Assembly: GCA_025454835.1 (NCBI GenBank)
Contig: JALONQ010000004.1
Location: 111,144-175,143 of the forward strand
DNA length: 64,000 nucleotides
Origin: Bacteroidota bacterium
Lineage (GTDB): Bacteria; Bacteroidota; Ignavibacteria; UBA10030
Direction of reading: 5' to 3'
Shown here: positions 1 to 64,000 of the stretch, piece by piece
Layout of the letters: each line of letters starts with the position of its first letter
Position numbering within the stretch: the stretch's first letter is position 1
Program-made: the position numbers and the translations under genes
The notes under the pieces: generated by a model
What the model was told of the DNA's origin: nothing
The model's input: only the letters and a program-made list of their open reading frames with translations
Databases searched by the model: none

Positions 1-654
1 GACGATCACCATTCCGCACCCGGCGGCGATGGCCGACATGTAGAAGAAGACGGGCAAGAGCGAAGAGTACCACAGCCCATGCAGCTTGTCAGGAACGATC
101 AGATACAGTGAGCCGAGCGAGGACTGGTGGAGCGTTGAGAGCAAGACCCCGAGAATGATGAGCGGGATGCTGATCTTCTTGAGCAACGCGATCGTGCGCG
201 TCAGCTTGAACTTTTCCAACACGACCGGGGCGAACTCGAGCGCCAGCACCGTCGTGTAGAGCATGACGCACCACGCGACCTCGAACATGACCGACCGCGG
301 GTTCCACATGATGATGGCGTGCCAGATCTGGAGCGGCCGGCCCAGGTCGAACATGAGCCCCATGATGACGAGCACGTAGCCGAGGAACGCCGTAAGGATG
401 GTCGGCCGGATGATCGGCTCGAAGCGCTTCAGGTTGAAGATGTAGACGATGGCGGCCAGCGTAAAGCCGCCGGCAGCCAGGCCGACGCCCGTGAGAACGT
501 CGAAGCCGATCCAGAGGCCCCAGGGAAAATCGTCGCTCAGGTTCGTCGAACTGCCGAGGCCCATCGTGAAGCGGATGACGGTCGAGACAAGTCCGGCGGC
601 CAGAATGACCCCGGCCATGATCTTCCAGAATGAGAAGGCGAAGCGGCGTGCCAT
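1..654 (-). CDS. NrfD/PsrC/HybB-like polysulfide-reductase-type integral membrane subunit (C-terminal part beyond window start)
   Basis: I translated the minus strand by hand from 654 downward. It reads MARRFAFSFWKIMAGVILAAGLVSTVIRFTMGLGSSTNLSDDFPWGLWIGFDVLTGVGLAAGGF..., a continuous hydrophobic multi-helix protein typical of the NrfD family. Its ATG at 654 lies 1 codon after the stop of the Fe-S gene (TAA 658-660), suggesting translational coupling. The ORF track misses it because the end is cut by the window edge. Confidence 0.7.
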   Translation of the reverse strand, partial: MARRFAFSFWKIMAGVILAAGLVSTVIRFTMGLGSSTNLSDDFPWGLWIGFDVLTGVGLAAGGFTLAAIVYIFNLKRFEPIIRPTILTAFLGYVLVIMGLMFDLGRPLQIWHAIIMWNPRSVMFEVAWCVMLYTTVLALEFAPVVLEKFKLTRTIALLKKISIPLIILGVLLSTLHQSSLGSLYLIVPDKLHGLWYSSLLPVFFYMSAIAAGCGMVIV

Positions 655-657
655 GGC

Positions 658-1467
658 TTAGATCCTTTCCTCGGCCTGGTGGACAGGTTCAGGTACGTGG
701 TTGCCGCCCTTCGAGGCCGCATGGTTCCCACGCGCTTGTTGCGCCTCGACCTGCTGTACCATGTCGCGGCGGTTGGTGATCCACCAGATGCCGTAGAGCA
801 TGACGCCGCCCACGGCCACCACGGTCGGGATCTTCGACAGCACGTTCCAGGTGAGCTGCGGGAGCGCCGCCTGGGTGAGGTTCGTCTTGAAGCCGAGCTG
901 CTCGAACGGCACGGACGACAGGTACAGCACGGACGTCCCGCCCACTTCCTGCTGGCCGTAGAGCTTCTGTACGTACTTGTCGGGTTCGGCCGCCATACGC
1001 TCGTAGGCGATCCTGATCAGTTCGTCGCGATCGCCGAAGAGCGTGGCGCCGGTCGGGCAGGCCTCGGAACAGGCGGTCGGCAGGCCTTTCGCCAGACGCG
1101 GCGCGCACATGATGCACTTCGAGACCCGGGGGTTGTTGCTCGACCATTCATACCGAGGCACCTGGAACGGGCACGCTTGCATACAGTACCGGCAGCCGAT
1201 GCACTTCGATTCATCGTAGAGCACGGGCCCCTGTTCCGTCTTCGTGAACGCGCCGACCGGGCAGACCGAGACGCACGTCGGGTCCTGGCAGTGCTGGCAC
1301 AGACGCCGCACGAAGGTCCCGTTGTACTCCTCGACCACGGTATACGTCGTGTCGGACAACTTCGGCCCCGGCTCGCCCGGCAGACCATTCTCGGCCTTGC
1401 AGGCTTCCGAGCAGGCGTGGCATCCGATGCACAACGTCATGTCGATCAACATCCCTTTGGATCCCAT
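658..1467 (-). CDS. 4Fe-4S ferredoxin-type iron-sulfur subunit of a membrane oxidoreductase (HybA/NrfC/PsrB/TtrB family) with C-terminal transmembrane helix
   Basis: Four Cys clusters are present (CIGCHACSEAC, CQHCQDPTCVSVCP, CIGCRYCMQACP, CIMC...CSEACP). There is a C-terminal hydrophobic helix (IPTVVAVGGVMLYGIWWI) and no signal peptide. An NrfD-like gene follows directly downstream. Confidence 0.85.
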   Translation of the reverse strand: MGSKGMLIDMTLCIGCHACSEACKAENGLPGEPGPKLSDTTYTVVEEYNGTFVRRLCQHCQDPTCVSVCPVGAFTKTEQGPVLYDESKCIGCRYCMQACPFQVPRYEWSSNNPRVSKCIMCAPRLAKGLPTACSEACPTGATLFGDRDELIRIAYERMAAEPDKYVQKLYGQQEVGGTSVLYLSSVPFEQLGFKTNLTQAALPQLTWNVLSKIPTVVAVGGVMLYGIWWITNRRDMVQQVEAQQARGNHAASKGGNHVPEPVHQAEERI

Positions 1468-1489
1468 ACGACAGCTCCTCTTCGTCAGT

Positions 1490-2164
1490 TCAGGCTTCGG
1501 TCAGGAATTCGGTTTCGAACTTCTTCCACACTTCGGCCGGAGCCGCATCGATCAGGCCCGCGACGGGAACGCCGCCGTCCTGCAGGAGAGCCGGGGAGAG
1601 ACCCTGCGCGCCGTTCACGCCGGCCAGCAGGTCGCGGAGGCGCGCAAATTCGTTGCGCACCCACTGGTGCGTCTCTTCGCCAAGCAACAGCCCACGGATC
1701 TGCGAAGTTTTGTCGGGTTGGATCGTGTAGGCCCAGCCTTCGCTGAACAACAGGTCCTTCATCTTCTCCGGATGCTCGGTCAGCGACTGATTAGCGGACA
1801 GCACAATGCCGCTCAGCGGCGCACGCACGGTCAGCGTGCGATCCCCTTCTTGCAGGCGCAAAATGGGCTCGCCCCGCTGCACATGGTCGCCCTGCTTCTT
1901 GAGATAGAGAACGGAGGGCGTGGCGAGGAGGCGCGTCACAAAATCATCGACCCCCAGGCGAACCTTGCCCGACGGGAAGAGGTTGACCCACGTATGCGTC
2001 TTGGCGAAGAAGATCCCATCGGGGATGCGGACCGGCAGAGCCGGAACCGCCGCGGGTGACGAGGGAACCGCTGCGGGCGAGGTGCTGCGAGCGCGAACCC
2101 GACGAACCACATAGTCCATTCCGATAAAGAAGAGGATGGTGGCAACAACGAGTAGAACAGTCAT
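1490..2164 (-). CDS. membrane-anchored glycine-cleavage-H (GcvH)-like domain protein lacking the lipoyl-lysine
   Basis: It has an N-terminal TM helix (MTVLLVVATILFFIGM). Residues 50-150 align with the GcvH fold (FAKTHTWV..GKVRLGVDDFVTRLL...ILRLQEGDRTLTVRAPLSGIVLSAN vs E. coli HEWLR..[40 protein letters not shown]). The lipoyl-Lys position is replaced (QEGDRT). It is the first gene of the Fe-S/NrfD operon. Confidence 0.55.
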   Translation of the reverse strand: MTVLLVVATILFFIGMDYVVRRVRARSTSPAAVPSSPAAVPALPVRIPDGIFFAKTHTWVNLFPSGKVRLGVDDFVTRLLATPSVLYLKKQGDHVQRGEPILRLQEGDRTLTVRAPLSGIVLSANQSLTEHPEKMKDLLFSEGWAYTIQPDKTSQIRGLLLGEETHQWVRNEFARLRDLLAGVNGAQGLSPALLQDGGVPVAGLIDAAPAEVWKKFETEFLTEA

Positions 2165-2392
2165 GGCAATCTCCTTTGAGCTATGATGTCAAGCCTCTAA
2201 GCAGAGGCTACCCGCCATTTGGCCACGTCCGCATACTGTGCTAGCACGTGGCAAGCAGGCGGTTCATACTATTGGAAGAATTGTGCCAGACCGTGTTCGC
2301 GCTTCAGGCATAAACGCGCCCATAACCTATTCATTAAATTGAAGTTGCGACTCTCGAATTTGGGTCGTCGGAAGTCGCAACAGGCAACTGTT

Positions 2393-2428
2393 GAAAAAAA
2401 CAACACCGCCCCGAGAGGCGGTGTTGGA
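2393..2428 (-). terminator. rho-independent terminator downstream of maeB (minus strand)
   Basis: On the plus strand there is an A7 run followed by the perfect hairpin caacaccgcc-ccgagag-ggcggtgttg. On the minus strand this reads as a GC-rich stem-loop followed by a U-tract, about 80 nt past the maeB stop. Confidence 0.55.
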
Positions 2429-2508
2429 TAATTGTACAATGCGTTGTGTAGCAGTCGGTTACTGATGTGTAAGGAATCTTCACACCAACCGTTGAATTCT
2501 TCAACGCT

Positions 2509-4815
2509 TCAGACTGACGCGGTTGCCTTCTTCGACCCGGTGAAACGTCGAGCAGCACCATTTCCACCTTCAGCCTGGGCTCCGAAGACCGCCATCGCAG
2601 CCATGTTGACGATGTCATTCACTTCGATGCCCGGGGCCATCAGATAGACCGGCTTGCGGATACCCATGAGAATCGGTCCGATGGCCGTCGCACCACCCGC
2701 CTTGCTCAGCAGCTTGTAGGCGATGTTCGCCGACGTCAGATCGGGGCAGATGAGCACGTTGGCGGGCTCGCTGAGCTTCGAGAACGGATAGTGTTCCGAC
2801 ATGATCTCGCGGCTCATGGCCGTATCGGCCATCATCTCGCCATCGACGATGAGCTTCGGGTCGCGCTGATGCACGATCTCGGTCGCCTTGCGCACCTTTT
2901 CGGTGAGCGGATGCGGCGTGCTGCCGAAATTGCTGAACGAGAGCATGGCGATCCGCGGTTCGATATCGAGCTTTCGCACCGCGCGCGCCGACAGCACAGC
3001 GATCTCAGCCAGCGTCTCGGCATCGGGCTCGATATTCACCGTCGCGTCGGCGATGAACAGCGTCTGATCGCGGAACACCAGCATATACAGGCCCGCAACG
3101 CGACGCACGCCGGGCTCCGTGCCGATGATCTGCAGCGCCGGCTTGACGGTGGCCGGATAGTGCTGCGTCAGGCCGGAGATAAGCCCGTCCGCATCCTCCA
3201 TGTCCACCATCATCATGCCGAAGATGTTGTGCGTCTTCACCTGCCGCTCGGCGTCGACACGGGTCATGCCCTTGCGCTGCCGCTTGGCATAGTACGCCGT
3301 CACGTATTCATCGAATCGGGGTGACTTGCCGGGGTTGATGATCTGCGTATCGCCCAAGTCGAGTCCCAGATCGCTGATCCGCTGCCGGATGAATGTGCGG
3401 CTGCCAAGAAGGATCGGATGGGCGATCTTCTCGTCCACCAGCATCTGCGCCGCGCGAAGGATACGGTCCTCTTCGCCCTCCGGGAAGACGATCCGCTTCG
3501 GGTCCGATTGCGCCTTGTGAATGAAGAAGCGCATGACCTCGCGCGAACGACCAAGACGAGCCTCGAGGGAGTCACGATAGGCCTCGAAATCCTTGATCGG
3601 CTGCTTCGCGACGCCCGTTTCCATGGCCGCTTTGGCCACGGCCGGGGCGACCCACAGCAGCACGCGAGGGTCGAACGGCTTCGGAATGATGTATTCGCGT
3701 CCGAATTCGATGTGCTTGCCGCCGTAGGCGCGCACGACCGAATCGGGCACGTCTTCCTTCGCCAGCTTCGACAGGGCCATCGTAGCGGCGATCTTCATCT
3801 CGTCGTTGATCGCGGTCGCGCGGCAGTCGAGCGCACCGCGGAAAATGAACGGGAAACCGAGAACGTTGTTCACCTGGTTCGGAAAATCAGACCGCCCCGT
3901 TGCCATGATGATGTCACTGCGCGCTGCCAACGCATCGTCGTACGTGATCTCGGGGTCCGGGTTGGCCATGGCAAACACGATCGGCTTGTCGGCCATCGAG
4001 CGCACCATGTCTTGCGACAGAATGTCCTTGACGGAGACGCCGCAGAATACGTCGGCACCTTTCATCGCTTCGGCCAACGTACGGGCTTTCGCATCTGTGG
4101 CGAAGTGCTCCTTGTAGGGGTTCATTCCCTCGGTGCGCCCCTTGTACACTACTCCTTTCGTGTCGACCAGAAGCATGTTCTCTCGCTTGACGCCCAGCTT
4201 TTCGTAAAGCTTGGCGCATGCGATGCCGGCCGCCCCGGCACCACTGAAGACCACCTTCACTTCGGCGATCTTCTTGCCGACGACCTCGAGGGCATTGAGA
4301 AGCGCCGCGCCGCTGATAATGGCCGTGCCGTGTTGGTCGTCATGGAAGACGGGGATCTTCATCGTCTTCTTCAAGGTCTCCTCGATGTAGAAACACTCCG
4401 GAGCCTTGATGTCCTCAAGGTTGATGCCGCCGAACGTCGGTTCGAGCAACTGGCAGGCCTTGATCACTTCGTCGGCGTTGTGCGTGTCGAGCTCGATGTC
4501 AAACACATCGACGTCGGCAAATCTCTTGAACAGCACTCCCTTCCCCTCCATGACCGGTTTGCCGGCCAACGCGCCAATGTCGCCCAGCCCGAGCACGGCG
4601 GTCCCGTTGGAGATCACAGCAACCAGATTTCCCTTGGCCGTGTACCGGTAGGCGTCTTCAGGATTCGCCTCGATCTCGCGGCACGGTTCCGCAACCCCCG
4701 GAGTATACGCGAGCGACAGGTCTCTCTGCGTGGCGCAGGGCTTGCTGGGAATGACTTCGATCTTGCCACGCCGTCCCTGGGAGTGGTAGTCGAGGGCTTC
4801 TTGTTTGCGGATCAT
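2509..4815 (-). CDS. maeB: NADP-dependent malic enzyme with C-terminal phosphate-acetyltransferase-like domain
   Basis: The malic-enzyme N-terminal half is collinear with E. coli MaeB ([29 protein letters not shown]...[28 protein letters not shown]...[33 protein letters not shown]) and a PTA-like C-terminal half follows. The start is taken at the internal Met ([11 protein letters not shown]) at 4815. The longer 4866 start overlaps a repeat element. Confidence 0.9.
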
Positions 4816-4837
4816 GGGAGTAACCTTCTTGTTGGAG

Positions 4838-4950
4838 AAGATGGCACGCAGAGTCGCAGAGACCACAAAGGTTGCAGAGAAGAGAGAGTGCCAACCCTTC
4901 CATCTCCGCTAGCTTCGCGGCCTCTGCGTTTCTGCGTGAGACGCGTCTAT
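4838..4950. repeat. palindromic intergenic repeat element, CGCAGAG subfamily, in the maeB 5' leader
   Basis: The sequence is ggcacgcagagtcgcagagaccacaaaggttgcagagaagagagag...ccatctccgc...cctctgcgtttctgcgtgagacgcg. It has the same architecture as the copy at 19378-19492 (cacgcagcgacgcagagaccgcagcgatcgcagagaagagata...ccatctttcctctgcgtccactgcgtctctgcgag). Confidence 0.55.
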
Positions 4951-5188
4951 CTGGGCGACTATGGAACGTGCAATGTCCATGCCATTTTGACCCGCCGAAT
5001 CCTCTGGAATTCGACAGAATTGATGCCTGCGAACATGCACTTTCCGATAATCGCGAGTGCAGTTATGGGAGAGGAGAAAGGAGACTGAAGAAAGGTGAGA
5101 GGTGAAAGGCAATAGAACGAGGGAGATCGATTCCCAAGAATGATGCTCCTTCGCCGAGGGCGGGGGCAATGTGAGACTGAGCCTTGGA

Positions 5189-5713
5189 TCAGGCCGAGGT
5201 TGTCGCTTCAGGCTCGGCCTTCAACTTCCCGCCGCGCACGGTGGCTCCAACGACCAGACCGGCGCTGATGAGGACCAAGTTCTTGATGATATACTGCCCC
5301 TCCAGCGTCGGAGCATACGGGAGGCGCGTGAAAGCATCAGCCGGGAACAGGACGAGCGGGGTCAGCGTGCCCAGCATCTGCAGGAAGAGAAGGAACAGAA
5401 TAGCGCGTAGGTAGACGCCGAAGATCAATCCGATGCCGATGACCGTCTCCCACGTCGCCAGCAGGTAGATCGAGACGCCGGGTGTGACGATGTCGAACGT
5501 CAGGAGCCTGATCGTCTCCGTCGCCAGTCCTTGGGCAGGACTGAGTCCCGGAAAGAACTTCAGAAAGCCGAACCAGAAGAACGTGATGCCCAGGCTGATG
5601 CGGAGAAGCACGATGCCGTAGCGGGCCATCCATTCTGTAATGGCGCGGTCGAGGCGGTCGAAGGATCGGTGGTGGCTTGACATGGGCCCGATGGTCGTTT
5701 GGTGGGTTCTCAC
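5189..5713 (-). CDS. small integral membrane protein (DoxX/DUF417-like)
   Basis: Three to four hydrophobic helices are visible (GIVLLRISLGITFFWFGFLKFF; IYLLATWETVIGIGLIFG; LFLLFLQMLGTLTPLVLF; LVLISAGLVVGA). It sits directly downstream of the homocysteine methyltransferase gene with a 5-nt gap. Family assignment is tentative. Confidence 0.45.
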   Translation of the reverse strand: MRTHQTTIGPMSSHHRSFDRLDRAITEWMARYGIVLLRISLGITFFWFGFLKFFPGLSPAQGLATETIRLLTFDIVTPGVSIYLLATWETVIGIGLIFGVYLRAILFLLFLQMLGTLTPLVLFPADAFTRLPYAPTLEGQYIIKNLVLISAGLVVGATVRGGKLKAEPEATTSA

Positions 5714-5717
5714 ATCA

Positions 5718-6653
5718 TCATGGCTGCAACCGTGCTGCGGCCGCCGCGATATGCTCCGGTTCCGCCCCGCAACAGCCTCCCAGCAACTTCACCCCCATCC
5801 CATGCAACTCCGCCAGGAACGCCCCGAAGCTCTCGGGCGATTCCGGATACACGGGACCGTTCGCTCCACCTCGCGGAATGCCAGCGTTTGGCTGGATCAG
5901 GACAGGGACCGATGAAGCGGCCACGAATTCTTTCGCCACCTGCCGCATCGTATCGAACCCCGACCCGCAGTTCGACCCGACGATCTGTGCCCCGGCGGCG
6001 ACCAACTCTCTGGCCGCTTTGGTTGGCGAGACGCCGAACGCCGTGCGCGGACCGTGGGGGGTCGGTTCAAAGGTCATCGTCGCCCCGACGATGTCGAATC
6101 CGATCGCGTGCGCGCATTCGAGGGCCAGCTGAGCTTCTTCGAGCGACATCATCGTTTCGATGAGCAGCACGCGCACTCCGGCTTCGCGCATCGTGCGATA
6201 CGGCTCGGTGAATGCCGCACGCGCGTCTTCCGCAGAAAGCTCGCCGTACGGCTCGATGAGCTCGCCCAACGGTCCGGCGGAGCCGGCAATGATCGCACGG
6301 TGCCCCGCCGCTTCCGTCGCCAACCGGACCGCCGCTCGGATGTTGTCCGATATCTTCCCTTTCACCTCCGCCGACTGGAACCTGCGCACATTCGCGCCAA
6401 ACGTGTTGGTCTCGATCACCAAGGAGCCGGCGGCCACGAACTCACTGTGGAGGGTCCGCACGTCGTCCGGTCGGCTCACGTTCCACCCCTCGGGCGCCGA
6501 ACCTGGTTCGAGGCCCCGATGTTGCAGGCACGCACCGAAGCCGCCGTCGAACAGGACGGGGCGGGTGGGGGCGAGAAGTGACGCGGGGGAGAGCATCAGG
6601 GAGATTCGATTGTCGTTCGTGGAATGTGGGTTTTCGATTGCCGAAGAGATCAA
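5718..6653 (-). CDS. homocysteine S-methyltransferase (Hcy-binding) domain protein (MetH N-terminal module / BHMT / MmuM family)
   Basis: It contains the S-methyl_trans domain motifs (PVLFDGGFGACL...LVIETNTFGAN, GSNCGSG, LLGGCCGAEPEHIAAAA), with the Zn-binding Cys in GCCG. The ATG at 6653 overlaps the corrinoid-gene stop as ATGA. An alternative start at 6596 (MLSPASL) is possible. Confidence 0.8.
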   Translation of the reverse strand: MISSAIENPHSTNDNRISLMLSPASLLAPTRPVLFDGGFGACLQHRGLEPGSAPEGWNVSRPDDVRTLHSEFVAAGSLVIETNTFGANVRRFQSAEVKGKISDNIRAAVRLATEAAGHRAIIAGSAGPLGELIEPYGELSAEDARAAFTEPYRTMREAGVRVLLIETMMSLEEAQLALECAHAIGFDIVGATMTFEPTPHGPRTAFGVSPTKAARELVAAGAQIVGSNCGSGFDTMRQVAKEFVAASSVPVLIQPNAGIPRGGANGPVYPESPESFGAFLAELHGMGVKLLGGCCGAEPEHIAAAAARLQP

Positions 6654-7285
6654 GATGAGCGGCCGGCGAGGAGTCGTTCCACCAGTTCCACCGCTTCCGC
6701 TGCGGTTCGAGCGCTCCCGGCGGCGCCGATCTCGGAGGCGAATGACGCGCTGACGGGGGCGCCTCCGACGATGACCGGCACCCGTTCTTCGGCCGTTCTC
6801 AGCGCGTCGATGACCGTCTTCATGTAGGTCATCGTCGTCGTCAGCAGGGCCGACAGGCCCACGACATCCGGCCGATGCTCTCGCACCGCCTGAAGAAACC
6901 TCTCGGCGTTGCAGCCTGTGCCGATGTCGATGACCTTGAATCCCGCCCCTCGGAGCATCACGCCGACCAGGTTCTTGCCGATGTCATGGACGTCTCCTTT
7001 CACCGTCCCCAGGAGAACGCTCCCTTTGGGTACGTATGAGGTGGCGGCCAGCAGGGGATCGAGGACCGCCATGGCGGATTTCATGGCGCGCGCCGCTACG
7101 AGCACTTCGGGCAGATAGATCTCCCCCTCGCGAAACCGCTTGCCGACAGCCTGCATGGCAGGGAGCAACCCGAGGTCGAGGACCTGCGTCGGCTTGGCGC
7201 CCGCCTGGACGGCCTTCCCGGTCAGCTCGGCGGTCGCAACATGGTCGCCCCGGATGAGGGCTTGCTGAAGGTCAGTGAAGTCCAT
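6650..7285 (-). CDS. corrinoid (cobalamin)-binding protein, MtaC/MetH B12-binding module type
   Basis: A B12-binding_2 cap (MDFTDLQQALIRGDHVATAELTGKAV) is followed by a Rossmann-like domain with the D-x-H-x-x-G motif (GDVHDIGKN) and GGAPVS. The start is set at the internal ATG (7285). The upstream ORF extension is Arg/Pro-rich. Confidence 0.8.
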   Translation of the reverse strand: MDFTDLQQALIRGDHVATAELTGKAVQAGAKPTQVLDLGLLPAMQAVGKRFREGEIYLPEVLVAARAMKSAMAVLDPLLAATSYVPKGSVLLGTVKGDVHDIGKNLVGVMLRGAGFKVIDIGTGCNAERFLQAVREHRPDVVGLSALLTTTMTYMKTVIDALRTAEERVPVIVGGAPVSASFASEIGAAGSARTAAEAVELVERLLAGRSS

Positions 7286-7487
7286 TGACTCTCTTGAGAA
7301 AAGCGGTGCACGAACCTGCCCGCCCCCGAGATCTCCATGAGGCAGGCGGGGTTCCACAAAGGGACGACGAAGTTGCACGAAGGAGTTGAATGAGGGTCAC
7401 GACCATTCTCTTCGTGGACAAGATCCTCATCAGGATTTGATCGTCGCTTTGCGCCGTTGTGGAGGGGCCTCCGGCTGTGTTCCGCTT

Positions 7488-8600
7488 TCAGCCCTGTTCT
7501 TCAACGATCTGACGGAGCATCATGATCCTCTCCGGCCTCACCGCCGGGGCGATCGAGCAGGCGGTTGACAAAATGAACCGTCCGTAGGCCTTGCCCAGCC
7601 GCAGCCGAGCCGCCGCGTCCTGCGCCACCAGATCATCGGTCCCTAGCAACAACGCATGCACCGAATCTACGTTCCCTTTGACGAACATCCGGCCTCCCAG
7701 AACTTCGAACGCTTCGGGCAGCTCAGCGGTCCCCAGCGGCGGCGGGTCGAGGCATTCCAGTCCGCGAGCACCCGAGCGCGCCATCAGGTCCAGCCGGTCG
7801 CTGATCGCCCCGCACGTGTGCAGATACGCCGGCTTCCCGCTCTGCTGGATCGCCTCGACCACCAGCCGCTCGTAGGGCAGAACGAACCGTTCGTAATGGC
7901 CGCGCGACAGGAATCCCGCGCCGGCGAAGGGCGACGAGACCTTGATGGCGTCGATGTCCTCGCACACCATTGCGGAGGCGATCTCGGCCACGCCGTCGGC
8001 GAAATTAGAGAGCCACGCTTCAGCGCGCTCCGGATCATCGATGAGGAGCATCAATGCGGCTTCGTGGCCGAGCGCATCCAGCAGATAGTCGAACGGAGAG
8101 GTCACCTCACCATGCACTGAGACGTCCGGACCTGCAAGCGAGCGGACTTGCCGAAATACATCGAACCGATGCGACGGATGGATATCGAAATGGAGGCCTT
8201 GGCTTACAGGAATATACGACAACGGCCGCGGGACCTGCTCGGGATCGCTTGAAGGGGGCGGCAGATCGGACAAGAGCTCCGGCAAGTCGTCAGGACGATA
8301 GAGCAGACGTCGACCGTCCTTCCATGTCGCCACCTCCCCTTCCGGGCTTTGCTCACGACGAACGAGAGCGTCCATCCAACGGGGCTCATGGCCATGCAGA
8401 CTGACGAGGATCCCGTCGAATCCGTAGCGGGCCCGAAGATCGACGAGACCGCGGGCGTAGACATCGACATCATGCCAGAAGTCGACAGGTGCCACAGGCA
8501 ACTGCCGAAGCATGTGCCCGATGCTCATCTGGCACATGAACGGAACGCGGTCATGATGCAAGCCATGCATCGCGGCGTGCAGGCGTTGGCGTGGAGTCAT
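7488..8600 (-). CDS. URO-D/MtaA-family methylcobamide methyltransferase
   Basis: It has uroporphyrinogen-decarboxylase-like TIM barrel features (MTPRQRLHAAMHGLHHDRVPFMCQMS...YLHTCGAIS...LECLDPPPLG). The start is taken at the internal Met at 8600. The upstream extension is a Cys/Leu low-complexity artefact. Confidence 0.7.
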   Translation of the reverse strand: MTPRQRLHAAMHGLHHDRVPFMCQMSIGHMLRQLPVAPVDFWHDVDVYARGLVDLRARYGFDGILVSLHGHEPRWMDALVRREQSPEGEVATWKDGRRLLYRPDDLPELLSDLPPPSSDPEQVPRPLSYIPVSQGLHFDIHPSHRFDVFRQVRSLAGPDVSVHGEVTSPFDYLLDALGHEAALMLLIDDPERAEAWLSNFADGVAEIASAMVCEDIDAIKVSSPFAGAGFLSRGHYERFVLPYERLVVEAIQQSGKPAYLHTCGAISDRLDLMARSGARGLECLDPPPLGTAELPEAFEVLGGRMFVKGNVDSVHALLLGTDDLVAQDAAARLRLGKAYGRFILSTACSIAPAVRPERIMMLRQIVEEQG

Positions 8601-8644
8601 GGCGCTTCTGGCAAGGAATGGACACAAAAGGCACAAAAAACAGC

Positions 8645-8692
8645 AGAAGCACAAGAGCTTTGTGACCTCTGTGCTTCCTCGTGGCAAGGGTC
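8645..8692 (-). terminator. hairpin plus U-tract between DHOD-like and MtaA-like genes (terminator or attenuator)
   Basis: The minus strand reads gaagcacagaggtcacaaagctcttgtgcttc tgctgttttttgtg, an imperfect 11-bp stem followed by T6. This lies about 45 nt upstream of the MtaA-like start and about 150 nt past the DHOD-like stop. Confidence 0.4.
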
Positions 8693-8835
8693 CATCCGTG
8701 AACCTCGCGTCAGAAAACAACGATCCGGAAGTTCTTCCAGAGCATTCTCTGGAATTCCTTCCGGATCTCTTGCCGAACTCATACGCTCCCTGACCTCGTC
8801 ACTCCCCTTTCTGCTCCATTGACCTTCGCTCGGAA

Positions 8836-9834
8836 CTACATCAGGAGTTTGTACCGATTGAGCGCTTTCATGTAGTTCGCGCGCTCGAACGCCGACGGGT
8901 CGTGGACTGACTTGTGGCTCATGCTTCCCTTCATCTGCTCGACCGACACGTACTCGTGCTCGAACATCCACTTCTCCAATCCCTCCAACACTTCCTTGAG
9001 ATGCTCGGGGCCGCGCTTCAGCAACGCGGAACACATCATGGTGACGTCGGCGCCGGCCATCAGGAGTTTGATCACGTCGTCCGAGGTATGGATGCCGCTC
9101 GTCGCCGCGAGGCTGGCCTTGATGCGGCTGTGAAGGATGGCGACCCAGCGCATCGGCAGCGTACTGGCCGACGAGTCGCTCAGATGGACATGCGGCGTCA
9201 CCTCGAGCTCGTTGATATTGATGTCGGGCTGATAGAACCGGTTGAAGAGAACGAGGCCATCCGCTCCGGCGTTGACGAGCCGCTGGGCCACATTGGCCAG
9301 CGCGGTGAAGTAGGGGCTCAGCTTGACCGCCACGGGGATCGCCACCGTGCTCTTGACCGCGTGAAGGACGTCGAGGTAGCGCGCTTCCACATCGTCGCCG
9401 GCCAGCGCCGGGTCGGTGGGAATGTAGTAGACGTTGAGCTCCAGAGCATCGGCTCCCGCCTCTTCCATGTGCTTCGCATACTTCACCCAGCCGCCGGTCG
9501 ACACGCCGTTCAGGCTCCCGATCACCGGGACCTCCAACGATTCGGAGGCCTTCCTCAGAAGCTCGAGATATTGGTCCGGCTCGAGGTTGTATTCCTTCGC
9601 TTCTGGGAAGTATGTGAGCGCCTCGGCGTAGGACTGCGTACCGTAGGACAGATAGTGGTCGATCTCGAACGATTCGTGTTCGATCTGTTCCTCGAACAAC
9701 GAGTACATGACGATCGCCGCCGCTCCGGCATCCTCCAGCCGTTTCATCGAATCGATGTTGCGTGAGAGAGGGCTGGCCGACGGGACGAGCGGGTTCTTAA
9801 GACGTTTTCCAAGGTAATACGTTGAGAGATCCAT
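8836..9834 (-). CDS. dihydroorotate dehydrogenase-like FMN-binding TIM-barrel flavoprotein
   Basis: It resembles the class-1 DHOD / PyrD-like fold (VIGSLNGVSTGGWVKYAKHMEEAGADALELNV...AIPVAVKLSPYFT...GADGLVLFNRF...LAATSGIHTSDDVIKLLMAGADVTMMCSALL). Confidence 0.7.
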   Translation of the reverse strand: MDLSTYYLGKRLKNPLVPSASPLSRNIDSMKRLEDAGAAAIVMYSLFEEQIEHESFEIDHYLSYGTQSYAEALTYFPEAKEYNLEPDQYLELLRKASESLEVPVIGSLNGVSTGGWVKYAKHMEEAGADALELNVYYIPTDPALAGDDVEARYLDVLHAVKSTVAIPVAVKLSPYFTALANVAQRLVNAGADGLVLFNRFYQPDININELEVTPHVHLSDSSASTLPMRWVAILHSRIKASLAATSGIHTSDDVIKLLMAGADVTMMCSALLKRGPEHLKEVLEGLEKWMFEHEYVSVEQMKGSMSHKSVHDPSAFERANYMKALNRYKLLM

Positions 9835-9954
9835 GGTATTCCTGTGTGGTCCTTGGTGCGTACTCTGTGGAGAGTATGCAGTAAGCAGGTACTCTCAGGC
9901 CTGTGCCATGTGGAAATCAGTGTTAACAGATCAGAGATCTTTGACACATGGTTT

Positions 9955-9999
9955 CAACCTGCCTATACCCTGCCCGAACCTGCCTACTGCCTACTTCTC
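9955..9999. repeat. short GTAGGCAG-type motif immediately 3' of the nifJ stop, shared with 57934-57980
   Basis: cctgcctataccctgcccgaacctgcctactgcctactt here matches cctgcccacaacctgatcgtacctgcctactgcctactt at 57.9 kb. The 20-nt core is 19/20 identical. Each copy sits 4-9 nt after the stop of a minus-strand gene. Confidence 0.5.
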
Positions 10000-10007
10000 A
10001 ATGTTAT

Positions 10008-13000
10008 CTACTGCTTCTCCTCGACCTTCTCCGGTGCCGCTGTTCCTCCGTCGTGCGCATACTGCTCGTAGAGCGCCCATCGTTCCTTCACATCGGCCTG
10101 CGCCTGCGCGCCGAGTTCCTTTGCCCTGTCGGGATGGCTCTTCTCGAGCATTCGGAACCGTGTCTCGAGCGAGGTGAACTCCTTGAGTGACTTCGACGGG
10201 GCCTTCGAATCGAGCTTGAAGGGGTTCTTTCCTTCGTGCGCCAGGAGCGGGTTGTACCGGAACAACTGCCAGTAGCCCGTTTCGACAGCCACCTTCTGAT
10301 TGGTCATGCCACGGGCCATGTCGATGCCGTGAGCGATGCAGTGGCTGTACGCGATGATGATCGACGGTCCGTCGTACGCCTCGGCCTCGAGGAAGGCGCG
10401 GATGGTCTGGGCGTCATTCGAGCCCATGGCCACCTTCGCCACGTAGACGTTGCCGTACGACATGGCGATCATGGCCAGGTCCTTCTTGCTCGTCGGCTTG
10501 CCCGACGCGGCGAACTTGGCAACCGCCGACCGCGGCGTGGCCTTTGACATTTGGCCGCCGGTGTTGGAATAGACCTCGGTGTCGAGCACGAGGATATTGA
10601 CGTTGCGGCCAGAGGCAAGGACGTGGTCGAGACCGCCGAAGCCGATATCGTACGCCCATCCGTCGCCGCCCATGATCCAGATGCTCTTCTTGACAAGATA
10701 GTCGGCCAGGCTCAGCAGTCGCTTCGCCTCGGCTTCCTGCATGCCTGCGAGCTTCTTCTTGAGCACGTCGACCCGTTCGCGTTGCTCGTGGATGCCCGCC
10801 TCGTCGCTCTGTTTCGCTCCGAGGATGGCCATCGTCAGATCCTGACCGATGGCACCGGCCAGATGCCGGACGAGCTCCTGCGCCATTTCGAGGTTCTTGT
10901 CGATCGTCAGACGAATGCCCAAGCCGAACTCGGCGTTGTCTTCGAACAGCGAATTGGCCCACGCGGGTCCGCGCCCTTCGTTGTTGGCTGTCCACGGCGT
11001 GGTTGGAAGGTTGCCGCCGTAGATCGACGAACAGCCGGTGGCGTTCGCCACGATCATCCGGTCGCCGAACAACTGCGAGGCGAGCTTGACGTACGGCGTT
11101 TCGCCGCAGCCGGAGCAGGCGCCCGAGTACTCGAACAACGGCTGGAAGAACTGCGTCCCTTTGACCGTGTCGGTGCGAACCGTGCGGCGGTCCACTTCCG
11201 GCAGGTTCAGGAAGAAATCATAGTTGAGCCGCTCGGGCAGGCGCAGGGGTTCCTGCGGCTTCATGTTGATGGCCTTCACCTTCACTTCGCGCTTGCTCTT
11301 GGCCGGGCAGACCTCGACACAGAGGTTACAGCCTGTGCAATCTTCCGGCGCCGTCTGCACGGTGTACTTGAGGCCCTTGTATTCGACCCCTTTGTACTCC
11401 ATCGACTTGAAGGTCTCGGGCGCATTGGCCAAGGCCGCGCCGTCGTACACCTTCACGCGGATGGCGGCATGCGGACACACGAGAGCGCACTTGTTGCACT
11501 GGATGCAGATGTCCGGCTCCCAGACGGGGATCTCGAGGGCGATGTTCCGCTTCTCCCACTGTGTCGTGCCCACGGGATATGTGCCATCCTCGGGCAGCAG
11601 GCTGACGGGCATGGTGTCTCCCTTGCCCGCGATGATGGGGGCCGTCGTCCTCTGGACGAACGCCGGGGCCTGCGGCGACACCACGGGGGGCAGTTCGATC
11701 GTGCTCGAGACCTTGTCGGGCACCTTCACCGCGAACAGATTCGCCAGGGTCTGGTCGACCGCCTCGTAGTTCTTCTGGACGACGTGCTCGCCCTTCTTGC
11801 CGTAGGTCTTCTTGATGGAGTTCTTGATGGCCGCGATCGCCTCGTCCTTCGGCAGGACACCGGAGATGGCGAAGAAGCAGGTTTGCATGATCGTGTTGAT
11901 ACGACCGCCCATTCCGGTGGCTGTCGCGACCTTGTACGCATCGATCACGTAGAGCTGGATCTTCTTTTCGAGGATCGTCTCCTGCGTCACGCGGGGAAGA
12001 TGATTCCACACGACGTCAGGGCCGTACAGGCTGTTCAGGAGGAACACGCTCCCGGGGGCCGCCGCCTCGAGGACGTTGTACTTCTCGAGGAAGAACCACT
12101 GGTGACACGCGATGAAGTTGGCGCGATCGATCAGATAGGGCGTCTTCAGCTGCTTCGGACCGAACCGCAAGTGCGACGTGGTGGTCGAGCCCGATTTCTT
12201 CGAGTCGTAGACAAAATAGCCCTGCGCGTAGAACGGCGTCTCTTCGCCGATGATCTTGATCGAATTCTTGTTCGCCCCGACGGTACCGTCGGCGCCAAGC
12301 CCGAAGAAGAGGGCCCGCTTCACCTCTTCGCCTTCGACCGAGAACGTGGGATCGTAGACGAGCGATGTATGCGTCACGTCGTCGTTGATGCCGACCGTGA
12401 ACCCATTCTTCGGCGAGGGCTTCTTCAACTCATCGAAGACGGCCTTCACCATCGCCGGCGTGAACTCCTTCGATGAAAGGCCATAGCGACCTCCCACCAC
12501 CCTTGGCATCGAGGCAAACGGGAGCGTTCCGTTCTGCTGGGCGGTGCCCAGGGACGTTATGACATCCATATAGAGCGGTTCGCCCGCAGCGCCCGGCTCC
12601 TTGCAGCGGTCGAGAACGCCGATCGTCTTGACCGACTTCGGCAAGGCCGCCAGGAAGTGCTCAAGCGAGAACGGACGATAGAGCCGGACCTTCAGGACGC
12701 CGACCTTCTCCCCCTTGTTGGCAAGATACTCGACGGTGTCATGCACCGTCTCGGCACCGGAACCCATGACGATGACGACCCGCTCTGCGTCGGGGGCGCC
12801 CACATACTCGAAGAGCTCATAGCGACGTCCGGTCACGGTCTCGAACTTTTGCATCGCCTTCTCGACGATGCCGGGGCAGGCCGTGTAGTACGTGTTGCAG
12901 CGTTCACGCGACTGGAAGAAGACGTCGGGATTCTGCGCCGTACCACGGATCACCGGATTGTCGGGCGTCAGGGCGCGCTTGCGATGCGCGAGGATCATGT

Positions 13001-13628
13001 CGTCGTCGACCATCGCCCGGAGCTGCTCGTCGCTCAGCTCTTGGATCTTCATGACTTCGTGCGACGTCCGGAATCCGTCGAAGAAGTGCAGAAAGGGGAG
13101 GCGCGACTCGAGCGTCGCGGCCTGCGCGATGCACGCGAAGTCCATCACTTCCTGAACAGAACAGGACGACAGCATGCCCCAACCGGTCGAGCGGGTCGAC
13201 ATGACGTCGGAATGATCGCCGAAGATCGACAAGGCATGCGTGGCGACGGTGCGGGCCGCGATGTGGAAGACGGTCGGCGTGAGTTCGCCGGCGATCTTGA
13301 ACATGTTCGGGATCATCAGGAGCAGTCCCTGCGATGCCGTGAAGGTGGTGGCCAGCGATCCGGCCTGGAGTGCGCCGTGGATCGCCCCTGCCGCTCCGCC
13401 TTCGCTTTGCATCTCAATAACGAGCGGTACGGTCCCCCAGATGTTCTGCTTTCCGTTCGCCGACCATTCGTCGGCCCATTCACCCATGTTCGAGGAAGGG
13501 GTGATCGGATAGATGGCGATGACTTCGTTCAGTTTGTGGGCGACGTACGCAGCCGCCTCGTTGCCGTCGATCATGACTGGGGTTGCCGCCGACGGACGCG
13601 GACCCTCTTGATTGCTTGACATGGTCAT
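10008..13628 (-). CDS. nifJ: pyruvate:ferredoxin (flavodoxin) oxidoreductase, single-polypeptide type
   Basis: The 1206-aa product has the PFOR domain order I-VI. It carries two ferredoxin-type Cys clusters (CIQCNKCALVCPHAAI; CTGCNLCVEVCP) and the C-terminal TPP-binding domain (GGDGWAYDIGFGGLDHV). Confidence 0.95.
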   Translation of the reverse strand: MTMSSNQEGPRPSAATPVMIDGNEAAAYVAHKLNEVIAIYPITPSSNMGEWADEWSANGKQNIWGTVPLVIEMQSEGGAAGAIHGALQAGSLATTFTASQGLLLMIPNMFKIAGELTPTVFHIAARTVATHALSIFGDHSDVMSTRSTGWGMLSSCSVQEVMDFACIAQAATLESRLPFLHFFDGFRTSHEVMKIQELSDEQLRAMVDDDMILAHRKRALTPDNPVIRGTAQNPDVFFQSRERCNTYYTACPGIVEKAMQKFETVTGRRYELFEYVGAPDAERVVIVMGSGAETVHDTVEYLANKGEKVGVLKVRLYRPFSLEHFLAALPKSVKTIGVLDRCKEPGAAGEPLYMDVITSLGTAQQNGTLPFASMPRVVGGRYGLSSKEFTPAMVKAVFDELKKPSPKNGFTVGINDDVTHTSLVYDPTFSVEGEEVKRALFFGLGADGTVGANKNSIKIIGEETPFYAQGYFVYDSKKSGSTTTSHLRFGPKQLKTPYLIDRANFIACHQWFFLEKYNVLEAAAPGSVFLLNSLYGPDVVWNHLPRVTQETILEKKIQLYVIDAYKVATATGMGGRINTIMQTCFFAISGVLPKDEAIAAIKNSIKKTYGKKGEHVVQKNYEAVDQTLANLFAVKVPDKVSSTIELPPVVSPQAPAFVQRTTAPIIAGKGDTMPVSLLPEDGTYPVGTTQWEKRNIALEIPVWEPDICIQCNKCALVCPHAAIRVKVYDGAALANAPETFKSMEYKGVEYKGLKYTVQTAPEDCTGCNLCVEVCPAKSKREVKVKAINMKPQEPLRLPERLNYDFFLNLPEVDRRTVRTDTVKGTQFFQPLFEYSGACSGCGETPYVKLASQLFGDRMIVANATGCSSIYGGNLPTTPWTANNEGRGPAWANSLFEDNAEFGLGIRLTIDKNLEMAQELVRHLAGAIGQDLTMAILGAKQSDEAGIHEQRERVDVLKKKLAGMQEAEAKRLLSLADYLVKKSIWIMGGDGWAYDIGFGGLDHVLASGRNVNILVLDTEVYSNTGGQMSKATPRSAVAKFAASGKPTSKKDLAMIAMSYGNVYVAKVAMGSNDAQTIRAFLEAEAYDGPSIIIAYSHCIAHGIDMARGMTNQKVAVETGYWQLFRYNPLLAHEGKNPFKLDSKAPSKSLKEFTSLETRFRMLEKSHPDRAKELGAQAQADVKERWALYEQYAHDGGTAAPEKVEEKQ

Positions 13629-13846
13629 TTCTCAGGGTAGAATGATGTTCAAAACCGTTGCATCAAAGGCAAAATGCAGGCCACAAGCGCCTGTGCAAAA
13701 CGGGCAGAATCAGCCCCTTTCGAGCGCTTGAAGAGCCCGCAGACTCGCAAAATTTGGAATCTCAGGCGGTCAATTGTTCAAGGTGAAATCTCGGAGCGGC
13801 ACGGATCAAGCCCGGCGGAGCCGCGACGCGATGTCCCATCCCCAGC

Positions 13847-14794
13847 TCAATTCACCGCAAACCCTGCTTCCGGGAGCGCATAGTAACGGTTCCCCTCGAA
13901 CTCGACGATCCGGAGGCGACCGGAAGCGACAAGAGCATCCAGGGCCGAGGCAACCGTAGCCGAATCAACCCCCAGGCCGGCGGCGACATCGACCGCTGAC
14001 ATCGGTCGACGCGCTACGACGTCAAGCATCTCCTGGTCGCTCGGCAAGTGCGCCGGAGCGCATGAGCGCTCACGGGTCGGGCTGATGATCTCCGCACGAG
14101 GCCCGAGCATCGTCCGGATCTGCTCGAGGCGTTCGTGCGACACAGGGTGTGCCCATGGTTCTGCGGGCGGTCGCACGACCGTGTTGATCTGCACCTTGTC
14201 CGGCGCAATGCGATCGATGGCCTGCCGGAGCAGCCAGACCTCTTCATCGTGGTCGTTCATCCCCAGCACGAACAAGACCTCCAGCCACATCTTGCCTTGG
14301 AATTGCCGTCGGAACTCAACGAGACCTTCGATCACCTGGACAGCCGTCAGACGCGGGTGCGGACGGTCGATCCGGCGGAAGACATCCTCGGAGACCGCGT
14401 CGAGCGACGGACAGACGATATCGGCGGTGGTCAGGTCCTTGCGCACATCCTCTTTCCAGAGCAGCGTGCCATTCGTCAGCACGACGAGCGGCGCCGAGGT
14501 CATCTGGCGCGCGGCGCGCAGCAGGTCGCCAAGTCCGGCGTGCAGCGTCGGCTCGCCGGACCCCGAGAACGTGACACAGTCGACACCCGGATGGGCGGCG
14601 AGGGCGGCGCGCAGCTCCTTCAGAATGATGTCGGTGGGGATGTACTCACGGCGGGCCAATCCGCGCTTGTCGGTGCGGCCCACTTCGCAGTAGACGCAAT
14701 CCAGCGTACACAGCTTGCGGGGGATGACGTCGACGCCGAGCGAACGCCCGAAGCGTCGAGAGGGGACGGGACCAAAGACGGTTCGCACGCTCAC
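13847..14794 (-). CDS. radical SAM enzyme with C-terminal winged-helix/HTH domain
   Basis: It has the CxxxCxxC motif (CTLDCVYCEVG), a glycine-rich SAM motif (TFSGSGEPTL) and a C-terminal helix-turn-helix-like region (MSAVDVAAGLGVDSATVASALDALVASGRLRI). The proposed GTG start at 14794 overlaps the stop of the upstream small ORF (ATGTGA). The longer ORF start at 14851 is Arg/Ala/Pro-rich. Confidence 0.7.
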   Translation of the reverse strand: MSVRTVFGPVPSRRFGRSLGVDVIPRKLCTLDCVYCEVGRTDKRGLARREYIPTDIILKELRAALAAHPGVDCVTFSGSGEPTLHAGLGDLLRAARQMTSAPLVVLTNGTLLWKEDVRKDLTTADIVCPSLDAVSEDVFRRIDRPHPRLTAVQVIEGLVEFRRQFQGKMWLEVLFVLGMNDHDEEVWLLRQAIDRIAPDKVQINTVVRPPAEPWAHPVSHERLEQIRTMLGPRAEIISPTRERSCAPAHLPSDQEMLDVVARRPMSAVDVAAGLGVDSATVASALDALVASGRLRIVEFEGNRYYALPEAGFAVN

Positions 14795-15054
14795 ATCCAG
14801 AACTCGATCTCTGCGGGGGGCTGCTCTTCGCGATGCTCGCGGCGCTGGCACGACTGCACGAACGCTTCGATGCCTTCAACGCGGGCCTGAAGGTCGCCGA
14901 TGAGCTCATTCAACCGCATCACGCGAGCGTCGCCATGACGTCCGGCATCGAGCATGCCGATCTCTTTGCGAAGCTCCGTGACACGGCTCAGCGAGACCTC
15001 GAGGTCATGCACGACGGCCTCGATGCTCCGGTCCACACGGGTCTGTACCACCAT
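14791..15054 (-). CDS. small hypothetical coiled-coil protein (87 aa)
   Basis: The composition is protein-like and not GC-artefact-like (VDRSIEAVVHDLEVSLSRVTELRKEIGMLD...LNELIGDLQARVEGIEAFVQ). Its stop overlaps the radical-SAM GTG start. Confidence 0.35.
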   Translation of the reverse strand: MVVQTRVDRSIEAVVHDLEVSLSRVTELRKEIGMLDAGRHGDARVMRLNELIGDLQARVEGIEAFVQSCQRREHREEQPPAEIEFWM

Positions 15055-15225
15055 GGTGTGTCCTCCGTGAACAGGACGTCAACCATCGTCGGGCGGGCCA
15101 TCAACGCGCCAACCGCCAATGGCACCGCGACGATCGAACAAGGGCGCCTTCGCCGCCAGAGGACGCGCCGTCGCGTTGCGTGCGACAGCCTCAGAGGTCC
15201 TTCTGGCCGGCTTCGGACGACCCTC

Positions 15226-15549
15226 TCAGGCCGGACGGGCCTGAAGGTCCTTCAGATGCTCAACGATGGCGGGCAGCACCCGGTCGAAGGCACATTCGAG
15301 TCGATTCGCCCGCCAGCAGGTACCGTCGGCATCGCGGGTACCGCAGACACGGCACACCTCCTCACGCACATGCTCCCGCTGGTCGGGCAGTCCATCGAAG
15401 GCCACGACCGCATGGTGGGCGACCGCCAGGTGATCGCGCAGAGCGCAGGATTCATCGACCGGCAAATGACACCGGCCATGTGGGTCGCCGTCGATGCAGG
15501 TCGTGCAGACCTGCCGTTGCATCTCGTGCCACAGTTGTTCCATGACCAC
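15226..15549 (-). CDS. small cysteine-rich (probable metal-binding) protein
   Basis: At least nine Cys occur in CxxC/CxC spacings (CTTCIDGDPHGRCH...ESCALRDH...CRVCGTRDADGTCWRANRLEC). It ends 12 nt before the CoA-transferase gene. It resembles YgbA-type Cys-rich proteins, but the family is uncertain. Confidence 0.4.
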   Translation of the reverse strand: MVMEQLWHEMQRQVCTTCIDGDPHGRCHLPVDESCALRDHLAVAHHAVVAFDGLPDQREHVREEVCRVCGTRDADGTCWRANRLECAFDRVLPAIVEHLKDLQARPA

Positions 15550-15561
15550 CTCCGTTGGAGG

Positions 15562-16875
15562 TCAGGCCATCGCCCCTGCCTTCTGGTTGCTTCCCCTTCT
15601 CAACGCTCGTTCCAGCTCGGCCTGATGCGACGGGTGCGCTATTGCCAAGAGAGCGTCGGCGCGCTGGCGAAGATTCCTGCCGTGCAAAGCCGCGATGCCG
15701 AACTCCGTAACGACGTAGTGGACATCCGCTCGGCTTGTGACGACCCCGGCCCCCGGCGCAAGCAGGGCGACGATGCGCGAGATCTTGCCGTCCTTGGTGG
15801 TCGAAGGGAGGGCGATGATCGGCTTCCCTCCTTTCGAATACGACGCACCGCGAATGAAGTCCACCTGACCGCCGAAACCGCTGTAGATCTTCGGGCCGAT
15901 CGAATCGGAGCACACCTGGCCCGTGATATCGACCTCGATGGCCGAATTGATGGCCACCTGGTTATCGTTCTGCGCGATGACGAACGGGTTGTTGGTATAG
16001 TTGCAGGGATGGAGCTCGAACAACGGGTTGTTGTCCACGTAGCCGTACAGCTCGTTCGACCCGAGGATGAAGGTGGCGATCACCTTGCCGCGATGGATCG
16101 ACTTCTTCGCGTTCGTCACGATCCCTTTTTCGATCGCTTCGACGACGCCGTCGGAGACCATTTCGGTATGGATCCCGAGATGCTGACGTCCGTCGAGCAG
16201 TTTGAGCACAGCGTCGGGAATGCCGCCGATGCCGAGCTGCATTGTGGCGCCATCCTCGATGAGCGTGGCGATATGGCCCGCGATGCGCATCTCCAGGTCG
16301 GAGGCCGGCTTCGGCACGAGGGTCATGAGCGGCTCGGAGCACTCCACGATCTTCTGGACGCGGGATACGTGGATGAAATCGTCTCCGAGCGTGCGCGGCA
16401 TGCGCTCGTTGACCTGGGCCACGACGATCCTCGCGCTCTCGGCGGCCGACTTCGTTGCTGCGCACTCCACGCCGTAGCTCATGAACCCATGCTCATCCGG
16501 GGGCGAGACATGAATAAAGGCGACGTCGAGCGGAATGACATGCTCGGTGAAGAGGGCCGGTATGTCGGACAGGTGCACGGGCACGTATTCCGACCGGCCG
16601 TCGGCGATCGCCTCGCGGTCGGCGGGGCCGACAAAGAGCGAGTTATGACGGAAGCTCGCCTCCATGCCCGGCTTGGCCAGCGGATCCTCACCGAGCAGGA
16701 GCACGTGGTTCACTTCGACGCTGCGCAGTTCGGCTGCGCGTCGGGCGAGGGCGTGGGTCAGCAAGAGCGGTGTGGCCGCGTTGCCAGAGATGAAGATGCG
16801 GTCGCCCGATTTGACCGTCGTCACGGCCTCATCGGGTGACACCACCTTGACCATGTAATGGGGAAGCCAGTTCAC
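15562..16875 (-). CDS. acetyl-CoA hydrolase/transferase family protein (4-hydroxybutyrate/succinyl-CoA:acetate CoA-transferase-like)
   Basis: It contains AcetylCoA_hydro N- and C-terminal domains (SGDRIFISGNAATP...VVAQVNERMPRTLGD...ITGQVCSDSIGPKIYSGFGGQVDFIRGA). Confidence 0.85.
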   Translation of the reverse strand: MNWLPHYMVKVVSPDEAVTTVKSGDRIFISGNAATPLLLTHALARRAAELRSVEVNHVLLLGEDPLAKPGMEASFRHNSLFVGPADREAIADGRSEYVPVHLSDIPALFTEHVIPLDVAFIHVSPPDEHGFMSYGVECAATKSAAESARIVVAQVNERMPRTLGDDFIHVSRVQKIVECSEPLMTLVPKPASDLEMRIAGHIATLIEDGATMQLGIGGIPDAVLKLLDGRQHLGIHTEMVSDGVVEAIEKGIVTNAKKSIHRGKVIATFILGSNELYGYVDNNPLFELHPCNYTNNPFVIAQNDNQVAINSAIEVDITGQVCSDSIGPKIYSGFGGQVDFIRGASYSKGGKPIIALPSTTKDGKISRIVALLAPGAGVVTSRADVHYVVTEFGIAALHGRNLRQRADALLAIAHPSHQAELERALRRGSNQKAGAMA

Positions 16876-17003
16876 TCAGGACTCCTTGGGCCGGTCCGCA
16901 TCGCGGAGGACGGCGATTCATGAGAGGTCGGAAGCATGGGATGACGTGGAACCGGGCCGGCATCACCGGAAAGGCGGTCGGAAGGCGGAATGAATGGCGC
17001 GGC

Positions 17004-17504
17004 CTAAGCGGCTTGGCCGCTCTTCAGCAGGTCTTCGATGGCCTGCGAGACCATCTCGACGTCGACGGGCTTGTAGAACACGAGGGCGCCCATCGCTTCG
17101 ATCTCCACCGTCACATCCTGGCGAAGCGGCATGTAGCCGCGCAGAAGGATGAGCGGAACGTTCGACGGCCGGGCGCGCAGCACTTCGAGCACGCGACGGA
17201 CGTCTTCCGAGAACGTGAAGAGATCAACGAGCACGAGGTCCGGATCGGCCAAACGCAGCGACTCCGCCAGGGCGGAGATCGTCGTTTCTCGCGTGATGTG
17301 GTAGCGATCCTCGAGGATCAAGACCAGCGTGCGCGCAAGGTCCGCGTCCGGGCTGAAGATGAGAACGTTCTTCGCCCCCGACCCATCCTTCGGGTCACGA
17401 GCCGACGAAGCCGTCGTATGTGACGCTGTTGCCATTCGTTCATCCTCCGGCGCCGGTACGTACGCCGTCCCGACATCGCCATGGGCGATGCCGGGACCGG
17501 ACAC
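17004..17504 (-). CDS. CheY-like receiver domain protein (standalone)
   Basis: The receiver-like alternating beta/alpha pattern is present (NVLIFSPDADLARTLVLILE...DLVLVDLF...PLILL...LVFYKP). Confidence 0.45.
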   Translation of the reverse strand: MSGPGIAHGDVGTAYVPAPEDERMATASHTTASSARDPKDGSGAKNVLIFSPDADLARTLVLILEDRYHITRETTISALAESLRLADPDLVLVDLFTFSEDVRRVLEVLRARPSNVPLILLRGYMPLRQDVTVEIEAMGALVFYKPVDVEMVSQAIEDLLKSGQAA

Positions 17505-17518
17505 CGGGAACGATTCCC

Positions 17519-17743
17519 CTACGCCCGCTCCTCGACCGCGTGATCTTCGATCGAAAGCTCGGCGAGCTTGCGGTAGAGCGACGAGATGCTGATGCCCAGC
17601 AACTTCGCGACCTTCCGCTTGTCATTGCTGTTGGCGCGGAGCGACTCGAGAATGAGTGCTCGCTCGTACGAACGGACAGCTTCCTTCAATGTACCTGAAC
17701 CCACGAGGTTCGGCATGGCAGTCGTGATATAGTCATCGGACAT
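17519..17743 (-). CDS. small Fis-type helix-turn-helix DNA-binding protein
   Basis: The C-terminus matches the Fis/NtrC HTH (NDKRKVAKLLGISISSLYRKLAEL), which is almost the same as the HTH of the adjacent NtrC-like regulator (NKDETARALGMSLSSLYRKIEEL). Confidence 0.5.
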   Translation of the reverse strand: MSDDYITTAMPNLVGSGTLKEAVRSYERALILESLRANSNDKRKVAKLLGISISSLYRKLAELSIEDHAVEERA

Positions 17744-17977
17744 GTTTGTATCCCTCCGGGAGAACTTGGATCGGACCTGGACAGACGATTCGGCCCGGGC
17801 ATAGGCGGTTTGACAAGGAGCGTGCCACCACCGACGCAGCGGGAGGGCTGTAAATTCGGAATGGAAGAGGAGGACGGAAGGAACGTCGCCGAGAGGGGAT
17901 TCGAATTTCTGAGAAACGCTTTCCGGCGATTCCCACTAGTCGGAACGCCGAGAAACGCCCTGATGACGGCAGCTTTG

Positions 17978-19360
17978 CTACGAGGACGAGGTGATCTGCA
18001 GTTCTTCGATCTTGCGGTAGAGTGAGGACAGACTCATCCCGAGCGCCCGCGCCGTCTCATCTTTGTTCTGATGATGACGGCTCAGTGCCTGCTGGATGAA
18101 CATACGTTCGAAATCCTTGACAGCCTCTTTCAGCGGCTGGTCGCCGTACGCCACCGGGGCTGCCGGCGACGACCCGCTCCCTTCGGTCCACATCGACTCC
18201 GGCAGATGCTCCGGTCCGATGAACTCCGACTCACAGAAAATGGCCGCCCGTTCGACGGCATTCTGAAGCTCGCGCACCTCCCCCTTCCATTGATGACGAA
18301 GCAGCACGCGCATGGCGTCGTTCGTGAAGCCACGGATCGCCTTGCCGGCCTGCTTCGCGTACACCTCGAGAAAGAAGCTGGCCAGCAGCGGAATGTCGTC
18401 GGGCCGCGACGACAGGGGCGGGAGGTTCACTTCGACGACGTTGAGCCGGTAGAACAGGTCCTCGCGGAACTTGCCCGCCTCGACCTCCTTGCGCAGGTCC
18501 CGGTTCGTCGCCGCGATGATCCGCACATCCACTTTGATGAGATCCGTGGTGCCGACGGGCGTGATCTCCTTCTGTTCAAGGGCCCGGAGCAGCTTGACCT
18601 GCAGGTGGAGCGGGATCTCGCTGACCTCGTCGAGAAAGATCGTCCCTTCGTGCGCGACCTTCAGCATTCCTTCTTTGTCCGTCGTCGCGCCGGTGAACGA
18701 TCCTTTCTTGTGTCCGAACAACTCGCTTTCGAACAGCGTATCGACGATCGCGCCGCAATTGACCGGCACGAACCGCTTCGATGCACGGGCGCTGTTGAAA
18801 TGGATCGCCCGCGCGACGAGCTCCTTGCCGGTGCCGCTCTTGCCGGTGATGAGCACCGTGCCCTCGCTGCGCGCCACCTTTTCGATGACGCCGAAGACCT
18901 TCTTCATGGCCGAGCTCTGGCCGATGATCTGGTCGAAGTCGTACGTCCGCTGCAGCTCCTGGCGGAGGATCGCGTTCTCGAGGGCGAGCGCCCGGTAGTC
19001 CAGCAGCTTGCGGATACGGAGCAGCAGGTCGTCGAAGTTGATCGGCTTCAGGACGTAGTCCGACGCTCCCTGGCGCAGTGACGTGATGGCCGTCTCGACC
19101 GACCCGAAGGCCGTGATAATGACGACGAACGTCTCGGGCGATTCCTGGCGGATGGACCGGAGCAACTCCGTCCCCCGCATCTCGGGCATCTCGATGTCGG
19201 TAATGACGATGTCAAACGGTCGATCGCGATGCAGCTCGAGCGCGATGCGGCCGTTCGCCGCTTCGGCAACGACGAACCCTTCTTTCTGCAGGACGAAGGA
19301 CACCGATTCCCGGATGATCTGTTCGTCGTCGACGATGAGGATGCGTTGGGACATGGTCAC
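17978..19360 (-). CDS. sigma-54-dependent Fis-family response regulator (NtrC-like)
   Basis: It has a receiver (ILIVDDEQIIRE...DIVITDIEMPEMRG), a sigma-54 AAA+ domain (VLITGKSGTGKELVARAIH...ESELFGHKKGSFTGA) and a C-terminal Fis HTH. Confidence 0.9.
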   Translation of the reverse strand: MTMSQRILIVDDEQIIRESVSFVLQKEGFVVAEAANGRIALELHRDRPFDIVITDIEMPEMRGTELLRSIRQESPETFVVIITAFGSVETAITSLRQGASDYVLKPINFDDLLLRIRKLLDYRALALENAILRQELQRTYDFDQIIGQSSAMKKVFGVIEKVARSEGTVLITGKSGTGKELVARAIHFNSARASKRFVPVNCGAIVDTLFESELFGHKKGSFTGATTDKEGMLKVAHEGTIFLDEVSEIPLHLQVKLLRALEQKEITPVGTTDLIKVDVRIIAATNRDLRKEVEAGKFREDLFYRLNVVEVNLPPLSSRPDDIPLLASFFLEVYAKQAGKAIRGFTNDAMRVLLRHQWKGEVRELQNAVERAAIFCESEFIGPEHLPESMWTEGSGSSPAAPVAYGDQPLKEAVKDFERMFIQQALSRHHQNKDETARALGMSLSSLYRKIEELQITSSS

Positions 19361-19377
19361 ATTCGATAAAGGAGATC

Positions 19378-19492
19378 CGAGAAAGAAGCGTTACACGCAG
19401 CGACGCAGAGACCGCAGCGATCGCAGAGAAGAGATATGGGGGAGACCGTCCTTTCCATCTTTCCTCTGCGTCCACTGCGTCTCTGCGAGATT
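19378..19492. repeat. palindromic intergenic repeat element, CGCAGAG subfamily, in the NtrC-regulator 5' leader
   Basis: It is gaagcgttacacgcagcgacgcagagaccgcagcgatcgcagag ... ctctgcgtccactgcgtctctgcgag. The left arm is the reverse complement of the right arm. It shares the GAAGCGTTACAC head with the CACAGAG-subfamily copies at 25783 and 28527. Confidence 0.6.
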
Positions 19493-19508
19493 GCTTCTGG
19501 CATCATCG

Positions 19509-20948
19509 TCAGGTGTTTCGCGGGAGGCGGATGGTGAACAGGCTCCCCTCGCCGGGAATGCTTTCGACGAGAATGTCGCCGTTGAACGACTTCACGATGC
19601 CGTAACTGACCCACAAGCCGAGTCCGGTACCGCGACCCACTCCCTTGGTCGTGTAGAAAGGCTCGAAGATCTTGTCGACCTCGCCGGACGGAATGCCCTT
19701 GCCCGTGTCGCTGACGGCGATGTCGATGACGCTCTCGGCGCTCCGGCTCGACACGGTGATCGTGCCCGGCCTCCCCTCGAGCGCATCGACGGCGTTCATC
19801 AGGACGTTGATGAAGACCTGGACGATCTGGTCGGGGACGATACGGATGGCCGGCAGCTGGCCGTCGAGGTCGAGCGAAAAGGTGACGTCCTTCACCTTCT
19901 TCCCGTACTTGACGATGTTGAGCGCGTCGTTGAGGATCTGGTTGAGGTCCGTCGGCTTTGAGACGTGCGTGCTCGGACGCGAGAAGTCGACCAGATCCCG
20001 GATGATCTTGGCGATCCGATTGATCTGGCTGTTGATCAGCCCGAGCTTCTCGGTCGCGAACGGGTCCTGCACCGTGCGTTGGAGGACCTGCACAAGGGAC
20101 GAAATGGCCGTCAAGGGATTGCCCACTTCGTGCGCGATGCCGGCAGCGAGCGTACCGATGCTTTCCATCCGTTGCGACCGTACGAGCTGCTGCTCGAGGA
20201 TGATCTGCTCGGTGATGTCGCGGTGCGCGCCGAGGAAACCGACGACCTTGCCCCCCGCATCCATGATCGGCGAGATCACCAACTCGGTGTGGAACGGGGC
20301 TCCATCTTTCCGCCGATTCTCAACCCGGCCGGTCCAGAGCTTGCCACTGTTGATGTGCTTCCATACGCCTCCCCAGAATTCACGGGCGTGCTTGCCGCTC
20401 GAGAGCATTCGGGGGTTCTGTCCGAGAAGCTCCTCGCGCGTGTAGCCGCTGGCACGTTCGAACGCCGGGTTCACATACACCATCCGACCTGACGCGTCGG
20501 TGATCTGGATGGGGTTGATCGTGTGCTGGATGACGTTCGAGAACCGGAGCAGGTCCAGTTCCTTCTGCTTGTCGAGCGTGATGTCACGCCCGATGAGGAC
20601 CCGCACCTCACCCTTCGGTCCATGAAGCGGCTTGATCTCATACCGCATGTCGAGCACACCGCCATCGCTTCGGACGACCCTGACCTCCTCCGACGGTACG
20701 ACCTGCGCCATCGAGAGGGACCGAAGAACCTCGTCCGGCTGGCCCGGTGCTACCAACCGGTCGATCGTCGCGAGTTTGTCGCCGCGCCGGAGACCGAACA
20801 TTTCCCCGGCCTGGCGATTCCAGTCGATGATACGCCCGTTCTTCTCAAGGATGAGAATGATCTCGGGCATCAGGTCCATTACACGACCGTATGTGCTCAG
20901 ATATGCCGGCATCGTTATCAAGATACCGAAACATCGTCGCACGGGCAA
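19509..20948 (-). CDS. PAS-domain sensor histidine kinase
   Basis: Two PAS/PAC segments are followed by the H-box (AAGIAHEVGNPLTAISS) and a HATPase_c domain (N, G1, G2 motifs: NVLMNAVDA...DTGKGIP...GTGLGL). Confidence 0.85.
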   Translation of the reverse strand: MPVRRCFGILITMPAYLSTYGRVMDLMPEIILILEKNGRIIDWNRQAGEMFGLRRGDKLATIDRLVAPGQPDEVLRSLSMAQVVPSEEVRVVRSDGGVLDMRYEIKPLHGPKGEVRVLIGRDITLDKQKELDLLRFSNVIQHTINPIQITDASGRMVYVNPAFERASGYTREELLGQNPRMLSSGKHAREFWGGVWKHINSGKLWTGRVENRRKDGAPFHTELVISPIMDAGGKVVGFLGAHRDITEQIILEQQLVRSQRMESIGTLAAGIAHEVGNPLTAISSLVQVLQRTVQDPFATEKLGLINSQINRIAKIIRDLVDFSRPSTHVSKPTDLNQILNDALNIVKYGKKVKDVTFSLDLDGQLPAIRIVPDQIVQVFINVLMNAVDALEGRPGTITVSSRSAESVIDIAVSDTGKGIPSGEVDKIFEPFYTTKGVGRGTGLGLWVSYGIVKSFNGDILVESIPGEGSLFTIRLPRNT

Positions 20949-21119
20949 GAAACAGGAACGCCAGCCCGAGGCTCAAGAAGAGCTGGGACCGGCGTTCGGA
21001 GGCTGGCCAACGGGGAGGGAAAGGCCTGCCTGAGGATTGACGCCCCTCGACGAGGCTCGGGGCAAGAGTGTCGAAGGACGATTAACGAACAACCACACCC
21101 GCAGACCCTCGGGGGGCCC

Positions 21120-22055
21120 TTAGATGGTCACAGAACCTGAGATGCGCGGCATCGGCACTGGGGCGACCCTCGGGGCCAGTTCGCGCACGCGGTCAAGCTC
21201 CCGACGGAACTTGATGACCGCTTCGCCCTCTTCATCTCCATCCCACTCCATCGCGGCGCCGCCGGGATGCATGCGGAAGTACTGCCGCTCGAGACGGCCG
21301 TGCGGGAATTCATCGCTCTCCGTCACTTCGACGGTCAGAGTCTTCTTGACTCCCTTGCGTAGTACCTCCACCTCCATCTTGTCTCCTGCCTCCGCCTTTC
21401 TCAGCTCTTTGCTGATATCATCCACCTCCGAGACCGTCCGCTTGCCGATGCGAATGATCACGTCTCCGGCCTTGATCCCGGCCTTGTCGCCCGCCTTGTC
21501 CTTCTCCACTTCCTCGACCAATACGCCTTCATTGTTGGGCGCGCCAAAATACTCCCCGAGCTGTTTGTTCAGCGACTTGGCCGTCACGCCGAGGGTCGCG
21601 CCGTCGATGAAGACGTGGAACCCCGGAAAGGACGGGATCGCGATCGCATGCCCGAGCGACAGGGAGCTTTTTTCTGAACCGATGACGACTGTCAGGGTCT
21701 TGCGTGCACCGTCGCGATACAACACTATCTCGGACCTCGTTCCGGGAGCCGTGCGTGACACGAAACGTGACAGATCGTCCGGTTCGTAGATCGCCTTGCC
21801 CCCGAACGAGACAATGACATCGCCGCGCTTCAACCCGGCGGAATCGGCGGGGCTGTCGTCCACGACGTCGCCGATGTACGCCCCTTCGTCGTTGGGCAGC
21901 TTTTCGCGTTTCTGAATGCGTTCGGTGACGGTCTGAATCGAGACCCCCAGCCAGCCCTTCTTCTGCTTCGGCTTCTGATCCTCGCCCGATTGCGCGAGTC
22001 CGGCCGGGACCAGGATCAACGCCGCCAGCAGCAACAATGCGTAACGGTGTGACAT
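21120..22055 (-). CDS. secreted tandem-PDZ domain protein
   Basis: It has a signal peptide (MSHRYALLLLAALILVPAGLAQ) and two PDZ-like segments (GAYIGDVVDDSPADSAGLKRGDVIVSFGG; GVLVEEVEKDKAGDKAGIKAGDVIIRIG). The start is taken at the internal Met because the 466-aa ORF extension places the signal peptide internally. Confidence 0.7.
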   Translation of the reverse strand: MSHRYALLLLAALILVPAGLAQSGEDQKPKQKKGWLGVSIQTVTERIQKREKLPNDEGAYIGDVVDDSPADSAGLKRGDVIVSFGGKAIYEPDDLSRFVSRTAPGTRSEIVLYRDGARKTLTVVIGSEKSSLSLGHAIAIPSFPGFHVFIDGATLGVTAKSLNKQLGEYFGAPNNEGVLVEEVEKDKAGDKAGIKAGDVIIRIGKRTVSEVDDISKELRKAEAGDKMEVEVLRKGVKKTLTVEVTESDEFPHGRLERQYFRMHPGGAAMEWDGDEEGEAVIKFRRELDRVRELAPRVAPVPMPRISGSVTI

Positions 22056-22310
22056 GCGGACCTCCTGATGATGGGAATTGGATGACGGCGCGGTGGGGGA
22101 ACGCCATGGTCGCTTCGGCTGACTTCGGCGGACCGGCCATGGGGGCAGCTGATCGAACGTTCCTCGACGGCACAGGATGGTAGACGAAGGCGCTGGGCCG
22201 GGGGTTCCACGCCGCCGGATGCCTTGAGTCTTCCTCGATTTTTGACGTAGTTTCAGCGGGGTTCCGGGCGAGCCCCGATTCGTTCGCTTCATCGATCGAC
22301 CCCCGTCCCC

Positions 22311-23489
22311 ATGGACGACTCCTCCTCCCTCTTCCCTCACGACCTGCCGGACCAGTTCGGCGCGCGCTTCGGACGTCCGCCCGAAGTGATCGCATCGGCC
22401 CCGGGACGCGTGAACCTCATCGGCGAGCACACCGACTACAATGAGGGTTTCGTGTTGCCCGTTGCCATCGACCGCCGCACCTGGGTGGCCATGGCCGCTC
22501 GGGAGGACGGCCGTCTCCATTTTCGATCAGAGACGACGAACGAGGATGTCGAGATCGGGCTCCAGGATGCTGACCATCATCGCCGCAAAGGGTGGTCGTC
22601 TTATCCTGCCGGGATCGTCGCGCTCCTTCGCCAGCAGGGCGTGCCGGTCGGAGGCATGGACGTGCTCATCTCGAGCACCGTCCCGCTCGGCACCGGGCTC
22701 AGTTCGTCGGCGGCCTTGGAGGTCTCGATGGCAACTGGGACGCTTGCGCTCGCCGGGAGTTCCCTGCCGTCGCAGGAACTCGTCCGCCTCTGCCAGCGGG
22801 CAGAGTGGGACTGGGCCGGCGTGCAGTGCGGCATCATGGACCAAACGATCGCCGTCTCGGGAAAATCGCGCGCGGCGCTCTTGATCGATTGCCGCACACT
22901 CGACACCGAGACCGTGCCGCTCGATCCAAGCCTTCAGCTTGTCGTCTGCGACACGGGCATGCCCCGGACGCTGGCGACGTCCGAGTACAACAAACGCCGG
23001 GGTGAATGCGACCAAGCCGTGCGCGAGCTCGGGCGCCATGCAGCCGGGCTGACGTCGCTCCGGGACGTGACGCAGGAGCAGCTCTCGTTATTCGGCCGTC
23101 ACCTCTCCGAGACCCCCCTTCGCCGCGCACGACACGTGGTCACGGAGAACGAGCGTGTCCTGCAAGCCGTCGACGCGCTCTGGCTGCGTGATCACCGTTC
23201 GCTCGGAAAGCTGCTGGGGGCTTCGCATGCCAGTCTGAGAGATGACTACCAGGTGAGCTGCGCTGAACTCGACGTCATGGTCGCCATCTGCCAATCGGTG
23301 CCGGGCGTGTGTGGCGCCCGCATGACCGGAGCCGGGTTCGGCGGTTGCGCGTTGGCTCTCGCCACGCCCGGTGCGGTCGGCGCATTGACAGAGGCCGTCA
23401 TGAGCCGGTATCCGCAACACACCGGCCGCACACCGTCGGTCGTCACCTGCACGGTGGGCGACGGGACCCGTGCGGTACGCGTCGGATGA
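22311..23489 (+). CDS. galK: galactokinase
   Basis: The galactokinase signature GRVNLIGEHTDYNEG and the GHMP kinase ATP motif (PLGTGLSSSAALEV) are present. Confidence 0.9.
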   Translation: MDDSSSLFPHDLPDQFGARFGRPPEVIASAPGRVNLIGEHTDYNEGFVLPVAIDRRTWVAMAAREDGRLHFRSETTNEDVEIGLQDADHHRRKGWSSYPAGIVALLRQQGVPVGGMDVLISSTVPLGTGLSSSAALEVSMATGTLALAGSSLPSQELVRLCQRAEWDWAGVQCGIMDQTIAVSGKSRAALLIDCRTLDTETVPLDPSLQLVVCDTGMPRTLATSEYNKRRGECDQAVRELGRHAAGLTSLRDVTQEQLSLFGRHLSETPLRRARHVVTENERVLQAVDALWLRDHRSLGKLLGASHASLRDDYQVSCAELDVMVAICQSVPGVCGARMTGAGFGGCALALATPGAVGALTEAVMSRYPQHTGRTPSVVTCTVGDGTRAVRVG

Positions 23490-23514
23490 CGGCCCCGAAC
23501 TTACTTTTCTCGCA

Positions 23515-25779
23515 ATGAAGTTCCTCGCCCATCTCATCATCGGCACGCTTGCCGCCGCTGCTGCCGCGGCTCAGCCCGTGACGCTCCGGCTGGTGAACTG
23601 GGCCACGCCGGAGGAGATGGATCTGGACCGGAAGGCCATTGTGCTTTTCGAGGAACGCCATTCTGGCATTCGGGTCCTTTACGAACCGAACCCCGGACGG
23701 CAATACGAAGAGAAGATCCTCACCGCGCTGGCCGCCGGAGCGCCTCCCGACGTCTTTCTGCTCGATTCGAAGCTCATCCCAACCTTCACGAACAAAAGGG
23801 TCCTGCTCGACCTGACGCCGTACATCGGTCCACTCGGCATCGACACGACGCAGTGGTTTCCGAATGTCCTCGCGATCGGCCGACGCAACGGCGGGCTCTA
23901 CGCGTTTCCGAAGGGTTTCACGCCGCTCATGATGTTCTACAACCGCGCGCTCTTCCGGGAAGCGGGGATCGCGGAGCCGACACCATCGTGGACATGGGGA
24001 GATCATCGCCGGATCGCCGCGTCGCTCACCCGTGATCGCGACGGCGACGGAACGCCCGACCAATACGGCACGTCGTTCACGAACTACTACTACTTCTGGA
24101 TCGTCTGGGTCTGGAGCGCGGGGGGCGATGTTGTGACCGAGGACGGACTGCGTGCGACCGGTGCGCTGACGTCGGCGGCGACGGAGGAGGCGATCACATT
24201 CCTTACGGACCAGCGGACGCGCGACCGGGTGGCGCCCGACGTCGGCAGTTGGGTGCAGTCGGAGCGGACCGGCACGAATGCACAGCTCTTCGCCAACGGC
24301 CGTGTGGCGATGAGTCTGGATGGTCATTGGCGGTTGCCGACCTACGCGCGATATGTGCGCGAGGGGAAGCTCGACCTGGGCGTTGCACCGTTGCCGCTGC
24401 ATCCGAGCGGCCGGAAGGTGAACGTCATGTACCAGAGCGGATGGTGCGTACCTGTCGGCGCGTCGCATCCGCGTGAGGCGGCGATGCTTGCGGCGTTCAT
24501 GGCCGGGCCGGAGGCGGCGCGGATCCGCTCGTCACAGCATCTGGAGATCCCGGCCGTGCGGTCCGTTGCGGAGGAGATCGTCGCAATCGACCCATACGGC
24601 TGGGAGCGCCCGTTCGTGGAGGAAGTGCCGTTCTGCCGTCAGCCATGGGGTTCGGTCATCGAGCGGTTCAGCGAGATCGAGTGGACGCTGCAGGACGCGG
24701 TCGACGACGTCGTCTTGAACGGCGTGCCGGTCAACCAAGCGCTCGCGAAGGCGGCGCTCAAAGTGGACCGGCAGTTGGAGGAGATCAGGTCGCACGCGGC
24801 GTTCACGTTTGCGCCCATCGAAGAGCATTCGGAGATCTTACAGACGCTGGCGGCCGTGGCGGCGGCGGTGGCGGGGGCAATGTTCCTTCTCTATAGAAGA
24901 GCGCGGCGCAGGGACCGGCCGGCGGCCTTGCGGTCCATCGGATTTCTGGCGCCTTCGCTCATTCATCTGACCGTCTTCCTCGCCACGCCGATGGTCTTCT
25001 CGGCGTATCTCAGCCTCCACCGCTGGGACCTCGTCGTACCCGACACGCCGTTCGTCGGGCTCGAGAACTTCGTCGTGATGTTCGGCGACGAGAGCTTCTG
25101 GAATGCTCTGCGGAACACGCTTCTGTTCTCTCTGAACGTTCCATTCGGTCTGGCGTTGGCCCTGGGCGTCGCTTTGTTGTTGCATCGGCGCTTCACCGGC
25201 GTGGCGGTCCTCCGGACCATCTACTTCCTTCCGAGCGTCACGTCGTTCGTGGCCATTGCCCTCGTGTGGATGTGGATCTACCATCCGACCTTTGGCGCGG
25301 CCAACTATCTCCTGTCGCTCCTCGGCCTGCCGCCGATTCCCTGGCTCAACTCCACGCAGACGGCGATGCTGAGCGTCGTCATCTTTACGATCTGGCTGGG
25401 GATGGGCTACCAGATGGTGGTCTTCCTGGCGGGACTGCAGGGCATTCCCGAGGAGTACTACGAAGCGGCCCGCATGGACGGAGCCACGGCGTGGCAGCGG
25501 TTCCGGCGCGTGACGTTTCCGTTGCTGATGCCGACGACGTTCTTCCTGCTCATCACCTCGCTCATCTCGTCGTTCCAGGCCTTCACGTCGATCTACGTCA
25601 TGACGGCCGGCGGGCCCGTGGGAAGCACCGACGTGATCGTCTACCATATCTACCAAGCGGCGTGGGAGCAACTGCGGATGGGGTACGCGTCGGCGATGGC
25701 GTGGGTGTTGTTCGTGCTGATCCTGGCGGCGACCTGGGTGCAGTTCCGGTTGGTGGGGAGGGGTGTGGAGTACTCTTAG
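23515..25779 (+). CDS. carbohydrate ABC transporter substrate-binding protein fused to permease (MalE/UgpB-like + MalF/UgpA-like)
   Basis: The N-terminal ~430 aa is a periplasmic sugar-binding domain with a signal peptide (MKFLAHLIIGTLAAAAAAAQ). The C-terminal ~300 aa is a six-TM permease with the EAA loop (EAARMDGATAWQRFRRVTFPLL). The whole is one continuous frame. The ORF-track start at 23470 uses GTG; 23515 is the ATG. Confidence 0.8.
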   Translation: MKFLAHLIIGTLAAAAAAAQPVTLRLVNWATPEEMDLDRKAIVLFEERHSGIRVLYEPNPGRQYEEKILTALAAGAPPDVFLLDSKLIPTFTNKRVLLDLTPYIGPLGIDTTQWFPNVLAIGRRNGGLYAFPKGFTPLMMFYNRALFREAGIAEPTPSWTWGDHRRIAASLTRDRDGDGTPDQYGTSFTNYYYFWIVWVWSAGGDVVTEDGLRATGALTSAATEEAITFLTDQRTRDRVAPDVGSWVQSERTGTNAQLFANGRVAMSLDGHWRLPTYARYVREGKLDLGVAPLPLHPSGRKVNVMYQSGWCVPVGASHPREAAMLAAFMAGPEAARIRSSQHLEIPAVRSVAEEIVAIDPYGWERPFVEEVPFCRQPWGSVIERFSEIEWTLQDAVDDVVLNGVPVNQALAKAALKVDRQLEEIRSHAAFTFAPIEEHSEILQTLAAVAAAVAGAMFLLYRRARRRDRPAALRSIGFLAPSLIHLTVFLATPMVFSAYLSLHRWDLVVPDTPFVGLENFVVMFGDESFWNALRNTLLFSLNVPFGLALALGVALLLHRRFTGVAVLRTIYFLPSVTSFVAIALVWMWIYHPTFGAANYLLSLLGLPPIPWLNSTQTAMLSVVIFTIWLGMGYQMVVFLAGLQGIPEEYYEAARMDGATAWQRFRRVTFPLLMPTTFFLLITSLISSFQAFTSIYVMTAGGPVGSTDVIVYHIYQAAWEQLRMGYASAMAWVLFVLILAATWVQFRLVGRGVEYS

Positions 25780-25782
25780 CGG

Positions 25783-25850
25783 GAGAAGCGTTACACAGAG
25801 ATCCACCGAGCTTTCACAGAGGTCTACAGAGCGCGTGACGATGTGAAGTG
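25783..25850. repeat. palindromic repeat element, CACAGAG subfamily (partial copy)
   Basis: gaagcgttacacagagatccaccgagctttcacagaggtctacagagcgcgtgacg. Confidence 0.5.
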
Positions 25851-25907
25851 GGACTTTGTCTGAACTTTGGTACTTTGTAAGCAGTCACTTTTTCAAGTAG
25901 GGGGGAT

Positions 25908-26288
25908 ATGACAACGCAACGAGATCCGCTGACCCATTCGATTATTGGTTGCGCAATCGAGGTGCATCGCGTGCTCGGACCTGGCCTGTTGGAATCGGCA
26001 TACGAAGCGTGCCTGATTCATGAGCTCACTCGGCAAGGCCTACCAGTTGACCGTCAGGTATCGGTGCCAGTTGAATTCAAGGGCATGGTGCTCGACTGCG
26101 GCTAGCGCTTGGACGTGCTTGTGGATGACTCCGTCATCATCGAGATCAAAGCGATCGATTTACTGCTTCCAGTGCACACGGCCCAACTGCTCACATATAT
26201 GCGCTTCGCCAAAAAGCGCGTCGGACTCCTGCTCAATTTCAACGCACCGTCCCTCCGCCAAGGGCTCAAAAGGTTCGTCATGTAACTC
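25908..26288 (+). pseudogene. GxxExxY-family (PD-(D/E)xK-like) gene interrupted by an in-frame TAG at 26103-26105
   Basis: The ORF reads MTTQRDPLTHSIIGCAIEVHRVLGPGLLESAYEACLIHELTRQGLPVDRQVSVPVEFKGMVLDCG*. The same frame then continues as [46 protein letters not shown].... The TAG sits where the family has a conserved Tyr (..DCGYRLDLLV..), consistent with TAY to TAG. TAG is used as a real stop elsewhere, for example at the end of the SBP-permease gene. Confidence 0.6.
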
Positions 26289-26335
26289 TGTGGGTCTCTG
26301 TGCCCGCTCTGTGGAACTCTGTGCCACGCTTCTCA
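26283..26335. repeat. palindromic repeat element, CACAGAG subfamily (right-arm copy) in the pfk leader
   Basis: ctctgtgggtctctgtgcccgctctgtggaactctgtgccacgcttctc, ending in the CGCTTC terminal inverted-repeat half. Confidence 0.55.
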
Positions 26336-26357
26336 TTCGTCGACCTGGAGAACCTAC

Positions 26358-27461
26358 GTGTCCACCATCAAGAAGATCGCCATCAGTACCGGTGGCGGTG
26401 ATGCACCGGGCTTGAACGCTGTCATCCGTGCGGCCGTTATTGCCGCCATCAATCGGGGATGGGAGGTCGTCGGGATCCGCGACGGTTACAACGGCATCCT
26501 TTTGCCCAAGCAGTATCCGCAGGGCGGGGTCTTTGCGCTCACGCGACGCGAGGTCAGGGGTATCACGCATCTGGGCGGCACCATCCTCGGCACGACAAAC
26601 AAGGGCAATCCGATGAACTATCCCGTCCAGCAGCCGGACGGGACCTTCAAAGAGACGGACCGGACCGGCGAGTTGGTCGACGGCATGAGAAAGCAGGGCA
26701 TCGACGCGCTCATCAGCATCGGCGGCGACGGCTCGCTGACGATCGCGAACGCCATCGCCCAGAAGGGCATGAAGGTCGTCGGGGTCCCCAAAACGATCGA
26801 CAACGATCTGGACCGTACCGTCATGACCTTCGGCTTCGACACAGCCGTGTCGTTCGCCACGGAATGCATCGACCGGCTGCACTCGACGGCCGAATCGCAT
26901 CGGCGCGTCATGGTGGTGGAAGTGATGGGACGGTATGCCGGGTGGATCGCCCTGAACTCCGGCATCTCGGGAACGGCCGACGCCATTCTGATCCCGGAGA
27001 TCCCGTATGACATCGAAAAGGTGGCCGACAAGATCCGGGCGCGGGAAAAGGGGGGATCTCACTTCTCCATTGTCGTTGTGGCCGAGGGGGCCATGGCCAA
27101 AGGTGGTTCTCGGGCGGTCATCGGCAACGAGGTCGGCCGTCTGGAACGCCTCGGCGGGGCCGGTGAACGGGTGGCCAAAGAACTGCAGGCGGCCACCGGC
27201 AAGGAGAGTCGGTGCGTCGTGCTGGGCCATCTCCTCCGCGGCGGGTCGCCGACGACCTTCGACCGGCTGATCTCGCTCCGGTTCGGCGCGGCCGCCGTGC
27301 GAGCGCTGGATGAAGGCCAGTCGGGCGTGATGGTGGCACTCGACCCTCCGGCCGTTCGGTATGTGCCGTTGTCCGAGGCCACGCATCGCATGAAAGTGGT
27401 CCCGCTGGATTGCGATACCATCTTGACCGGGAGAGATCTCGGGGTGTGCTTCGGGGATTGA
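26358..27461 (+). CDS. pfkA: 6-phosphofructokinase
   Basis: PFK family motifs are present (GGDAPGLNAVIRA; ISIGGDGSL; PKTIDNDL; MGRYAGWIAL). Confidence 0.9.
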   Translation: MSTIKKIAISTGGGDAPGLNAVIRAAVIAAINRGWEVVGIRDGYNGILLPKQYPQGGVFALTRREVRGITHLGGTILGTTNKGNPMNYPVQQPDGTFKETDRTGELVDGMRKQGIDALISIGGDGSLTIANAIAQKGMKVVGVPKTIDNDLDRTVMTFGFDTAVSFATECIDRLHSTAESHRRVMVVEVMGRYAGWIALNSGISGTADAILIPEIPYDIEKVADKIRAREKGGSHFSIVVVAEGAMAKGGSRAVIGNEVGRLERLGGAGERVAKELQAATGKESRCVVLGHLLRGGSPTTFDRLISLRFGAAAVRALDEGQSGVMVALDPPAVRYVPLSEATHRMKVVPLDCDTILTGRDLGVCFGD

Positions 27462-27700
27462 AAGAAGCGGGACACAGAGATCCACAGAGGAAAAGAGGAG
27501 TTCCGCCGAGAACATGTACCGTTTTTCTCTGTGGGTCTCTGTGCTACTCTGTGTAGCTCTGTGACATGTTTCTCTTCGCTGTGATCAGACGAAGCGGGAC
27601 ACAGAGTTCCACAGAGGAAAAGAGAAGTTCCACGAAGGAAGATATGAATCGCTCTGTGGATCTCTGTGCGGTCTCTGTGGGTCTCTGTGTCATGTTCCTA
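27461..27700. repeat. two tandem full-length palindromic repeat elements, CACAGAG subfamily
   Basis: Copy 1 is gaagcgggacacagagatccacagaggaaaagaggagttccgccgagaac...ctctgtgggtctctgtgctactctgtgtagctctgtgacatgtttctcttcgc. Copy 2 is gaagcgggacacagagttccacagaggaaaagagaagttccacgaaggaag...ctctgtggatctctgtgcggtctctgtgggtctctgtgtcatg. CACAGAGTTCCACAGAG is the reverse complement of CTCTGTGGAACTCTGTG. Confidence 0.7.
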
Positions 27701-27708
27701 ACTGGGGC

Positions 27709-28524
27709 TTGATCTTGCTGCTCCGCACTTCCAAATTCCTCCTCCTCACCGGCCTCGGCCTGACCATGCTCCTTCCGTTTGTCTGGATGCTCAGCACGGC
27801 GCTGATGACCGATGCGGAGGTGTACCAGTTCCCGCCGCGGTTTCTGCCGGCCGAATGGCGCTGGTCCAACTTCGCCGAAGCGCTGACGATGCAGCCGTTC
27901 GGCCGGTTCTTCCTGAACTCTCTCGTTGTTTCGTTGGCCGCCACGGCAGGCCAGGTGCTCTTTTGTTCGATGGCGGCCTACGCGTTCGGTCGTCTGCGCT
28001 TTCCGTGGCGCGACCGGGTCTTTGCAATCTACCTGTCGACCATGATGGTCCCGGCGATCGTAACGATCATTCCGGCCTTCCTGATCATCAGTTCCTTCGG
28101 CTGGATGAACAGCTACCAGGCCCTCTTCAGCCCTTTGCTCTCATCGGTCTGGGGGATCTTCTTGCTCCGGCAGTTCTTCCTGACGATCCCGCGAGACCTC
28201 GAAGATGCGGCGCGCATGGATGGGGCCGGAGATCTGGCGGTGTTTTTCCGCGTGATCGTGCCCCTTTCCAGGCCGGCGCTGGCGACGCTGGCGATCTTTG
28301 CCTTCATGGGGTCGTGGAAGGACTTCCTCTGGCCGCTGCTTGTGACGAATCGGATCGACATGCGCACGGTGGAGGTCGGGATCGCCGGGTTCAACTCGAT
28401 GTACGCCACCGATTGGCCGCACCAGATGGCGGCAGCCGTCGTGGTGCTGATCCCCGTGGTGACCGTATTCTTGCTCGCGCAGAAGCATTTCGTGCGGGGG
28501 ATCACGATGACGGGACTCAAATAG
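27709..28524 (+). CDS. carbohydrate ABC transporter permease (MalG/UgpE-like)
   Basis: It has six TM helices and the EAA motif (DLEDAARMDGAGDLAVFFRVIVPL). Confidence 0.85.
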   Translation: MILLLRTSKFLLLTGLGLTMLLPFVWMLSTALMTDAEVYQFPPRFLPAEWRWSNFAEALTMQPFGRFFLNSLVVSLAATAGQVLFCSMAAYAFGRLRFPWRDRVFAIYLSTMMVPAIVTIIPAFLIISSFGWMNSYQALFSPLLSSVWGIFLLRQFFLTIPRDLEDAARMDGAGDLAVFFRVIVPLSRPALATLAIFAFMGSWKDFLWPLLVTNRIDMRTVEVGIAGFNSMYATDWPHQMAAAVVVLIPVVTVFLLAQKHFVRGITMTGLK

Positions 28525-28526
28525 TG

Positions 28527-28625
28527 AAGCGTTACACAGAGGAAAAGAGAAGTTCCACGAAGGAATATGTCTATTCCACTCTGTGGGTCTCTGTGACATC
28601 TCTGTGGAACTCTGTGTCACGTTTT
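28527..28625. repeat. palindromic repeat element, CACAGAG subfamily
   Basis: gaagcgttacacagaggaaaagagaagttccacgaaggaatatg...ctctgtgggtctctgtgacatctctgtggaactctgtgtcacg. Confidence 0.65.
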
Positions 28626-28652
28626 TCCCTTAGACCTCACGCCTGACTGAAT

Positions 28653-31205
28653 ATGACCTTGCGAACTCTTCTCCTGTCAGCAATTACCGCATCGCTGGCA
28701 ACCGCCCAGCCAAACCTTCCCTCTTTCAGGATCGAGCCGAACGATCTGCTCCTCTCGCGACCGGCGCAGGCGGGGACCTACTTCGACAAGGTCGGCCGGA
28801 AGTTCGCGGTCCTCGGCACCGAAAGCGGTACGTTCGAGGCATGGGCGTATCCGCTCAAGCTCGTCCGCAATGCCGAACTCAGCTTCTTTCTCGGCAGTTC
28901 CACCGAGCCGGTGCTGGCCAAGGACATTGTGCGGACGGTCGAAGTAACGCCCGAAGTGACGACGCTGACCTACACGTATCAGTCGTTCACGCTCCGCGTC
29001 CACTATCTGACGCCCATCGAGCAGCCGGGCGCGTATCTGCTGCTGGACCTCCGCTCGACCGAACCGCTGACGATCGTCTGCTCGTTCATTCCTGTGCTGC
29101 AGCCGATGTGGCCCGCCGGGCTCGGCGGTCAGTCGGCCAGATGGTTGGACGACCTGAAGGCCTACCAGATCAGCGAACCCACGAGGAAGAACACGGCTTA
29201 CATCGGGTCGCCGATGGGAAGCGGCATGTCGTATACGCCAGCCCACATGCTCTCCGACCGTCCGAGCCAGTTCAAGATCGTCATCGACAAGCCCGAGACC
29301 GTGCGCGGCAAGCTCATCCCGATCGTCGTCGCCGGCGGGCGCGGACCGCGAGATTCCATCCGGGCGACCTATCAGCGGCTGGTCTCGGAGCCCGAGCTTC
29401 ACTACCGCAACGCCGTGCAGCATTACCGGAACCTGCGAGCGTCCACGGTACGCATCGCCACGCCGAACCCGGAGATCAATCTGGCCTTCGAATGGGCGAA
29501 GGTCGCGTACGACAATCTGTTCGTCCGGAATCCTGACGTGGGGCTGGGCATGGTTGCCGGCCTCGGTCTGTCGGGCACGAGCGGACGGCCGGGCTTTGGT
29601 TGGTTCTTTGGCGGGGATGCGTACATCAACTCCTTCTCGCTCAACTCGTACGGCGCTTCGAACGCAGCCCGCGATGCGCTCCTGTTCACCCACCAATGGC
29701 AGCGCGAGGACGGTAAGATGGCGCACGAGCTGACGCAGGCCGCCGCCTACGTCGACTGGTGGAAGGACTATCCGTACGGCTACATCCACGGCGATACGTC
29801 CCCCTTCTATGTATGCGCGGTGTGGGACAACTTCCGACACACCGCCGACTCGGCGTTCGTTCGCGAACACTGGTCGGTCGTGCGGAAGGCCTATGATTGG
29901 TCGCTGGCCACGGACGAGGACGGCGACGGATTGATGGATAACAAGAAGGCGGGGCTGGGCGCCCTGGAGTACGGACCGCTCACCGAGATCCAATCGGACA
30001 TCTATACGGGCGCCGTGTGGGTTCGCGCGGCGGCCGTGATGCCGTCGCTGGCCCGCATCGTCGGCGACACGCTCTTCGCGCAATCGGCTGAGACGTACAG
30101 CGTCAAGGCTGCCAAAGCGTTCGACCGGAGGTTCTGGGACGAGCGGAATCAACAGTATGCCTACGCCTTCACGTCGCGCGGACAGCAGGTGGACATCGTA
30201 TCACCCTGGAATTCTGTCGGGCTGATGTGGGAACTCGGCGACCCGGCCCGCAGCGTCAAGTCGCTGTTGAAGCTCAATTCCGCGGAACTCTCGACCGACT
30301 GGGGGATCCGCAGCCTCTCGAACAAGAGCAAGTACTACGAGCCGCTCAACTACAACTACGGAGCGGTGTGGCCGTTCCTCTCGTCATGGGTGGCGACGGC
30401 ACAGTTCAAGCACCATCTGCTCCTGCAGGGGTACGCCACGCTCATGGCATCGGTGCGCCACACCTTCGACCACGGACTCGGCGTGATCACAGAGGTCTTC
30501 TCGGGCTCGCAGAACATCTGGCCGCAGGAGGCGGTGGCCCACCAGGGCTTCAGCTCGGCCAGCGTGGTGCTGCCGCTCATGCGGGGACTCGCTGGGCTCG
30601 AGGTCGACGCGCCGCGGCGGACCGTCCACTTCTCACCGCATCTCCCCGCCGACTGGGACCGGCTGACGCTGCAGAACATCAGCGTGGCGGGCAACACCGT
30701 CGCGCTGGAGTATTCACGGACACGGACAAAAGCGACGGTCAAGGTCCGGTCGATCGGCGCTCAGCCGGTGCAGGTGGTCTTCGCGCCGGCATTGGGCATC
30801 GGCACGGGCGTGGGCAAGGCGCGGGTCGACGGACGCGAGATCGCCTACCGGCTCATCGTGTCGTCGCAGACGGTCCAGCCGCTGATCGAGGTTCCCGCCG
30901 GAGCGGAAACGACCGTCGAAGTGGAACTCCTGCCGACGGTGGAGCTGCTGCCTCCGCCCGTCACTACCACGACGGGAGCGCCGAACCGCTCGCTCAAGAT
31001 CCTCGCGATCAACTTCAAGGACAAGCAGTTGAAGGTGAGCGTGGAAGGGCTTGCTCGGGAGACCTACGAGTTGACGATCACGAACGACGACCTGCTCCAA
31101 TCCGTGAGCGGCTGTAGGCGAGAGGGACGTAAGCTGTTCCTGATGATGCCCGAAGGACCGGCGGAGGAGTTCGTGCGGTCGGAGTTCATGTTGACAGTCC
31201 GGTGA
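28653..31205 (+). CDS. secreted six-hairpin glycosidase, amylo-alpha-1,6-glucosidase (GDE_C)-like
   Basis: It has a signal peptide (MTLRTLLLSAITASLATAQ). The catalytic core is (alpha/alpha)6-type (GFGWFFGGDAYINSF...LFTHQWQREDGKMAHE...DGDGLMDN...NYGAVWPFLSSW). The family was assigned by eye. Confidence 0.6.
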   Translation: MTLRTLLLSAITASLATAQPNLPSFRIEPNDLLLSRPAQAGTYFDKVGRKFAVLGTESGTFEAWAYPLKLVRNAELSFFLGSSTEPVLAKDIVRTVEVTPEVTTLTYTYQSFTLRVHYLTPIEQPGAYLLLDLRSTEPLTIVCSFIPVLQPMWPAGLGGQSARWLDDLKAYQISEPTRKNTAYIGSPMGSGMSYTPAHMLSDRPSQFKIVIDKPETVRGKLIPIVVAGGRGPRDSIRATYQRLVSEPELHYRNAVQHYRNLRASTVRIATPNPEINLAFEWAKVAYDNLFVRNPDVGLGMVAGLGLSGTSGRPGFGWFFGGDAYINSFSLNSYGASNAARDALLFTHQWQREDGKMAHELTQAAAYVDWWKDYPYGYIHGDTSPFYVCAVWDNFRHTADSAFVREHWSVVRKAYDWSLATDEDGDGLMDNKKAGLGALEYGPLTEIQSDIYTGAVWVRAAAVMPSLARIVGDTLFAQSAETYSVKAAKAFDRRFWDERNQQYAYAFTSRGQQVDIVSPWNSVGLMWELGDPARSVKSLLKLNSAELSTDWGIRSLSNKSKYYEPLNYNYGAVWPFLSSWVATAQFKHHLLLQGYATLMASVRHTFDHGLGVITEVFSGSQNIWPQEAVAHQGFSSASVVLPLMRGLAGLEVDAPRRTVHFSPHLPADWDRLTLQNISVAGNTVALEYSRTRTKATVKVRSIGAQPVQVVFAPALGIGTGVGKARVDGREIAYRLIVSSQTVQPLIEVPAGAETTVEVELLPTVELLPPPVTTTTGAPNRSLKILAINFKDKQLKVSVEGLARETYELTITNDDLLQSVSGCRREGRKLFLMMPEGPAEEFVRSEFMLTVR

Positions 31206-31286
31206 AAGCTGATGAGGTGAAGACGGGAGTGGTAAGAAATAGATTCTGAGTCAGAAGTAGTAGATACAGATCAAGTAAGGGGGGGT
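31206..31286 (+). promoter_or_regulatory. AT-rich leader carrying the conserved TCAAGTA-G6 motif upstream of four-helix-bundle gene 1
   Basis: ...gtcagaagtagtagatacagatcaagtaagggggggtATG. Paralogous leaders lie at 33972-34060 and 25850-25907. Confidence 0.4.
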
Positions 31287-31661
31287 ATGGACAAAGTATT
31301 CAAGGCGCGTTTGTATGCGTTCACGCTTCGGTTGATCTCGTACGTCCGATCGTTGCCTTCGGACTTCGTCAACCGCAGGATGGGAGATCAACTAATCAGG
31401 AGCGGCACGAGTATCATCGCCAACATGACAGAAGGCGGATCGGCCGCAAGCCGACGAGACTATGCCAACTATACCAATCACGCGCTCAAATCGGCCAACG
31501 AGACCCATCTCTGGCTGTCGCTCCTTCAAGATTCCGGGTTGAGAACAGCAGAGTCAGAGTGGTTGATGCGTGAAGTCACGGAGATCGCCCGCATCCTGGC
31601 GGCAACGCTGATCACACTTCGACGCTCCTTACGAAATCAGTCAACGAGGCCGCAACCCTGA
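31287..31661 (+). CDS. four-helix-bundle protein (TIGR02436 / '23S rRNA intervening-sequence protein' / Avd-like family), copy 1
   Basis: MDKVFKARLYAFTLRLISYVRSLPSDFVNRRMGDQLIRSGTSIIANMTEGGSAASRRDYANYTNHALKSANE. It is about 80% identical to the copy at 34061. Confidence 0.75.
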   Translation: MDKVFKARLYAFTLRLISYVRSLPSDFVNRRMGDQLIRSGTSIIANMTEGGSAASRRDYANYTNHALKSANETHLWLSLLQDSGLRTAESEWLMREVTEIARILAATLITLRRSLRNQSTRPQP

Positions 31662-31688
31662 AGCCGCTTTCTTTTTCACTTCAACTTC

Positions 31689-33971
31689 ATGCCTTCTAAC
31701 TTTTCTCCTCTCTCCCTCCTCACTCGTCCCGACAAGTGGTATCTCGGGGGCGGCAACCGCCTGCTCTACGCTCCCGCCTTCCCGCTCCACCGCTCCACGC
31801 CGGGATTGTGGGACACGGCTCACTATTACAACTATCCACTCCAACCGCTCTTCTCGTACGCCATTCTCGCCGATGACGGGCACGAGATCCCGCTTACGCA
31901 CGCTTCGTCTTCATGGCGGCCGGACGGCTGGACGCGCCGCTTTGTGGCCGCCGACAAGACGATCGAACTATCCGAGGTCAGTGTACTCCTGCCGCTCGAT
32001 GTCGTCGTCTCCCGACTCACGATCCGCAATCGCACGTCGCGAGGGCTTCGTCTGCGCGTGGTCGGCTTCACCGCCCGGGAGCATCGCCCCGGCGGGACGA
32101 CGTGGGTCACCGATGCGACAATGGACCGCGCGGCCGCGATCTGGATGCAACACGTGCACCCGGAGAAGCGCCCGGCGCTCGCGATCGGGTGCGCCTTCGG
32201 CTGCGACGGAAGCGGAGTCCGGATCGAAGGCGGGCTCAGCGAGGGGGTCGCGACCCTGCCGTTATGGAGCCACACGCCGTTCTCCGAATCCGTCCGGTCC
32301 CGACGGAAGCCCAGAGGCATTTCAATGGAAGGCGTCACGGCCGAGGGTCATCTCTGGATCTCTGCCGAGCGATCGATCACGCTGCGACCGAAGACCCGGG
32401 CTGTTGTCCACTTCGGCTTTGCCGCATCGTCGAGCGCTGATGAAGCGCGTCAGGCCCTACAGACGGCCATGAGCCGCAAAGATCCCATCGGGCTTTCGAC
32501 GGCGGCGTGGAAGGACCATTTCGCCTCGGTCCCGCAATTCCGGAGTTCCGACCCCTTCCTGACGGCGGCGTATTGGTACCGGTGGTACGGCCTCCGTCTC
32601 AACACCATCTACGGCGGCGAGGGGAACTACGAACATCCCGCGGTGTGCGAGGGGATCGGGTACTTCCGCGCCCCAATTTCCTACAGCGCGCCGTGTCACA
32701 TGCTCGAGAACCGGTGGATGCACGACCCGGACCTCGCTCGCGGCAGCCTGCGGACCTTCATCGCCAACCAGCGCGACGACGGCGGATTCCGCGGCTATAT
32801 CGATGTGAACCATTATCGGCAAGAGATGCATGGGGCGAGCGTGGTCGAGCCCTTCTATCATGCTGACTGGGGCAGAGCGGTGCTGGCACTCGATGCCGTA
32901 CATCCGTCGGACGAATTCCTGACCGAAGCGTATGACGGATTGAAGAAGTACGCGTCGTACTTCGACAAGGAACGGGACGAAGAGGTCAGCGGTCTCTACG
33001 ACATCGACAATCACTACGAGACCGGCCAGGAGTACATGCACCGTTACACAGCGGTGGACCCGAACGCCGACCGGGACAACTGGGGCGAGGTCTTTCGCCT
33101 CAAGGGCGTCGATGTGACAGTGTATCTCTACGAACTGAAGCGCGCCCTTGCGGCGATGGCGCGCCGGCTCGGGAAGGACGATGAGGCGGGGCTTTGGGAC
33201 ATGGAGTCGGACCGGACCCGCGAGGCGGTGCGCACGATCATGTGGGACCCGGTGCAAGAGATGTTCTTCGACGTCGACCCGAAGACCGGACGAAGGACCG
33301 GCGTGAAAGCCGCCACGTGCTTCTATCCGTACCTCACCGATATCGTCACCAGGGGACATCTCACCGGACTCAAGCGGCACCTGCTGTCGCCGAAGGAATT
33401 CTGGACCCCGTGGCCTGTTCCGTCCACGAGCGTCGACGACCCCACCTTCTCGGCCGAGCCGGTCTGGAAGGGAAAGCGGATGAACTGTCCGTGGAACGGG
33501 CGTGTGTGGCCGATGACGAACAGCCACATCATGGAAGCCCTCGCGGCTTCGGCCGGGCGTTTCAACGACCGGCGGCTCGAAAAGGCGGCCTCCGAATTCC
33601 TGTCGAAGTTCATCCGAATGCTCTTTTTCGACCAGGATCCAACGCGTCCGAACTGCTTCGAGCACTACCATCCGTTCACGGGTCAACCGAGCGCCTATCG
33701 CGGTGTGGACGACTACATGCACTCGTGGGTGAATGATCTGATCATTCATCACGTGATGGGCATCCGGGCCGAGCCGGGAGTGGTTCGCGTACGCCCTTTG
33801 TCGATGGGTCTCGCAGAGGCGCGGATCAGCGGGGTCATCATCCAAGGAAGTTCATTCGATGTGTCACTGCGAGACCGGCAGTTCACCGTGTGGCAGGACC
33901 GTCAGATCGTGGGCACGCAGCGGCTCGGGAAGACGATCGAGATACAACTCGAAAGGAGTCAAATATTCTAA
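31689..33971 (+). CDS. cytoplasmic six-hairpin glycosidase (GH63/GH37 'MGH1/trehalase-like' type)
   Basis: A large (alpha/alpha)6 catalytic region is present (YWYRWYGLRLNTIYGG...CEGIGYFRAPISYSAPCH...DDGGFRGYID...NCPWNGRVWPMTNSHIMEAL). There is no signal peptide. The GH family was assigned by eye. Confidence 0.6.
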   Translation: MPSNFSPLSLLTRPDKWYLGGGNRLLYAPAFPLHRSTPGLWDTAHYYNYPLQPLFSYAILADDGHEIPLTHASSSWRPDGWTRRFVAADKTIELSEVSVLLPLDVVVSRLTIRNRTSRGLRLRVVGFTAREHRPGGTTWVTDATMDRAAAIWMQHVHPEKRPALAIGCAFGCDGSGVRIEGGLSEGVATLPLWSHTPFSESVRSRRKPRGISMEGVTAEGHLWISAERSITLRPKTRAVVHFGFAASSSADEARQALQTAMSRKDPIGLSTAAWKDHFASVPQFRSSDPFLTAAYWYRWYGLRLNTIYGGEGNYEHPAVCEGIGYFRAPISYSAPCHMLENRWMHDPDLARGSLRTFIANQRDDGGFRGYIDVNHYRQEMHGASVVEPFYHADWGRAVLALDAVHPSDEFLTEAYDGLKKYASYFDKERDEEVSGLYDIDNHYETGQEYMHRYTAVDPNADRDNWGEVFRLKGVDVTVYLYELKRALAAMARRLGKDDEAGLWDMESDRTREAVRTIMWDPVQEMFFDVDPKTGRRTGVKAATCFYPYLTDIVTRGHLTGLKRHLLSPKEFWTPWPVPSTSVDDPTFSAEPVWKGKRMNCPWNGRVWPMTNSHIMEALAASAGRFNDRRLEKAASEFLSKFIRMLFFDQDPTRPNCFEHYHPFTGQPSAYRGVDDYMHSWVNDLIIHHVMGIRAEPGVVRVRPLSMGLAEARISGVIIQGSSFDVSLRDRQFTVWQDRQIVGTQRLGKTIEIQLERSQIF

Positions 33972-34060
33972 GTAAGAAGTGATAGATACAAATCATGTGG
34001 TGCAAGTAAGACATTCTAAGCAGGAAGTGGTAGATACAGAACATTTGAGGGGGGAACACC

Positions 34061-34438
34061 GTGGATAGGGTCTTTAGGGATCGCCTGTACAAATTCACGC
34101 TTCGTCTGATCGCATACATCGAACCTTTGCCGTCGGATGTCGTCAGCCGTCGAGTCGGAGATCAACTCATTCGCAGCGGAACGAGCGTCATCGCCAACAT
34201 GACCGAAGGCGGTTCGGCGGCAAGCCGACGAGACTACGCCAACTATACCAATCACGCGCTCAAGTCTGCCAACGAGAGCATCTTGTGGCTCTCGCTTCTA
34301 CGCGACTCCGGCCGAGGTGGTCCAGAGTCGGAGTGGTTGATGCAGGAAGCCACGGAGATCGGACGCATTCTCGCCGCCACGTTGATCACACTGCGCAAGA
34401 GCCCAAGAAGGCCGCCTCGGGAATCAGTCAACCCCTGA
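34061..34438 (+). CDS. four-helix-bundle protein (TIGR02436-like), copy 2
   Basis: MDRVFRDRLYKFTLRLIAYIEPLPSDVVSRRVGDQLIRSGTSVIANMTEGGSAASRRDYANYTNHALKSANE. The ORF track gives M, but the genomic codon is GTG. It is preceded by a duplicated leader (agaagtgRtagatacaRa x2, then G6). Confidence 0.75.
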   Translation: MDRVFRDRLYKFTLRLIAYIEPLPSDVVSRRVGDQLIRSGTSVIANMTEGGSAASRRDYANYTNHALKSANESILWLSLLRDSGRGGPESEWLMQEATEIGRILAATLITLRKSPRRPPRESVNP

Positions 34439-34477
34439 GCTTTATCTATGACTTTTTCTCTTTCACCTATCACTTAG

Positions 34478-35788
34478 ATGTCCTCTCCCGATCTCCGTCG
34501 CTCCCTCTCGCTCTTTGACCTTTCGCTCATTGCGATCGGCTCCTCGATCGGTTCAGGCATTTTTCTGACACCCGCGCTCATCGCGCAGTCGTTGGATGCG
34601 CCGATGTGGATCCTTGGAGTCTGGCTGCTGGGCGGCGTGATGGCGCTGTGCGGGGCGTTGACGTTCGCCGAACTCGGTGCGATGCTCCCGCGGGCCGGAG
34701 GGGTGTACGCGTTTCTGACGGAAGCGTACGGCGGCACGGTGGGATTCCTGTATGGCTGGGCGTACTTTCTCGTCGCCAACACCGGAGCGCTCGGTGCGCT
34801 GGCCATCGCCTTCTCAACCTACTTCGGCTACTTCGTCCCGCTCAGTGAGACTGGAACGCTGGCTGTGGCGATCGGCGGGATCATTCTCGTGACGATCATC
34901 AACGTCCTGGGGGTGAAGGCTGGGGGCATCTTCTCCGACGTCTTTACCCTGCTCAAGCTGGCGGGCATCGGCGTGTTGGTCGTGGCAGGGTTCGGCTGGG
35001 GCTCGGCGGCGACGACCGATCTCTTCACTTCGCTTTCCGTCGGCGAAGGGGGGCTGGCGTCTGCCATCACGCTGGCCGCCGTCAGTGTCCTCTGGTCGTA
35101 CGGAGGATGGCAACATGCCACGTTCACGGCCGCGGAGGCCAAGGACCCGCAGCGAACGGTGCCACGCGCTTTGATCATCGGCGCCTCTGTCGTGACGGCG
35201 GTGTATCTCATCACGAACCTCGCCTACCTCTTTCTCCTGACGCCCCAGCAGATGGCCGCATCGCCCCGCGTGGCTGCCGATGCTCTCGCTTCGGTCATGG
35301 GGCCGGTGGGCGGGTCGATCATCGCGCTCACCATCTTCATCTCCACGTTCGGCACGACGGGCATCTACACGCTGACGGCGCCGCGTATCTACTACGCCAT
35401 GGCAGCCGACGGCGTCTTCTTTCGCAAAGTGGCCGAGGTCCATCCCCGATTCCATACGCCGATCTATGCCATTCTCCTCCAGTCGGTCTGGGCGATCATC
35501 CTGCTCCTGTTCTGGGGAACGTACGAGAAGCTCATCTCGTACGTCGTATTCACCGACTGGATCTTCTTTGCGCTGGCCGCCGCGGCGGTCTTTGTCCTTC
35601 GGCGCACGCGTCCGACGGCAGACCGTCCGTACCGAACATTCGGTTATCCGTTCACGCCGGCCCTGTTCGTCCTGCTCGCGTCGCTGTTCGTTCTCTACAC
35701 GCTCGTCGAGAAGCCGCTCGAATCGGGCGTCGGGCTCGCTTTTCTGGCGCTCGGCATTCCCGTGTACCGGATGTGGAGGCGCGCCTGA
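34478..35788 (+). CDS. APC-family amino acid/polyamine permease
   Basis: It has twelve predicted TM helices and the AA_permease N-terminal signature (LSLFDLSLIAIGSSIGSGIFLTPALIA). Confidence 0.85.
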   Translation: MSSPDLRRSLSLFDLSLIAIGSSIGSGIFLTPALIAQSLDAPMWILGVWLLGGVMALCGALTFAELGAMLPRAGGVYAFLTEAYGGTVGFLYGWAYFLVANTGALGALAIAFSTYFGYFVPLSETGTLAVAIGGIILVTIINVLGVKAGGIFSDVFTLLKLAGIGVLVVAGFGWGSAATTDLFTSLSVGEGGLASAITLAAVSVLWSYGGWQHATFTAAEAKDPQRTVPRALIIGASVVTAVYLITNLAYLFLLTPQQMAASPRVAADALASVMGPVGGSIIALTIFISTFGTTGIYTLTAPRIYYAMAADGVFFRKVAEVHPRFHTPIYAILLQSVWAIILLLFWGTYEKLISYVVFTDWIFFALAAAAVFVLRRTRPTADRPYRTFGYPFTPALFVLLASLFVLYTLVEKPLESGVGLAFLALGIPVYRMWRRA

Positions 35789-35955
35789 ACAAAGCAAGAA
35801 CAGTGATCGACACAGAAGAAGGGATGATCAAGGATACAGACATGATGCTTCAATCTGTGACAATCCCATTGTTCGGTGCTATCAGTGTTCCCGCTTCTAG
35901 AAACTCAAGGAGATAGCAGTACATTGACTTTCGACAGGGACGACCTCTTTCATCC

Positions 35956-38900
35956 ATGCTCCGCATCGCTTACCTCATCGACCCCGACCGCCCGCTGACG
36001 GACGAAGAAGCCGCCGCTTGGCGGTTCATTGCGCTGGCCAAAGACCTCAGGGCCAAGCGCATCCGCTTCGACCGGTTGCCCGGCGTCGAGGAGTTGCGGC
36101 GGTCGTACGACATCGTGTGGTGGCATTCCGACCACGCGCGTGAGCTTCCCCCGGTCGCGCTGGCGGTACGGACAACTTCAGTCCTGCGCTCCTTCGTCGA
36201 GCGCGGCGGGTCGATGTTGCTGTCGCTTCTTCCGACCTTGTACGCCGTGCAACTCGGGTTCGAATCATCGCCTCCCGACCGACGTTCCGCGGAACCGTGG
36301 TCGGAGGAAAGCTGGGCCGGCGGGTATCCCGACATTCGAGGCTTCGCCCCGTTTCTGCAGCACCCGCTCTTCGATGACATGACCGGCGGTGCATACACGT
36401 GGATGCCGCAGAAGGGGACTCCGGCTTCATTCTCGTACTACCAGGACCGCCTCCCTGCAAAGGCAAAGGTCTTGGCCGTGGAGCGGCTCTACATCAAGGT
36501 CATCCCTGAACGGCGGCTCATCTGGGAGCACACGCCCGGCCGTGGACGGGTCCTCTCGATCGGCGCATATCTCCAGTTCACGGAGCAACAACCCCGCGTT
36601 CGCCGTCCGCTCGAGCTCCTCGTCCGCAACGCGTTCTCGTATTTGACCGCCGCCCGTCGCAGAACGGGACGTGCCGGGGTCTGGCATTTCGACGCGCAGC
36701 CCCCTTCCATCACAGAACGAACGTCCCGGCCGGTCAGCGCGGCGGGTCGCACAACGTGGCCGACGATCGATCCAGGCCCCTCCCAGCGCCGGCAACCCGA
36801 AGAGGTCGGTTCGGGTCATGCCTTCGACCTGGCCGGCGAACGGTGTGTGGCCCTCGGACACGAACGGACCGGGCTTCGGGAGGTCTGGTGCCATCCAGTC
36901 CGCATCTTTCGGGACCTCAAGACCGCGGTGATCGTGAATGGCGGCTCCCCGGTCTCGCTGGCAGACCTGCCGGTCTCCGTCGTGGTCTCAGCATCAGGGG
37001 CTACGCGCACATTCCATGTGGGCGAGGCTGTCATCGAAGAAACGACCTTCGTCCATCCGTACGTGCCCGGCGGGGCGATCAGGTACCGCATCGGGGCTGC
37101 TTCCGAGGTCCGCATCGTTCTCGACGCCGAGATCGACCTCCGTTTGATGTGGCCGTTGAACGAGCAGGCGACGGGATCCATCCAGGCCGCCTGGGACAAA
37201 GGACTTCACGCGGCTGTCGTCTCAACTTTGTCGGGAGAATTCTCGTCCTTCGTTGGCTCCAATGTTCGTCCGGAGTCTACGTTGCTCGCTGCGAGCAGAT
37301 CGCTCGAGTACCGCGACGGACGCTGGATCGCCGGAGAACCGTCGCTGCGCTCCGTGCGAGTTGGCTCGACGTTGCTGTGGAAGCCCGGCGATGCGGACCT
37401 GGTGCTGGCCTTCGCCGGCTCGGGGACGCGGGAGCGTGAGGCGGAGCTGACCTACCGTGAGATTCTGAAGCATCCGGGGGCGGCTTTGAAGCGGCAGCTC
37501 GATCGGACCAGCGCGCTGTTTCAGCGCCACGTCGACATCGAATCGCCCGACCCTCGCTTCAACGAATGGTACCGGTGGGCGGTGCACGGCACCGACCGCT
37601 TCTTCATCGATACGCCGGGGCTCGGCGGCTCGTATGTCGCGGGCTACGGAACGGTCGACAAGGGCTGGGACGGTGGACACTCTGTCAGCGGACGTCCGGG
37701 GTATGCCTGGTACTTCGGGCGCGACGCAGTGTGGACGGCTTTTGCCTCCCTCGCGGGGGGGCTGCACGATCGGGCCAAAGCCGTGTTGGAGTTCCTCGGC
37801 CGGCATCAGGACCTGAGCGGCAAGATCCTGCACGAACTGACGACCAGCGGCTACGCGCACTATGACGCAGCGGACGCGACCCCGCTCTACGTGGTGCTCT
37901 TCGGCCGCTATGTCCGCGCGTCAGGGCACATATCGTTTGCCCGCCGGGAATTCGCACAGCTGGAAAAGGCCATGGCCTTTCTCTTCAGCACGGACACGGA
38001 CGGCGACGGCTTGATCGAGAACACGAACGTCGGTCACGGCTGGGTAGAGGGCGGCGCGCTCTTTCCCGTCCATACGGAACACTACTTGGCGTGCTGTTGG
38101 GCGGAGGCGTTGCGCGAAGCGGCCTTCGTGGCTGAGACCGTCGGACGTCTGTCGCTCGCTCGCACGTGGTCAAAAGCCGCCGCTTCGGTCCGCGCCGTCA
38201 TCGAGAAGGACTTCTGGAACGCCGACGACGGCTCGATCCGATTCGCCAAGTTGGCCGACGGTTCGTGGCGTAACGAGAGGACCGTTCTGCCCGCGGTCGG
38301 CTTGGGATTCGGGATCGGAACAGGCGAACAAGCGTCGGCACATCTCCGGTTGTTGGCAACACCCGAGTTCACGGCCGACTGGGGTGTGCGCATACAGGAG
38401 CGTTCGAGCAGGACATTCAATCCCGTCGGCTATCATACCGGAAGCGTTTGGCCGCTGTTCACCGGATGGTCCGCCCTGGCAGAGTTCCGGCATGACCGGC
38501 CCCAGCAAGGATTTCAGCACACGCTTTCGACGATGCTCACCTCTACGCTGTTTTCCGCCGGCGCGGTTGAAGAGGTCTTTCATGGAGAAGAACTGAAGCC
38601 GTCGGGCGTGTGTCCTCGGCAGGCGTGGTCGGAATCGATGATCTTGCAGCCGTTGCTGGAGGGAATGCTCGGGATCGAAGTCGACGGCGGCCGGCACCGA
38701 TTGTCGCTTCGTCCGTGGTTCCCGGCCGATTGGACGGGCACCACCGTGAGGAACATCCGAGTCGGATCGAGCTCCGTGTCGTTCACCGTGGAGCGATCGG
38801 CGTCGCAAACGGTGCTGGAGTTCTCGCTCGAGGGGCGATCGACGGTCGATGTGCGGCTGGCCTTGCGGTTTCCGCTCGGAACGTACGTCGATCACGTCGT

Positions 38901-39294
38901 GGTCGGACGCAAACGGGTAGCGGTGGAATCGTCGATGCGTTCATATGGCAGCGCACCGACGGTGGGATTTCGGCTTGCGTCGACGATGCGCCTGGTCTAC
39001 CATCATCGCGGCGGCATCGGACTTGTGCCGGACCTGTCGCCGCTGCAGGCCGGCTCGGTCTCCCGTCGGCCTGTGATCGTTGATGAGATGTATGTGGACG
39101 GAGCATACTCGTTAGAACTGGGACTCCCTTCGGGCATCTCATCCGACTCTCCGGCGACGATCACCTGTTGGCATGCAGAACGGCCTCAGTCGTTCGATGG
39201 TGCCGACGTCATCGAGACGGGCACTCATCATACCAAACTGGTCTTGCGCCCGCCTCCCGGCGCGGCGACGATGCGGGTCAGGGCGTCGATTTGA
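35956..39294 (+). CDS. large multidomain glycosidase: N-terminal ~300-aa domain (possibly GATase1/ThuA-like) fused to a GDE_C-type six-hairpin glycosidase and C-terminal beta-sandwich domains
   Basis: The central region matches amylo-alpha-1,6-glucosidase-like cores (GYAWYFGRDAVWTAFA...ILHELTTSGYAHYDAADATPLYV...DGDGLIENTNVGHGW...GYHTGSVWPLFTGW). The N-terminal domain (DIVWWHSDHAREL...SFVERGGSMLLSL) is weakly GATase1-like. There is no signal peptide. Confidence 0.6.
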   Translation: MLRIAYLIDPDRPLTDEEAAAWRFIALAKDLRAKRIRFDRLPGVEELRRSYDIVWWHSDHARELPPVALAVRTTSVLRSFVERGGSMLLSLLPTLYAVQLGFESSPPDRRSAEPWSEESWAGGYPDIRGFAPFLQHPLFDDMTGGAYTWMPQKGTPASFSYYQDRLPAKAKVLAVERLYIKVIPERRLIWEHTPGRGRVLSIGAYLQFTEQQPRVRRPLELLVRNAFSYLTAARRRTGRAGVWHFDAQPPSITERTSRPVSAAGRTTWPTIDPGPSQRRQPEEVGSGHAFDLAGERCVALGHERTGLREVWCHPVRIFRDLKTAVIVNGGSPVSLADLPVSVVVSASGATRTFHVGEAVIEETTFVHPYVPGGAIRYRIGAASEVRIVLDAEIDLRLMWPLNEQATGSIQAAWDKGLHAAVVSTLSGEFSSFVGSNVRPESTLLAASRSLEYRDGRWIAGEPSLRSVRVGSTLLWKPGDADLVLAFAGSGTREREAELTYREILKHPGAALKRQLDRTSALFQRHVDIESPDPRFNEWYRWAVHGTDRFFIDTPGLGGSYVAGYGTVDKGWDGGHSVSGRPGYAWYFGRDAVWTAFASLAGGLHDRAKAVLEFLGRHQDLSGKILHELTTSGYAHYDAADATPLYVVLFGRYVRASGHISFARREFAQLEKAMAFLFSTDTDGDGLIENTNVGHGWVEGGALFPVHTEHYLACCWAEALREAAFVAETVGRLSLARTWSKAAASVRAVIEKDFWNADDGSIRFAKLADGSWRNERTVLPAVGLGFGIGTGEQASAHLRLLATPEFTADWGVRIQERSSRTFNPVGYHTGSVWPLFTGWSALAEFRHDRPQQGFQHTLSTMLTSTLFSAGAVEEVFHGEELKPSGVCPRQAWSESMILQPLLEGMLGIEVDGGRHRLSLRPWFPADWTGTTVRNIRVGSSSVSFTVERSASQTVLEFSLEGRSTVDVRLALRFPLGTYVDHVVVGRKRVAVESSMRSYGSAPTVGFRLASTMRLVYHHRGGIGLVPDLSPLQAGSVSRRPVIVDEMYVDGAYSLELGLPSGISSDSPATITCWHAERPQSFDGADVIETGTHHTKLVLRPPPGAATMRVRASI

Positions 39295-39299
39295 CAGCG

Positions 39300-39335
39300 A
39301 AGCCCCTCGGAGGTGACCGAGGGGCTTCGTGCTTT
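39300..39335. terminator. bidirectional terminator hairpin between convergent genes
   Basis: gaagcccctcgg-aggtga-ccgaggggcttc is a perfect 12-bp GC-rich stem. It lies in the 69-bp gap between the plus-strand glycosidase and the minus-strand metalloprotease. Confidence 0.55.
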
Positions 39336-39363
39336 GCATCTGGACCAGATCGACCGGCAGACG

Positions 39364-41817
39364 CTACGGCTCGGGATCCAGGATCTCCTTGATCTGCAGG
39401 CGGACGTCCTCGAGGTGCGCGCGTGTCTCGCGGTCGGCGGCCTTGGGGATCGCGCGGGCGATGGCGGCGTCGAGGTCCTTCAGTTCGAGCCGCAGGAGCG
39501 CCCGTGCTTCGCCCGGCAGGGGCGTCGGCGGCGGGAACAAGAATCCCGCCGGGAGGTTGGCAGGAGGCGTGAACGGAGGCGGGTTCAGCTTCGCACCGAT
39601 CATGTCGATGTGCATCCGTTGAAGGTTGCGGCGGAAGGCATCGGGCGCGACGCGGGGCGCGCTGAGTTCCGTCCAGACGGCATCGCGCAGGTCGAGCAGC
39701 ATCTCGCTCAGCTGGTACGGCTTCGACTTCGGGGCGACGGCCGAGATGTTCACGAGCCGGGAAAGCCGGTCGTTGTTGAGCAAGATATTCAGCAGACTGC
39801 GATGCGCCGAGGCCACGCGATCCGTCGATCCGTTCGGCTCGATGAGCACCAGGACTTCCGGCGCAAGGAAGTCCGTTGGCGTCGAGAATCCCTCCTTCTT
39901 CAGGAAAGCCATCGCTTCCTTTTGCTTCGCACGAGCGAAGGGCGTGTGAACCTGTCCCGATTGACCCGCCACCTTGGCCGTCCTCACGACGCCGCCGACG
40001 TAGTTGGCAACATGTCCGAGTTCGCGGTTGCGCTGCGCCCACACTTCGCCGTAGATCTCCCGCAGGGTGCTGTAGTCCTCTCCGTCTTCCGTCGTCGCGG
40101 GGATCAGCTTCTTGATGATGGCCCGCAGGTTCTTGAGGCCGTAGGTCGTGGCCTTCACGGCGTCGTCGCCCAGATCCTCGGTCTGCACCGTCGGATCATT
40201 CGGGTCTGACACGCCGAACCGGAGGTACGGTTCGGTCTCCTGCCGCGCGGCGATGCGGTTCAACGCCGGACGTTCTTCGTCGGGCGTCGACGCTTCGAAG
40301 ATGGGACGATAGCCCCACTCGACGGCGAACAGGTCGTACGGCCCGATCTTGGGGATGAGGTGAGCGTTGTCGCCGGGCTGCGCGACGTAGTTGAACCGGC
40401 CGTAATCCATGATCGACGCTTCGTCGCCGTACTGCTCGGTGAACGTCCGACTGCGCAGGCTGTCGACCGGGTAGAACGACGAGGACTTCCAGTTGTGAGG
40501 GAAGCCGAGCGAGTGCCCCACTTCATGGGCGGCGATGTAACGCAGGAGCTCGCCCATCAGCGTGTCGGGGAGCGGAAGCCGCGCAGTTCGCGGGTCCACA
40601 TTGCCCGCTTGGACGAAGTACCAATTGCGGGCAAGGTTCATGACGTTGTGGAAGAACCCAATGTCGGCGTCGAGGATCTCGCCGCTCCGCGGGTCGGGGA
40701 TGTGCGGACCGTAGGCGTTCTCGATCTCGGACGGGAGCCACCGGATCGTGGAATACCGCGCGTCCTCCGACGACCATTCCGGGTCCTGTTCCATCGTGGG
40801 TGCGAGAACGCCGACGATGGCGTTCTTGAACCCGGCCTTCTCGAAGGCCACCTGCCAGTCATCGACGCCTTGCTTGAGATACGGCCGCCATTTCTCGGGC
40901 ACGCCACGGTCGATGTAGAATGTGATCGGCTTCACGGGCTCGCTCAGGCCTCCGCGTTTGATGGCCTCCGGGTCCTTGGGTTCCAGCCGCCAACGGGAAA
41001 TGAAGCGCCGTGCCTCCGCTCGTTGGGCGTCGAACCCGTAGTCGTACTGTTGCACACCGAAGAACCCGATACGCTCATCCGAGAGGCGCGGCATCATCGG
41101 CTTCTCGGGCAACAGAACCATGGAATGGTGGAACGTCATCGTCAGCGTCTGCAATGACGCGTCCTGCGGTACCTGGCCCGCTTCGTAGGTCAGCGTCGCT
41201 TCGGTCTCGATGTTGGTCGGATACGATCGGGAGAACTCGACGAACGAACGCTTGGTGTCAAGACGCCTGATACGAAGATTGTCCCTCTGGAAGCGGCCGA
41301 AGCCGAGTTCCGCGACATCGGTCGTGAACAGGTCCGTCACTTCGATGACGACCGCCGTCGAGTCTTTGTTGTAGGCTTGCGGGTCGAACGCCATCAGGAT
41401 CGGCTGGTTGTTGGCCTTCTCGACGGCGTACGCCACCGGCAGCGAATCGGCCGCCACGGCCACGAACGATTTCGCCCGCAGCATGATGCGCTCGTCGAGG
41501 CGGTCCCAGGTCACGATGCGACGGGCGATCGCATCGCCCCCGTATCCCAGGCCGCCCTGCGTCCGGGCTTGCGTCGAGACAAGGATCATCTGCGCGCCAA
41601 GACGCGTGAAGGGGATCTCGAAGTAGAGCTTGCTCTTGATGCGGTGGACGACGAACAGACCTGAGTCGGACCTGGCCTCTTTCGTGATCACTTCGTCGTA
41701 TTTCTTGGGCCCGGTCTTGGTGGGGGTCGAAGGGGGACTTGCGGACGGCGGGGTCTGCGAGTTGAGGTTCGACGCAACCGTGAGGATCGAGAGCACAACG
41801 GTCAGCAGGCGCGACAT
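39364..41817 (-). CDS. secreted zinc-dependent metalloprotease (zincin HEXXH; Bacteroidota DUF4953/DUF5117-type)
   Basis: It has a signal peptide (MSRLLTVVLSILTVASNLNSQ) and the HEXXH site (IAAHEVGHSLGFPHN) with downstream SIMDY. Confidence 0.7.
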   Translation of the reverse strand: MSRLLTVVLSILTVASNLNSQTPPSASPPSTPTKTGPKKYDEVITKEARSDSGLFVVHRIKSKLYFEIPFTRLGAQMILVSTQARTQGGLGYGGDAIARRIVTWDRLDERIMLRAKSFVAVAADSLPVAYAVEKANNQPILMAFDPQAYNKDSTAVVIEVTDLFTTDVAELGFGRFQRDNLRIRRLDTKRSFVEFSRSYPTNIETEATLTYEAGQVPQDASLQTLTMTFHHSMVLLPEKPMMPRLSDERIGFFGVQQYDYGFDAQRAEARRFISRWRLEPKDPEAIKRGGLSEPVKPITFYIDRGVPEKWRPYLKQGVDDWQVAFEKAGFKNAIVGVLAPTMEQDPEWSSEDARYSTIRWLPSEIENAYGPHIPDPRSGEILDADIGFFHNVMNLARNWYFVQAGNVDPRTARLPLPDTLMGELLRYIAAHEVGHSLGFPHNWKSSSFYPVDSLRSRTFTEQYGDEASIMDYGRFNYVAQPGDNAHLIPKIGPYDLFAVEWGYRPIFEASTPDEERPALNRIAARQETEPYLRFGVSDPNDPTVQTEDLGDDAVKATTYGLKNLRAIIKKLIPATTEDGEDYSTLREIYGEVWAQRNRELGHVANYVGGVVRTAKVAGQSGQVHTPFARAKQKEAMAFLKKEGFSTPTDFLAPEVLVLIEPNGSTDRVASAHRSLLNILLNNDRLSRLVNISAVAPKSKPYQLSEMLLDLRDAVWTELSAPRVAPDAFRRNLQRMHIDMIGAKLNPPPFTPPANLPAGFLFPPPTPLPGEARALLRLELKDLDAAIARAIPKAADRETRAHLEDVRLQIKEILDPEP

Positions 41818-41926
41818 GGATGGCCTCCGAGAGGGTCAAGGGTCAGGCAGGATACTGGAAAAGCGGGGGAAAGGCAACGGACTTGATTTTCGATTGACGA
41901 TTGACGATTTACTCTTGTCGTCTTCC

Positions 41927-43063
41927 ATGGACCTCTCCTCCTACCGCCCCCTCTTCCCGTATCTCGAGAACGGGATGATCTATTTCAACCACGCTGCCAC
42001 GAGCCCGCTGTCGACGCGGGTGGTCGAGGCGATGCAGCGTCACCTCAACGAGCGGAGTTCCGGACCCGTCGACACATATTTCCAGGACCTGAAGGCCGTC
42101 GACGGACTTCGATCATCGGTGGCGCGGCTCATTCACGCGCCGTCCCCCGACCGGATCGCGTTCGTCGTCAACACATCCGACGCGATCAACATGATCGCCG
42201 CCGCCTTTCCTTGGCGTTCAGGGGATCGCATTCTGCTGAACAGTCTGGAGTTCCCCGCCAACGTCTACCCATACATCAACCTGCGCTCGAAAGGGGTGCA
42301 CGTCGACATTCTGTCGTGCCCCGACGGTCGGGTGACCGCCGGATCGGTGGAGCGAGCGCTGACACCGTCGACGCGCCTCGTCGCCGTCAGCGCGGTGCAG
42401 TTTCTCACCGGATATCGAGCGGACCTATCCGCTCTCGGCGCGCTGTGTCGTTCGAGGAACGTTCGGCTGGTGGTTGACGGGATCCAAGCGGTTGGAGCCG
42501 TTCCGATCGACGTACAGGCCGCAGGGATCGACGCACTCGCCTGTGGCGCGCAGAAATGGATGATGTCGCCGCACGGTACGGGGTTCGCGTATCTCTCGGA
42601 AGAGCTGCAGGGAATGTTGCAGCAGCAGTATCTCGGCTGGCTGTCGGTGGCCGATCCGTGGAATTTTCGCGACCATGATCAGCCGCTGGCCGCCAGCGCG
42701 CGCCGATATGAAGGGGGAACGCTGAACTATCCGGGGTTGATGGGGATGCGCGCCGCGGTCGAGATGTTGCTCGAGGTCGGTACCGACGCCATCGAACGGC
42801 AGATCCGCCTCCTCACCGATCGAATCGTCGAACACCTTTCGCGCCTCGACGGCTGGACGATCGTCACCCCTCTTGAACCGAAGGCGCGGTCTGGGATCAT
42901 CACCGCGCGTCGGAATTCCGCCGACGAGGCACGACAGTGGTTCGATCGGCTGCTGAGCCGGCGCGTGACGATCTCACTTCGCGAAGGTCAGCTGAGGTTC
43001 TCTCCCCACTTCTACAACACGACGACAGAAGTGGATGAGCTCTTCCTGCGTCTGCGGTCGTAG
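41927..43063 (+). CDS. class V aminotransferase (cysteine desulfurase/selenocysteine lyase-like)
   Basis: MDLSSYRPLFPYLENGMIYFNHAATSPLS... shows the Aminotran_5 fold, with a probable PLP-Lys in GAQKWMMSPHGTGFAY. The upstream 100 codons of the ORF track are non-coding-like. Confidence 0.75.
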   Translation: MDLSSYRPLFPYLENGMIYFNHAATSPLSTRVVEAMQRHLNERSSGPVDTYFQDLKAVDGLRSSVARLIHAPSPDRIAFVVNTSDAINMIAAAFPWRSGDRILLNSLEFPANVYPYINLRSKGVHVDILSCPDGRVTAGSVERALTPSTRLVAVSAVQFLTGYRADLSALGALCRSRNVRLVVDGIQAVGAVPIDVQAAGIDALACGAQKWMMSPHGTGFAYLSEELQGMLQQQYLGWLSVADPWNFRDHDQPLAASARRYEGGTLNYPGLMGMRAAVEMLLEVGTDAIERQIRLLTDRIVEHLSRLDGWTIVTPLEPKARSGIITARRNSADEARQWFDRLLSRRVTISLREGQLRFSPHFYNTTTEVDELFLRLRS

Positions 43064-43079
43064 AGCAACGCGGACCGGT

Positions 43080-43865
43080 TCATTCCGGTCCCTGTCGTCC
43101 GTCGGCTTCGCGCGTTTTCAGACGTTGTTCATCGAGCTGTCGGACGACGCGGTCGAGTTCAGCCGCGAGGTCGACTGAGCGCTTCTCGACGTCGTGCAGT
43201 TTCGTCACCGTCTGATTCAACTGCACGAGGGCGCCAACCGCCGCTTCCATTGACCTTCCGCTGTATTCGATCTCGTCCAGCAGTTGCTTCAGGTCCGGGT
43301 CCTGTGCCAGCTTTGTGCGTGTTGAGCCCTTCCGGAACATCCCCAACCGCAGAAGAATATGCGCCAGATCGTCGTTGATCCTCTGAACGAACGCCCGCAC
43401 GGTGTCCTGGAAGACCTTGACCGCCAATTCTTCACGATCGCGGGCCAGTTTGTCGCGCTCCATTTCTCCGTTCGCGCGACGCAGGACGAACCGCTCATAT
43501 GCATTGTTGATGACGATGGGAAGATAGTCCAGGTCGACATGGGTCTTGTTGATGTAATCGAAAGCCCCCAGCTTCATGGCCTCGACGGCGACATCCTCCG
43601 TTCCCTTGCCGGACATGACGATGATCGGCGTCTCGAGAGCCCGATCGGCCGCCCATCGCAGGAACTCGATCCCCGAAGAGCCGGGCAGGATATAGTCCAA
43701 AAAGATGATGTCTGCCGGTTCGCGGGCGACCTCGCGTTGTGCCGCCTCCATCGACGGAACGACGCGCGTCGTGTGCTGATATCTTTGGGCCAGGTACGCC
43801 GCCAGGGGCTCGACGAAATCAGGCTCGTCGTCGATGAACAGTAACCGAAGATTACGCAGAAACAT
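43080..43865 (-). CDS. response-regulator receiver protein with C-terminal coiled-coil output
   Basis: LRLLFIDDEPDF...DIIFLDYILPGSSGIEFL...PIIVMSGKG...KLGAFDYINKT is canonical CheY-like. The C-terminal ~120 aa is helical. Confidence 0.7.
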   Translation of the reverse strand: MFLRNLRLLFIDDEPDFVEPLAAYLAQRYQHTTRVVPSMEAAQREVAREPADIIFLDYILPGSSGIEFLRWAADRALETPIIVMSGKGTEDVAVEAMKLGAFDYINKTHVDLDYLPIVINNAYERFVLRRANGEMERDKLARDREELAVKVFQDTVRAFVQRINDDLAHILLRLGMFRKGSTRTKLAQDPDLKQLLDEIEYSGRSMEAAVGALVQLNQTVTKLHDVEKRSVDLAAELDRVVRQLDEQRLKTREADGRQGPE

Positions 43866-43966
43866 GACCGACCTCAGAAATGGGAAGAAGGCGGATCGCC
43901 GCCGGGCGGCACAATTGCAGCAGACGCGAGCATCGGCTAGATTACAGGGACGATAGGAGTTAACAC

Positions 43967-44452
43967 ATGGCGATCATGATCTTTGTGACAGGCGGCACCT
44001 TCGACAAGGAGTACAATGAGCTCAACGGGAAGCTCTTTTTCAAGGATACGCACGTCCATGAGATGCTGACGCTCGGGCGTTGTCATGTGGACACCGAAGT
44101 GCGGACCCTCATGCTTGTCGACAGCCTCGAGATGACCGACGACGACCGCCAGATTGTGCTGGAACACTGCCAAAAGGCGAAAGAAGACCGGATCATCGTC
44201 ACGCACGGGACCGACACCATGGAAGTGACCGCACGTGCGCTGGGGGCGGCGGGGATCCCAAAGACGATCGTGATCACCGGCGCGATGGTCCCGTACAAGT
44301 TCGGCTCGTCGGACGGACTCTTCAACCTCGGTAGTGCGATGGCGTTCGTCCAATCCCTTCCCCACGGCGTCTACGTTGCCATGAACGGTCGATGCTTCCG
44401 ATGGGACCGCTGCACGAAGAATCGGCAGACAGGGGTGTTTGAGGAGGGGTAA
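43967..44452 (+). CDS. asparaginase-like domain protein (161 aa)
   Basis: IFVTGGTFDKEY...RIIVTHGTDTMEVTARAL resembles the asparaginase N-terminal domain (TGGTIAG / HGTDT motifs). Confidence 0.5.
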   Translation: MAIMIFVTGGTFDKEYNELNGKLFFKDTHVHEMLTLGRCHVDTEVRTLMLVDSLEMTDDDRQIVLEHCQKAKEDRIIVTHGTDTMEVTARALGAAGIPKTIVITGAMVPYKFGSSDGLFNLGSAMAFVQSLPHGVYVAMNGRCFRWDRCTKNRQTGVFEEG

Positions 44453-44621
44453 GGAGAAGACAGGACATTGTCGGTTTTCGATCGACGATTGCAGATTGAG
44501 GATCGAGAAGAACGCCCCGGACCGTATCGAAACGGACGGGGCGTCAGCGTGTACCGCCCAACGGATCTTCCAGGCACTCTACCCGGCCTCCGCGACGATC
44601 GCGGCACCGCCAGAACACCAT

Positions 44622-45512
44622 CTACATTCCGCTCCAGATGTCCACAAGCAGGTTGACTCCACCCTCCCGTCGGGGTTCGACGGTGATGGGGGATCCTGCG
44701 GGACCGGACATGCGGACCGAGGTCAGCAAGGCAGCCGTCGATGCGCTGCACATGAAGCTGACGCGCACGGTGATGCCGCCGGGTGCACTGGAGAGAGAGA
44801 GGTTCACAGCACTTCCCGGTTCCGCATGGATGATCGCCGCGCGAAGCACCTGACCCCAAGCGATCGACGCCAGCTCACGATCTCCCCGGATCGGTACGGT
44901 GGGACAGGGCTCAACATGGATGTCGATCCCACGATCCCGGGCCAACCCTGCGACCTGTGCGGTCGCGACCTGGATGATCTGGTCGGCCGTGAAGGAGGAC
45001 ACTCGGTGCCCCGACAGGATGTCTTCGGGGAGCGACAGCCGCCAAGCTGACTCGAGAACGGAGAGCAGTTGCTGGTGCATCGGGGTCACGACGCTGTCCG
45101 TCTTCGTGGTCTCTGCGGGCGCGCCGATGAGCCGCTCGACCGAACGGATCGTCTCTTCAGCGTCGAACGGCTTTCGGATCAAGCCGGCCGATCCCAGGTC
45201 GGTCGCTCGCTGCACATCGACGTCCCGGCTGTGGCTCGTCATGAAGACAATGCGCGTCTCCGCCTTGAGGCCTCGCGAGCGCACCTCTTCGACGAGTGTG
45301 AAGCCGTCCATCCCGGGCATGTTGATATCGACGATCAGGACGTCGGGAGGGCGCAGCAGGACCTCATCGATCGCCTCTTCCGGCGACGTCATCGGAATGA
45401 TCGTATGCCCCCGCGGTTCCAGGATGGCGCGCAGCAGCGCGACATGGATCGCGGTGTCATCAACGATGCAGATCCGTCCAATTTTGTTGGCGCGAGTCGT
45501 CGAGGTCGCCAT
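44622..45512 (-). CDS. response-regulator receiver fused to a histidine-kinase-like ATPase-type C-terminal domain
   Basis: The receiver is IGRICIVDDTAIHVALLRAIL...DVLIVDINMPGMDGFTLV...RIVFMTSH. The start is taken at the Met at 45512 (MATSTTRANK). Confidence 0.55.
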   Translation of the reverse strand: MATSTTRANKIGRICIVDDTAIHVALLRAILEPRGHTIIPMTSPEEAIDEVLLRPPDVLIVDINMPGMDGFTLVEEVRSRGLKAETRIVFMTSHSRDVDVQRATDLGSAGLIRKPFDAEETIRSVERLIGAPAETTKTDSVVTPMHQQLLSVLESAWRLSLPEDILSGHRVSSFTADQIIQVATAQVAGLARDRGIDIHVEPCPTVPIRGDRELASIAWGQVLRAAIIHAEPGSAVNLSLSSAPGGITVRVSFMCSASTAALLTSVRMSGPAGSPITVEPRREGGVNLLVDIWSGM

Positions 45513-45523
45513 GGCTCCAAGTA

Positions 45524-45552
45524 ACAAAAAACCTCCTTCGGATGGAAGGAGG
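45524..45552 (-). terminator. rho-independent terminator downstream of the repeat-protein gene
   Basis: The plus strand reads aaaaaacctccttcggatggaaggaggtt. On the minus strand this is a hairpin (cctccttc/gaaggagg) followed by T6, about 36 nt past the 45588 stop. Confidence 0.5.
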
Positions 45553-45587
45553 TTCTTCGTCATCATGTTCGGAGATGCCAACGATTC

Positions 45588-46760
45588 CTAGAATCGGGCG
45601 TTGATGAGCGGCAGATACCGCGCCCACGACGGGTTCGACTCGACGATGTTCAGCACCCCGAGTTGAACTCCGAAGAGGTCTTCGGCGTGGTTCAACACAC
45701 CGATTGTGATACCGCTTTGTCTTCCATAGGTGCGGTTGTACGCCGCCATCGTCAGGCCCTTGAGGGCGGAACTTTCCGTCCAGATGAGTCCCAAATTGAT
45801 CCCCGTGATCGAGCGGCTTTCGTTCTTGTAGAGGGCGATGTTGAATCCCGTGACGCCGCCGTCGGCCCTGATCTGCCCCAACGTGACGTTGATACCGACC
45901 GCTTCGCGCTCGGTGAAAACGGCCGCTCCGCCGAACGAGATGCCGGTGATGCACCTCTGCGCCACGAGTCCCAGACCGCTGAGGTTGATGCCGGTCATAC
46001 ACCCTTGCGCCACGAGTCCCAAACCTGCCACACTGAACCCGGTCATGTCTCCCTGGGCGACGGTCCCAAGTCCCGCGAAGTTGATCCCGGTCATGTCACC
46101 TTGCGCAACCGTCCCCAGCCCGGAGAAGTTCAAGCCAAGCATGTTGCCCTGCGAGACCGCCCCGAGACCGGCGATGTTGACGCCGCTCATGTCCCCTTGC
46201 GCGACCGTGCCAAGGCCCGCAACGTTGATGCCTGTCATACTCCCTTGCGCGACCGTGCCGAAACCGGCAAGGTTGATCCCGAGGAGATCCCGCTGGGCGA
46301 CGATACCGAAGAGCGCCGCCGTGGCGCCCGTGATGGACCCTTGCGCGACGACGGCCAAGCCGCCGAAGGCAATGCCGTTGACGTCGCCTTTTGATACGAT
46401 ACCGAGGCCGCCGAGAAAGATGCCGTTCATTTCGCGCTCGGCCAAGATCGCCCCCAAAGTCACGCCGGCACCGTTGATCACTTCACCCGAGGGAGCGACC
46501 AGTCCCAGGGCCAGCCCATTGATCCTTCCCTGCCACGGACCCGGGGCTGGCTTCCATAGAGTGACATTCGCGCCATTGACGTATTCCAGCTCGTCGTCGG
46601 ACCAGTTGAAACGGATGCCTGTGATGCGCTGAACGTGGCCGAACCCGATGCCGACGTCGCTTGTGCCCACGAGAAAACCTTCGGATGGGCGTCGGTCGTC
46701 TTGGGCGTTAGCGATCGAGAATGACAGGAAGAGAAGTAGCGCTGTGGCGGTCGTTTTCAT
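45588..46760 (-). CDS. secreted protein composed of ~18 tandem 16-residue Gly-rich repeats (predicted beta-solenoid)
   Basis: A signal peptide (MKTTATALLLFLSFSIANAQ) is followed by the repeat G(I/V)N(x)AGLGTVAQGDMT, for example GINVAGLGTVAQGDMSGVNIAGLGAVSQGNMLGLNFSGLGTVAQGDMTGINFAGLGTVAQGDMT. I did not recognise a named family. Confidence 0.6.
   Translation of the reverse strand: MKTTATALLLFLSFSIANAQDDRRPSEGFLVGTSDVGIGFGHVQRITGIRFNWSDDELEYVNGANVTLWKPAPGPWQGRINGLALGLVAPSGEVINGAGVTLGAILAEREMNGIFLGGLGIVSKGDVNGIAFGGLAVVAQGSITGATAALFGIVAQRDLLGINLAGFGTVAQGSMTGINVAGLGTVAQGDMSGVNIAGLGAVSQGNMLGLNFSGLGTVAQGDMTGINFAGLGTVAQGDMTGFSVAGLGLVAQGCMTGINLSGLGLVAQRCITGISFGGAAVFTEREAVGINVTLGQIRADGGVTGFNIALYKNESRSITGINLGLIWTESSALKGLTMAAYNRTYGRQSGITIGVLNHAEDLFGVQLGVLNIVESNPSWARYLPLINARF
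45666..46526. repeat. 48-bp tandem coding repeats (about 18 units; most regular at 45945-46280)
   Basis: The DNA shows reiterated ...gaccgtgccaag/gccgg/aa.ccggc.a(g/c)gttgat(g/c)cc.gtcat... units that match the 16-aa protein repeats. Confidence 0.6.
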
Positions 46761-46969
46761 GATGCGGGTCGTCGGTGTGCATGGGATGTGCAACGACAGA
46801 GTATACTCCTTGAACCGCCCCTTTGTTACAAGGGTTGCCGCCAGTGCGCCAGCACGATGGAATTGCCCCTTCTTCCGGAATGGTCCGGACGGCGTTCGGC
46901 CCGGATGCACAGGTGCGGTGACGTTTCGCCGGAGCCCGCCGATCCGGGGGGCTGGCGATGATGCGCCGA

Positions 46970-47248
46970 CTATCTCGTAAGCAATATCCGGTGCATGACG
47001 TGACGACCTTGGTGGTCGAGGCGGGCCAGGTAGAATCCTGCAGGGAGGTCGTCGGCCGAGAACTCTACGGAGTAGTTGCGTCCCGGCTCGACGGTGCCGT
47101 TGAAGAGGGTCTTGATCTGCTGGCCCAGTGTCGTGAAGACACGCAGAGTAGCGATGCCTTCAGAAGGAACGCTGAATCGCACCTGCGTGCTTGGCCGATC
47201 CGGGAGCCGGGCACTTTCGATCGACCAGCGGGTCTGCAATGGGTCCAT
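46970..47248 (-). pseudogene. orphan T9SS C-terminal sorting domain (Por_Secre_tail) fragment, 92 aa
   Basis: The ORF reads VRFSVPSEGIATLRVFTTLGQQIKTLFNGTVEPGRNYSVEFSADDLPAGFYLARLDHQGRHVMHRILL. This is a complete CTD with only about 20 aa preceding it. There is no cargo domain, and the upstream DNA is the tRNA/hairpin region. Confidence 0.45.
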
Positions 47249-47392
47249 AGAAGGTCAACCCTGGCTTTGTATCGGCCTTGTGTTGAAACACGACGATGGA
47301 GTACACACCAAAGACGCGACGCGGGATCCAACACGTCCCGCCAGAACGGGCCATTGGTAACCACGGCGATGCCCAGCGAGAGGCATCATGCG

Positions 47393-47804
47393 CGGACGCT
47401 GTAGGGATCGGATCCCTCGATATCCTCGGGACTTCGGGCCGCTTTGGTAACTTGCGGCCCTCAGCCTACGACCTCTGCCTTCGCTTGCGCTTCGGCGGAC
47501 AGGCCCGCCTTGTCCCAATTCGGCCCGCGAACGATTCTTGTGAGCGGATGCCGAATTGAGGACCCCGCCGATGTTGGGCGGGGTAAGGGCAGCGCTCTGA
47601 ACCAGCCCGTCACCCGCAGTGCGGGTGACGAGGCCTCGTCCCACCTTCGGTGGGACGGGCTGAGCCCCGTCACGCCCGAAGTTGCCACGCAACTTCGTTG
47701 GCGTGACGCGGGTCCCTGCCTGCCGGAGTGAACTCCGTCACGCAGGCAGGCTCGTTCCGCCTACGAGCTTGCTGCGCAAGCTCGGGCGGAACGGGACTAA
47801 GCGT
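47393..47804 (-). other. second tRNA-Val copy interrupted by three hairpin-rich insertions (pseudo-tRNA or unconventional intron-containing tRNA)
   Basis: All four segments of the intact tRNA recur in order on the same strand: cggacgctgtagggatcg (47393-47410), cctacgacctctgcctt (47465-47481), gtaagggcagcgctctgaaccagc (47583-47606), ctaagcgtcc (47795-47804). They are separated by inserts of 54, 101 and ~188 nt in the T-loop, the 3' side of the anticodon loop, and the D-loop. Two nt (aa) and four nt (tgag) are missing at two junctions. Confidence 0.5.
47607..47794. repeat. array of five consecutive bipartite GC-rich stem-loops (CGTCAC...GTGACG-type)
   Basis: The hairpins are: gtcacccgc-agt-gcgggtgac; cgtcccacc-ttcg-gtgggacg; ccgtcacgcc[cgaagttg-ccacg-caacttcg]ttggcgtgacg; cctgcctg[ccggagt-gaa-ctccg]tcacgcaggcagg; gttccgcc[tacgagcttg-ctgcg-caagctcg]ggcggaac. 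Confidence 0.6.
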
Positions 47805-47833
47805 CCACATCTTCCCAGCAGCGCGAATGACCG

Positions 47834-47908
47834 TGGACGCTGTAGGGATCGAACCTACGACCTCTGCCTTGTAAGGGCAGCGCTCTGAACCAGCTGAGCT
47901 AAGCGTCC
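47834..47908 (-). tRNA. tRNA-Val (anticodon TAC)
   Basis: The reverse complement is GGACGCTTAGCTCAGCTGGTTCAGAGCGCTGCCCTTACAAGGCAGAGGTCGTAGGTTCGATCCCTACAGCGTCCA. It folds as a cloverleaf: acceptor GGACGCT/AGCGTCC, D-stem GCTC/GAGC, anticodon stem CTGCC/GGCAG with loop CTTACAA, T-stem GTAGG/CCTAC with loop TTCGATC. CCA is not encoded. Confidence 0.9.
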
Positions 47909-47988
47909 TTTCATTAATGTACTCAAATTGGATTAATCCCACCCGATTGCGTATTGTTGATATCGTGAAAGCCACCACACAAAGCAGA

Positions 47989-50745
47989 ATGAAGAACAGC
48001 GGTCACCGGGGCCTGCGAGGGCTGTGTGCGTTGCTGACCTGCCTCACACTTTTCGAACCGGCCGTCGCCCAGTTACGCCCCGGGAACCTCACGAGCTGGA
48101 CCATCCAAGAGAATGTCGTCACGCTCGGAGCGACCGACTTTCGCTACCGCATCCGGTTTGTCAACGATCGCACGGCACGCGTGGACGTCCTCCCGTTCGC
48201 CCTCTCGGCGCCCGAGTCGTCACTCGTAGTGGACCCTCTCCCCGCCGCTTCGGTCACGACGATGGAGACCGATTCTTCGGTCGTCGTGACCACAGGCTCG
48301 CTGACCGTACGCGTGCACAAGCATCCGATGCGGCTCGCGTTCGAAGGACCGATGCTCGGTTCGGTCATGCGCGAGACGCAGGAGATCAGCGCGTCGGTGC
48401 TCGGCAACCTGCGCGCGATCTCCTTCGCACTGGAGCCGGGCGCTCGCATCTACGGCTCGGGTCCGCGCAGCACGCAACTCGATCTTCGGGGGGCGGCGTT
48501 CGACCTGTGGAACTCGCAGGTCTTCGGCTATTCCACGCCCGTCGCGACGATGAACGCGAATGTCCCGGTCTTTCTGTTCTCCACCAACCTTGCGGTCTTC
48601 GTCGACCATTGGCACCGCGGTCGCGCCGACTTCGGCGTCGGACGTCCAGACGCATGGGGCTATGAGATCGACGGCGGAGAGCTCTCTTACTATGTCATGG
48701 CGGGAACGTCATACCAGGATCTGATCGATCTGTATACCCAGCTGACGGGCCGGCCCTCCCTCCCTCCCCGCTGGACGCTCGGATATCTCCAATCGAAGTT
48801 CGGCTATCAGAACGCGACAGAAGCGCTGACGATGGCGTCGACGCTGCGTGCGCTCGGCATTCCCGCCGACGGACTCATCCTCGATCTCTACTGGTTCGAC
48901 CGGATGGGCGATCTGGCCTGGAAGGCCTCCGCGTGGCCCGATCCGGCCGGCATGATCGCCCAACTGCGAACACTTGGCCTGAAGACGATCGTGATCACGG
49001 AGCCGTACGTCACGGCGTTCTCGGGCCTGTATGCCGAAGGCCAATCGCTCGGTCACTTCGCCAAGAATGCGGCCGGGTCGTCGCGGTTGATCCCCAACTG
49101 GTGGTCGTGCAACTGCAATGCGGCGTTGGTCGACCTCACCTCTCCGGCGGCGCGCGCCTGGTGGTGGAGCAAGCATCCGTCCTTCCTGGACGCCGGCGTG
49201 GCAGCGCTCTGGACCGACCTTGGCGAGCCCGAGTCGCATCCTTCCGACATGGTGCATCATTTGGGCGATGCGTCCCGCGTCCACAATCTCTACAACCTGC
49301 TCTGGTCGCGGACCATCGCCGAGGGGTGGGCTGCGTACCGGCCGGACGAGCGCCTGTTCAATCTCACGCGGTCGGGCTGGGCAGGCAGTCAGCGGTACGG
49401 CACGGCCCTCTGGTCGGGGGACGTCAGCAAGACCTTTGGCGGACTCGCCGCCCAGCGGGCGATGATGCTCAATGCGGGATTGTCGGGACTCGGATGGTTC
49501 CACAGTGACATCGGAGGGTTCTGCTGCGGCACGTCGCCGACGGAGCTCTACATCCGCTGGATGCAGTTTGGCGCATTCGCTCCCATTATGCGGGCCCATG
49601 GGACCGGAGGACCGACGGAACCGTGGGGATTCGGCGATCAGGCGCTCCTCATCGCCCGCGACCTCATCCGGCTGCGCTATCGACTCATCCCGTATTGGTA
49701 TACGCTGGCGCACGAGCAGTCCGTCACGGGCATGCCGCCGGTACGACCGCTCTTCATGCTCGATCCTGACGATCCGGCGCTGGCCAACGAATCGCGCGCC
49801 TGGATGGTGGGACACGACCTGCTCGTGGCGCCGGTGACGCAGGACGGCGCCCGGTCGGTCACATTTCGCCTTCCGATCGGCACGTGGGTCGACTGGTGGT
49901 CCGGCGAACGCATGCTGGGAGCACGCGACGTGACCGTCAGCGCGCCGCTCGATCGCGTTCCGCTCTTCGTCCGCTCCGGAAGCATCGTGCCGCTGGGGCC
50001 GGTAATGCAGTGGTCCGACGCACGACCTCTCGACACGCTCACCTTCGTCGTCCATCCAGAGCCATCCCGCTCGCCATCCGCGACCATCTACGAAGACGAC
50101 GGCGTCAGTCACCAGTATCTGTCGGGAGCGTTCAACCACACGTCGATCGAACAGACGTGGACCTCCTTCAACGCCCAGCCGTCGATGGTTTTTCAGTTGA
50201 CTTCCGGGGACGGCACTTACGCCGGCAAGCCGTCAACGCGGGCGGTCGTCCTCGACATCCGGCATCTCGAAGAGGCGCCGCTCAGCATCAATGTGAACGG
50301 GAGGATCGTGGCCCCCTACGCTTCCTGGGATGATGTCCTGCAGGCCGGGGAAGGCGGGATCTATGACGCCTCCATGCATCGGCTCCAGGTTCTCTTCCGC
50401 GCGTCGGGCGACAGCGCGTATCAGGTCATCATGACCGACACGCGCGTGACCGCGGTCGCCGACCGACAGGAGATACCCGTGGGGATCGGACTGGAACAGA
50501 ATTTCCCGAATCCGTTCAACGGGGAAACGGTGATCGGGTATCGGGTAGCGGGATCCAGGCAGTGGGTCGAGGTTTCAGTCGCGGACGTCCTGGGAAGGAC
50601 CGTCGCAACCCTCGTCGACGAATGGAAGGAACCGGGAGCGTTTCAGGTGAGGTGGCATGTGGGCCCCCTGCCGTCGGGTATCTATTTCTGCAGGTTACGG
50701 GCGGGAGGAACAACTCTGACAACAAGGATGGCGCTGATCAAATGA
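47989..50745 (+). CDS. secreted GH31 alpha-glucosidase with T9SS C-terminal sorting domain
   Basis: The GH31 catalytic region is present (WTLGYLQSKFGYQNATE...GLILDLYWFD...LWTDLGEPES...GWFHSDIGGFCCG). It has a signal peptide (MKNSGHRGLRGLCALLTCLTLFEPAVAQ) and a C-terminal Por_Secre_tail (LEQNFPNPFNGETVIGYRVA...SGIYFCRLRAGG). Confidence 0.85.
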   Translation: MKNSGHRGLRGLCALLTCLTLFEPAVAQLRPGNLTSWTIQENVVTLGATDFRYRIRFVNDRTARVDVLPFALSAPESSLVVDPLPAASVTTMETDSSVVVTTGSLTVRVHKHPMRLAFEGPMLGSVMRETQEISASVLGNLRAISFALEPGARIYGSGPRSTQLDLRGAAFDLWNSQVFGYSTPVATMNANVPVFLFSTNLAVFVDHWHRGRADFGVGRPDAWGYEIDGGELSYYVMAGTSYQDLIDLYTQLTGRPSLPPRWTLGYLQSKFGYQNATEALTMASTLRALGIPADGLILDLYWFDRMGDLAWKASAWPDPAGMIAQLRTLGLKTIVITEPYVTAFSGLYAEGQSLGHFAKNAAGSSRLIPNWWSCNCNAALVDLTSPAARAWWWSKHPSFLDAGVAALWTDLGEPESHPSDMVHHLGDASRVHNLYNLLWSRTIAEGWAAYRPDERLFNLTRSGWAGSQRYGTALWSGDVSKTFGGLAAQRAMMLNAGLSGLGWFHSDIGGFCCGTSPTELYIRWMQFGAFAPIMRAHGTGGPTEPWGFGDQALLIARDLIRLRYRLIPYWYTLAHEQSVTGMPPVRPLFMLDPDDPALANESRAWMVGHDLLVAPVTQDGARSVTFRLPIGTWVDWWSGERMLGARDVTVSAPLDRVPLFVRSGSIVPLGPVMQWSDARPLDTLTFVVHPEPSRSPSATIYEDDGVSHQYLSGAFNHTSIEQTWTSFNAQPSMVFQLTSGDGTYAGKPSTRAVVLDIRHLEEAPLSINVNGRIVAPYASWDDVLQAGEGGIYDASMHRLQVLFRASGDSAYQVIMTDTRVTAVADRQEIPVGIGLEQNFPNPFNGETVIGYRVAGSRQWVEVSVADVLGRTVATLVDEWKEPGAFQVRWHVGPLPSGIYFCRLRAGGTTLTTRMALIK

Positions 50746-51318
50746 GATCATACCTGTTGTCTGCGAAATGCGAATTGTCACGCTCGTACTAGAAGGGAGA
50801 GCTTCCCTCCTCTTCAATTCGCAATTGACAATCCGCCGCACCGCGGCCTGCCAGCGACGTGCATGGTCTATTCCTTGAACGTGGCAAGCGGCAGGCAGGC
50901 GCTTCGCGGCAATTCGAAATCTCCACTAGCAGGGTGCTGAAAAACTCCCATTGAAAGAGTTTCACGCAAGGACGCAAAGACAGCAATGTGCGCAAAGGGT
51001 CGATTCTGATTCGTTTTGCGCCGCGGCCTTTGCGTACGCGATATCCAAAGCACGCGGCGGTCGCCGCCTGCCTGCCGAGAATGGAGCTGTTTGTAGAAGC
51101 GGTCTCAGAAACCCAGAATTCACAAAAACAAGCGTTTCACCCAGCGACCGCAGCGGAAGCAACGATCGCAGCGGTAAGAAACGAGCACCTTTGGAAAGCG
51201 TTGCGGCCGCTGCCAACGTCGCGAACCTGCCTGCGTGTCGCAGTCAGGCAGACGCCGCGCAAAACATTTTTGAGACTGCTTCTAGTCAGGCAGGCGCGAA
51301 ACCTTCTTCAGCATCCTG
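50746..51318. other. 573-bp GC-rich non-coding interval between convergent genes with multiple palindromes
   Basis: There is no protein-like ORF. The interval contains gcgaattg...caattcgc, repeated cctgcc/ggcagg inverted motifs, and gcgcaaa...tttgcgc. Confidence 0.35.
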
Positions 51319-52104
51319 CTAGATCTTCTCCACATCCCCCTCTCTCACCCATCCTACCTTGCCGTCGGCCAGCAAGATGCGAGTCCAGCCGTCGACTGTC
51401 AGGCCGACCTCCACCTTGAGCCCTTCGTGGATGACGAACGCGTCCACGGCATTCGCATCAGGTGATGAGCGGACCGTCACGGTCGGCGTGAGAACGATGC
51501 CTGAATGGTCCTCGCTCAACGCTGTCATCTGAGCAAGCCACAGCGCGCCGAACAGCACCGCCAGCGGTACCGCGGCGAAGAACGTGATCCGCGACCACTG
51601 CACCACAGCCGCCGTCCGGGCAAGATAGAGGGCGACCAACGACGCGAACACGATCGTCCAAAAGGCCAGGAAGAGCATTCTCGAGACCGCCGGCGACAGC
51701 ACCTCGCTCACGGAGCGCAGCCACGCCACGAGAAAGAACTCGGGGACCGGATCGATGCGATCGACGGCTCTGAGCCGGGCCAGCCGCAAATTGTGCGCGA
51801 CGTCGTCGTCCGTCGGCAGAAGGCGGGCGGCCCGTTCAAACGCGAGGATCGCCCTTCCAACATTGCCGTCCCGGTAGTACGCGTTGCCGAGGTTGAAGTA
51901 CACTTCCCCGCTGACCAGCTCCCGCTGGACGATCGACTCATACATCCGGGCCGATTCGGCGAACGCGCCGGCCCGATAGAGGTCGGAGGCGCGTACGAAG
52001 GCCGAATCCGGAAGCTCCGCCATCGCGACCATTGACCAGCAGGTCAGAGCGGCCATGAGGGCGATCCGCCGTGCTCCGATCCAATGCATGAGTTCTGACC
52101 TCAT
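51319..52104 (-). CDS. batE: BatE-like protein (TPR repeats + C-terminal SH3b domain)
   Basis: TPR motifs (AESARMYESIVQ...YFNLGNAYYRDGNVGRAILAFERAARLLP), a membrane segment and C-terminal SH3-like GWTRILLADGKVGWVREGDVEKI are present. The start is at the Met (MRSELMHW) overlapping the batD stop (ATGA). Confidence 0.6.
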   Translation of the reverse strand: MRSELMHWIGARRIALMAALTCWSMVAMAELPDSAFVRASDLYRAGAFAESARMYESIVQRELVSGEVYFNLGNAYYRDGNVGRAILAFERAARLLPTDDDVAHNLRLARLRAVDRIDPVPEFFLVAWLRSVSEVLSPAVSRMLFLAFWTIVFASLVALYLARTAAVVQWSRITFFAAVPLAVLFGALWLAQMTALSEDHSGIVLTPTVTVRSSPDANAVDAFVIHEGLKVEVGLTVDGWTRILLADGKVGWVREGDVEKI

Positions 52105-53978
52105 GATCGTTTGAACGATTGTTCGATGGCTTCGATCGCACGAGAAGCCGCGCCGAGAAGGTCTTGCCGGGCCTCGCGCGTGTCGGCACCGGGCGCATAG
52201 CGGGCATACTCTGCTCGTTCCATGCATTGTCGGACCCCCGCGAGGATCTCTTCTTGTACGCCTTTCGTCGCGAGCCGAGCAAGGATCTCCTCGGAACTCA
52301 TCGATGCTTTCGGCATCCGGAGCTTATGCTCGAAGTAGCTCATCAACGCTCGTAACAGCTCGGCATGGTACTGTTCACCATTGCCCTGCGCGAGCAGCTT
52401 CTTTGCCTGTTGCAGCCGCTTCGAAACTTCCCGGCCGGCGCGCTCGAATCGGAGGGTAGGCAGGTCACCGTAGATCCGTTCCATGCGACGCCGCGCCACG
52501 TACGCTCCGACGAAGGCCAGGGGCGGCAGCAGCAAGAGCGCCCATGATGCCATGCCAAAGCGGCCCGCACCTTCGGCCGGTTCCAGGTCCCCGGCGTCGA
52601 GCTTCAGGAACCGGATATCCTGGCCGAGCAACCGGACATCCTCTTTGCTGAACCCTTCTGCCGACATTGCGAGTTCTCGGCCGGGGAGGACCTTCAACTC
52701 GAATCGGGGCGACGACAAAGTGACGTACGATCCCTTGGACGGGTCGAAGTAGCTGAACCGCATCGGCTCGATGACGCGGCGCCCCTCGTTGCGCGGGACG
52801 AGGACGATCTCGGCCGACTTCGTACCGCTCACCGCGCCGCCTTCGCGCGAGATCTCCTCGGTGACCTTCGGCTCGAACATCTCAAGATCGCCCGGCACGA
52901 CCGGCTTCGGCAATGTAAGCAGTTTCAGATTGCCCGTCCCCTTGACGGCCATACGAAGGGTCACGGCATCGCCCGCCTTGACCTCCTGCTTGTCCACGGA
53001 GGCGGTGAAAGCATAGCGGCCGACGGCGTTGCCGAACCCTTCCGGCGCGCCGGGCGGCAGCGGATCGACGGTGATCGTCAGCGGCTCCGAGGCGAACGAC
53101 AACTCGACGGTCTGGACATTCTGGAAGAACGGGTCGTTGAAGAACTGATCGAACGGGTCGCGACTGCGATTGTGTGTGCGGAGCTGGACGGCGGCGACGA
53201 GTTCCATGGGACCGACCTGGAGGCGGCCGACCTGCGACGGAAAGAGGGCTGTGCGCTTCAGGACGGCAGCGCGGTACTGTTTCCCGTTCAGGGTCTCCGT
53301 CGGCGGCTCAGCCTGCTTCGGCAACTCAAAATCCTCCCCCCAGAAGCCCTCGAACGTCGGGATCTTGGAGATGCGCGAAAGCGACGTGGCGACGCGGTAG
53401 TAGATCTTCCAGGTGACGGTCACTTGTTCGCCCAAGCGGACGCGCTTGCGGTCGGCTGTGGCGACGAGGACGATGTTGTCGCCCACTGCTTGCGCCGCGC
53501 CGGCATCCTGCTCGCCCGCTTTCGGGGCTGGCTTCCCCTTCTCCACGACGACCTTCACTGGCTCAGTTCTGACCGTCGAACCCTTGTACTCGACGCTGGC
53601 AGGTCCGAGCGTGTACGTCCCCGGTTCGCGCGCGTAGAGGACGTACGAATAGACGAGCTGGACCGAGGCCCGCATGTTGATGAACTGGATGGACTGCGAC
53701 GTATTCGGTCCGCTGATCACGACGAACTTGCCGAAGTCGGGGGGCTTCAGGCCGCTCGGCAGGGTCGTGCTATTCCCGCTGAAGGTCAGATGCAGCTGGA
53801 ACTGCTCGCCCGCGCCCACCCGATCGGGATCGACGGAGGCGATGAACGTGGCGTCTTGGGCGAGCAACGTTCTCGATACCAGGAGGGTCAGGCAAAGGAC
53901 CCAGGATGCTATGGAGTAGCGAAGAAACACGAGGTGGATTGTCGATGTTCGAATTCCGATTTTCGATCTACGGCGCAC
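52101..53978 (-). CDS. batD: BatD-like oxygen-tolerance protein
   Basis: It has a signal peptide, a large beta-rich extracytoplasmic region, one TM (ASWALLLLPPLAFVGAYVA) and a cytoplasmic helical tail. It sits in the moxR/bat operon. Confidence 0.65.
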   Translation of the reverse strand: MRRRSKIGIRTSTIHLVFLRYSIASWVLCLTLLVSRTLLAQDATFIASVDPDRVGAGEQFQLHLTFSGNSTTLPSGLKPPDFGKFVVISGPNTSQSIQFINMRASVQLVYSYVLYAREPGTYTLGPASVEYKGSTVRTEPVKVVVEKGKPAPKAGEQDAGAAQAVGDNIVLVATADRKRVRLGEQVTVTWKIYYRVATSLSRISKIPTFEGFWGEDFELPKQAEPPTETLNGKQYRAAVLKRTALFPSQVGRLQVGPMELVAAVQLRTHNRSRDPFDQFFNDPFFQNVQTVELSFASEPLTITVDPLPPGAPEGFGNAVGRYAFTASVDKQEVKAGDAVTLRMAVKGTGNLKLLTLPKPVVPGDLEMFEPKVTEEISREGGAVSGTKSAEIVLVPRNEGRRVIEPMRFSYFDPSKGSYVTLSSPRFELKVLPGRELAMSAEGFSKEDVRLLGQDIRFLKLDAGDLEPAEGAGRFGMASWALLLLPPLAFVGAYVARRRMERIYGDLPTLRFERAGREVSKRLQQAKKLLAQGNGEQYHAELLRALMSYFEHKLRMPKASMSSEEILARLATKGVQEEILAGVRQCMERAEYARYAPGADTREARQDLLGAASRAIEAIEQSFKRS

Positions 53979-53990
53979 GAAAGACGCCGC

Positions 53991-55736
53991 TCACCAGTCC
54001 TTCTCCACCCGCACTCGGGCGGCTGGGCGCTTCTGCAATTTCTTCTGAATGTCTTTCTCATTGTTCCGTAGCGCCTCGAGCATACGCTCAGCTTCTTCTT
54101 TGTTCATCTGATGTTTCTGTTGTTGCTGACGCGTTCGATCTTGCTGGCTTTGCTGTTGCTGGTTCTGTTGCTGGTCTTGTTTCTGCTGATCCTGCTGCTG
54201 GTCCTGCGGCTGTTGCTGCTGTTGTTGTTGCTGCTGGTCCTGCTTCTGATCCTGCTTCTGATCTTTTTGCCGCTTCTGTTGCTGCTGCTCCTGACGCTTT
54301 CGGCGGGCCACTTCAAGGTTATGGCGAGCGTCTTCATTGTCGGGGTCGTTCCGGAGCGCACGCTTGTACGCCTCGATGGACTCGTCGAGCTTGCTGGCCT
54401 TGAAGAGCGCGTTCCCCATGTTGTAGTAGCCCGCGGAACGCTCCGGTCCGGCGTCGAGGTTCATTGCCGAGTTGCCAAACGCGCGTGCGGCCTCTTCGTG
54501 TCGATCCTGGCGGAAATGGGAGTCGCCGAGGTTGAAGTGCGACACACCCGAGGTCGGGTCTTTGCCCAGCGCCTGCCGATACGCCGCCTCCGCATCGGAG
54601 AACTTTCCCTTCTGATAGAGTTTATTCCCCTCCTGCACATGGTCCCGGACGGTCTGCGATGACGCCGAAGCGGCGAAGGCCAGCAACGCCATCAGCGTCG
54701 CGGTCGGCACGGGGCCGCCACGCAGCGAGCGACGCATGACCCTCAAGATCGCGCCACGGCGTTCGGAGAGCAGGAGCTCGATGAACAGGAAGAGAATGGC
54801 GAATGCCAGCGGTACTTGGTAGCGCGATTCGTAGCCGGTCACCTGCTTCGCCCCGAATTCCGTCTTCTCGAGAGACGAAAGCTCTTTGAACACGTCGTCA
54901 ATCGCATTGCCACCGCTCGTCTCACGCAGATACCGGCCGGCCGTCGCCGAAGCGACCTGCCGGAGCATCGATTCATCCAGCTTGGAGACCACCACGTTCC
55001 CGTCCATGTCGCGCTTGTAGTCGGAGGCACCGACCGGAATCGGTCCCCCTTCGAGCGTTCCCATGCCGATCGTGTACACCTTTACGCCAGCCGCAGACGC
55101 CTTTTCGACGGCTCCGAGCACATCTCCTTCGGTATTCTCTCCATCGCTCACGATCACGATGGCCTTCTGCGTCGGCTGGTCCTTCGTGAACGAATCCAGC
55201 GCCTTCTCAATGGCGCTTCCGATCATCGTTCCGGGGGTCGGTACCGATTCCACATCGACGGTCGAGATGAAGAGGTCCGCGGCGGCATAGTCGGCGGTCA
55301 ACGGGAACTGCACGAAAGCATCGCCCGCGAACACGATCAGCCCCACTCGGTCGCCCGCCAGCTTGCGAAGGAGTTGCGAGACGTCACGCTTCGCCTTCTC
55401 GAGCCGGCTCGGACGCACGTCCTCGGCCTTCATGCTAAGGGAAACGTCGAGCGCGACGAACAGGTCGATCCCTTCGCGCTTCACTTCTTCAAGTCGCGTG
55501 CCGATCTGGGGATTCGCCAGCGCCAGGACCAGGCAGGCAATGGCCAGCAACAGCAGTCCCTGCTTGACGCCACGCTTGACAGCACTCGCGTCCGCCAGAA
55601 GCGCTGGCCAGAGCACCGGCGTCACGAAGAGACGCAGAAGCCGGCGGTTCCACAGATGCAGGGCAACGAAGCCCGCAGCCAGGACCGGGACGGCCAGCAG
55701 CAGCCAGAGGAGTTCGGGATGTTGGAAACGGAGCAT
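53991..55736 (-). CDS. batB: BatB/BatC-like fusion: TM + von Willebrand factor A domain + TPR repeats + Gln/Lys/Asp-rich tail
   Basis: VWA motifs (DLFVALDVSLSMKAED...VIVSDGENTEG) are followed by a TPR segment (YQKGKFSDAEAAYRQALGKDP...YNMGNALFKAS...AYKRALRNDPDNEDARHNLEVA) and a Q-rich tail (QQQQKRQKDQKQDQKQDQQQQQQQQQ). Confidence 0.75.
   Translation of the reverse strand: MLRFQHPELLWLLLAVPVLAAGFVALHLWNRRLLRLFVTPVLWPALLADASAVKRGVKQGLLLLAIACLVLALANPQIGTRLEEVKREGIDLFVALDVSLSMKAEDVRPSRLEKAKRDVSQLLRKLAGDRVGLIVFAGDAFVQFPLTADYAAADLFISTVDVESVPTPGTMIGSAIEKALDSFTKDQPTQKAIVIVSDGENTEGDVLGAVEKASAAGVKVYTIGMGTLEGGPIPVGASDYKRDMDGNVVVSKLDESMLRQVASATAGRYLRETSGGNAIDDVFKELSSLEKTEFGAKQVTGYESRYQVPLAFAILFLFIELLLSERRGAILRVMRRSLRGGPVPTATLMALLAFAASASSQTVRDHVQEGNKLYQKGKFSDAEAAYRQALGKDPTSGVSHFNLGDSHFRQDRHEEAARAFGNSAMNLDAGPERSAGYYNMGNALFKASKLDESIEAYKRALRNDPDNEDARHNLEVARRKRQEQQQQKRQKDQKQDQKQDQQQQQQQQQPQDQQQDQQKQDQQQNQQQQSQQDRTRQQQQKHQMNKEEAERMLEALRNNEKDIQKKLQKRPAARVRVEKDW
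54056..54270. repeat. CTG/CAG-rich low-complexity DNA encoding the poly-Gln tail of BatB/C
   Basis: The plus strand reads ctgttgctg...ctgctgctggtcctgcggctgttgctgctgttgttgttgctgctggtcctgcttctgatcctg. Confidence 0.7.
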
Positions 55737-55775
55737 GCGTGTGGAAATCTATGGCAGAAGTCAGAGACCAGCCAT

Positions 55776-55838
55776 CAGTGAACAGTGAACAGTGAACAGT
55801 GAACAGTGAACAGTAAACAGTGAACAGTGGTCAGTTGA
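55776..55838. repeat. heptanucleotide tandem repeat (CAGTGAA) x9 between batA and batB/C
   Basis: cagtgaa x5 perfect, then cagtaaa, cagtgaa, cagtggt, cagttga. It lies in the batB/C 5' leader about 40 nt upstream of its start. Confidence 0.85.
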
Positions 55839-55961
55839 CTGTCGACGGAAGCACTTCGCCGTCGTACGGCATCCAGAGTCCCAAGATCATACCCTATGGA
55901 ATGCTTCCTCCATCTTTCATCTTTCATCTTACATCTCACATCTTGCCTCTCGCTTCTTCAC

Positions 55962-56954
55962 TCACGGGATCTTCCTCAACACCGTACTGCTCAGGATCAT
56001 CTCAAGCAGCAACAGCGCGGCACCGAGCCACAGCCAATCGCCGAATAATTCGCTCACTCTCTTATAGGCCGTCACTTCGATCTTGGTCCGCTCGAGCAGG
56101 TCGATCTCGCGATAGATCGCCCGCAACGCGCGGTTGTCGGTCGCACGGTAGTACGCGCCTCCGGTCATCTCGGAGATCGCCTTGAGCGTCTTCTCGTCCA
56201 GGTCGACCGGCTGGAGGATGCGCCGGATGCCGAATGGCGTCTGCTGCGGGAAGGGGGCCATCCCTTGCGCCCCGACGCCGACGGTATAGACCTTGACCCC
56301 GTACGTCGCCGCCAGCCGTGCCGCCGTGATCGGGTCGATCTCCCCCCGATTGTTCACGCCGTCGGTCAGCAACACCATGACCTTGCTCTTCGCCTGGCTA
56401 TCCTTCAACCGCCCGACACCGTTGGCGAGGGCGAGGCCGATCGCCGTACCGTCTTCGATCATGCCGTTCTTGATCTCCGCCAACAGGCCTAGCAGGACGC
56501 CATAATCTGTCGTGAGCGGACACTGGGTGAAACTTTGGCCGGAGAAGACGACGAGCCCGATGCGGTCGTTCTCGCGGCCGCGAATGAACTCCGCCGCGAC
56601 GTCCTTCGCCGCCACGAGACGGTTCGGGCTGAAGTCCTCGGCCAGCATGCTGCCGCTGATGTCGAGGACGAGGACGATGTCGATCCCCTCGGTGTTGACG
56701 CTCTCGCGCGTCGAGACCGACTGCGGCCGGGCCAACGCGATGATGAGAACGGCCACGGCGAGCAGCCGCAGGACCGCGGGCAACCGGACGAATCGCTCGC
56801 GCCATCCGCGCGGTCCGGCAAGGAACGACCGGAGCGACGAGAAGCGCAGGTCCGTCACGAGGCGGTGACGGCGCCACCACACGTACGCGGCGGCCAGCGG
56901 CACCAGCAGGAGGAGCCACAGATACAGGCCATCGGCAAACTGATCACCGAACAT
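55962..56954 (-). CDS. batA: BatA-like membrane von Willebrand factor A protein
   Basis: N-terminal TMs are followed by a VWA domain (DIVLVLDISGSMLAEDF...VMVLLTDGVNNRGE) and a C-terminal TM. Confidence 0.8.
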   Translation of the reverse strand: MFGDQFADGLYLWLLLLVPLAAAYVWWRRHRLVTDLRFSSLRSFLAGPRGWRERFVRLPAVLRLLAVAVLIIALARPQSVSTRESVNTEGIDIVLVLDISGSMLAEDFSPNRLVAAKDVAAEFIRGRENDRIGLVVFSGQSFTQCPLTTDYGVLLGLLAEIKNGMIEDGTAIGLALANGVGRLKDSQAKSKVMVLLTDGVNNRGEIDPITAARLAATYGVKVYTVGVGAQGMAPFPQQTPFGIRRILQPVDLDEKTLKAISEMTGGAYYRATDNRALRAIYREIDLLERTKIEVTAYKRVSELFGDWLWLGAALLLLEMILSSTVLRKIP

Positions 56955-57984
56955 CGGCGGTCTCCTCGCGACGAAGCGGCGCCTTTGGAGCTTCCGGTGT
57001 TTCGACCGGCGTCATCGTGCGGACGATCATGTAGGCGGCCTTGAGCTCGTCCTGATGGTCTTCGGGGGTCGGCTGCGCCTTGGCGAACTTCACCAGGTCG
57101 GCCCGGACGAAGAAGGATCCGAGCGTCTCCCGAAGCTGTTCGGCCTCCGGCCTTCCGCGCAGGGCGATCAGGATCTCGTCGGTCGTCATCTCCAGCGCGG
57201 GGATGTTCCAGCGTCCTTCGAAGAAGCGTCGGACGATCTCGGTCGCCTCCGAATAGTATTCCTTCACCTTCCCTTGTTGCCACAGCTGTCGCTCTTCGAG
57301 CGCCTGGAGCTCACTCAGGGCTCTCACATGCGGCGCGATCGACGGCGCTTCCGGTTCCACCGGCAGTTCCAGACCCTTCTTCTTGCGGTACCTCTGGTAC
57401 CAGTAGAGTCCGGCGCCGGCGAGAACGCCGACGAGCAGGAACGGCCAGAGGTCCTCCCATTTCCACGGAGCGGACATCGGGGGTTTGATATCGCGGATGT
57501 CCGCACCCTCCACCAGCGACACCCCGGACACGTTGAACGACAGCGAGTTTGCGTATGCCGTCTTGCCGACGGTATCGTTCTGCAGCGTATATCCGAAGGC
57601 CAGCGGGGGCAGGAAGACAGTGCCCGTGTCGATCGTCATGAGCTCATAGGCCCATTCACGATCGTCCGTCTTCGTGATCGACAGTACCTGGAAGAGGCCG
57701 GCGCTGTCGGTGACGGCCGGACCGATAGAGTCGATCGCCGCCGGGACGCGGGCCGTCACCGTGACGACCACCGGCTCTCCGAGGCGGAGGTTCTTGCGCT
57801 CGGAGGAGGCGGTGAGACCGACTTCCTGGGCCAAGAGAGATGAGGCCAAGAGGAAGTAAGCCGTAAGCAAGTACAGGCAGGTGATGGACAGGCGGATGTC
57901 ACGAGTCCACGATCTTGGTTTGTGAATCGTGATCTCAGCCTGCCCACAACCTGATCGTACCTGCCTACTGCCTACTTGCTCCAT
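56944..57984 (-). CDS. membrane protein of the Bat operon (DUF4381-like)
   Basis: It has the operon position and topology of DUF4381 (N-terminal hydrophobic segment, central TM VGVLAGAGLYWYQRY, cytoplasmic C-terminal domain). The ATG at 57984 overlaps the DUF58 stop. The true start is uncertain because the first 40 codons overlap the GTAGGCAG motif. Confidence 0.5.
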   Translation of the reverse strand: MEQVGSRQVRSGCGQAEITIHKPRSWTRDIRLSITCLYLLTAYFLLASSLLAQEVGLTASSERKNLRLGEPVVVTVTARVPAAIDSIGPAVTDSAGLFQVLSITKTDDREWAYELMTIDTGTVFLPPLAFGYTLQNDTVGKTAYANSLSFNVSGVSLVEGADIRDIKPPMSAPWKWEDLWPFLLVGVLAGAGLYWYQRYRKKKGLELPVEPEAPSIAPHVRALSELQALEERQLWQQGKVKEYYSEATEIVRRFFEGRWNIPALEMTTDEILIALRGRPEAEQLRETLGSFFVRADLVKFAKAQPTPEDHQDELKAAYMIVRTMTPVETPEAPKAPLRREETADVR

Positions 57985-58859
57985 TACCACCTTCTCTCCC
58001 GCATGCGGAAGAAGTCCGCCAATGGTTTCATCGTCGGTCGGTCGAGGCGGAGTTCCACGGCGTCGAGCCGCGACTTCAGAAAAAGCGACCGGCGCGCCTG
58101 CTGAACGGCCAACCGGTCCGCCTTGAAGGCAGTCCGCAAGCGGCGGTCCGATGTATCGACCCACCGCACCTCCCCCGATTCGGCGTCGCGCAAAGGGATC
58201 AGCCCTACGGGCGGCAGATCCAGCTCTCGGGGGTCCTGCAGGACAAGGCCGATGAGGTCGTGGCGCTTGCCGGCGATGCGCAGGGCCGCCTCATAGCCCT
58301 CATCCATGAAGTCGGAGATGAGGAAGACGATGCTGCGCTTCTTCTGGATATGGTTGAGATACTCGAGCGCGCCGCGAATGTTCGTCGACGTCGAGGTCGG
58401 CTCGAACGAGAGCAGTTCGCGTACGATCCGGAGCGCGTGCGACCGCCCTTTTCGGGGCGGGATGAACCGCTCGACCTCTCCCGTGAACAGAATGGCGCCG
58501 ACCTTATCGTTGTTCTTCATGGCCGAGAAGGCCAGGATGGCGCTCAACTCGGCCGCCACGTCGCGCTTCAACGACTGCTGCGAACCGAAGTACTGCGAGC
58601 CGCTCATGTCGACCAGCAGCATCACGGTCAGTTCGCGCTCTTCTTCGAACACCTTGACGAACGGATGGTTCAGCCGGGCGGTGACGTTCCAGTCGATCGT
58701 CCGGATCTCGTCGCCGATCTGGTATTCGCGCACCTCGGAGAACGCCATGCCCCGGCCTTTGAAGACGGAGTGGTACTCCCCCGAGAACACCTGGTTCACC
58801 AGGCCGCGGGTGCGGATCTCGAGATGACGGACCTTTTTGAGAAGCTCTTTAGTATCCAA
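57984..58859 (-). CDS. DUF58 domain protein (MoxR-associated VWA-like)
   Basis: FKGRGMAFSEVREYQIGDEIRTIDWNVTAR...LLVDMSGSQYFG is the DUF58 signature. It lies downstream of moxR. Confidence 0.8.
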   Translation of the reverse strand: MDTKELLKKVRHLEIRTRGLVNQVFSGEYHSVFKGRGMAFSEVREYQIGDEIRTIDWNVTARLNHPFVKVFEEERELTVMLLVDMSGSQYFGSQQSLKRDVAAELSAILAFSAMKNNDKVGAILFTGEVERFIPPRKGRSHALRIVRELLSFEPTSTSTNIRGALEYLNHIQKKRSIVFLISDFMDEGYEAALRIAGKRHDLIGLVLQDPRELDLPPVGLIPLRDAESGEVRWVDTSDRRLRTAFKADRLAVQQARRSLFLKSRLDAVELRLDRPTMKPLADFFRMRERRW

Positions 58860-58992
58860 CTGAGGTCACATGACGACTCTGTTTTCAAGGAAATTGTCGA
58901 GTGTCGATTGGAGAGTGTCGATCATCGCCGGTCGTCCTCCAAAGTTGACTACCTCAGATATTCGTCAATCGACAATCGTAAATCGACAATTC

Positions 58993-59952
58993 CTAAGGGA
59001 CTTCTACTTGGTTCAAGATCTCCGTGACCACGTTCTCGCTCGTGATCTCCTCGGCCTCGGCCTCGTAGGTCACGGCCACGCGATGGCGCAGAACATCGGG
59101 GCAGATGGCGCGGACGTCCTCGGGGATCACGTAGCCGCGGCGCTTGATAAACGCATGAGCGCGGGAGGCCATGGCGAGCGCGATCGAGGCGCGAGGCGAA
59201 GCTCCATAACTGATGAGCGGCGCCAGCTTGTCGAGCTTGAACTGCTTCGGGTCTCGCGTGGCGAAGACGATGTCGAGGATGTAGCGCTCGATCTTTTCGT
59301 CCATGTAGACCTGCTTCACGACATCGCGCGCGGCCAGGATCTCCTTGGGGCTGACAACGTGCTTGACCTTCACCTCCGTCATCGAAACATTCTGGCGCAT
59401 GATCTTGAGTTCTTCCTCGCGCGTCGGGTAGCCGATCTTCACCTTGAGCATGAACCGGTCCACCTGCGCTTCGGGCAGCGGGTAGGTCCCCTCCTGCTCG
59501 ATCGGGTTCTGCGTTGCCAGCACGAGGAATGGCTCTTCAAGTCCGAACGTCTCTTCGCCGATCGTCACCTGACGTTCCTGCATCGCTTCGAGAAGAGCGC
59601 TCTGGACCTTCGCCGGGGCGCGATTGATCTCGTCGGCCAGGATGAAGTTGGCGAAGATGGGCCCCCGCCGCGTGATGAACTTACCGTCCTTCTGGTTGTA
59701 GATCATCGTGCCGATGAGGTCGGCCGGCAGGAGGTCGGGCGTGAACTGGATGCGTTGGAACTTGGCGCTGATGGCCGTGGCCAGGGTCTTGATCGTGAGG
59801 GTTTTCGCCAGACCCGGCACCCCCTCCAGCAGAATGTGCCCCTGACAGAGCAATCCGATGAGGAGTCGGTCGACCATCGGCTTCTGGCCGATGATGACCT
59901 TGCCGACCTCGGCTGAGAGGGTGTCGACGAAGGCGCTTTCGCGCTCGATCAT
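58993..59952 (-). CDS. moxR: MoxR-family AAA+ ATPase
   Basis: Walker A (EGVPGLAKT) and Walker B (ILADEINRAP), the AAA_3 domain, and C-terminal conservation (ASPRASIAL) are present. The start is taken at the Met at 59952 (MIERESAF). The ORF track extends to 60036. Confidence 0.9.
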   Translation of the reverse strand: MIERESAFVDTLSAEVGKVIIGQKPMVDRLLIGLLCQGHILLEGVPGLAKTLTIKTLATAISAKFQRIQFTPDLLPADLIGTMIYNQKDGKFITRRGPIFANFILADEINRAPAKVQSALLEAMQERQVTIGEETFGLEEPFLVLATQNPIEQEGTYPLPEAQVDRFMLKVKIGYPTREEELKIMRQNVSMTEVKVKHVVSPKEILAARDVVKQVYMDEKIERYILDIVFATRDPKQFKLDKLAPLISYGASPRASIALAMASRAHAFIKRRGYVIPEDVRAICPDVLRHRVAVTYEAEAEEITSENVVTEILNQVEVP

Positions 59953-60384
59953 TTGGTTCAGGGTCTTGATGTCCACGCTACGGGCTCCGATGTTAGTTCC
60001 TGAGGCTCGATGGGGGTGCGAGAACCGCGAATGCACGCCAATGTAGGTGAATGCATGTTTTCGATGCTGTGCGACTTCGCGTCAATTCGCGTCCGTTAGC
60101 GGTAGAACGGCCACGACTCCAGAGTTCATTTTGACGACCGCCGGCGAAAACTTGTTCCGGCTGAACAACGCAACGAGCCGCAACAAGGGCGGCTCGGGAA
60201 CGGCAACACGTTGAATTTGCGAAAAACTGGGGGAATTTCAAAGGGCGGAAGAGAATAAGTAAAGAGGAAGAGAAACCACGAAGAACACGAAGAGAATGAT
60301 GGTTGAAGCGGTATCACATTCACACCTCTTCCATTCGTGTCCAGGGTCTCCAATGCGATTCGTGAACTTCGTGGATGTCTTTTC

Positions 60385-61611
60385 TTATTGGCTCGTCAAA
60401 TGCCCTGCCACGATCTCGATGAACCGCTCGAACCCGGCGCCGTATCGGGATTCGTCAAGCACGTCGAGGACGAGCCGCCGCTCCGGTTGGTGCAGGTCGG
60501 CACAGGCGAACGGGTTCTCGTGAATACCGAGGTGCAACTCCTCGACCTTGACGCCGGTGTCACGCCGGACGCCCTGTAGCGCGTTGCACATCGCCCCCGT
60601 CGGAAAGACCTCGTCGCTGGCGTTGGCGATGCCGGCAATGCGCGGAGCGATCTCGCGCATCCGCGTTTCGAGCGTCACCCGATCGGGACGCAGGCCGCAG
60701 AATGTACGCAGCCACCGCGCTTCCGAGTGATGCTCGATCCAATGATGCATGCGTGGCGTGAACCGTTGCTCCAGCTGGCGAACGTACATCTTCATCATCG
60801 CCGTCTCGGCGGCCGTATCGACGATGAGTGGCGAAGCAAGGTTCAGGTCTCGCACTGCTCCGGCCGTCGCAAAGAGGGCGGTTCGGCTGTTCGAGAAAAG
60901 CCGTTCCGGATCGTCCAGCATGAGCGCCAGCGCCACGAATCCACCCGCGGAGTACCCGAGAAAATCGATCCGCGCATCCTTCGTAAAATGCGGGTGCGCG
61001 CCGGAGCGGATCTGTCGTGCGAGGTCGACGACGTCCCAAAAGGTCTGCAGGGCACCCCAGAAGAACCGTTCGGGCCGCGCATCCAGACGCTCACTCATGA
61101 TGGCGTTGAAGCGGTGAACGAGGTCGTTCCCTTCGACCTCCTTGCGTTGCGCCAGGCTTTCGGGAACCAGGCGGAACCAGTCGGTCGGAACGCGGTTGAT
61201 ATGGAACGCCATCGGGAAGAGGATGACCGGCGCGCCCGTCTTCTTCCAAAGATGGTACGCCCACGGCACGTACTTGCCGTAGCTGCGTTCGTTCAATCCG
61301 TGGAGCAGGATCGTGACGCGCTCGCGACGTTCGACGGCGCCCGATGCACGCAGCAACGGATACCGGAAGAGCAAGTTCTCCTGGATCTCGGCATCGACCG
61401 GCAGCGGCTCCGCCGGTTCCGCCGGGAAGTGCGCATCGTGCTCGCGGCAATGGTAGCCCTCGCATCCCAGCAGGTATCCTGCGTTGCGGGACCGGAACTC
61501 GATGTTGTAAAGGTCCGCTCCATGCTCCGGAAAACGCACCGGCTCGTCGTCGGTCCATGATTCACGCTGTCGAAAGCGCTTGCCGATGTCGGCGTAGTTG
61601 GGATGGGTCAT
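60385..61611 (-). CDS. alpha/beta-hydrolase fold protein
   Basis: It has the nucleophile elbow GYSAGG (GxSxG) and HGLNERS... preceding it. The family is not recognised beyond the fold. Confidence 0.55.
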   Translation of the reverse strand: MTHPNYADIGKRFRQRESWTDDEPVRFPEHGADLYNIEFRSRNAGYLLGCEGYHCREHDAHFPAEPAEPLPVDAEIQENLLFRYPLLRASGAVERRERVTILLHGLNERSYGKYVPWAYHLWKKTGAPVILFPMAFHINRVPTDWFRLVPESLAQRKEVEGNDLVHRFNAIMSERLDARPERFFWGALQTFWDVVDLARQIRSGAHPHFTKDARIDFLGYSAGGFVALALMLDDPERLFSNSRTALFATAGAVRDLNLASPLIVDTAAETAMMKMYVRQLEQRFTPRMHHWIEHHSEARWLRTFCGLRPDRVTLETRMREIAPRIAGIANASDEVFPTGAMCNALQGVRRDTGVKVEELHLGIHENPFACADLHQPERRLVLDVLDESRYGAGFERFIEIVAGHLTSQ

Positions 61612-61636
61612 GGGAGAACAGAGGTCAGAAGTCAGA

Positions 61637-61737
61637 GGTCAGTGGCTTGCCCTCAGTTTGGCACGTTGCGAGACATCGACCATGCACGTGCCGAGCGAAG
61701 GGTCAGTGATCAGTGGCTTGCCCCGAGTTTGGCGCGT
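61637..61737. repeat. ~30-bp direct repeat pair (GTCAGTGGCTTGCCCnnAGTTTGGCnCGTT) in the hydrolase upstream region
   Basis: The copies are 61637-61666 (gtcagtggcttgccctcagtttggcacgtt) and 61709-61737 (tcagtggcttgccccgagtttggcgcgtt). Additional GTCAGAG/GTCAGTG half-units lie nearby. Confidence 0.6.
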
Positions 61738-61928
61738 TCAGGGAACGATCTTTAGACGTGCCAGGTCCAGGGATCAGCGTCAGAGCACTGCACCAATGGA
61801 TCGTGGCGCGGCGAAACGCGAGCGCAGGATGCCAACTTAGCCAAGATTCGGAGGGGAAACAACGGATCAGCGAACAGCGAGGGAGTGGAACGGATCCACG
61901 TTATCCCGAATGGAAGATCGACTTGAAA

Positions 61929-63500
61929 TCACTTGATGAGCAGCATCTTTCTCAAGGCGACAAACTCGTTCACAGAGAGTCGGTAGAAGTAGAGACCGGA
62001 GGCGAGACTGGATGCGTCGTATGATACGAAGTGCCTGCCTTCCTTCATTTCTTCATTCGCCAGCGTAACGACGCGCTGACCCAACATATTAAAGAGTTCC
62101 ATGCGGACACGCCCCGGTGCCTTCAGTGAGAAGTTGATCCGGGTCGAGGCATTGAAGGGATTGGGGTAGTTCTGCTCGAGGGCATACTCAAGGGGAACGG
62201 AGGACTCCTCAATCCCAAGGACCCCGGCGGCCGGGAAGAAGCGGGCCATCCCCGCGTCGAGGACCCCATCGACATCGCTGAACGGGGACGATGCGAGAAC
62301 GATGCTGTCGGTTGCGCTCACCTGCGGACAGGCGTGCGGCAAGTCCTGCCGATCATCGAGCACGAACCAGTGCGCCGGCCCCGAATCAAGGGCCTGGAGG
62401 TCGTATCCGGCGATCTTGCCCGATGGCTCTCGCGTCTTCCCCCCTGTCTGAACACATCCGACGAACAGCCTGTCACGCGTCATGGAGACCGATCCACCAA
62501 AATAGATGACCTGCGACCCATCCGGATTTTCGATGGTCTTGGAGAGAAGGCCTGTCGTCCGATCATAGAGCATCACACCGCCCGACCGGACGCCGCCTCT
62601 CGTCCTGCCGGGGACTCCCACGGCGATGTATCGGTCGTTCGCCGCGATCGCCGAGCCGAAGAGATCCGCCCCGCCCTCGGGAGGAAGCCTCAGGTCTGTC
62701 TGCGACCATGCACCGCTGCTGCGGGAAAAGAGGGCGACGGCCTCCTTCCTTCCTTCGATCGCACTGTACATCGACCAACCGACAACGATCGTGCTGTCAT
62801 CCAGGATCAGGAGCGATGTACCGAAGGCCTCGTCAGGCATCGCGGTACTCAGGAAGAGCTTTGACTCGAGCCGCCATGAAGTGGTGTCTCTCCTGAAGAC
62901 GAAGACGGAGCCGGACCTCTCCGCGGATCCGAAGGACCGATGCGCGCCGACGATGAGCAGGTCGGAAGCAATGTCCACCGCACCGCCGAAGCGGGCGCCA
63001 AACGTGTGCTCCGGAGACTCGACCTTTGCCGCCAGCGCCCACGCGCCTCCACTCCGCGAGTAGACGTAGACGGCCCCCGCCATGATCCCAGCGCCATGGT
63101 CGCCCGGGGCACCGACAGCCAACTGATCGTCCGAAAGGCCCACGGCCATGCCGAAGGTGTGGACGGCCTGCGGATCGGGCGACTCGACGACCTGCACTTG
63201 CTGCCAGGCCTGCTGGGCTGAATGGAGATAGACGCGCCCTGCTGCAACATGTCCACCGACCTCCTCGAAGGGACTGGCGATGACGGCCCAGTCGCGATGA
63301 GCATCGACGCGCCAGCCAAAGAGGGCGTGTGCCGCTGAACGCGCTGCGCGGACACTCCTGACCTTATTCAGCGACTGGCCTGCCGCTTCGGGGAGCATTC
63401 CCGCGGTCATCAGGAGGATGGCGGCCACAGACCTTGCGGCTGTCGCAACCGTCGTCCTTCCCCGATGCGCGCGTGGGGCTCCAGACGTCGAAGGGCTCAT
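61929..63500 (-). CDS. secreted FG-GAP/integrin-alpha-like beta-propeller protein with T9SS C-terminal sorting domain
   Basis: Repeated FG...GD-like blades are present (FGMAVGLSDDQLAVGAPGDHGAG; FGARFGGAVDIASDLLIVGA; FGTSLLILDDSTIVVG; FGSAIAANDRYIAVGVPG). The C-terminal Por_Secre_tail is LEQNYPNPFNASTRINFSL...SGLYFYRL. The start is taken at the Met at 63500. Confidence 0.6.
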   Translation of the reverse strand: MSPSTSGAPRAHRGRTTVATAARSVAAILLMTAGMLPEAAGQSLNKVRSVRAARSAAHALFGWRVDAHRDWAVIASPFEEVGGHVAAGRVYLHSAQQAWQQVQVVESPDPQAVHTFGMAVGLSDDQLAVGAPGDHGAGIMAGAVYVYSRSGGAWALAAKVESPEHTFGARFGGAVDIASDLLIVGAHRSFGSAERSGSVFVFRRDTTSWRLESKLFLSTAMPDEAFGTSLLILDDSTIVVGWSMYSAIEGRKEAVALFSRSSGAWSQTDLRLPPEGGADLFGSAIAANDRYIAVGVPGRTRGGVRSGGVMLYDRTTGLLSKTIENPDGSQVIYFGGSVSMTRDRLFVGCVQTGGKTREPSGKIAGYDLQALDSGPAHWFVLDDRQDLPHACPQVSATDSIVLASSPFSDVDGVLDAGMARFFPAAGVLGIEESSVPLEYALEQNYPNPFNASTRINFSLKAPGRVRMELFNMLGQRVVTLANEEMKEGRHFVSYDASSLASGLYFYRLSVNEFVALRKMLLIK

Positions 63501-63526
63501 GCCAACAGCCTGTCCGTCGGCTGGTT

Positions 63527-64000
63527 TCATTCTGTCGTGCCTTCCGCCGGACGAAGTTGAAGGTTCAATTCCATCGGCATGCCCCGGTAGTCGATCGGAA
63601 CATTGTTCACCGGCACATTGCCAGCGAGCAACGTGAAGCCCGGCGGGATGAGGACCCTCAACGAGTGGACCCCCTCCGGGACCGCGGGGAGGCGGAAGGT
63701 CCCGCCCTCGACCGTCACGCAGTGGATCTCCGGCTCCCCGGTGGAGGGTGTATCCCAGTTGCCGTCGCCATTGTCATCGAGGAACACCAGCAGGCCGGCC
63801 GTCACCGTATCGATCCCTTCGCTGAAGGAGATGTGTCCCCGAATCGCTGGAGGCATATGATAGGGTCCGACGATCGGTGTCAGGTGCGGAGGATTCAGTC
63901 CGTCTTCGATCACGGCGTAGAACCACAGGCTATCGCCCTGTCCGACCCATGAATCGCCGATGGCATATTTGAACAGCGTGTCGACGTGAGCCCTGCCGTC
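63527..64000 (-). CDS. partial CDS (C-terminal part; N-terminus beyond window end), carboxypeptidase-regulatory-like beta-sandwich segment
   Basis: The open frame runs to the window edge. The C-terminal region (GEPEIHCVTVEGGTFRLPAVPEGVHSLRVLIPPGFTL) resembles CarboxypepD_reg. Its stop overlaps the next gene's ATG (ATGA). Confidence 0.35.
   Translation of the reverse strand, partial: DGRAHVDTLFKYAIGDSWVGQGDSLWFYAVIEDGLNPPHLTPIVGPYHMPPAIRGHISFSEGIDTVTAGLLVFLDDNGDGNWDTPSTGEPEIHCVTVEGGTFRLPAVPEGVHSLRVLIPPGFTLLAGNVPVNNVPIDYRGMPMELNLQLRPAEGTTE

Follow-up and report, generated by a model that had tools for sequence, protein, structure and literature searches.

What does a glycine cleavage H-protein fold that lacks its lipoyl lysine do in the membrane, at the head of a set of genes for a redox module? 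The question is raised by the start of the window, i.e. the whole 64-kb stretch of DNA that was analysed, where the minus strand encodes a small GcvH-fold protein (H1, ORF1), a ferredoxin (FeS, ORF2) and a truncated NrfD-family protein (NrfD, ORF3). The initial annotation had described these as a GcvH-like protein with an N-terminal transmembrane (TM) helix, a HybA-type ferredoxin and an NrfD-type subunit; HMM and fold searches bear out all three assignments, and the open reading frames were recovered at the same coordinates. Our analysis is based on comparative genomics and monomer structure prediction, and covers the parent contig (L001) and 60 loci, all of them from MAGs.

Operon organization and promoter

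The following features were annotated in this region:

1..654, minus strand: ORF3, NrfD family, HybB/HmcC subtype, first 218 of 391 aa, cut by the window start (HMM, parent contig)
658..1467, minus strand: ORF2, FeS, HybA/HmcB-like ferredoxin, 269 aa (HMM, Cys motifs)
1490..2164, minus strand: ORF1, H1, membrane-anchored lipoate-free GcvH-fold protein, 224 aa (HMM, fold model, alignment)
2273..2288, minus strand: sigma-54 -24/-12 promoter TGGCAC-AATTC-TTCCA, ~110 nt upstream of the H1 start codon (motif scan, conservation)
2389..2395, minus strand: TTCAACA, copy of an enhancer-like (UAS) motif, 106 nt upstream of the -24 element (conservation)
2401..2426, minus strand: intrinsic-terminator hairpin with an 11-bp stem and a T run behind it (terminator scan)
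4866..2509, minus strand: upstream malic-enzyme gene, ended by the hairpin at 2401..2426

The intergenic gaps are only 22 nt (H1-FeS) and 3 nt (FeS-NrfD), and the three genes therefore form a tight operon. Since the hairpin terminates the malic-enzyme gene, it also marks the 5' limit of the H1 transcription unit. On the parent contig, the gene order continues as H1-FeS-NrfD-H4-HK-RR-M54, where H4 is a second lipoate-free GcvH-fold protein. Of a putative four-gene, sigma-54-dependent operon (H1, FeS, NrfD and H4), the window would thus include the promoter and the first 2.7 genes. This operon is located directly upstream of its probable regulators, a histidine kinase (HK) and an NtrC-type response regulator (RR), and of an M54 peptidase gene that appears to be translationally coupled.

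The promoter assignment is supported by its conservation. In 56 of 58 loci, the first TM-GcvH gene is preceded at a distance of 40-180 nt by a TGGCA[CT]-N5-TT.. element (hexamer background 0.2 per 260 nt), with a degenerate -12 element (TTGC, TTTC, TTCC or TTAC), and a scan of positions 1..2700 revealed no sigma-70-like promoter. Of 57 upstream regions, 46 contain the enhancer-like motif TTCAACA/TGTTGAA (73 occurrences vs 0.10 expected per 245 nt), and its positions cluster at -220..-181 and -120..-101. Moreover, all ten perfect TCAACA-N5-TGTTGA palindromes in 679 kb are located inside operon upstream regions. Judging from the gene neighbourhood, the adjacent response regulator presumably drives the sigma-54 promoter of the H1 operon.

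H1 is a membrane-anchored H-protein fold without lipoyl lysine

H1 can be divided into four parts, all encoded on the minus strand:

aa 2-26, nt 2087-2161: TM helix (AlphaFold2 model)
aa 28-46: Pro/Ala-rich disordered linker (AlphaFold2 model)
aa 53-170, nt 1655-2008: H-protein fold, Pfam span (Pfam)
aa 171-224, nt 1493-1654: C-terminal helical extension specific to the family, in which RLRD and QDGG motifs are invariant (model, alignment)

An HMM check, as suggested at the outset, confirmed the GcvH assignment: H1 matches Pfam GCV_H with 50.9 bits (gathering cut-off 22.2, E 1.8e-13), and Foldseek agrees. The AlphaFold2 model (mean pLDDT 75.6) comprises an H-protein fold at aa 50-150 followed by C-terminal helices, and its top matches in the PDB are all H-proteins (1onl_A, E 1.6e-10; E. 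coli 3ab9, TMt 0.82), with TMt values of 0.78-0.84 for H-proteins and the GcvH-L structure 5a35. H1 scores below the cut-offs of the curated GcvH models (NF002270, 55.0 vs 117; TIGR00527, 39.6 vs 115.85).

The loss of the lipoyl lysine, already noticed in the initial annotation, is real as well: the window protein has a D at the corresponding position (..LQEGDRT..), which varies among G, D, K, E and N across 59 orthologues. No conserved Lys was found at this position in any of the four H-fold classes that we aligned (H1, H1-paralogue, H4 and REC-fused; 59, 24, 46 and 60 sequences), which rules out a hidden lipoyl lysine in the paralogous H-fold proteins. Furthermore, the orthologue alignment revealed no invariant Cys or Lys in H1, and neither L001 nor the syntenic loci examined contain a gcvT or gcvP gene. 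H1 is thus unlikely to carry a lipoyl group or any other cofactor. Its TM helix is unusually conserved, with M1 and T2 invariant, which suggests a specific packing of the helix in the membrane. The H-fold itself is located in the cytoplasm.

The FeS and NrfD subunits

FeS contains 16 Cys in four CxxCxxCxxxC-type [4Fe-4S] motifs, all conserved in 46 orthologues, and matches Fer4_11 with 87 bits. Its best NCBIfam matches are HmcB (NF045715, 265.2 vs a cut-off of 420) and HybA (NF008134, 197.6 vs 263), and neither hydrogenase (Hyb) nor HmcA/D/E/F genes are neighbours of FeS in L001 and the loci scanned. A conserved RR pair comes directly after the C-terminal TM helix, which spans aa ~213-231 (nt 775-831). 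FeS lacks a signal peptide, because its first Cys is at residue 13 and the ORF cannot extend further. The same is true of ~50 orthologues, whose first Cys is residue 13-14. The description of FeS as a signal-less, HybA/HmcB-like protein with a C-terminal TM helix is supported. Only variant loci (L009, L020, L022, L026, L033, L065, L067 and L069) encode an FeS protein with its own twin-arginine signal (RRxF).

The third gene is indeed of the NrfD type, as both the window fragment (62.4 bits) and the full 391-aa protein (84.4 bits) exceed the Pfam NrfD cut-off (PF03916, 25.8). With the full-length sequence taken from the parent contig, the scores are 333 vs a cut-off of 550 for HmcC and 296 vs 450 for HybB (NF008133). 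The complete protein has ten predicted TM helices and an N-in/C-in topology (K+R 21.4 inside vs 5.6 outside). A flipped NrfD orientation, considered as an explanation for the signal-less FeS, was rejected because clusters with a signal-less FeS and those of the Tat type show the same K+R bias. Within NrfD, conservation is strongest in the P-side loops which, together with an LHQSS motif, are the sole indication that the protein may bind quinone. FeS and NrfD would constitute a HybA/HybB-like (HmcB/HmcC-like) redox module that interacts with menaquinone and lacks its own catalytic and cytochrome subunits.

Conserved synteny and the downstream genes

The catalytic partner of this module had been expected beyond the window. 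This expectation was not borne out by the parent contig or by a scan of the 60 loci: what follows on the parent contig and in ~45 related loci is H4, then the kinase, a putative haem sensor, the sigma-54 response regulator and the M54 peptidase. No hydrogenase, molybdopterin or other catalytic gene is present within 10 kb downstream in L001 or in ~45 syntenic loci, and a regex scan of the ORFs of at least 150 aa in the 64-kb window returned one irrelevant candidate and no relevant Tat-signal ORF.

The order H1-FeS-NrfD-H4-HK-RR-M54 is conserved in ~45 of the 60 loci, which come from Ignavibacteria, Bacteroidota and Acidobacteriota; 32 loci with full flanks show it completely, and most of the others show a truncated version. 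H1 is syntenic with the FeS/NrfD pair in ~50 of the 60 loci and is therefore no casual neighbour. Every cluster encodes two or more H-fold proteins, as a rule a membrane-anchored and a soluble one; a search of the 64-kb window for a second GcvH-like or a REC-GcvH gene found none. Four cases (L064, L059, L053 and the first copy in L058) combine H1 and H4 without FeS/NrfD; HK, RR and M54 are also visible in L064, and the start of HK in L059, with the caveat that misassembly of MAGs is possible for single exceptions such as L064. In the variant clusters L026 and L067, where FeS is of the Tat type, a class III multihaem cytochrome c is encoded between NrfD and the kinase gene. In L001 and the loci examined, no hdr-like, lipoate-ligase or sulfur-transfer genes are conserved with the cluster. 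The lipoate-ligase gene seen near L066 is part of a 2-oxoacid dehydrogenase cluster, which is encoded on the opposite strand.

The soluble H4 protein carries an N-terminal 4-Cys motif; its conserved Cys residues are those of this motif and a nearly invariant one in an H-C-W motif. It shares with H1 a C-terminal DGG motif, which sits in a low-confidence loop of the two models. The 4-Cys region is modelled with a pLDDT of 52-59. It has no credible match in Pfam (the sole N-terminal one, Ral, has an E of 0.053, far below threshold) and only chance matches in a PDB sequence search, and H4 matches only GcvH-type models in NCBIfam. The four Cys could bind Zn or form an Fe-S site, and in the latter case H4 might be an electron acceptor or donor instead of a regulator. 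The periplasmic loop of the histidine kinase contains two haem-c motifs, CXXCH and CX4CH, which are conserved in 38 orthologues and in the variant clusters, and the response regulator has an NtrC-type REC-Sigma54_activat-HTH_8 architecture with 63-96% identity across loci. A literature search revealed no description of an H1-FeS-NrfD-type cluster, of GcvH with NrfD or of an H protein with HmcB. This sigma-54-controlled operon is widely conserved and previously undescribed.

H-fold domains are fused to receiver and PstS-like domains

Fusions of REC and GCV_H constitute a large family: all 120 among the matches listed carry both Pfam domains, and more than 100 clusters were obtained at 90% identity. 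They are located in homologous clusters, adjoining haem kinases and FeS/NrfD, and a TM-REC-GcvH form also exists. About half of the best 150 profile matches are proteins of ~550 aa, which consist of a signal peptide, a PstS-like PBP domain, a TM helix and the whole H1 module; in L069, such a PBP-TM-GcvH protein takes the place of H1 in the same type of cluster. The PstS-like domain has only weak matches to phosphate-binding proteins (E 0.03) and, in one member, a 31-bit match to PBP_like_2. The TM-anchored form comprises 487 representatives at 50% identity (E <= 1e-30). Both the REC-fused and the TM-anchored forms are currently annotated as 'glycine cleavage system H protein', a label which misleads metabolic reconstruction of MAGs from Ignavibacteria, Bacteroidota and Acidobacteriota. 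Our literature search found nothing relevant on GcvH joined to response regulators or as an output domain.

Possible functions of the H-fold proteins

We hold with moderate confidence that the H-fold proteins are cytoplasmic protein-interaction modules in signalling, tied to the two-component system and to the co-regulated quinone module. H1 would be a short, sensor-less member of a family of single-pass membrane proteins, whose cytoplasmic H-fold and C-terminal extension may serve as a protein-protein interaction module. From sequence conservation and domain context, we infer that the H-fold domains act by binding partners, i.e. each other, the kinase or the regulator. The most likely partner of H1 would be the soluble 4-Cys protein H4, and together they could connect the membrane or redox state with the neighbouring two-component system and with its co-regulated quinone module. 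The REC and PstS-like fusions, together with the H1/two-component loci L064, L059 and L053, which lack FeS/NrfD, argue for such an adaptor role and against a merely structural one. The docking or scaffold role that was originally proposed for H1 thus points in the right direction and is too narrow in scope to cover these fusions and loci. The location of H1 and H4 inside the FeS/NrfD operon in most loci fits plain structural redox subunits equally well.

More tentatively, and with less confidence, we suggest that the lipoate-free H-fold with its QDGG extension is an unrecognised cytoplasmic output/adaptor domain, whose input could come from any of four modules: a TM anchor alone, a PstS-like binding domain in the periplasm, a 4-Cys metal site or a phospho-receiver. 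In the FCB group and Acidobacteriota, this domain, the HybA/HybB-like quinone module and a di-haem histidine kinase might together make up a new kind of redox-sensing circuit in the membrane, which would connect the menaquinone pool and the periplasmic redox state to sigma-54 transcription.

A fortuitous association of the GcvH-like gene with an unrelated HybA/HybB pair has nothing in its favour beyond the general frequency of such adjacencies and is refuted by the synteny across several phyla, the gaps of 22 and 3 nt and the position of the sigma-54 promoter upstream of H1 and not of FeS; we give it practically no chance, and the H1-FeS-NrfD arrangement is not due to chance. Alternatively, H1 and H4 might dock or scaffold a HybA/HybB-type quinone oxidoreductase, whose Tat-signal-bearing catalytic partner (a hydrogenase, formate dehydrogenase-like protein or molybdoenzyme) is encoded elsewhere and exports FeS by hitchhiking. 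The C-terminal TM helix and RR pair of FeS, the N-in/C-in topology that NrfD shares with its Tat-type relatives and the strong conservation of the P-side loops imply that the FeS domain should be periplasmic. FeS has no signal peptide in ~50 orthologues, and C-tail FeS proteins that lack a signal, FdnH among them, are exported together with a signal-bearing partner (PMC10924467). Together with the presence of H1 and H4 in the operon in most loci, this speaks for a structural role. However, no catalytic gene is present within 10 kb downstream in L001 or in the ~45 syntenic loci, the 64-kb window has no relevant Tat-signal ORF, and a conserved operon that always lacks its obligatory export partner would be unusual. 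Moreover, the fusions (REC-GcvH and PBP-TM-GcvH) are left unexplained, as are the loci with H1, H4, HK and RR and no FeS/NrfD. We therefore consider this alternative unlikely.

The FeS/NrfD module could also be an input of the kinase and not merely a regulated output. Joined by the multihaem cytochrome c in variants, it would equilibrate with the menaquinone pool and pass electrons to the two periplasmic c-type haems of the kinase, which would read the redox state of the pool while the H-fold proteins modulate its cytoplasmic side. This would account for the conservation of both haem motifs, for the nearly constant proximity of FeS/NrfD to the haem-motif kinase, for the cytochrome c gene between NrfD and the kinase gene in the variant clusters and for a module without a catalytic subunit. 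Yet FeS/NrfD lies behind the sigma-54 promoter and is therefore at least also an output, L064 retains the haem kinase without FeS/NrfD, the haem sites are predicted from motifs only and the export of the signal-less FeS is left unexplained, which makes this idea doubtful. Very unlikely, in our view, is a role of H1 and H4 as analogues of the LbpA/GcvH proteins of sHdr systems, carrying a swinging arm or a persulfide between the FeS module and a cytoplasmic reaction. The intact H-protein fold, the conserved Cys of H4 and a weak NCBIfam match to 'GcvH_rel_desulf' (23 bits) agree with such a carrier, but no H-fold class has a conserved Lys at or beside the hairpin tip, H1 has neither an invariant Cys nor an invariant Lys, the hdr, lipoate-ligase and sulfur-transfer genes are not conserved with the cluster in the loci examined, and fusions to REC and PBP domains are unexpected for a carrier protein.

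If the signalling role holds, one of the best-known swinging-arm carrier folds has lost its cofactor and been recruited as a signalling/adaptor domain. The operon also provides a HybA/HybB-like module without a catalytic subunit that comes with a regulatory handle, namely a sigma-54 promoter, a palindromic enhancer-like site and a haem-motif kinase, and thereby a testable entry point to redox sensing by these abundant sediment and soil anaerobes. The signal-less FeS fits no simple model, and its combination with a normally oriented NrfD poses a topology puzzle which is relevant to Tat-pathway and NrfD-complex biology.

Comparison with known systems

The FeS/NrfD pair resembles HybA/HybB of E. 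coli hydrogenase-2 in its four-[4Fe-4S] ferredoxin with a C-terminal TM helix and its cofactor-less, N-in/C-in NrfD-family protein. It differs in the sub-cut-off scores, the missing Tat signal of FeS, the flanking H-fold proteins, the sigma-54 promoter and the absence of hydrogenase structural or maturation genes nearby. HmcB and HmcC of the Desulfovibrio Hmc/Nhc complexes are the best NCBIfam matches, and the cytochrome c, Tat-FeS and NrfD genes of the variants L026 and L067 are arranged as in HmcABC/NhcABC. Here too, the scores are below cut-off; the window-type cluster lacks cytochrome c, HmcD/E/F and a signal peptide, and its hosts are Ignavibacteria, Bacteroidota and Acidobacteriota and not sulfate reducers.

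With GcvH and the H-like proteins (GcvH-L of Streptococcus/Staphylococcus, the chlamydial 'not_gcvH' TIGR03077 and LbpA of sHdr systems), H1 shares the fold and the HxW, G.xDF, PxSG-like and GW motifs. In contrast to these proteins, it has no lipoyl lysine, is extended by a TM anchor and a linker at the N-terminus and by 55 aa with a QDGG motif at the C-terminus, and scores far below the equivalog cut-offs (55 vs 117; 27.7 vs 144). Moreover, its context is devoid of gcvT/gcvP, hdr and lipoate-ligase genes, and its relatives are fused to REC or PBP-TM. The difference from LbpA extends to all H-fold classes, which have no conserved lipoyl Lys, and to the absence of hdr-like genes from the loci examined. 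Sigma-54 activators and kinases are controlled by accessory proteins in other bacteria, as in the PspA/PspBC-PspF partner switching or by small membrane modulators of histidine kinases. PspA/PspBC-PspF has no sequence or fold relationship to H1/H4, and the resemblance would be purely architectural and by analogy: in both cases, a membrane-anchored protein and a soluble partner would be encoded with, and controlled by, a sigma-54 activator system.

Gene content of the operon and of the complete cluster

The operon at bases 1-2164 belongs to a gene cluster in which a membrane redox module of the NrfCD/HybAB type takes a new form, under probable sigma-54 two-component control and combined with lipoate-free H-fold proteins. 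Its three genes in the window lie head to tail on the minus strand, with intergenic gaps of 22 and 3 nt.

Genes of the operon in the window
2164..1490, minus: ORF1 (H1), 224 aa, TM and lipoate-free GcvH-fold protein
1467..658, minus: ORF2 (FeS), 269 aa, 16 Cys, four ferredoxin motifs, C-terminal TM helix
654..1, minus: ORF3, first 218 residues of an NrfD-family protein, HybB/HmcC subtype

H1 starts with a hydrophobic helix (MTVLLVVATILFFIGMDYVV), which is followed by RRVRAR, a Pro/Ala-rich linker and the GCV_H domain. The Pfam GCV_H model confirms the GcvH assignment with 50.9 bits against a gathering cut-off of 22.2 (E 1.8e-13); the curated GcvH models of NCBIfam stay far under their cut-offs (55 vs 117 and 39.6 vs 115.85). 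An AlphaFold2 model built from 20 orthologues (mean pLDDT 75.6) comprises a TM helix (2-26), a disordered linker (28-46), a confident H-protein fold (50-150) and four C-terminal helices, and its top Foldseek matches in the PDB are exclusively H-proteins (1onl_A, E 1.6e-10; E. coli 3ab9, TMt 0.82; also GcvH-L 5a35). In an alignment with E. coli and Thermus GcvH, an Asp (LQEGDRT) stands at the lipoyl-lysine position, which is variable across 59 orthologues. Moreover, not one Cys or Lys is invariant in H1, whose C-terminal extension carries invariant RLRD and QDGG motifs, the latter within a low-confidence loop of the model. For ORF2, HmcB (265 bits) and HybA (198 bits) are the best curated models, and each stays under its equivalog cut-off; its start lies 12 residues ahead of the first cluster motif, and a longer ORF is impossible.

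The initial annotation had described this operon correctly in every particular: H fold, lost lipoyl lysine, ferredoxin and NrfD. Its interpretation stands only in part, as the catalytic partner expected beyond the window does not follow. An exact match to ORF1 identified the parent contig (L001), which comes from a JGI metagenome and is 184 kb long. There, the complete NrfD gene (391 aa) is followed by H4 (a second, soluble GcvH-fold protein, 244 aa), a histidine kinase (HAMP/HisKA), a response regulator (REC-Sigma54_activat-HTH_8) and an archaemetzincin-type M54 peptidase whose start overlaps the regulator stop; hydrogenase, molybdopterin, cytochrome and other catalytic genes are all absent downstream of the operon on L001.

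Genes of the cluster and its 3′ neighbourhood
L001 13815-15410: histidine kinase, downstream of the window's operon
L001 16968-17516: M54 peptidase (HExxHxxGxxHC), overlapping the stop codon of the sigma-54 regulator
L001 18406-20606 and L067 16533-19294: small 2x[4Fe-4S] ferredoxin and 2-oxoacid:ferredoxin oxidoreductase subunits, 3′ of the cluster

H4 shares 23% identity with ORF1 (E 1e-13), passes the Pfam GCV_H model with 49 bits and likewise has no lipoyl lysine. Four Cys of its N-terminal motif, P...C[VI]WM.AG...Y.LC....x.C..C..D, are invariant in 46 orthologues. The M54 gene is kept in the cluster across phyla in most syntenic loci, and the disordered H1 linker is a candidate substrate of the peptidase. 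The ferredoxin and oxidoreductase genes, found both on the contig of the window and at the distant locus L067, may be a conserved neighbour of the cluster. In the window, a corrinoid methyltransferase set (5718-8720, minus) and two genes downstream of it were also annotated.

Other genes in the window
2509-4866, minus: malic enzyme-PTA fusion, downstream of the corrinoid set
5189-5713: DoxX-like membrane protein, downstream of the corrinoid set
5718-6653, minus: homocysteine S-methyltransferase-like ORF
6650-7378, minus: B12-binding protein
7488-8720, minus: URO-D/MtaA-like ORF

Conservation and variants of the cluster

A collection of 5.8 billion proteins contains 376 relatives of ORF1 at E <= 1e-3, and the best 120 of these are all 50-90% identical and mostly full-length (220-226 aa), with a few fragments or slightly longer proteins (187-250 aa). 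Scanning one genome for each GTDB species with a degenerate pattern yielded 60 loci, every one a MAG, mostly from Ignavibacteria or Bacteroidota with several Acidobacteriota and one Eisenbacteria; the nearest, in an Ignavibacteriaceae MAG, is 94% identical. Synteny mapping by tblastn/blastp revealed the order [extra TM-GcvH paralogue]-H1-FeS-NrfD-H4-kinase-regulator-M54 in 32 loci with full flanks and the same order in truncated form in most of the remaining ones.

Several variants depart from this order. In L064, L059, L053 and the first copy in L058, H1 is directly followed by H4, without FeS/NrfD in between; thereafter L064 has the full kinase, regulator and M54 genes, L059 the start of the kinase, and L053 ends at H4. 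In six loci (L009, L010, L020, L026, L033 and L065), the FeS/NrfD pair is divergent (37-40% identity) and H4 is missing; L022 has a divergent pair (43%/37%) yet keeps H4. Furthermore, L066 and L067 contain FeS/NrfD clusters with REC-GcvH genes, in which GcvH is joined to a receiver domain, and without H1. Every cluster version combines a two-component system with two or more H-fold proteins, of which usually one is anchored in the membrane and another is soluble. Full-text literature searches returned no paper linking NrfD or HmcB with GcvH, nor GcvH domains with response-regulator outputs, and neither H1 and H4 nor the cluster is covered by a curated model of Pfam or NCBIfam. The cluster is real and conserved, and apparently undescribed.

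Promoter, upstream motif and regulators

In 56 of 58 loci, the first TM-GcvH gene is preceded at a distance of 40-180 nt by a TGGCA[CT]-N5-TT.. element, compared to a background of 0.2 per 260 nt for the hexamer alone, and 13 loci match at least 9 of the 11 positions of the TGGCAC-N5-TTGCA consensus (about one expected). No sigma-70-like promoter was found in 1..2700 of the window.

Elements upstream of ORF1 in the window
2288..2273, minus: sigma-54 -24/-12 type element, TGGCACAATTCTTCCA, window copy
2395..2389, minus: TTCAACA/TGTTGAA motif, one copy
2426..2401, minus: strong terminator ending the upstream malic-enzyme gene

An enhancer-like 7-mer, TTCAACA/TGTTGAA, occurs further upstream in 46 of 57 loci. 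It is present 73 times, against an expectation of 0.10 per 245 nt, and clusters within -220..-181 and -120..-101 relative to the -24 element. The 679 kb examined contain ten perfect TCAACA-N5-TGTTGA palindromes, every one of them in these upstream regions. This palindrome is a candidate binding site of the conserved NtrC-type regulator. The adjacent regulator is 63-96% identical across loci, and we infer that it would bind the TTCAACA/TGTTGAA sites and activate the operon. In L012-L065, the 17-bp palindrome precedes the -24 element by about 200 nt, ahead of the first TM-GcvH gene; additional half-sites occur at a spacing of 22 nt and near -110.

The TM1-TM2 loop of the kinase carries the motifs EAC..CH and C....CH, that is, one CXXCH and one CX4CH haem-c motif, in at least 90% of 38 orthologues, which suggests a putative periplasmic di-haem c-type sensor; this domain has no Pfam description. 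The window also encodes a second histidine kinase and sigma-54-type regulator pair, 33% (kinase) and 41% (regulator) identical to that of the cluster.

Additional kinases and regulators
17981-20198, minus: second kinase-regulator pair in the window
L026 9910-11781; L067 8069-9958 and 13143-14789; L069 13168-14835: further haem-motif kinases
L026 11792-12646; L066 10001-11994; L067 10001-12053: REC-GcvH (~267 aa) and TM-REC-GcvH (~390 aa)

Membrane topology

The RRVRAR stretch after the TM helix places the H-fold of ORF1 in the cytoplasm, and the same location follows more decisively from long family members. An H1 profile search of 1.84 billion representatives gave 487 proteins at E <= 1e-30; among the best 150, about every second protein has 530-600 aa and ends in the complete H1 module with its TM helix. 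The N-terminal half of these long proteins consists of a signal peptide and a distant PstS-like periplasmic binding domain (PBP_like_2), weakly similar to phosphate-binding proteins, and such proteins must place the H-fold in the cytoplasm. In L069, a long form replaces H1 in an otherwise identical cluster (PBP-TM-GcvH, Tat-FeS, NrfD, TM-GcvH, haem kinase, sigma-54 regulator, M54).

Long H1-family forms
L069 8001-9689; P0307, P0309, P0315, P0323, P0328: signal peptide-PBP_like_2-TM-H-fold-C-terminal extension

About 50 FeS orthologues of the main cluster type lack a signal peptide; in divergent clusters, FeS has clear twin-arginine signals (TRRDFLRT, DRRSFVRT, NRRNFFK). The Tat signal is lost in the main type compared to L009, L020, L022, L026, L033, L065, L067 and L069. 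The loop charge bias of NrfD is the same in the signal-less and the Tat-type group (Lys plus Arg inside/outside 21.4/5.6 in one group and 23.4/3.7 in the other) and indicates N-in/C-in for both. For both types, the FeS domain is predicted to be periplasmic from this bias, from the P-side loops as the most conserved NrfD parts and from the basic tail after the FeS C-terminal helix (conserved RR in signal-less proteins, K/R-rich NK(N/x)R in those Tat-type examples that were read). A signal-less FeS would then need a Tat-signal partner, as FdnH-type proteins do on their hitchhiker route (PMC10924467); neither the cluster nor the 64-kb window encodes one.

Role of the H-fold proteins

The initial annotation had suggested a docking or scaffold role for the H-protein. 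A purely structural function as a subunit of the FeS/NrfD complex is a serious rival to the signalling or adaptor role which we favour, and the syntenic order, with H1 and H4 flanking FeS/NrfD, would fit either. The signalling role is supported by four lines of evidence. The lipoyl-position Lys is kept in none of the four H-fold classes (H1, its upstream paralogue, H4 and the REC-fused form) and H1 has no invariant Cys or Lys, which argues against a carrier. Variant clusters encode fusions of the H-fold with a receiver domain: the L026 fusion scores 88.8 and 59.7 bits for REC and GCV_H, and in this large family all 120 relatives listed have both Pfam domains. The long PBP-TM-GcvH forms have a single-pass receptor architecture. 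Finally, H1 and H4 adjoin the kinase and regulator without FeS/NrfD in L064 and L059, and FeS/NrfD clusters with REC-GcvH exist without H1 in L066 and L067. REC-GcvH and TM-REC-GcvH regulators come mostly from Ignavibacteria and are annotated merely as 'response regulator' or 'glycine cleavage system protein H'.

An equally serious rival is a 'redox-wire' model, by which FeS/NrfD, with or without a cytochrome c, would feed the haems of the kinase. L066 and L067 hold a class III multihaem cytochrome c besides Tat-FeS, NrfD, H4, a second kinase and the sigma-54 regulator, with one or two REC-GcvH genes directly after the haem kinase; among these, TM-REC-GcvH corresponds to H1 with a receiver domain replacing the linker. 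L064 has the kinase without FeS/NrfD. We hold the signalling-adaptor reading of the lipoate-free H-fold proteins with moderate confidence, because its basis is comparative genomics throughout. From the four lines and the elements common to all cluster versions, we propose that the H-fold with its C-terminal extension may be a protein-interaction output module, which alternative inputs (a bare anchor, the PBP domain, the 4-Cys site or the receiver domain) could drive. Its target would be the kinase/regulator pair, the H-fold partner or the two together; we infer this target as well as the direction of control.

Comparison with known systems

H1 shares its fold with GcvH but falls short of the equivalog score and has neither a lipoyl lysine nor gcvT/gcvP in its context; compared to LbpA, it lacks the lipoyl lysine and the hdr context. 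Although FeS/NrfD falls outside HybA/HybB and HmcB/HmcC, with scores under the cut-offs, no signal peptide and neither hydrogenase nor Hmc partners, it would work like either pair.

What the first reader, a model, noticed from the sequence alone, without database searches (positions are those of the whole stretch)
4838..28625. Novel ~100-bp palindromic repeat family (two subfamilies) placed in 5' leaders of at least seven genes
At least eight copies of an imperfect-palindrome element occur in this window.
- Subfamily 1: GAAGCG(TTA/GGA)CACAGAG(A/T)TCCACAGAGGAAAAGAG(A/G)AGTTCC... CTCTGTGG(G/A)TCTCTGTG...CGCTTC. The left arm CACAGAGTTCCACAGAG is the exact reverse complement of the right arm CTCTGTGGAACTCTGTG. 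Copies are at 25783, 26283, 27461, 27591 and 28527.
- Subfamily 2 has G for A (CGCAGAG/CTCTGCG). Copies are at 4838 and 19378. The 19378 copy shares the GAAGCGTTACAC head with subfamily 1. A partial copy is near 9860.

Every copy ends 20-60 nt upstream of a start codon (maeB, the NtrC regulator, the DHOD-like gene, pfk, the malG-like permease, the GDE glycosidase, the GxxExxY gene). This placement suggests either strong insertion-site preference for leaders (MITE-like) or a shared cis-regulatory or RNA-structure function. The copies flanking pfk on both sides bracket a gene that interrupts a malF/malG-type permease pair.
Basis: seen in the sequence. Interest (0 to 1): 0.65.

Follow-up and report, generated by a model that had tools for sequence, protein, structure and literature searches.

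The report
Decaying nuclease-gene cassettes with heptamer-repeat arms
The "palindromic repeats" are one dying copy and several gene-less remnants of a widespread selfish cassette: a small nuclease gene (GxxExxY family, function unknown) held between two inverted arrays of a 7-base unit and lodged between the genes of ordinary operons in many bacterial phyla.

Summary
The repeat is real: 13 arm matches against 0.1 expected.

- **One element, not two.** The "copies" at 25783 and 26283 are the two arms of a single 548-bp element. Its loop holds a GxxExxY / PD-(D/E)XK nuclease gene that carries a premature TAG.
- **Gene-less hairpins.** The other copies are about 100-nt hairpins without a gene. 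I found two more, at 50963 and 60276.
- **Widespread.** Three-unit arrays of the CACAGAG unit occur in at least 120 stretches from genomes of many phyla.
- **Tied to the nuclease gene.** In 80 unrelated metagenome loci chosen only by the protein, 56 of 78 testable GxxExxY genes have such inverted arrays on both sides. None of 56 neighbouring host genes does.
- **Gain and decay.** Relatives of the source organism show the same spacer empty, with an intact gene, with the pseudogene, or with arms only.
- **What is constrained.** The 7-nt units are conserved; the spacers between them are not. There is no strand bias and no target-site duplication.

Best reading: a selfish cassette, similar to a 23S rRNA intervening sequence, that rides on host operon transcripts. 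Its arms are probably recognition sites for its own nuclease, but that step is inferred. I found no prior description in the searchable literature.

The parts
25785..25831 (+). Left arm of the ORF-carrying cassette: GAAGCGTTA, then units CACAGAG, CACCGAG, CACAGAG, TACAGAG
   Evidence: Sequence. It pairs with 26286-26332 (IR score z = 15.7) and in the minimum-free-energy and centroid folds of the whole 561-nt RNA.
25908..26286 (+). GxxExxY / PDDEXK_3 nuclease gene, a pseudogene with an in-frame TAG at 26103-26105 (codon 66)
   Evidence: Translation. With the stop read as Y: TIGR04256 E = 2e-43, 147 bits against a cutoff of 35; PF13366 E = 3.7e-42. The stop is also present in the public contig, where the gene is called as two fragments. 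The orthologue in L121 is intact and has TTT at that codon.
26286..26332 (+). Right arm of the cassette: four CTCTGTG units, then CCACGCTTC
27464..27572 (.). ORF-less hairpin A, first of a tandem pair between pfk and the malG-like gene; 2 CACAGAG and 4 CTCTGTG units
   Evidence: Fold: -47.6 kcal/mol, z = -3.7. Relatives L121 and L285 have only one hairpin in this spacer; L286 has none.
27591..27699 (.). ORF-less hairpin B, second of the tandem pair
   Evidence: 95% identical to hairpin A over the first 41 nt (family D6). Fold: -47.6 kcal/mol, z = -3.65.
28526..28627 (.). ORF-less hairpin C between the malG-like gene and the GH116/GDE-type glycosidase. It shares its loop (GGAAAAGAGAAGTTCCACGAAGGAA) with hairpin B.
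   Evidence: Family D10, 72% over 88 nt. Fold: -37.0 kcal/mol, z = -3.1. It is specific to this lineage: L121 and L285 have unrelated sequence in this spacer.
4845..4938 (.). ORF-less hairpin with CGCAGAG units, 23 nt upstream of maeB (minus strand)
   Evidence: Fold of the minus strand: -59.6 kcal/mol, z = -6.8; plus strand: -45.4 kcal/mol.
19385..19498 (.). ORF-less hairpin with CGCAGAG/CGCAGCG units. It fills the spacer between a PAS histidine-kinase gene (stop at 19509) and the NtrC-type regulator gene (start at 19354), both on the minus strand.
   Evidence: Folds: -55.6 and -54.7 kcal/mol.
50963..51045 (.). ORF-less hairpin with CGCAAAG units in the convergent spacer between the GH31 gene and a TPR gene.
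   Evidence: Family D12; sequence. Fold of the minus strand: -33.0 kcal/mol, z = -2.8.
60276..60378 (.). ORF-less hairpin with CACGAAG units.
   Evidence: Folds: -40.0 kcal/mol (z = -2.7) and -37.9 kcal/mol.

Best explanation
**What it is (shown).** The repeats belong to a very widespread family of compact cassettes, about 430-720 bp long. Each cassette has three parts:
- a left arm of about three 7-nt units (consensus CRCNRAG, e.g. CACAGAG, CACGAAG, CGCAGAG), separated by 2-4 variable bases;
- a 125-codon gene for a minimal PD-(D/E)XK nuclease of the GxxExxY family;
- a right arm that is the inverted copy of the left.

The cassette sits between genes and is nearly always co-directional with the gene upstream. 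It starts a median of 8 nt after that gene's stop codon. The window holds one such cassette with a nonsense mutation, plus at least seven gene-less hairpins of four unit types.

**Gain and loss (shown).** Cassettes are gained and lost between relatives. They decay in place by pseudogenisation and internal deletion into arms-only hairpins. Arms-only hairpins can themselves duplicate locally.

**How it works (inferred).**
- The cassette is selfish. It has no promoter of its own and is transcribed as a passenger of the host operon.
- The nuclease recognises the repeated 7-nt units in the arms. That would explain why the units are conserved while the spacers drift, and why one unit type is used throughout an element.
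- The nuclease uses the units to promote copying or movement of the cassette at the DNA level, by a route that leaves no target-site duplication.
- Pairing of the two arms, in the transcript or in single-stranded DNA, loops the insert out and can hide the nuclease gene's ribosome-binding site. This would keep the insertion nearly harmless.
For: **Spread of the arms**
My own calculation, assuming uniform base composition, expects about 0.5 chance hits.
- Most hits are hairpins of 3-5 plus 3-5 units.
- Only 5 of 83 fall inside crude ORF calls.

**Link to the gene**
- Seven GxxExxY genes lie between or beside the arms in those loci.
- Of 80 metagenome loci chosen only by protein similarity, 56 of 78 testable genes have a flanking inverted repeat with z >= 6. 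Host genes: 0 of 56. Fisher p = 6e-20.
- The upstream neighbour is co-directional in 53 cases and divergent in 6.
- The cassettes are compact.
- They lie inside housekeeping operons: fabD-X-fabG, radA-X, exbB-X-exbD. An empty fabD-fabG site exists in another Sphingomonas species.

**Life cycle at one orthologous spacer**
- L286: empty, 24 nt.
- L121: intact gene.
- Window: gene with TAG.
- L285: arms plus leader only.
- A hairpin loop in L021 retains the first ~25 codons of the gene, E = 6e-6.

**Constraint on the units**
- Units are 95% complementary between arms; spacers are 54%.
- One unit type is used per element, and the type is unrelated to G+C content.
- Protein similarity tracks unit type: the nearest neighbour has the same unit in 24 of 42 cases against 25% expected, permutation p < 0.0005.
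- The CACGAAG elements form one protein clade found on contigs of 42-65% G+C.

**The protein as a nuclease**
- D69, E79 and K81 are invariant in 30 homologues.

**No separate expression signals**
- No promoter-like site was found in 25600-28800, and none of the 6 terminator-like sites there coincides with an arm stem.
- The arms pair across the ORF in the fold of the whole cassette.
Against: - No experiment or direct computation shows that the protein binds or cuts the arms.
- The correlation between protein and unit type could reflect shared ancestry of whole cassettes rather than co-adaptation.
- How a 125-residue nuclease alone could move DNA to new sites is unknown.
- I found no pair of near-identical ORF-carrying copies at different loci of one genome. 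The closest case, L021 and L072 from the same MAG, is about 78-91% identical.
- 22 of 78 GxxExxY genes lack a significant split inverted repeat. More distant family members (37-42% identity) have other flanks or direct repeats.
- Both arm polarities exist, which a simple binding-site model does not predict.
- The spread of arms-only copies (the window copy at 28526) needs a mechanism that may not involve the protein at all.
Confidence: 0.55

Rival explanations
1. This is the same selfish cassette, but the arms work only at the RNA level, as in 23S rRNA intervening sequences. They form a stem that loops the insert out of the polycistronic transcript and is cut by RNase III (or another host RNase). 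This insulates the host operon and limits translation of the nuclease. The nuclease spreads the cassette as a free-standing homing endonuclease, by cutting empty sites rather than the arms.
For: - Strong long-range stem across the ORF.
- The cassettes are co-directional with host genes and have no promoter.
- Insertions are tolerated in essential operons.
- The neighbouring four-helix-bundle cassette at 31206-31688 has flanks that pair only as sense RNA: -30.0 kcal/mol, z = -3.2, against -14.9, z = +0.4 for the antisense.
- In the window, the sense strand folds better by 3.6-14 kcal/mol in 4 of 6 hairpins.
- The Coxiella intervening sequence is an ORF-bearing stem cut by RNase III and has tandem heptamers upstream of its ORF (PMC4990558).
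Against: - Across 46 hairpins between co-directional genes there is no sense-strand advantage: 24 against 21, p = 0.64.
- Mismatches compatible with sense G-U pairs are not enriched: 66 against 76.
- The spacers between units are barely complementary (54%), so the stem is a chain of 7-bp helices broken by internal loops.
- Pure structural selection does not explain why all units of one element have the same sequence.
Confidence: 0.25
2. The hairpins are cis-regulatory or mRNA-stabilising elements that benefit the host and are selected in the leaders or spacers of these genes. The GxxExxY association would then be incidental.
For: - The hairpins are stable and lie in spacers between genes.
- The hairpin between pfk and the malG-like gene is conserved in three related lineages.
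- REP elements in the E. coli malE-malF spacer are a textbook precedent for hairpins that stabilise upstream mRNA (my own knowledge).
Against: - Presence or absence differs between close relatives within the same operon.
- The same element family lies in functionally unrelated operons and in convergent spacers.
- 56 of 78 randomly sampled GxxExxY genes carry the arms, against 0 of 56 host genes.
- The gene-less form is seen to derive from the coding form by deletion.
- No Rfam family matches.
Confidence: 0.1
3. The repeats are REP/REPIN-type elements mobilised in trans by a REP-associated tyrosine transposase (RAYT), or MITEs of a conventional transposon.
For: - They are dispersed imperfect palindromes in intergenic DNA, many of them gene-less.
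- In L044 the arms flank a Y1-family transposase gene.
Against: - The L044 gene is an IS200 equivalog (131 bits against a cutoff of 55), not a RAYT (21.8 against a cutoff of 80). It has its own end hairpins, so it is an insertion sequence that landed in a hairpin loop.
- It is the only such case among the 120 genome-scan loci, and the window has no Y1 gene.
- There is no target-site duplication.
- The unit architecture and the conservation across phyla are unlike species-specific REPs.
Confidence: 0.05

Closest known systems
23S rRNA intervening sequences (IVS), especially the ORF-bearing ones of Coxiella and Leptospira (S23p / four-helix-bundle protein, PF05635)
   Same: - A small ORF (about 120-125 codons) of unknown function, enclosed by terminal inverted repeats that form a long stem.
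- Carried passively inside a host transcript.
- Exists in ORF-bearing and ORF-less hairpin forms, and the ORF decays.
- Regarded as selfish and possibly a transposition relic.
- The Coxiella IVS has tandem heptamers upstream of its ORF (PMC4990558).
- In this window, two genes of that very protein family sit as similar inserts in the same operon.
   Different: - The host context is the spacers between genes in mRNA operons, not 23S rRNA helices.
- The cargo is a PD-(D/E)XK nuclease, not a four-helix-bundle protein.
- The arms are arrays of a conserved 7-nt unit with unconstrained spacers, not a near-perfect 28-bp stem.
- RNase III cleavage was not shown here.
REP / BIME / REPIN elements with RAYT transposases
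   Same: - Abundant intergenic imperfect palindromes, often inside operons.
- The coding partner is flanked by the repeats in inverted orientation.
- Non-coding copies outnumber the coding ones.
   Different: - The partner is a PD-(D/E)XK nuclease, not an HUH Y1 transposase.
- The arms are multi-unit arrays.
- The same unit is shared across phyla, whereas REPs are specific to a species.
Transcribed MITE-like repeats (Neisseria Correia/NEMIS, enterobacterial ERIC/IRU)
   Same: Intergenic elements of about 100-150 bp with terminal inverted repeats. They are co-transcribed with neighbouring genes and fold into hairpins that host RNases can process (my own knowledge).
   Different: - Those have target duplications and no known coding partner of this type.
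- They are restricted to a genus or family.
- Here there is no target-site duplication, and an ORF-carrying parent form is directly seen.
Free-standing homing endonuclease genes (for example the seg and mob genes of T4-like phages)
   Same: A small nuclease gene inserted between conserved genes, present or absent among relatives and prone to decay. The comparison with phage genes rests on my own knowledge.
   Different: - Known free-standing homing genes are mostly GIY-YIG or HNH and are not bounded by inverted repeat arrays.
- Cleavage of empty sites was not tested here.

Membership tests
GxxExxY protein (NCBIfam TIGR04256) / PDDEXK_3 (Pfam PF13366): the ORF at 25908-26286 | Profile score above the curated cutoff | tested here: met
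   TIGR04256: 147.4 bits against 35. PF13366: 143.8 bits against 22. The internal stop was read as Y.
GxxExxY protein (NCBIfam TIGR04256) / PDDEXK_3 (Pfam PF13366): the ORF at 25908-26286 | PD-(D/E)XK fold with the catalytic D...E-x-K motif | tested here: met
GxxExxY protein (NCBIfam TIGR04256) / PDDEXK_3 (Pfam PF13366): the ORF at 25908-26286 | Intact reading frame, i.e. a functional member | tested here: not met
   TAG at 26103-26105. The same stop is in the public contig. The orthologue in L121 is intact.
23S rRNA intervening sequence (IVS) | Inserted in a 23S rRNA helix | tested here: not met
   No rRNA in the window or in 32 related loci. The elements lie between protein-coding genes.
23S rRNA intervening sequence (IVS) | Complementary termini that form a stem enclosing the insert or ORF | tested here: met
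   The arms pair in the minimum-free-energy and centroid folds of the 561-nt cassette. IR z = 15.7.
23S rRNA intervening sequence (IVS) | Excision by RNase III | not testable with these tools
   Needs RNA end mapping or an in-vitro assay.
23S rRNA intervening sequence (IVS) | ORF of the S23p / 23S_rRNA_IVP family (for ORF-bearing IVSs) | tested here: not met
   The cargo of the CACAGAG cassette is PF13366. PF05635 genes occur in separate neighbouring inserts at 31287 and 34061.
REP/REPIN-RAYT system | An associated REP-type tyrosine transposase flanked by the repeats | tested here: not met
   No Y1 gene in the window. The single Y1 gene found between arms (L044) is an IS200 equivalog; its RAYT score is 21.8 against a cutoff of 80.
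MITE (miniature inverted-repeat transposable element) | Terminal inverted repeats on a short non-coding element | tested here: met
MITE (miniature inverted-repeat transposable element) | Target-site duplication | tested here: not met
   No direct repeat outside the arms in 56 cassettes.
MITE (miniature inverted-repeat transposable element) | Derived from an autonomous element that encodes a transposase | tested here: inconclusive
   Derivation from a coding parent by internal deletion is shown. The parent, however, encodes a nuclease with no demonstrated transposase activity.
Integron gene cassette / attC | An array next to an intI integrase gene, with a single attC palindrome 3' of each ORF | tested here: not met
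   The arms lie on both sides of the ORF. Insertions are single, inside housekeeping operons, with no integrase among the neighbours examined.
Free-standing homing endonuclease gene | A nuclease gene between conserved genes, polymorphic among relatives | tested here: met
Free-standing homing endonuclease gene | The nuclease cleaves the cassette-free allele | not testable with these tools
   Needs biochemistry or genetic crosses.

The most novel reading that the evidence does not exclude
GxxExxY proteins (about 35,000 clusters at 50% identity, function unknown) are the nucleases of a previously unrecognised, cross-phylum class of mobile elements.
- These are compact cassettes bounded by inverted arrays of a 7-nt unit that the nuclease reads.
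- They colonise the spacers between genes in operons and decay into the gene-less hairpins scattered through many genomes.
- The four-helix-bundle (S23p/IVP) cassettes with tandem-heptamer arms, including the classical 23S rRNA intervening sequences, would be a sister class built on the same plan.

If so, long-puzzling rRNA intervening sequences, many "orphan" intergenic palindromes and perhaps heptamer tandem repeats would share one origin.
Probability: 0.35. Interest if true: 0.85.

Novelty: new variant of a known kind. Interest (0 to 1): 0.72.

Why it matters
- **A context for a large unknown family.** GxxExxY / PF13366 has about 35,000 clusters at 50% identity and is still listed as "function unknown". 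This work gives it a concrete genomic context and a testable substrate: its own flanking 7-nt unit arrays.
- **An origin for orphan palindromes.** It explains many unexplained intergenic palindromes in diverse phyla as decay products of one kind of cassette.
- **A possible explanation for rRNA intervening sequences.** It ties these cassettes to the ORF-bearing intervening sequences of 23S rRNA, whose origin has been open since about 1990.
- **Tolerated insertions in essential operons.** It shows that essential operons such as fab and exbBD tolerate 450-bp selfish inserts placed just after a stop codon. How polarity is avoided becomes a directly testable question.
- **Practical annotation issues.** The arms cause mis-called N-terminal extensions of these genes and may be mistaken for regulatory RNAs.

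Tried and rejected
- **Rfam.** Nothing but a tRNA in the window at gathering thresholds. Only sub-threshold miRNA-precursor noise on the hairpins at E <= 10. Nothing relevant in 32 related loci.
- **Hairpins inside rRNA operons.** I checked loci with long ORF-free flanks. No rRNA was found.
- **RAYT/REP idea.** The one Y1 transposase between arms (L044) is an IS200 with its own end hairpins, inserted in a hairpin loop.
- **Target-site duplication.** None was seen at 56 cassette boundaries.
- **Tests for selection on the RNA sense strand.** Wobble-type mismatches: 66 against 76. Sense against antisense folding energy: 24 against 21, p = 0.64. Both negative.
- **Viral contigs.** 41 stretches contain the three-unit pattern. 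Nearly all are one-armed direct arrays, probably unrelated tandem repeats, and none has a GxxExxY gene. There were no PHROG matches, and only weak Cas4 similarity in PADLOC. There is no evidence that phages carry the cassette.
- **Terminators and promoters.** No promoter-like site in 25600-28800, and none of the 6 terminator-like sites coincides with an arm stem.
- **Solved structures by sequence.** No PDB relative.
- **Literature.**
  - "GxxExxY" occurs in 3 papers, none of the titles or abstracts listed concerning this.
  - PF13366 is listed as "Unknown ... multiple transfers" in PMC3424549.
  - The "class 4" multicopy sites of Geobacter metallireducens, said to resemble repeats in many genomes, are a different family, CCCTC...GGGAGAGGG.
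  - Searches on MITEs, hairpins, nucleases, STRR repeats and selfish operon elements found no description.
- **Specificity residues.** Columns 4 and 9 of the protein alignment separate CACGAAG-type from RGAG-type elements. But the CACGAAG set is one clade, so this cannot be told apart from shared ancestry.

Full report

Yes. The 17-nt arm CACAGAGTTCCACAGAG (up to 3 mismatches) occurs 13 times, all between 25794 and 28616. Shuffles gave a mean of 0.10. Repeat finding recovers the same families and the CGCAGAG variants at about 4845 and 19394. Reading the sequence shows what the unit of repetition really is: a 7-nt word (CACAGAG on one arm, CTCTGTG on the other). It is repeated 2-4 times with 3-4 variable bases between copies. 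With the generalised word C[AG]CN[AG]AG, the window has 7 arrays of at least 3 units; shuffles give 0.1.

**2. Anatomy in the window**

  - Between the arms lies an ORF (25908-26286) that is a clear GxxExxY / PDDEXK_3 protein: TIGR04256 E = 2e-43, PF13366 E = 4e-42.
  - It has an in-frame TAG at 26103-26105.
  - The stop is also in the public contig. The window is part of JGI 3300037408 Ga0392393_0000017, where the gene is called as two fragments.
  - Folding the whole 561-nt stretch pairs the left arm with the right arm across the ORF, in both the minimum-free-energy and the centroid structures.
- *The gene-less hairpins.* The other copies are hairpins of about 100 nt:
  - two in tandem between pfk and the malG-like permease gene (27464-27572, 27591-27699);
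  - one between that gene and a GH116/GDE-type glycosidase gene (28526-28627);
  - CGCAGAG-type hairpins before maeB (4845-4938) and between a PAS histidine-kinase gene and its NtrC-type regulator gene (19385-19498);
- *The rejected copy.* The "partial copy near 9860" has only one exact CTCTGTG, beside a degenerate CTTGGTG. I do not count it.
- *Position.* Four of the five elements flanked by co-directional genes start 3-14 nt after the upstream stop codon and end 14-30 nt before the next start. They fill spacers between genes within operons rather than marking 5' leaders. The copy at 4845 is the exception: it lies about 250 nt from the upstream gene.

**3. The family outside the window**

My own calculation, for uniform base composition, expects about 0.5 chance hits in 596 Gb.
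- The hosts span Bacteroidota, Chloroflexota, Acidobacteriota, Pseudomonadota, Planctomycetota, Armatimonadota, Kiritimatiellota, Bdellovibrionota and even a Methanosarcinales MAG.
- Most hits are hairpins of 3-5 CACAGAG units facing 3-5 CTCTGTG units.
- Both polarities exist: CACAGAG...CTCTGTG in most phyla, and CTCTGTG...CACAGAG mainly in Bacteroidota.
- Only 5 of 83 hairpins fall inside crude ORF calls. 47 of the 62 with a defined context lie between co-directional genes.
- Copies within one genome share arms and partly loops, with sharp outer boundaries.
- No Rfam family covers them.

**4. The link with GxxExxY genes**

- In the genome-scan loci, seven GxxExxY genes lie between or next to the arms.
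- For an unbiased test I fetched 80 metagenome loci selected only by similarity to the protein.
  - 56 of the 78 with enough flank have a significant inverted repeat split across the gene (z >= 6). None of 56 neighbouring host genes does. Fisher p = 6e-20.
  - The arms are again arrays of about three units. The counts are CACAGAG 106, CACGAAG 71, CACGGAG 50, CGCAGAG 19 and CGCCGAG 17, among others.
  - Each element uses essentially one unit type, and the type is not explained by G+C content.
  - The outer ends often read TTCACC...GGTGAA, and there is no target-site duplication.
- The cassette is very compact: 431-716 bp in all.
  - The left arm starts a median of 8 nt after the upstream stop.
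  - The right arm starts a few nt after the nuclease stop.
- The upstream neighbour is co-directional in 53 cases and divergent in 6.
- On annotated replicons the gene sits inside housekeeping operons:
  - radA-X in Bacteroides finegoldii;
  - ade-X in Bernardetia;
  - fabD-X-fabG-acpP-fabF in Sphingomonas parapaucimobilis, with CGCGAAG arms;
  - exbB-X-exbD in a metagenomic lineage.
- Sphingomonas paeninsulae has the fabD-fabG spacer empty (33 nt). The cassette in S. parapaucimobilis lies between the fabD stop and the fabG ribosome-binding site.
- The family is large: 34,986 clusters at 50% identity with E <= 1e-3.

**5. Gain, decay and spread, seen directly**

Relatives of the source organism carry the same operon: galK, SBP-malF fusion, pfk, malG-like gene, glycosidases. 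The spacer between the malF-like gene and pfk shows four states:

| Locus | malG-like protein identity to the window | State of the spacer |
|---|---|---|
| L286 | 78% | 24 nt, empty |
| L121 | 89% | Intact GxxExxY gene; arms partly changed in a compensating way (CACTGAG / CTCAGTG) |
| Window | n/a | The pseudogene |
| L285 | 87% | Arms plus part of the leader; the ORF is deleted |

Other observations point the same way:
- The spacer between pfk and the malG-like gene has no hairpin in L286, one in L121 and L285, and two in the window.
- The spacer between the malG-like gene and the glycosidase gene has a CACAGAG hairpin only in the window. Its loop matches that of the neighbouring hairpin B, so arms-only copies also duplicate locally.
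- In another phylum, a hairpin loop in L021 still encodes the first ~25 residues of a GxxExxY protein, E = 6e-6.
- pfk lies between the permease genes in L286 as well, so the repeats did not put it there.

**6. What is under constraint**

- Between the two arms, unit positions are 95% complementary, but the spacers between units are only 54%. The "stem" is therefore a chain of 7-bp helices separated by largely unpaired spacers.
- Transition mismatches that would be G-U pairs in the sense RNA are no commoner than the opposite kind: 66 against 76.
- Across 46 hairpins between co-directional genes, the sense strand does not fold better than the antisense: 24 against 21, p = 0.64.
- Protein similarity tracks unit type. 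The nearest neighbour shares the unit in 24 of 42 cases against 25% expected, permutation p < 0.0005.
- The CACGAAG elements form one protein clade spread over contigs of 42-65% G+C, which suggests transfer of whole cassettes between hosts. It also means that co-adaptation cannot be separated from shared ancestry.

**7. Most likely mechanism**

*Shown:*
- the cassette architecture;
- its placement between genes, co-directional with the host genes;
- gain and loss between relatives;
- decay into arms-only hairpins;
- sequence-level conservation of the units.

*Inferred:*
- The cassette is a selfish passenger of host operons. It has no promoter, and none of the terminator-like sites coincides with an arm stem.
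- Its nuclease reads the repeated units and uses them for copying or movement at the DNA level. I favour DNA-level recognition because the constraint is on unit sequence rather than on pairing, and is symmetric between strands.
- Arm pairing loops out the insert and can mask the nuclease gene's ribosome-binding site, which often lies in the last unit or spacer.

*The main rival* keeps the cassette but makes the arms purely an RNA insulator, like an intervening sequence cut by RNase III.
- It is supported by analogy (PMC4990558).
- It is also supported by the neighbouring four-helix-bundle cassette, whose flanks pair only as sense RNA.

*Less likely readings:*
- Host-beneficial regulatory hairpins are disfavoured by the polymorphism among relatives and the variety of operons.
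- REP/RAYT elements are excluded because the only Y1 gene seen between arms is an IS200 inserted in a hairpin loop.
- Conventional MITEs are disfavoured because there is no target-site duplication and no transposase.

**8. Comparison with known systems**

- *Closest analogue.* The ORF-bearing 23S rRNA intervening sequence. It is a selfish insert with a small ORF of unknown function, enclosed by terminal inverted repeats and carried in a host transcript. The ORF decays, and in Coxiella tandem heptamers lie upstream of it.
- *Not a member of that family.* The elements here lie between protein-coding genes, carry a different protein, and have unit-array arms.
- *A shared plan?*
  - The same window operon holds two inserts that encode the IVS-type protein (31287-31661 and 34061-34438). 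One of these sites is an 18-nt empty spacer in L285.
  - In another lineage, an IVS-protein cassette with (AATGTCC)n / (GGACATT)n arms is cleanly present in L230 and absent in L231, between exbD and the next gene.
  - Only six such genes could be examined.

**9. Novelty and limits**

- The searchable literature has no description of this association. That library lacks most subscription journals, and database family comments were not available, so a prior note cannot be excluded.
- Gene calls in related loci were crude (longest ORFs).
- No near-identical coding copies at separate loci of one genome were found, so active transposition, as opposed to horizontal gain and vertical decay, is not demonstrated.

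Noticed in passing
window 31206-31688 and 33972-34477: Two paralogous genes of the 23S_rRNA_IVP / four-helix-bundle family (PF05635, TIGR02436) sit as about 480-bp inserts between glycosidase genes of the same operon. They are preceded by a repeated motif (AAGTRGTAGATACAGA). Relative L285 has an 18-nt spacer at the first site. The flanks of the first insert pair only as sense RNA (-30.0 kcal/mol, z = -3.2, against -14.9 for the antisense).
   Followed up: partly
L230:2368-2860 compared with L231:2079-2081: Clean presence/absence of an IVP-family cassette between exbD and the next gene, in two metagenomic strains that share an identical GxxExxY protein. Its arms are tandem heptamers, (AATGTCC)n and (GGACATT)n.
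   Followed up: yes
window 55748-55842; 41885-41931 and 58938-58984; 9942-9996 and 57923-57977: Other short-unit arrays in spacers: (CAGTGAA)n, GATTGAC arrays in inverted orientation 17 kb apart, and CCTGCCTAC repeats. They may be arms or relics of other cassette classes. Similar CGAAAT/GATTG arrays occupy the spacer between the malG-like gene and the glycosidase gene in L121 and L285.
   Followed up: no
L044:582-1332: An IS200-family insertion sequence (NF033573, 131 bits), with its own end hairpins, sits in the loop of a CACAGAG hairpin in an Abditibacterium MAG.
   Followed up: yes
L220:1420-1940: Here the GxxExxY gene is flanked by two complete small hairpins, one on each side, instead of one split pair of arms. 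This is a variant architecture.
   Followed up: no
proteins P0241-P0254: The best-scoring members of the GxxExxY profile in the 1.84-billion-protein library are two-domain proteins of 240-295 residues, i.e. tandem fusions of two GxxExxY modules.
   Followed up: no
window 23470-25779: A single 769-residue ORF fuses a periplasmic solute-binding domain (SBP_bac_1) to a MalF-type permease domain. The fusion is conserved in relatives L121, L285 and L286.
   Followed up: no
window 47917-50745: The GH31 glycosidase ends in a Por_Secre_tail (type IX secretion sorting) domain. Together with the best homologues from Ignavibacteria and Bacteroidota MAGs, this suggests the source is an FCB-group bacterium.
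   Followed up: no
window 54124-54309 and 45928-46407: A CTG/TTG-rich 12-15-nt periodic repeat lies inside a long minus-strand ORF. A 48-nt periodic repeat (6 or more copies) lies inside another. Both are probably repeat-containing proteins.
   Followed up: no
L139:1400-1950 and L138:1380-1915: Distant GxxExxY genes (37% identity) on Fusobacteria and Treponema plasmids lack unit arrays. One is flanked by a 22-nt direct repeat (CAGATTTAATCCGTGTACCTAT), the other by a 13-nt inverted repeat (ACACGGATTCG).
   Followed up: partly

Follow-up and report, generated by a model that had tools for sequence, protein, structure and literature searches.

A conserved URO-D, corrinoid and homocysteine-domain gene trio of Ignavibacteria and other Bacteroidota as a candidate folate-module-free methyl relay to methionine

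A URO-D/MtaA-like enzyme, a stand-alone corrinoid protein and a stand-alone homocysteine-binding (Hcy) domain are encoded by a conserved three-gene unit in a Bacteroidota bacterium of the class Ignavibacteria (Table 1). Judged from domains and motifs, the trio may well act as a corrinoid methyl relay that dispenses with a folate module and makes methionine from a methyl-X donor, likely one whose methyl group is bound to sulfur or selenium, a reading held with about even confidence. The first-pass annotation of the window—the whole 64,000-nucleotide stretch of DNA that was analysed—had placed four co-directional genes at 5718–9834, counting a dihydroorotate dehydrogenase (DHOD)-like flavoprotein as the fourth. 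All four open reading frames (ORFs) are present on the minus strand, and the domain identities given to them are borne out by Pfam: DHO_dh (57 bits), URO-D (110.6 bits), B12-binding_2/B12-binding (72.8/103.8 bits), and S-methyl_trans (188.7 bits).

Table 1. Features of the trio locus and its upstream neighbours (positions in the window).
Feature	Position	Strand	Remarks
Stand-alone MetH-type homocysteine-binding S-methyltransferase domain	5718..6596	-	292 aa
Stand-alone corrinoid (B12-binding) protein	6650..7285	-	211 aa
URO-D/MtaA-like zinc methyltransferase	7488..8600	-	370 aa, ATG start
Terminator-like hairpin and T-rich tail	8724..8741	-	between DHOD-like and URO-D genes
DHOD-like FMN protein, NF005741 family	8836..9834	-	neighbour, outside the methyltransferase module
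Pyruvate:ferredoxin oxidoreductase (PFOR)	10008-13628	-	partner of the DHOD-like gene

The genes are less tightly packed than had been claimed. Gaps of 235 nt and 202 nt (starts equal to the NCBI calls) separate the DHOD-like from the URO-D gene and the URO-D from the corrinoid gene, respectively, and the supposed ATGA start/stop overlap at 6650–6653 reads TTGA on the coding strand, so that an overlap needs the Hcy gene to begin at an alternative TTG at 6653 (311 aa). The ATG at 6596 is the likelier start, because it fits both the NCBI call (the 292-aa protein MCU0452950.1) and the conserved N terminus; it leaves a 53-nt spacer after the corrinoid gene. The ORF of the URO-D gene reaches further upstream, to a TTG at 8720, and the NCBI call for this gene is the identical 370-aa protein (MCU0452952.1), labelled 'hypothetical protein'. 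The hairpin listed in Table 1 is a possible transcript boundary between the DHOD-like and URO-D genes, although the region holds two terminator-like sites where chance alone would give 2.8. Rfam detected no cobalamin, SAM, or other riboswitch, either across the whole window at gathering thresholds or within 5000–10100 at E <= 1, and a sigma-70 promoter scan, which is not informative for Bacteroidota-type promoters, returned no match.

The same gene order, URO-D then corrinoid then Hcy, is found again in at least eight genomic contexts among Ignavibacteria/Bacteroidota metagenome-assembled genomes (MAGs) (loci L083/L089/L096, L084, L085/L086, L087/L088, L104, L105, L132, and L175). Their flanks differ, and stop and start codons within the trio often overlap; conservation on this scale rules out chance adjacency. 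Bootstrapping (50 replicates) recovered the trio corrinoid proteins as monophyletic every time and a cluster of the trio Hcy proteins 29 times, each apart from fused MetH. A recent fission of a MetH gene was rejected in turn, since neither protein groups with fused MetH, short or full-length, and each has a clade of its own. Co-conserved and co-evolving, the URO-D, corrinoid, and Hcy genes thus constitute a unit of three, whereas the four genes of the original proposal do not.

The URO-D protein passes the curated Pfam cut-off but reaches only 93.6 bits against TIGR01463 (mtaA_cmuA; cut-off 235.4), in a match confined to the C-terminal two thirds, and we treat it as belonging to a divergent sister subfamily of the MtaA/CmuA-type enzymes (64 representatives at E <= 1e-30 among the 1.84 billion searched). 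Its best PDB sequence match is MtaA (4AY7, 1.4e-10) with the H-x-C...C motif aligned, and the corresponding residues H261, C263, and C348 are invariant across 37 orthologues. Foldseek searches with an AF2 model (pLDDT 91.3) placed MtaA at the top (4AY8/4AY7, E about 1e-17, TM 0.75–0.81), and MetE also appears among the matches. Identity with the true uroporphyrinogen decarboxylase, HemE, was dismissed, as the TIGR01464 score of 29 bits lies far under the cut-off of 303 and HemE lacks the zinc triad. Donor-side demethylases—MtsA, CmuA, and MT I of the O-demethylases—are also members of the URO-D family; the earlier label of 'two acceptor-type enzymes' is therefore misleading, although the position of the corrinoid protein between the URO-D and Hcy proteins holds. 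Within the superfamily, His-Cys-Cys sites mark S/Se-methyltransferases, and O-demethylases replace the cysteines (PMC10418091). With its His-Cys-Cys zinc site, the URO-D enzyme is proposed to be a donor-side methyl-X:corrinoid methyltransferase whose substrate is probably a methyl thioether or selenoether.

Orthologues of this enzyme, at 46–77% identity, occur in many Ignavibacteria/Bacteroidota MAGs. The corrinoid gene adjoins them at 12 of the 48 determinable loci; the remaining 36 hold no corrinoid or Hcy gene within 2–6 kb, so membership of the trio module is not obligatory for the enzyme. At three loci (L160, L164, and L166) the orthologue has a corrinoid protein and another MtaA-like enzyme for neighbours, and either role, donor or acceptor, would fit it equally. 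The neighbours of 'solo' orthologues (saccharopine dehydrogenase-like, GH127, FGGY kinase, and HypD) reflect clade-specific synteny only.

The 211-aa corrinoid protein, the proposed methyl carrier, scores above cut-off for both of its Pfam domains and was correctly described as stand-alone, with a four-helix cap followed by a Rossmann domain in which the DxHxxG motif (His-on, base-off) reads GDVHDIGKN. Its best PDB match is the Moorella cobalamin-binding protein 1Y80 (2e-53), and with 180.3 bits it falls slightly under the 215.3 cut-off of TIGR02370. The Hcy protein matches positions 2–282 of the 283 in the S-methyl_trans profile (PF02574; cut-off 22 bits). The Hcy domain of T. maritima MetH is its closest solved relative (1Q7M, 1e-35), with BHMT and MmuM ranking behind. 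Residues C210, C275, and C276 align to the zinc triad Cys207, Cys272, and Cys273 of that enzyme and are invariant in 34 homologues, in which the N-terminal D-G-x-x-G and the Glu substrate motifs (D17, G18, G21, and E147) vary little or not at all. We propose that the domain is a methylcorrinoid:homocysteine methyltransferase, on the acceptor side of the relay.

The first-pass annotation had noted that a pterin module, an AdoMet reactivation domain, and a RamA-type activase were missing, and this proved right for the entire window: phmmer probes on its ORFs, together with Pfam on 20 further ORFs, found no pterin-binding, MetH-activation, RACo/RamA, MttB (PF06253 donor methyltransferase), or CobW gene in the 64 kb, and no pterin (PF00809) module or RACo was found at the trio loci. 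Elsewhere, in at least six phyla, corrinoid–Hcy pairs are accompanied by a variety of loader enzymes. A gene for an MttB-superfamily methyltransferase lies upstream in 12 of 17 other loci with the order corrinoid, Hcy, and such MttB-linked loci carry a MetH-activation-like protein or RACo; in Chloroflexota and Desulfobacterota, Hcy and corrinoid proteins occur with other URO-D enzymes, RACo, and DUF1638. The MttB superfamily is a donor-only family. The MttB-linked pairs, the close relationship to MetH, and the retained zinc triad together argue for the acceptor role of the Hcy domain.

In the relay as we picture it, the zinc site of the URO-D enzyme would bind the soft heteroatom of a small methylated donor, and the enzyme would move the donor methyl group onto Co(I) of the corrinoid protein. 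Methyl thioethers or methyl selenoethers are the most likely donor class, with methanethiol, dimethylsulfide, methylmercaptopropionate, an MTA-derived methylthio compound, and methylselenides as candidates. The Hcy domain (Cys3 zinc) would then pass the methyl group from methyl-Co(III) to homocysteine, yielding methionine and Co(I), and reductive reactivation of Co(II) would presumably rely on an unlinked activase, encoded by a gene outside the window. The route from methyl-X through corrinoid to homocysteine suggested at the outset thus remains the best reading of a co-conserved trio with no folate module nearby.

Relays of the form methyltransferase–corrinoid–methyltransferase, with zinc-thiolate chemistry on a URO-D fold as in the trio, are familiar from Methanosarcina MtaABC and MtsAB, and MtsA is a precedent for such a fold taking methyl from a thioether and loading it on a corrinoid; those relays end at coenzyme M and serve methanogenesis, whereas the acceptor of the trio would be a MetH Hcy barrel, in a bacterium. 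The architecture had been thought undescribed, and a literature search indeed found no paper on the URO-D/corrinoid/Hcy trio; split MetH, MtgBCDE, and mlp systems are, however, close in logic, and the trio is a variant on it. The three-part split MetH of Phaeobacter inhibens (Price et al. 2018, PMC5764234) likewise makes methionine with separate Hcy (PF02574) and corrinoid (PF02607+PF02310) genes and a reactivation factor that is not part of MetH, but its third part is a PF00809 pterin protein using methyl-folate, where the trio has a URO-D/MtaA-like zinc enzyme and no PF00809, RamA-like, or DUF1638 gene in the window. MtgBCDE of Ruegeria pomeroyi (PNAS 2025, PMC12478193) is similarly modular, with a swappable donor methyltransferase and a corrinoid protein common to the demethylase and a stand-alone Hcy protein, MtgE; it differs in its MttB-family donor enzyme for glycine betaine, its essential pterin protein MtgD, and its dispersed genes in aerobic Alphaproteobacteria, whereas the trio uses the URO-D family and forms one cluster with no pterin gene nearby. 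Type 1 mlp clusters and the dimethylselenide genes of Methanococcus voltae share with the trio an MtaA-like His-Cys-Cys URO-D protein and a corrinoid protein, and mlp clusters of non-methylotrophs have been proposed to demethylate methyl-S/Se compounds, the methyl eventually being recycled into methionine (Kountz & Balskus, PMC10418091). Such clusters require a minimum of two Mlps (Mlp2, Mlp3) as well as a Ram/RACE activase, and they lack an Hcy domain; the trio, with a single, more divergent URO-D gene (93.6 bits for TIGR01463), no activase or RACo in the window or at the trio loci, and a MetH-type Hcy domain as terminal acceptor, falls outside type 1. The core methionine synthases MesA, MesB, and MesC also take the methyl group for homocysteine directly from a methyl-corrinoid protein instead of methyl-folate, but they have MetE-type (PF01717) catalytic domains, for which MtrA or CoFeSP is the predicted partner (Price et al. 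2021, PMC7857596), whereas the MetH-type (PF02574) catalyst of the trio has a small corrinoid protein and a loader enzyme dedicated to it.

Since the module requires a reductant and no known activase lies nearby, the DHOD-like flavoprotein (NF005741, 489.6 bits) had been seen as a fourth member that reactivates Co(II), and its gene does lie alongside the trio in the same orientation, both in the window and in the closest relatives (L083, L084, L089, and L096). Gene neighbourhoods have largely refuted this idea, and it is now very improbable. The DHOD-like gene travels with PFOR, at a distance of 14–178 nt in unrelated contexts without the trio methyltransferases (in L169, L171, and L173 it directly follows PFOR, with unrelated genes downstream), and it is missing beside most trios (L085, L087, L105, L132, and L175). 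Its homologues are also far more conserved than the trio proteins (71–91% versus 46–79% identity), 235 nt holding the terminator-like hairpin lie between it and the URO-D gene, and Hcy/corrinoid clusters related to the trio employ MetH-activation-like proteins, RACo, or DUF1638 in its place. The DHOD-like gene pairs with PFOR, and its place upstream of the trio in this clade is incidental.

Thiol-to-thiol methyl exchange is near-isoenergetic, and the direction of methyl flow is therefore unreadable from sequence. The Hcy domain might take the methyl group off methionine, or off some other S-methyl compound, and load it on the corrinoid protein, with the URO-D enzyme then methylating sulfide, selenide, a low-molecular-weight thiol, or another thiol or selenol, for detoxification or the synthesis of methylthio compounds. 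Such reverse flow would suit the resemblance of the URO-D protein to MtaA, a methylcobalamin:thiol enzyme of the acceptor side; like methanogen MtaA, most of the orthologues are encoded apart from corrinoid genes, and the second MtaA-like enzyme at L160, L164, and L166 could supply the donor side. We nevertheless consider it rather unlikely, as the homologous Hcy domain of MttB-linked clusters makes sense only as an acceptor, the homocysteine-binding residues and zinc site are of MetH type, and, to our knowledge, all characterised PF02574 enzymes methylate homocysteine. The URO-D enzyme could instead replace the pterin module and take its methyl group from 5-methyl-tetrahydrofolate, making the trio a housekeeping methionine synthase. 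The lack of a pterin-binding gene in the window and at every trio locus and the housekeeping-like spread of the URO-D gene among MAGs are in keeping with this, yet known methyl-folate:corrinoid methyltransferases are built on a different, zinc-free TIM barrel (PF00809), the His-Cys-Cys site predicts an S or Se ligand and not folate N5, and most orthologues are unlinked to Hcy/corrinoid genes. The methyl-folate binder MetE, a distant relative of the URO-D fold in the same structural superfamily (PMC539065), does figure among the Foldseek matches, but a pterin-binding protein could sit elsewhere in the genome, as in P. inhibens (PMC5764234). On balance, a folate-fed trio is unlikely. An aromatic methoxyl group or a halomethane as donor to homocysteine, through an O-demethylase-like or CmuA-like MT I, appears quite unlikely, although CmuA is a URO-D-family MT I and the architecture of MT I, corrinoid protein, and MT II is common to these systems. 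MT I enzymes of the URO-D family do exist in O-demethylases (PMC10418091), but they swap one or both zinc cysteines for carboxylates or non-ligands, where His-Cys-Cys is invariant here, and the RACE activase of typical O-demethylase operons is not adjacent.

The preferred reading, a relay from methyl-S/Se compounds to methionine, offers a simple three-protein system for the proposal that MtaA-like enzymes of non-methanogens recycle such methyl groups into methionine. More broadly, and tentatively, the stand-alone Hcy domain and its dedicated corrinoid protein may be a general terminal acceptor cassette for donor enzymes of the MttB family and of several URO-D subfamilies, serving here as a folate-independent methionine synthase that harvests methyl-S/Se in the corrinoid-dependent anaerobic salvage hypothesised for mlp clusters. 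Corrinoid–Hcy pairs with varied loaders provide a genome-mining handle for new methyl donors. Should the preferred reading hold, some widespread anaerobic Bacteroidota/Ignavibacteria would be able to charge the methyl group of methionine from environmental or endogenous sulfur and selenium compounds, bypassing the folate pool; genome-based predictions of methionine auxotrophy would change, and volatile sulfur and selenium cycling would be tied to amino-acid synthesis.

The four co-directional genes that the first-pass annotation placed on the minus strand at 5718-9834 are present, and its domain calls for all of them (a dihydroorotate dehydrogenase-like (DHOD-like) FMN protein, a URO-D/MtaA-like methyltransferase, a corrinoid protein, and a stand-alone homocysteine-binding (Hcy) domain protein) agree with a Pfam search. 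The genes are not tightly packed, contrary to that annotation. With starts chosen by conserved N-termini, which are the NCBI calls MCU0452950-53 on the source MAG ('Bacteroidetes bacterium'), the gaps are 235 nt (DHOD-like to URO-D), 202 nt (URO-D to corrinoid), and 53 nt (corrinoid to Hcy); the gene for pyruvate:ferredoxin oxidoreductase (PFOR) precedes the DHOD-like gene by 173 nt. On the coding strand, the supposed overlap at 6650-6653 is TTGA instead of ATGA, and it is relevant only to an unlikely TTG start of the Hcy gene. The reported lack of a pterin-binding, MetH-activation, or activase gene holds throughout the 64-kb window, where no pterin, activation, RACo, MttB, or CobW gene occurs. 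A search for riboswitches, which would have hinted at regulation, found none.

Features of the window, in order of position
Feature	Coordinates	Strand	Length (aa)
DoxX-family membrane protein	5189-5713	-	
Hcy protein	5718-6596	-	292
Corrinoid protein	6650-7285	-	211
URO-D protein	7488-8600	-	370
DHOD-like protein (NF005741)	8836-9834	-	
PFOR	10008-13628	-	1206
Radical SAM protein with C-terminal winged-helix-like region	13847-14851	-	
Long ORF	14833-16839	+	
SBP_bac_1/BPD_transp_1 ORF	23470-25779	+	769
Long ORF	26160-27515		
Three paralogous MGH1-like/GH116-like glycoside hydrolases	28653-39294	+	850, 760, 1112
Long ORF	45588-46910		
tRNA-Val (anticodon TAC)	47833-47908	-	
GH31 enzyme with T9SS sorting tail	47917-50745		
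Long ORF	56944-58164	-	

Conservation of the DoxX gene, which begins 4 nt past the Hcy gene, does not extend beyond the closest relatives (L081 and L084; L numbers denote loci from the genome and metagenome collections compared), with other genes at its place in L083, L085, L087, and L175; its product probably lies outside the methyltransferase module. Elsewhere in the window, a single ORF joins an extracellular solute-binding domain to an ABC permease domain, which would be an unusual fusion unless two genes are being read in the same frame. The three large glycoside hydrolases are encoded consecutively, together with an amino-acid permease. The four long ORFs (406-668 aa), three of them on the minus strand, have no Pfam match at E<=1e-5, and the plus-strand one at 14833-16839, which overlaps an opposite-strand 437-aa ORF, may be spurious. 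The tRNA is the sole Rfam/ARAGORN match in the window.

Neighbourhoods were searched with the Hcy protein as query and, independently, with the URO-D protein. In the Hcy-protein look-ups, the order URO-D, corrinoid, Hcy recurs across loci, where stop codons frequently overlap the next start, at identities of 79% (L084, where the radical SAM-PFOR-DHOD-like synteny also matches the window), 62% (L083), 50% (L085/L086), 48% (L087/L088), and 46% (L175). The URO-D query adds trios at L089/L096, L104, L105, and L132, and a contig that ends after the corrinoid gene (L091). In neighbour-joining trees, the trio corrinoid proteins are monophyletic (50/50 bootstraps) and the trio Hcy proteins cluster in 29/50; both stand apart from MttB-linked pairs, fused short MetH, and full-length MetH, which rules out a recent fission of MetH as the origin of the trio. 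Conserved order and the clades in these trees together indicate that the three-gene unit is real and has been inherited as a unit. The co-conservation proposed for all four genes holds, when neighbourhoods are compared, for the trio and fails for the DHOD-like gene: L085/L086, L087/L088, and L175 have wholly different flanks with neither a DHOD-like nor a PFOR gene. One further locus (L176:6001-7902) carries a trio-clade Hcy gene followed after 3 nt by a 337-aa URO-D gene, without a corrinoid gene, among sugar-metabolism genes and with two further URO-D paralogues close by.

The DHOD-like protein (Pfam DHO_dh, 57 bits) is a full-length member of NF005741, 'dihydroorotate dehydrogenase-like protein' (489.6 bits; cut-off 303), and is not a PyrD. 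Its homologues are 71-91% identical over >120 clusters, whereas the methyltransferase genes are far less conserved. In three distant contexts (L169/L170 from Kryptonia, L171/L172, and L173/L174), its gene lies 14-178 nt downstream of PFOR, with unrelated genes further downstream (glycosidase, histidine kinase, Rrf2) and no methyltransferase genes at these loci. Gene neighbourhoods thus assign the DHOD-like gene to PFOR, and the flavoprotein may exchange electrons with PFOR/ferredoxin. The role in Co(II) reactivation first suggested for it is unsupported, as the gene follows PFOR in methyltransferase-free contexts. Propionibacteria, too, have been observed to carry a DHOD-like gene beside PFOR (PMC7650540). 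The pair is strongly conserved in Ignavibacteria, Bacteroidota, and Kryptonia (also at L169, L171, L173, L084, and L089), and the radical SAM gene directly upstream of PFOR keeps its place in L084, L089, and L096. The gap between the DHOD-like and URO-D genes holds a terminator-like hairpin, such sites being no more frequent than expected by chance.

Within the trio, the Hcy protein (S-methyl_trans, 188.7 bits) resembles the Hcy domains of YitJ, BHMT, and MetH in NCBIfam, and its nearest PDB relative is the Hcy domain of Thermotoga maritima MetH (1Q7M, 1e-35), with BHMT and MmuM behind. Its C210, C275, and C276 align to the T. maritima zinc ligands Cys207, Cys272, and Cys273; across 34 homologues, none of these cysteines varies, nor does E147 or the DG..G motif near the N-terminus. 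The corrinoid protein (B12-binding_2, 72.8 bits; B12-binding, 103.8 bits) contains GDVHDIGKN (DxHxxG), resembles methyltransferase-cognate corrinoid proteins in NCBIfam, and has a PDB match in 1Y80, a corrinoid protein from Moorella (2e-53).

The Pfam match of the URO-D protein (110.6 bits) is confined to the C-terminal two thirds of the profile. The protein's nearest NCBIfam family is MtaA/CmuA (TIGR01463; 93.6 bits, under the 235.4 cut-off); HemE is far off at 29 bits. Methanosarcina mazei MtaA (4AY7) aligns at 1.4e-10 with the H-x-C and distal Cys kept, and all 37 orthologues compared retain the corresponding H261, C263, and C348. A structure search with an AlphaFold2 model (pLDDT 91.3, pTM 0.92) also ranks MtaA first (E about 1e-17, TM 0.75-0.81), with true UroDs next. 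The subfamily is a narrow one, with 64 representatives out of 1.84 billion at E<=1e-30, and orthologues are common in Ignavibacteria/Bacteroidota MAGs. Among the 48 orthologue loci with enough flanking sequence, five are trios, one is cut after the corrinoid gene, six have both a corrinoid protein and a second MtaA-like enzyme accompanying the orthologue, and 36 are solo with clade-specific neighbours only. That a quarter of the loci link the enzyme to a corrinoid gene argues for its dependence on a corrinoid, but it is not exclusive to the Hcy cassette, and genomic context alone does not fix its donor or acceptor role. In L160, L166, and L167 (e.g. L166:2420-7137), the order is corrinoid, second MtaA-like enzyme fused to a thioredoxin-like (HUIPC/MJ0307-type) domain, CobW GTPase, PF02965-like protein, and URO-D orthologue; in L164:2365-5881 and L156:3732-6545, it is URO-D orthologue, corrinoid, (PF02965-like), and second MtaA-like enzyme. 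These five clusters are mlp-cluster-like, yet lie on Bacteroidota-type metagenome contigs.

A genome-collection scan with an Hcy alignment returned 80 loci from many phyla, in 17 of which a stand-alone corrinoid gene lies directly upstream of a stand-alone Hcy gene. An MttB-superfamily methyltransferase precedes 12 of these 17 pairs, accompanied either by a RACo activase or by a ~237-aa protein similar to the activation domain of MetH (PF02965); a pterin-binding gene is nearby in only one of the 17. The tightly coupled operon of MttB, PF02965-like, corrinoid, and Hcy genes, without a pterin gene, occurs in L002, L005 (3223-7131), L007, L016, L019, L023, L026, L035, L059, and L061, from Acidobacteriota, Planctomycetota, Gemmatimonadota, Ignavibacteria, and one Gammaproteobacteria MAG, and may encode a corrinoid-dependent quaternary-amine (betaine):homocysteine methyltransferase. 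Five other loci (L006:9944-15619, L008, L020:7384-11837, L042:9220-16994, and L054:7526-14382) combine a stand-alone Hcy protein with one or two corrinoid proteins, one to three other URO-D-family enzymes, RACo, and DUF1638, the last two being accessory factors of the P. inhibens split MetH (PMC5764234). Their URO-D-family enzymes also have His-Cys-Cys, and the hosts are Chloroflexota (Dehalococcoidia, Thermoflexales, Anaerolineales) and one deltaproteobacterial MAG (Desulfobacterota).

MttB enzymes are donor-side demethylases, and so the Hcy domain of the MttB-linked cassettes would be the acceptor; by homology, the same would apply in the window, making the URO-D enzyme the putative corrinoid loader. 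The originally proposed route from a methyl donor through corrinoid to homocysteine is retained on this homology as the likeliest. The URO-D enzyme would move a methyl group from a methyl thioether or selenoether to Co(I) of the corrinoid protein, the Hcy domain would methylate homocysteine to methionine, and Co(II) would be repaired by an unlinked activase. This relay is the most likely mechanism, with roughly an even chance of being correct.

Flow in reverse, with methionine as donor and a thiol or selenol as acceptor, is unlikely. It is rather improbable that the URO-D enzyme is a non-orthologous methyl-folate loader completing a split MetH. A His-Cys-Cys zinc sphere marks S- or Se-methyltransferases in the URO-D superfamily, whose O-demethylases have the zinc-site cysteines replaced (Kountz & Balskus, PMC10418091), and a donor bound through oxygen or halide has a low probability. 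The four-gene unit is scarcely credible, since the DHOD-like gene goes with PFOR, including where methyltransferase genes are lacking.

The proposed sulphur- or selenium-to-methionine relay has its closest known counterparts in the three-part split MetH (PMC5764234), MtgBCDE (PMC12478193), the type 1 mlp clusters (PMC10418091), Methanosarcina MtaABC/MtsAB, and, as functional analogues, the core methionine synthases MesA-C (PMC7857596). With the first three it has its logic in common, but the trio lacks what defines each of them: the PF00809 protein of the split MetH, the MttB of MtgBCDE, and the second Mlp or RACE of the mlp clusters. Full-text literature searches for this combination gave no description, in keeping with the view that the architecture is undescribed as a unit. 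The comparative data reveal a modular corrinoid and Hcy acceptor cassette in use across phyla, and the main appeal of the trio is as a compact, testable system for methyl-S/Se-to-methionine transfer.
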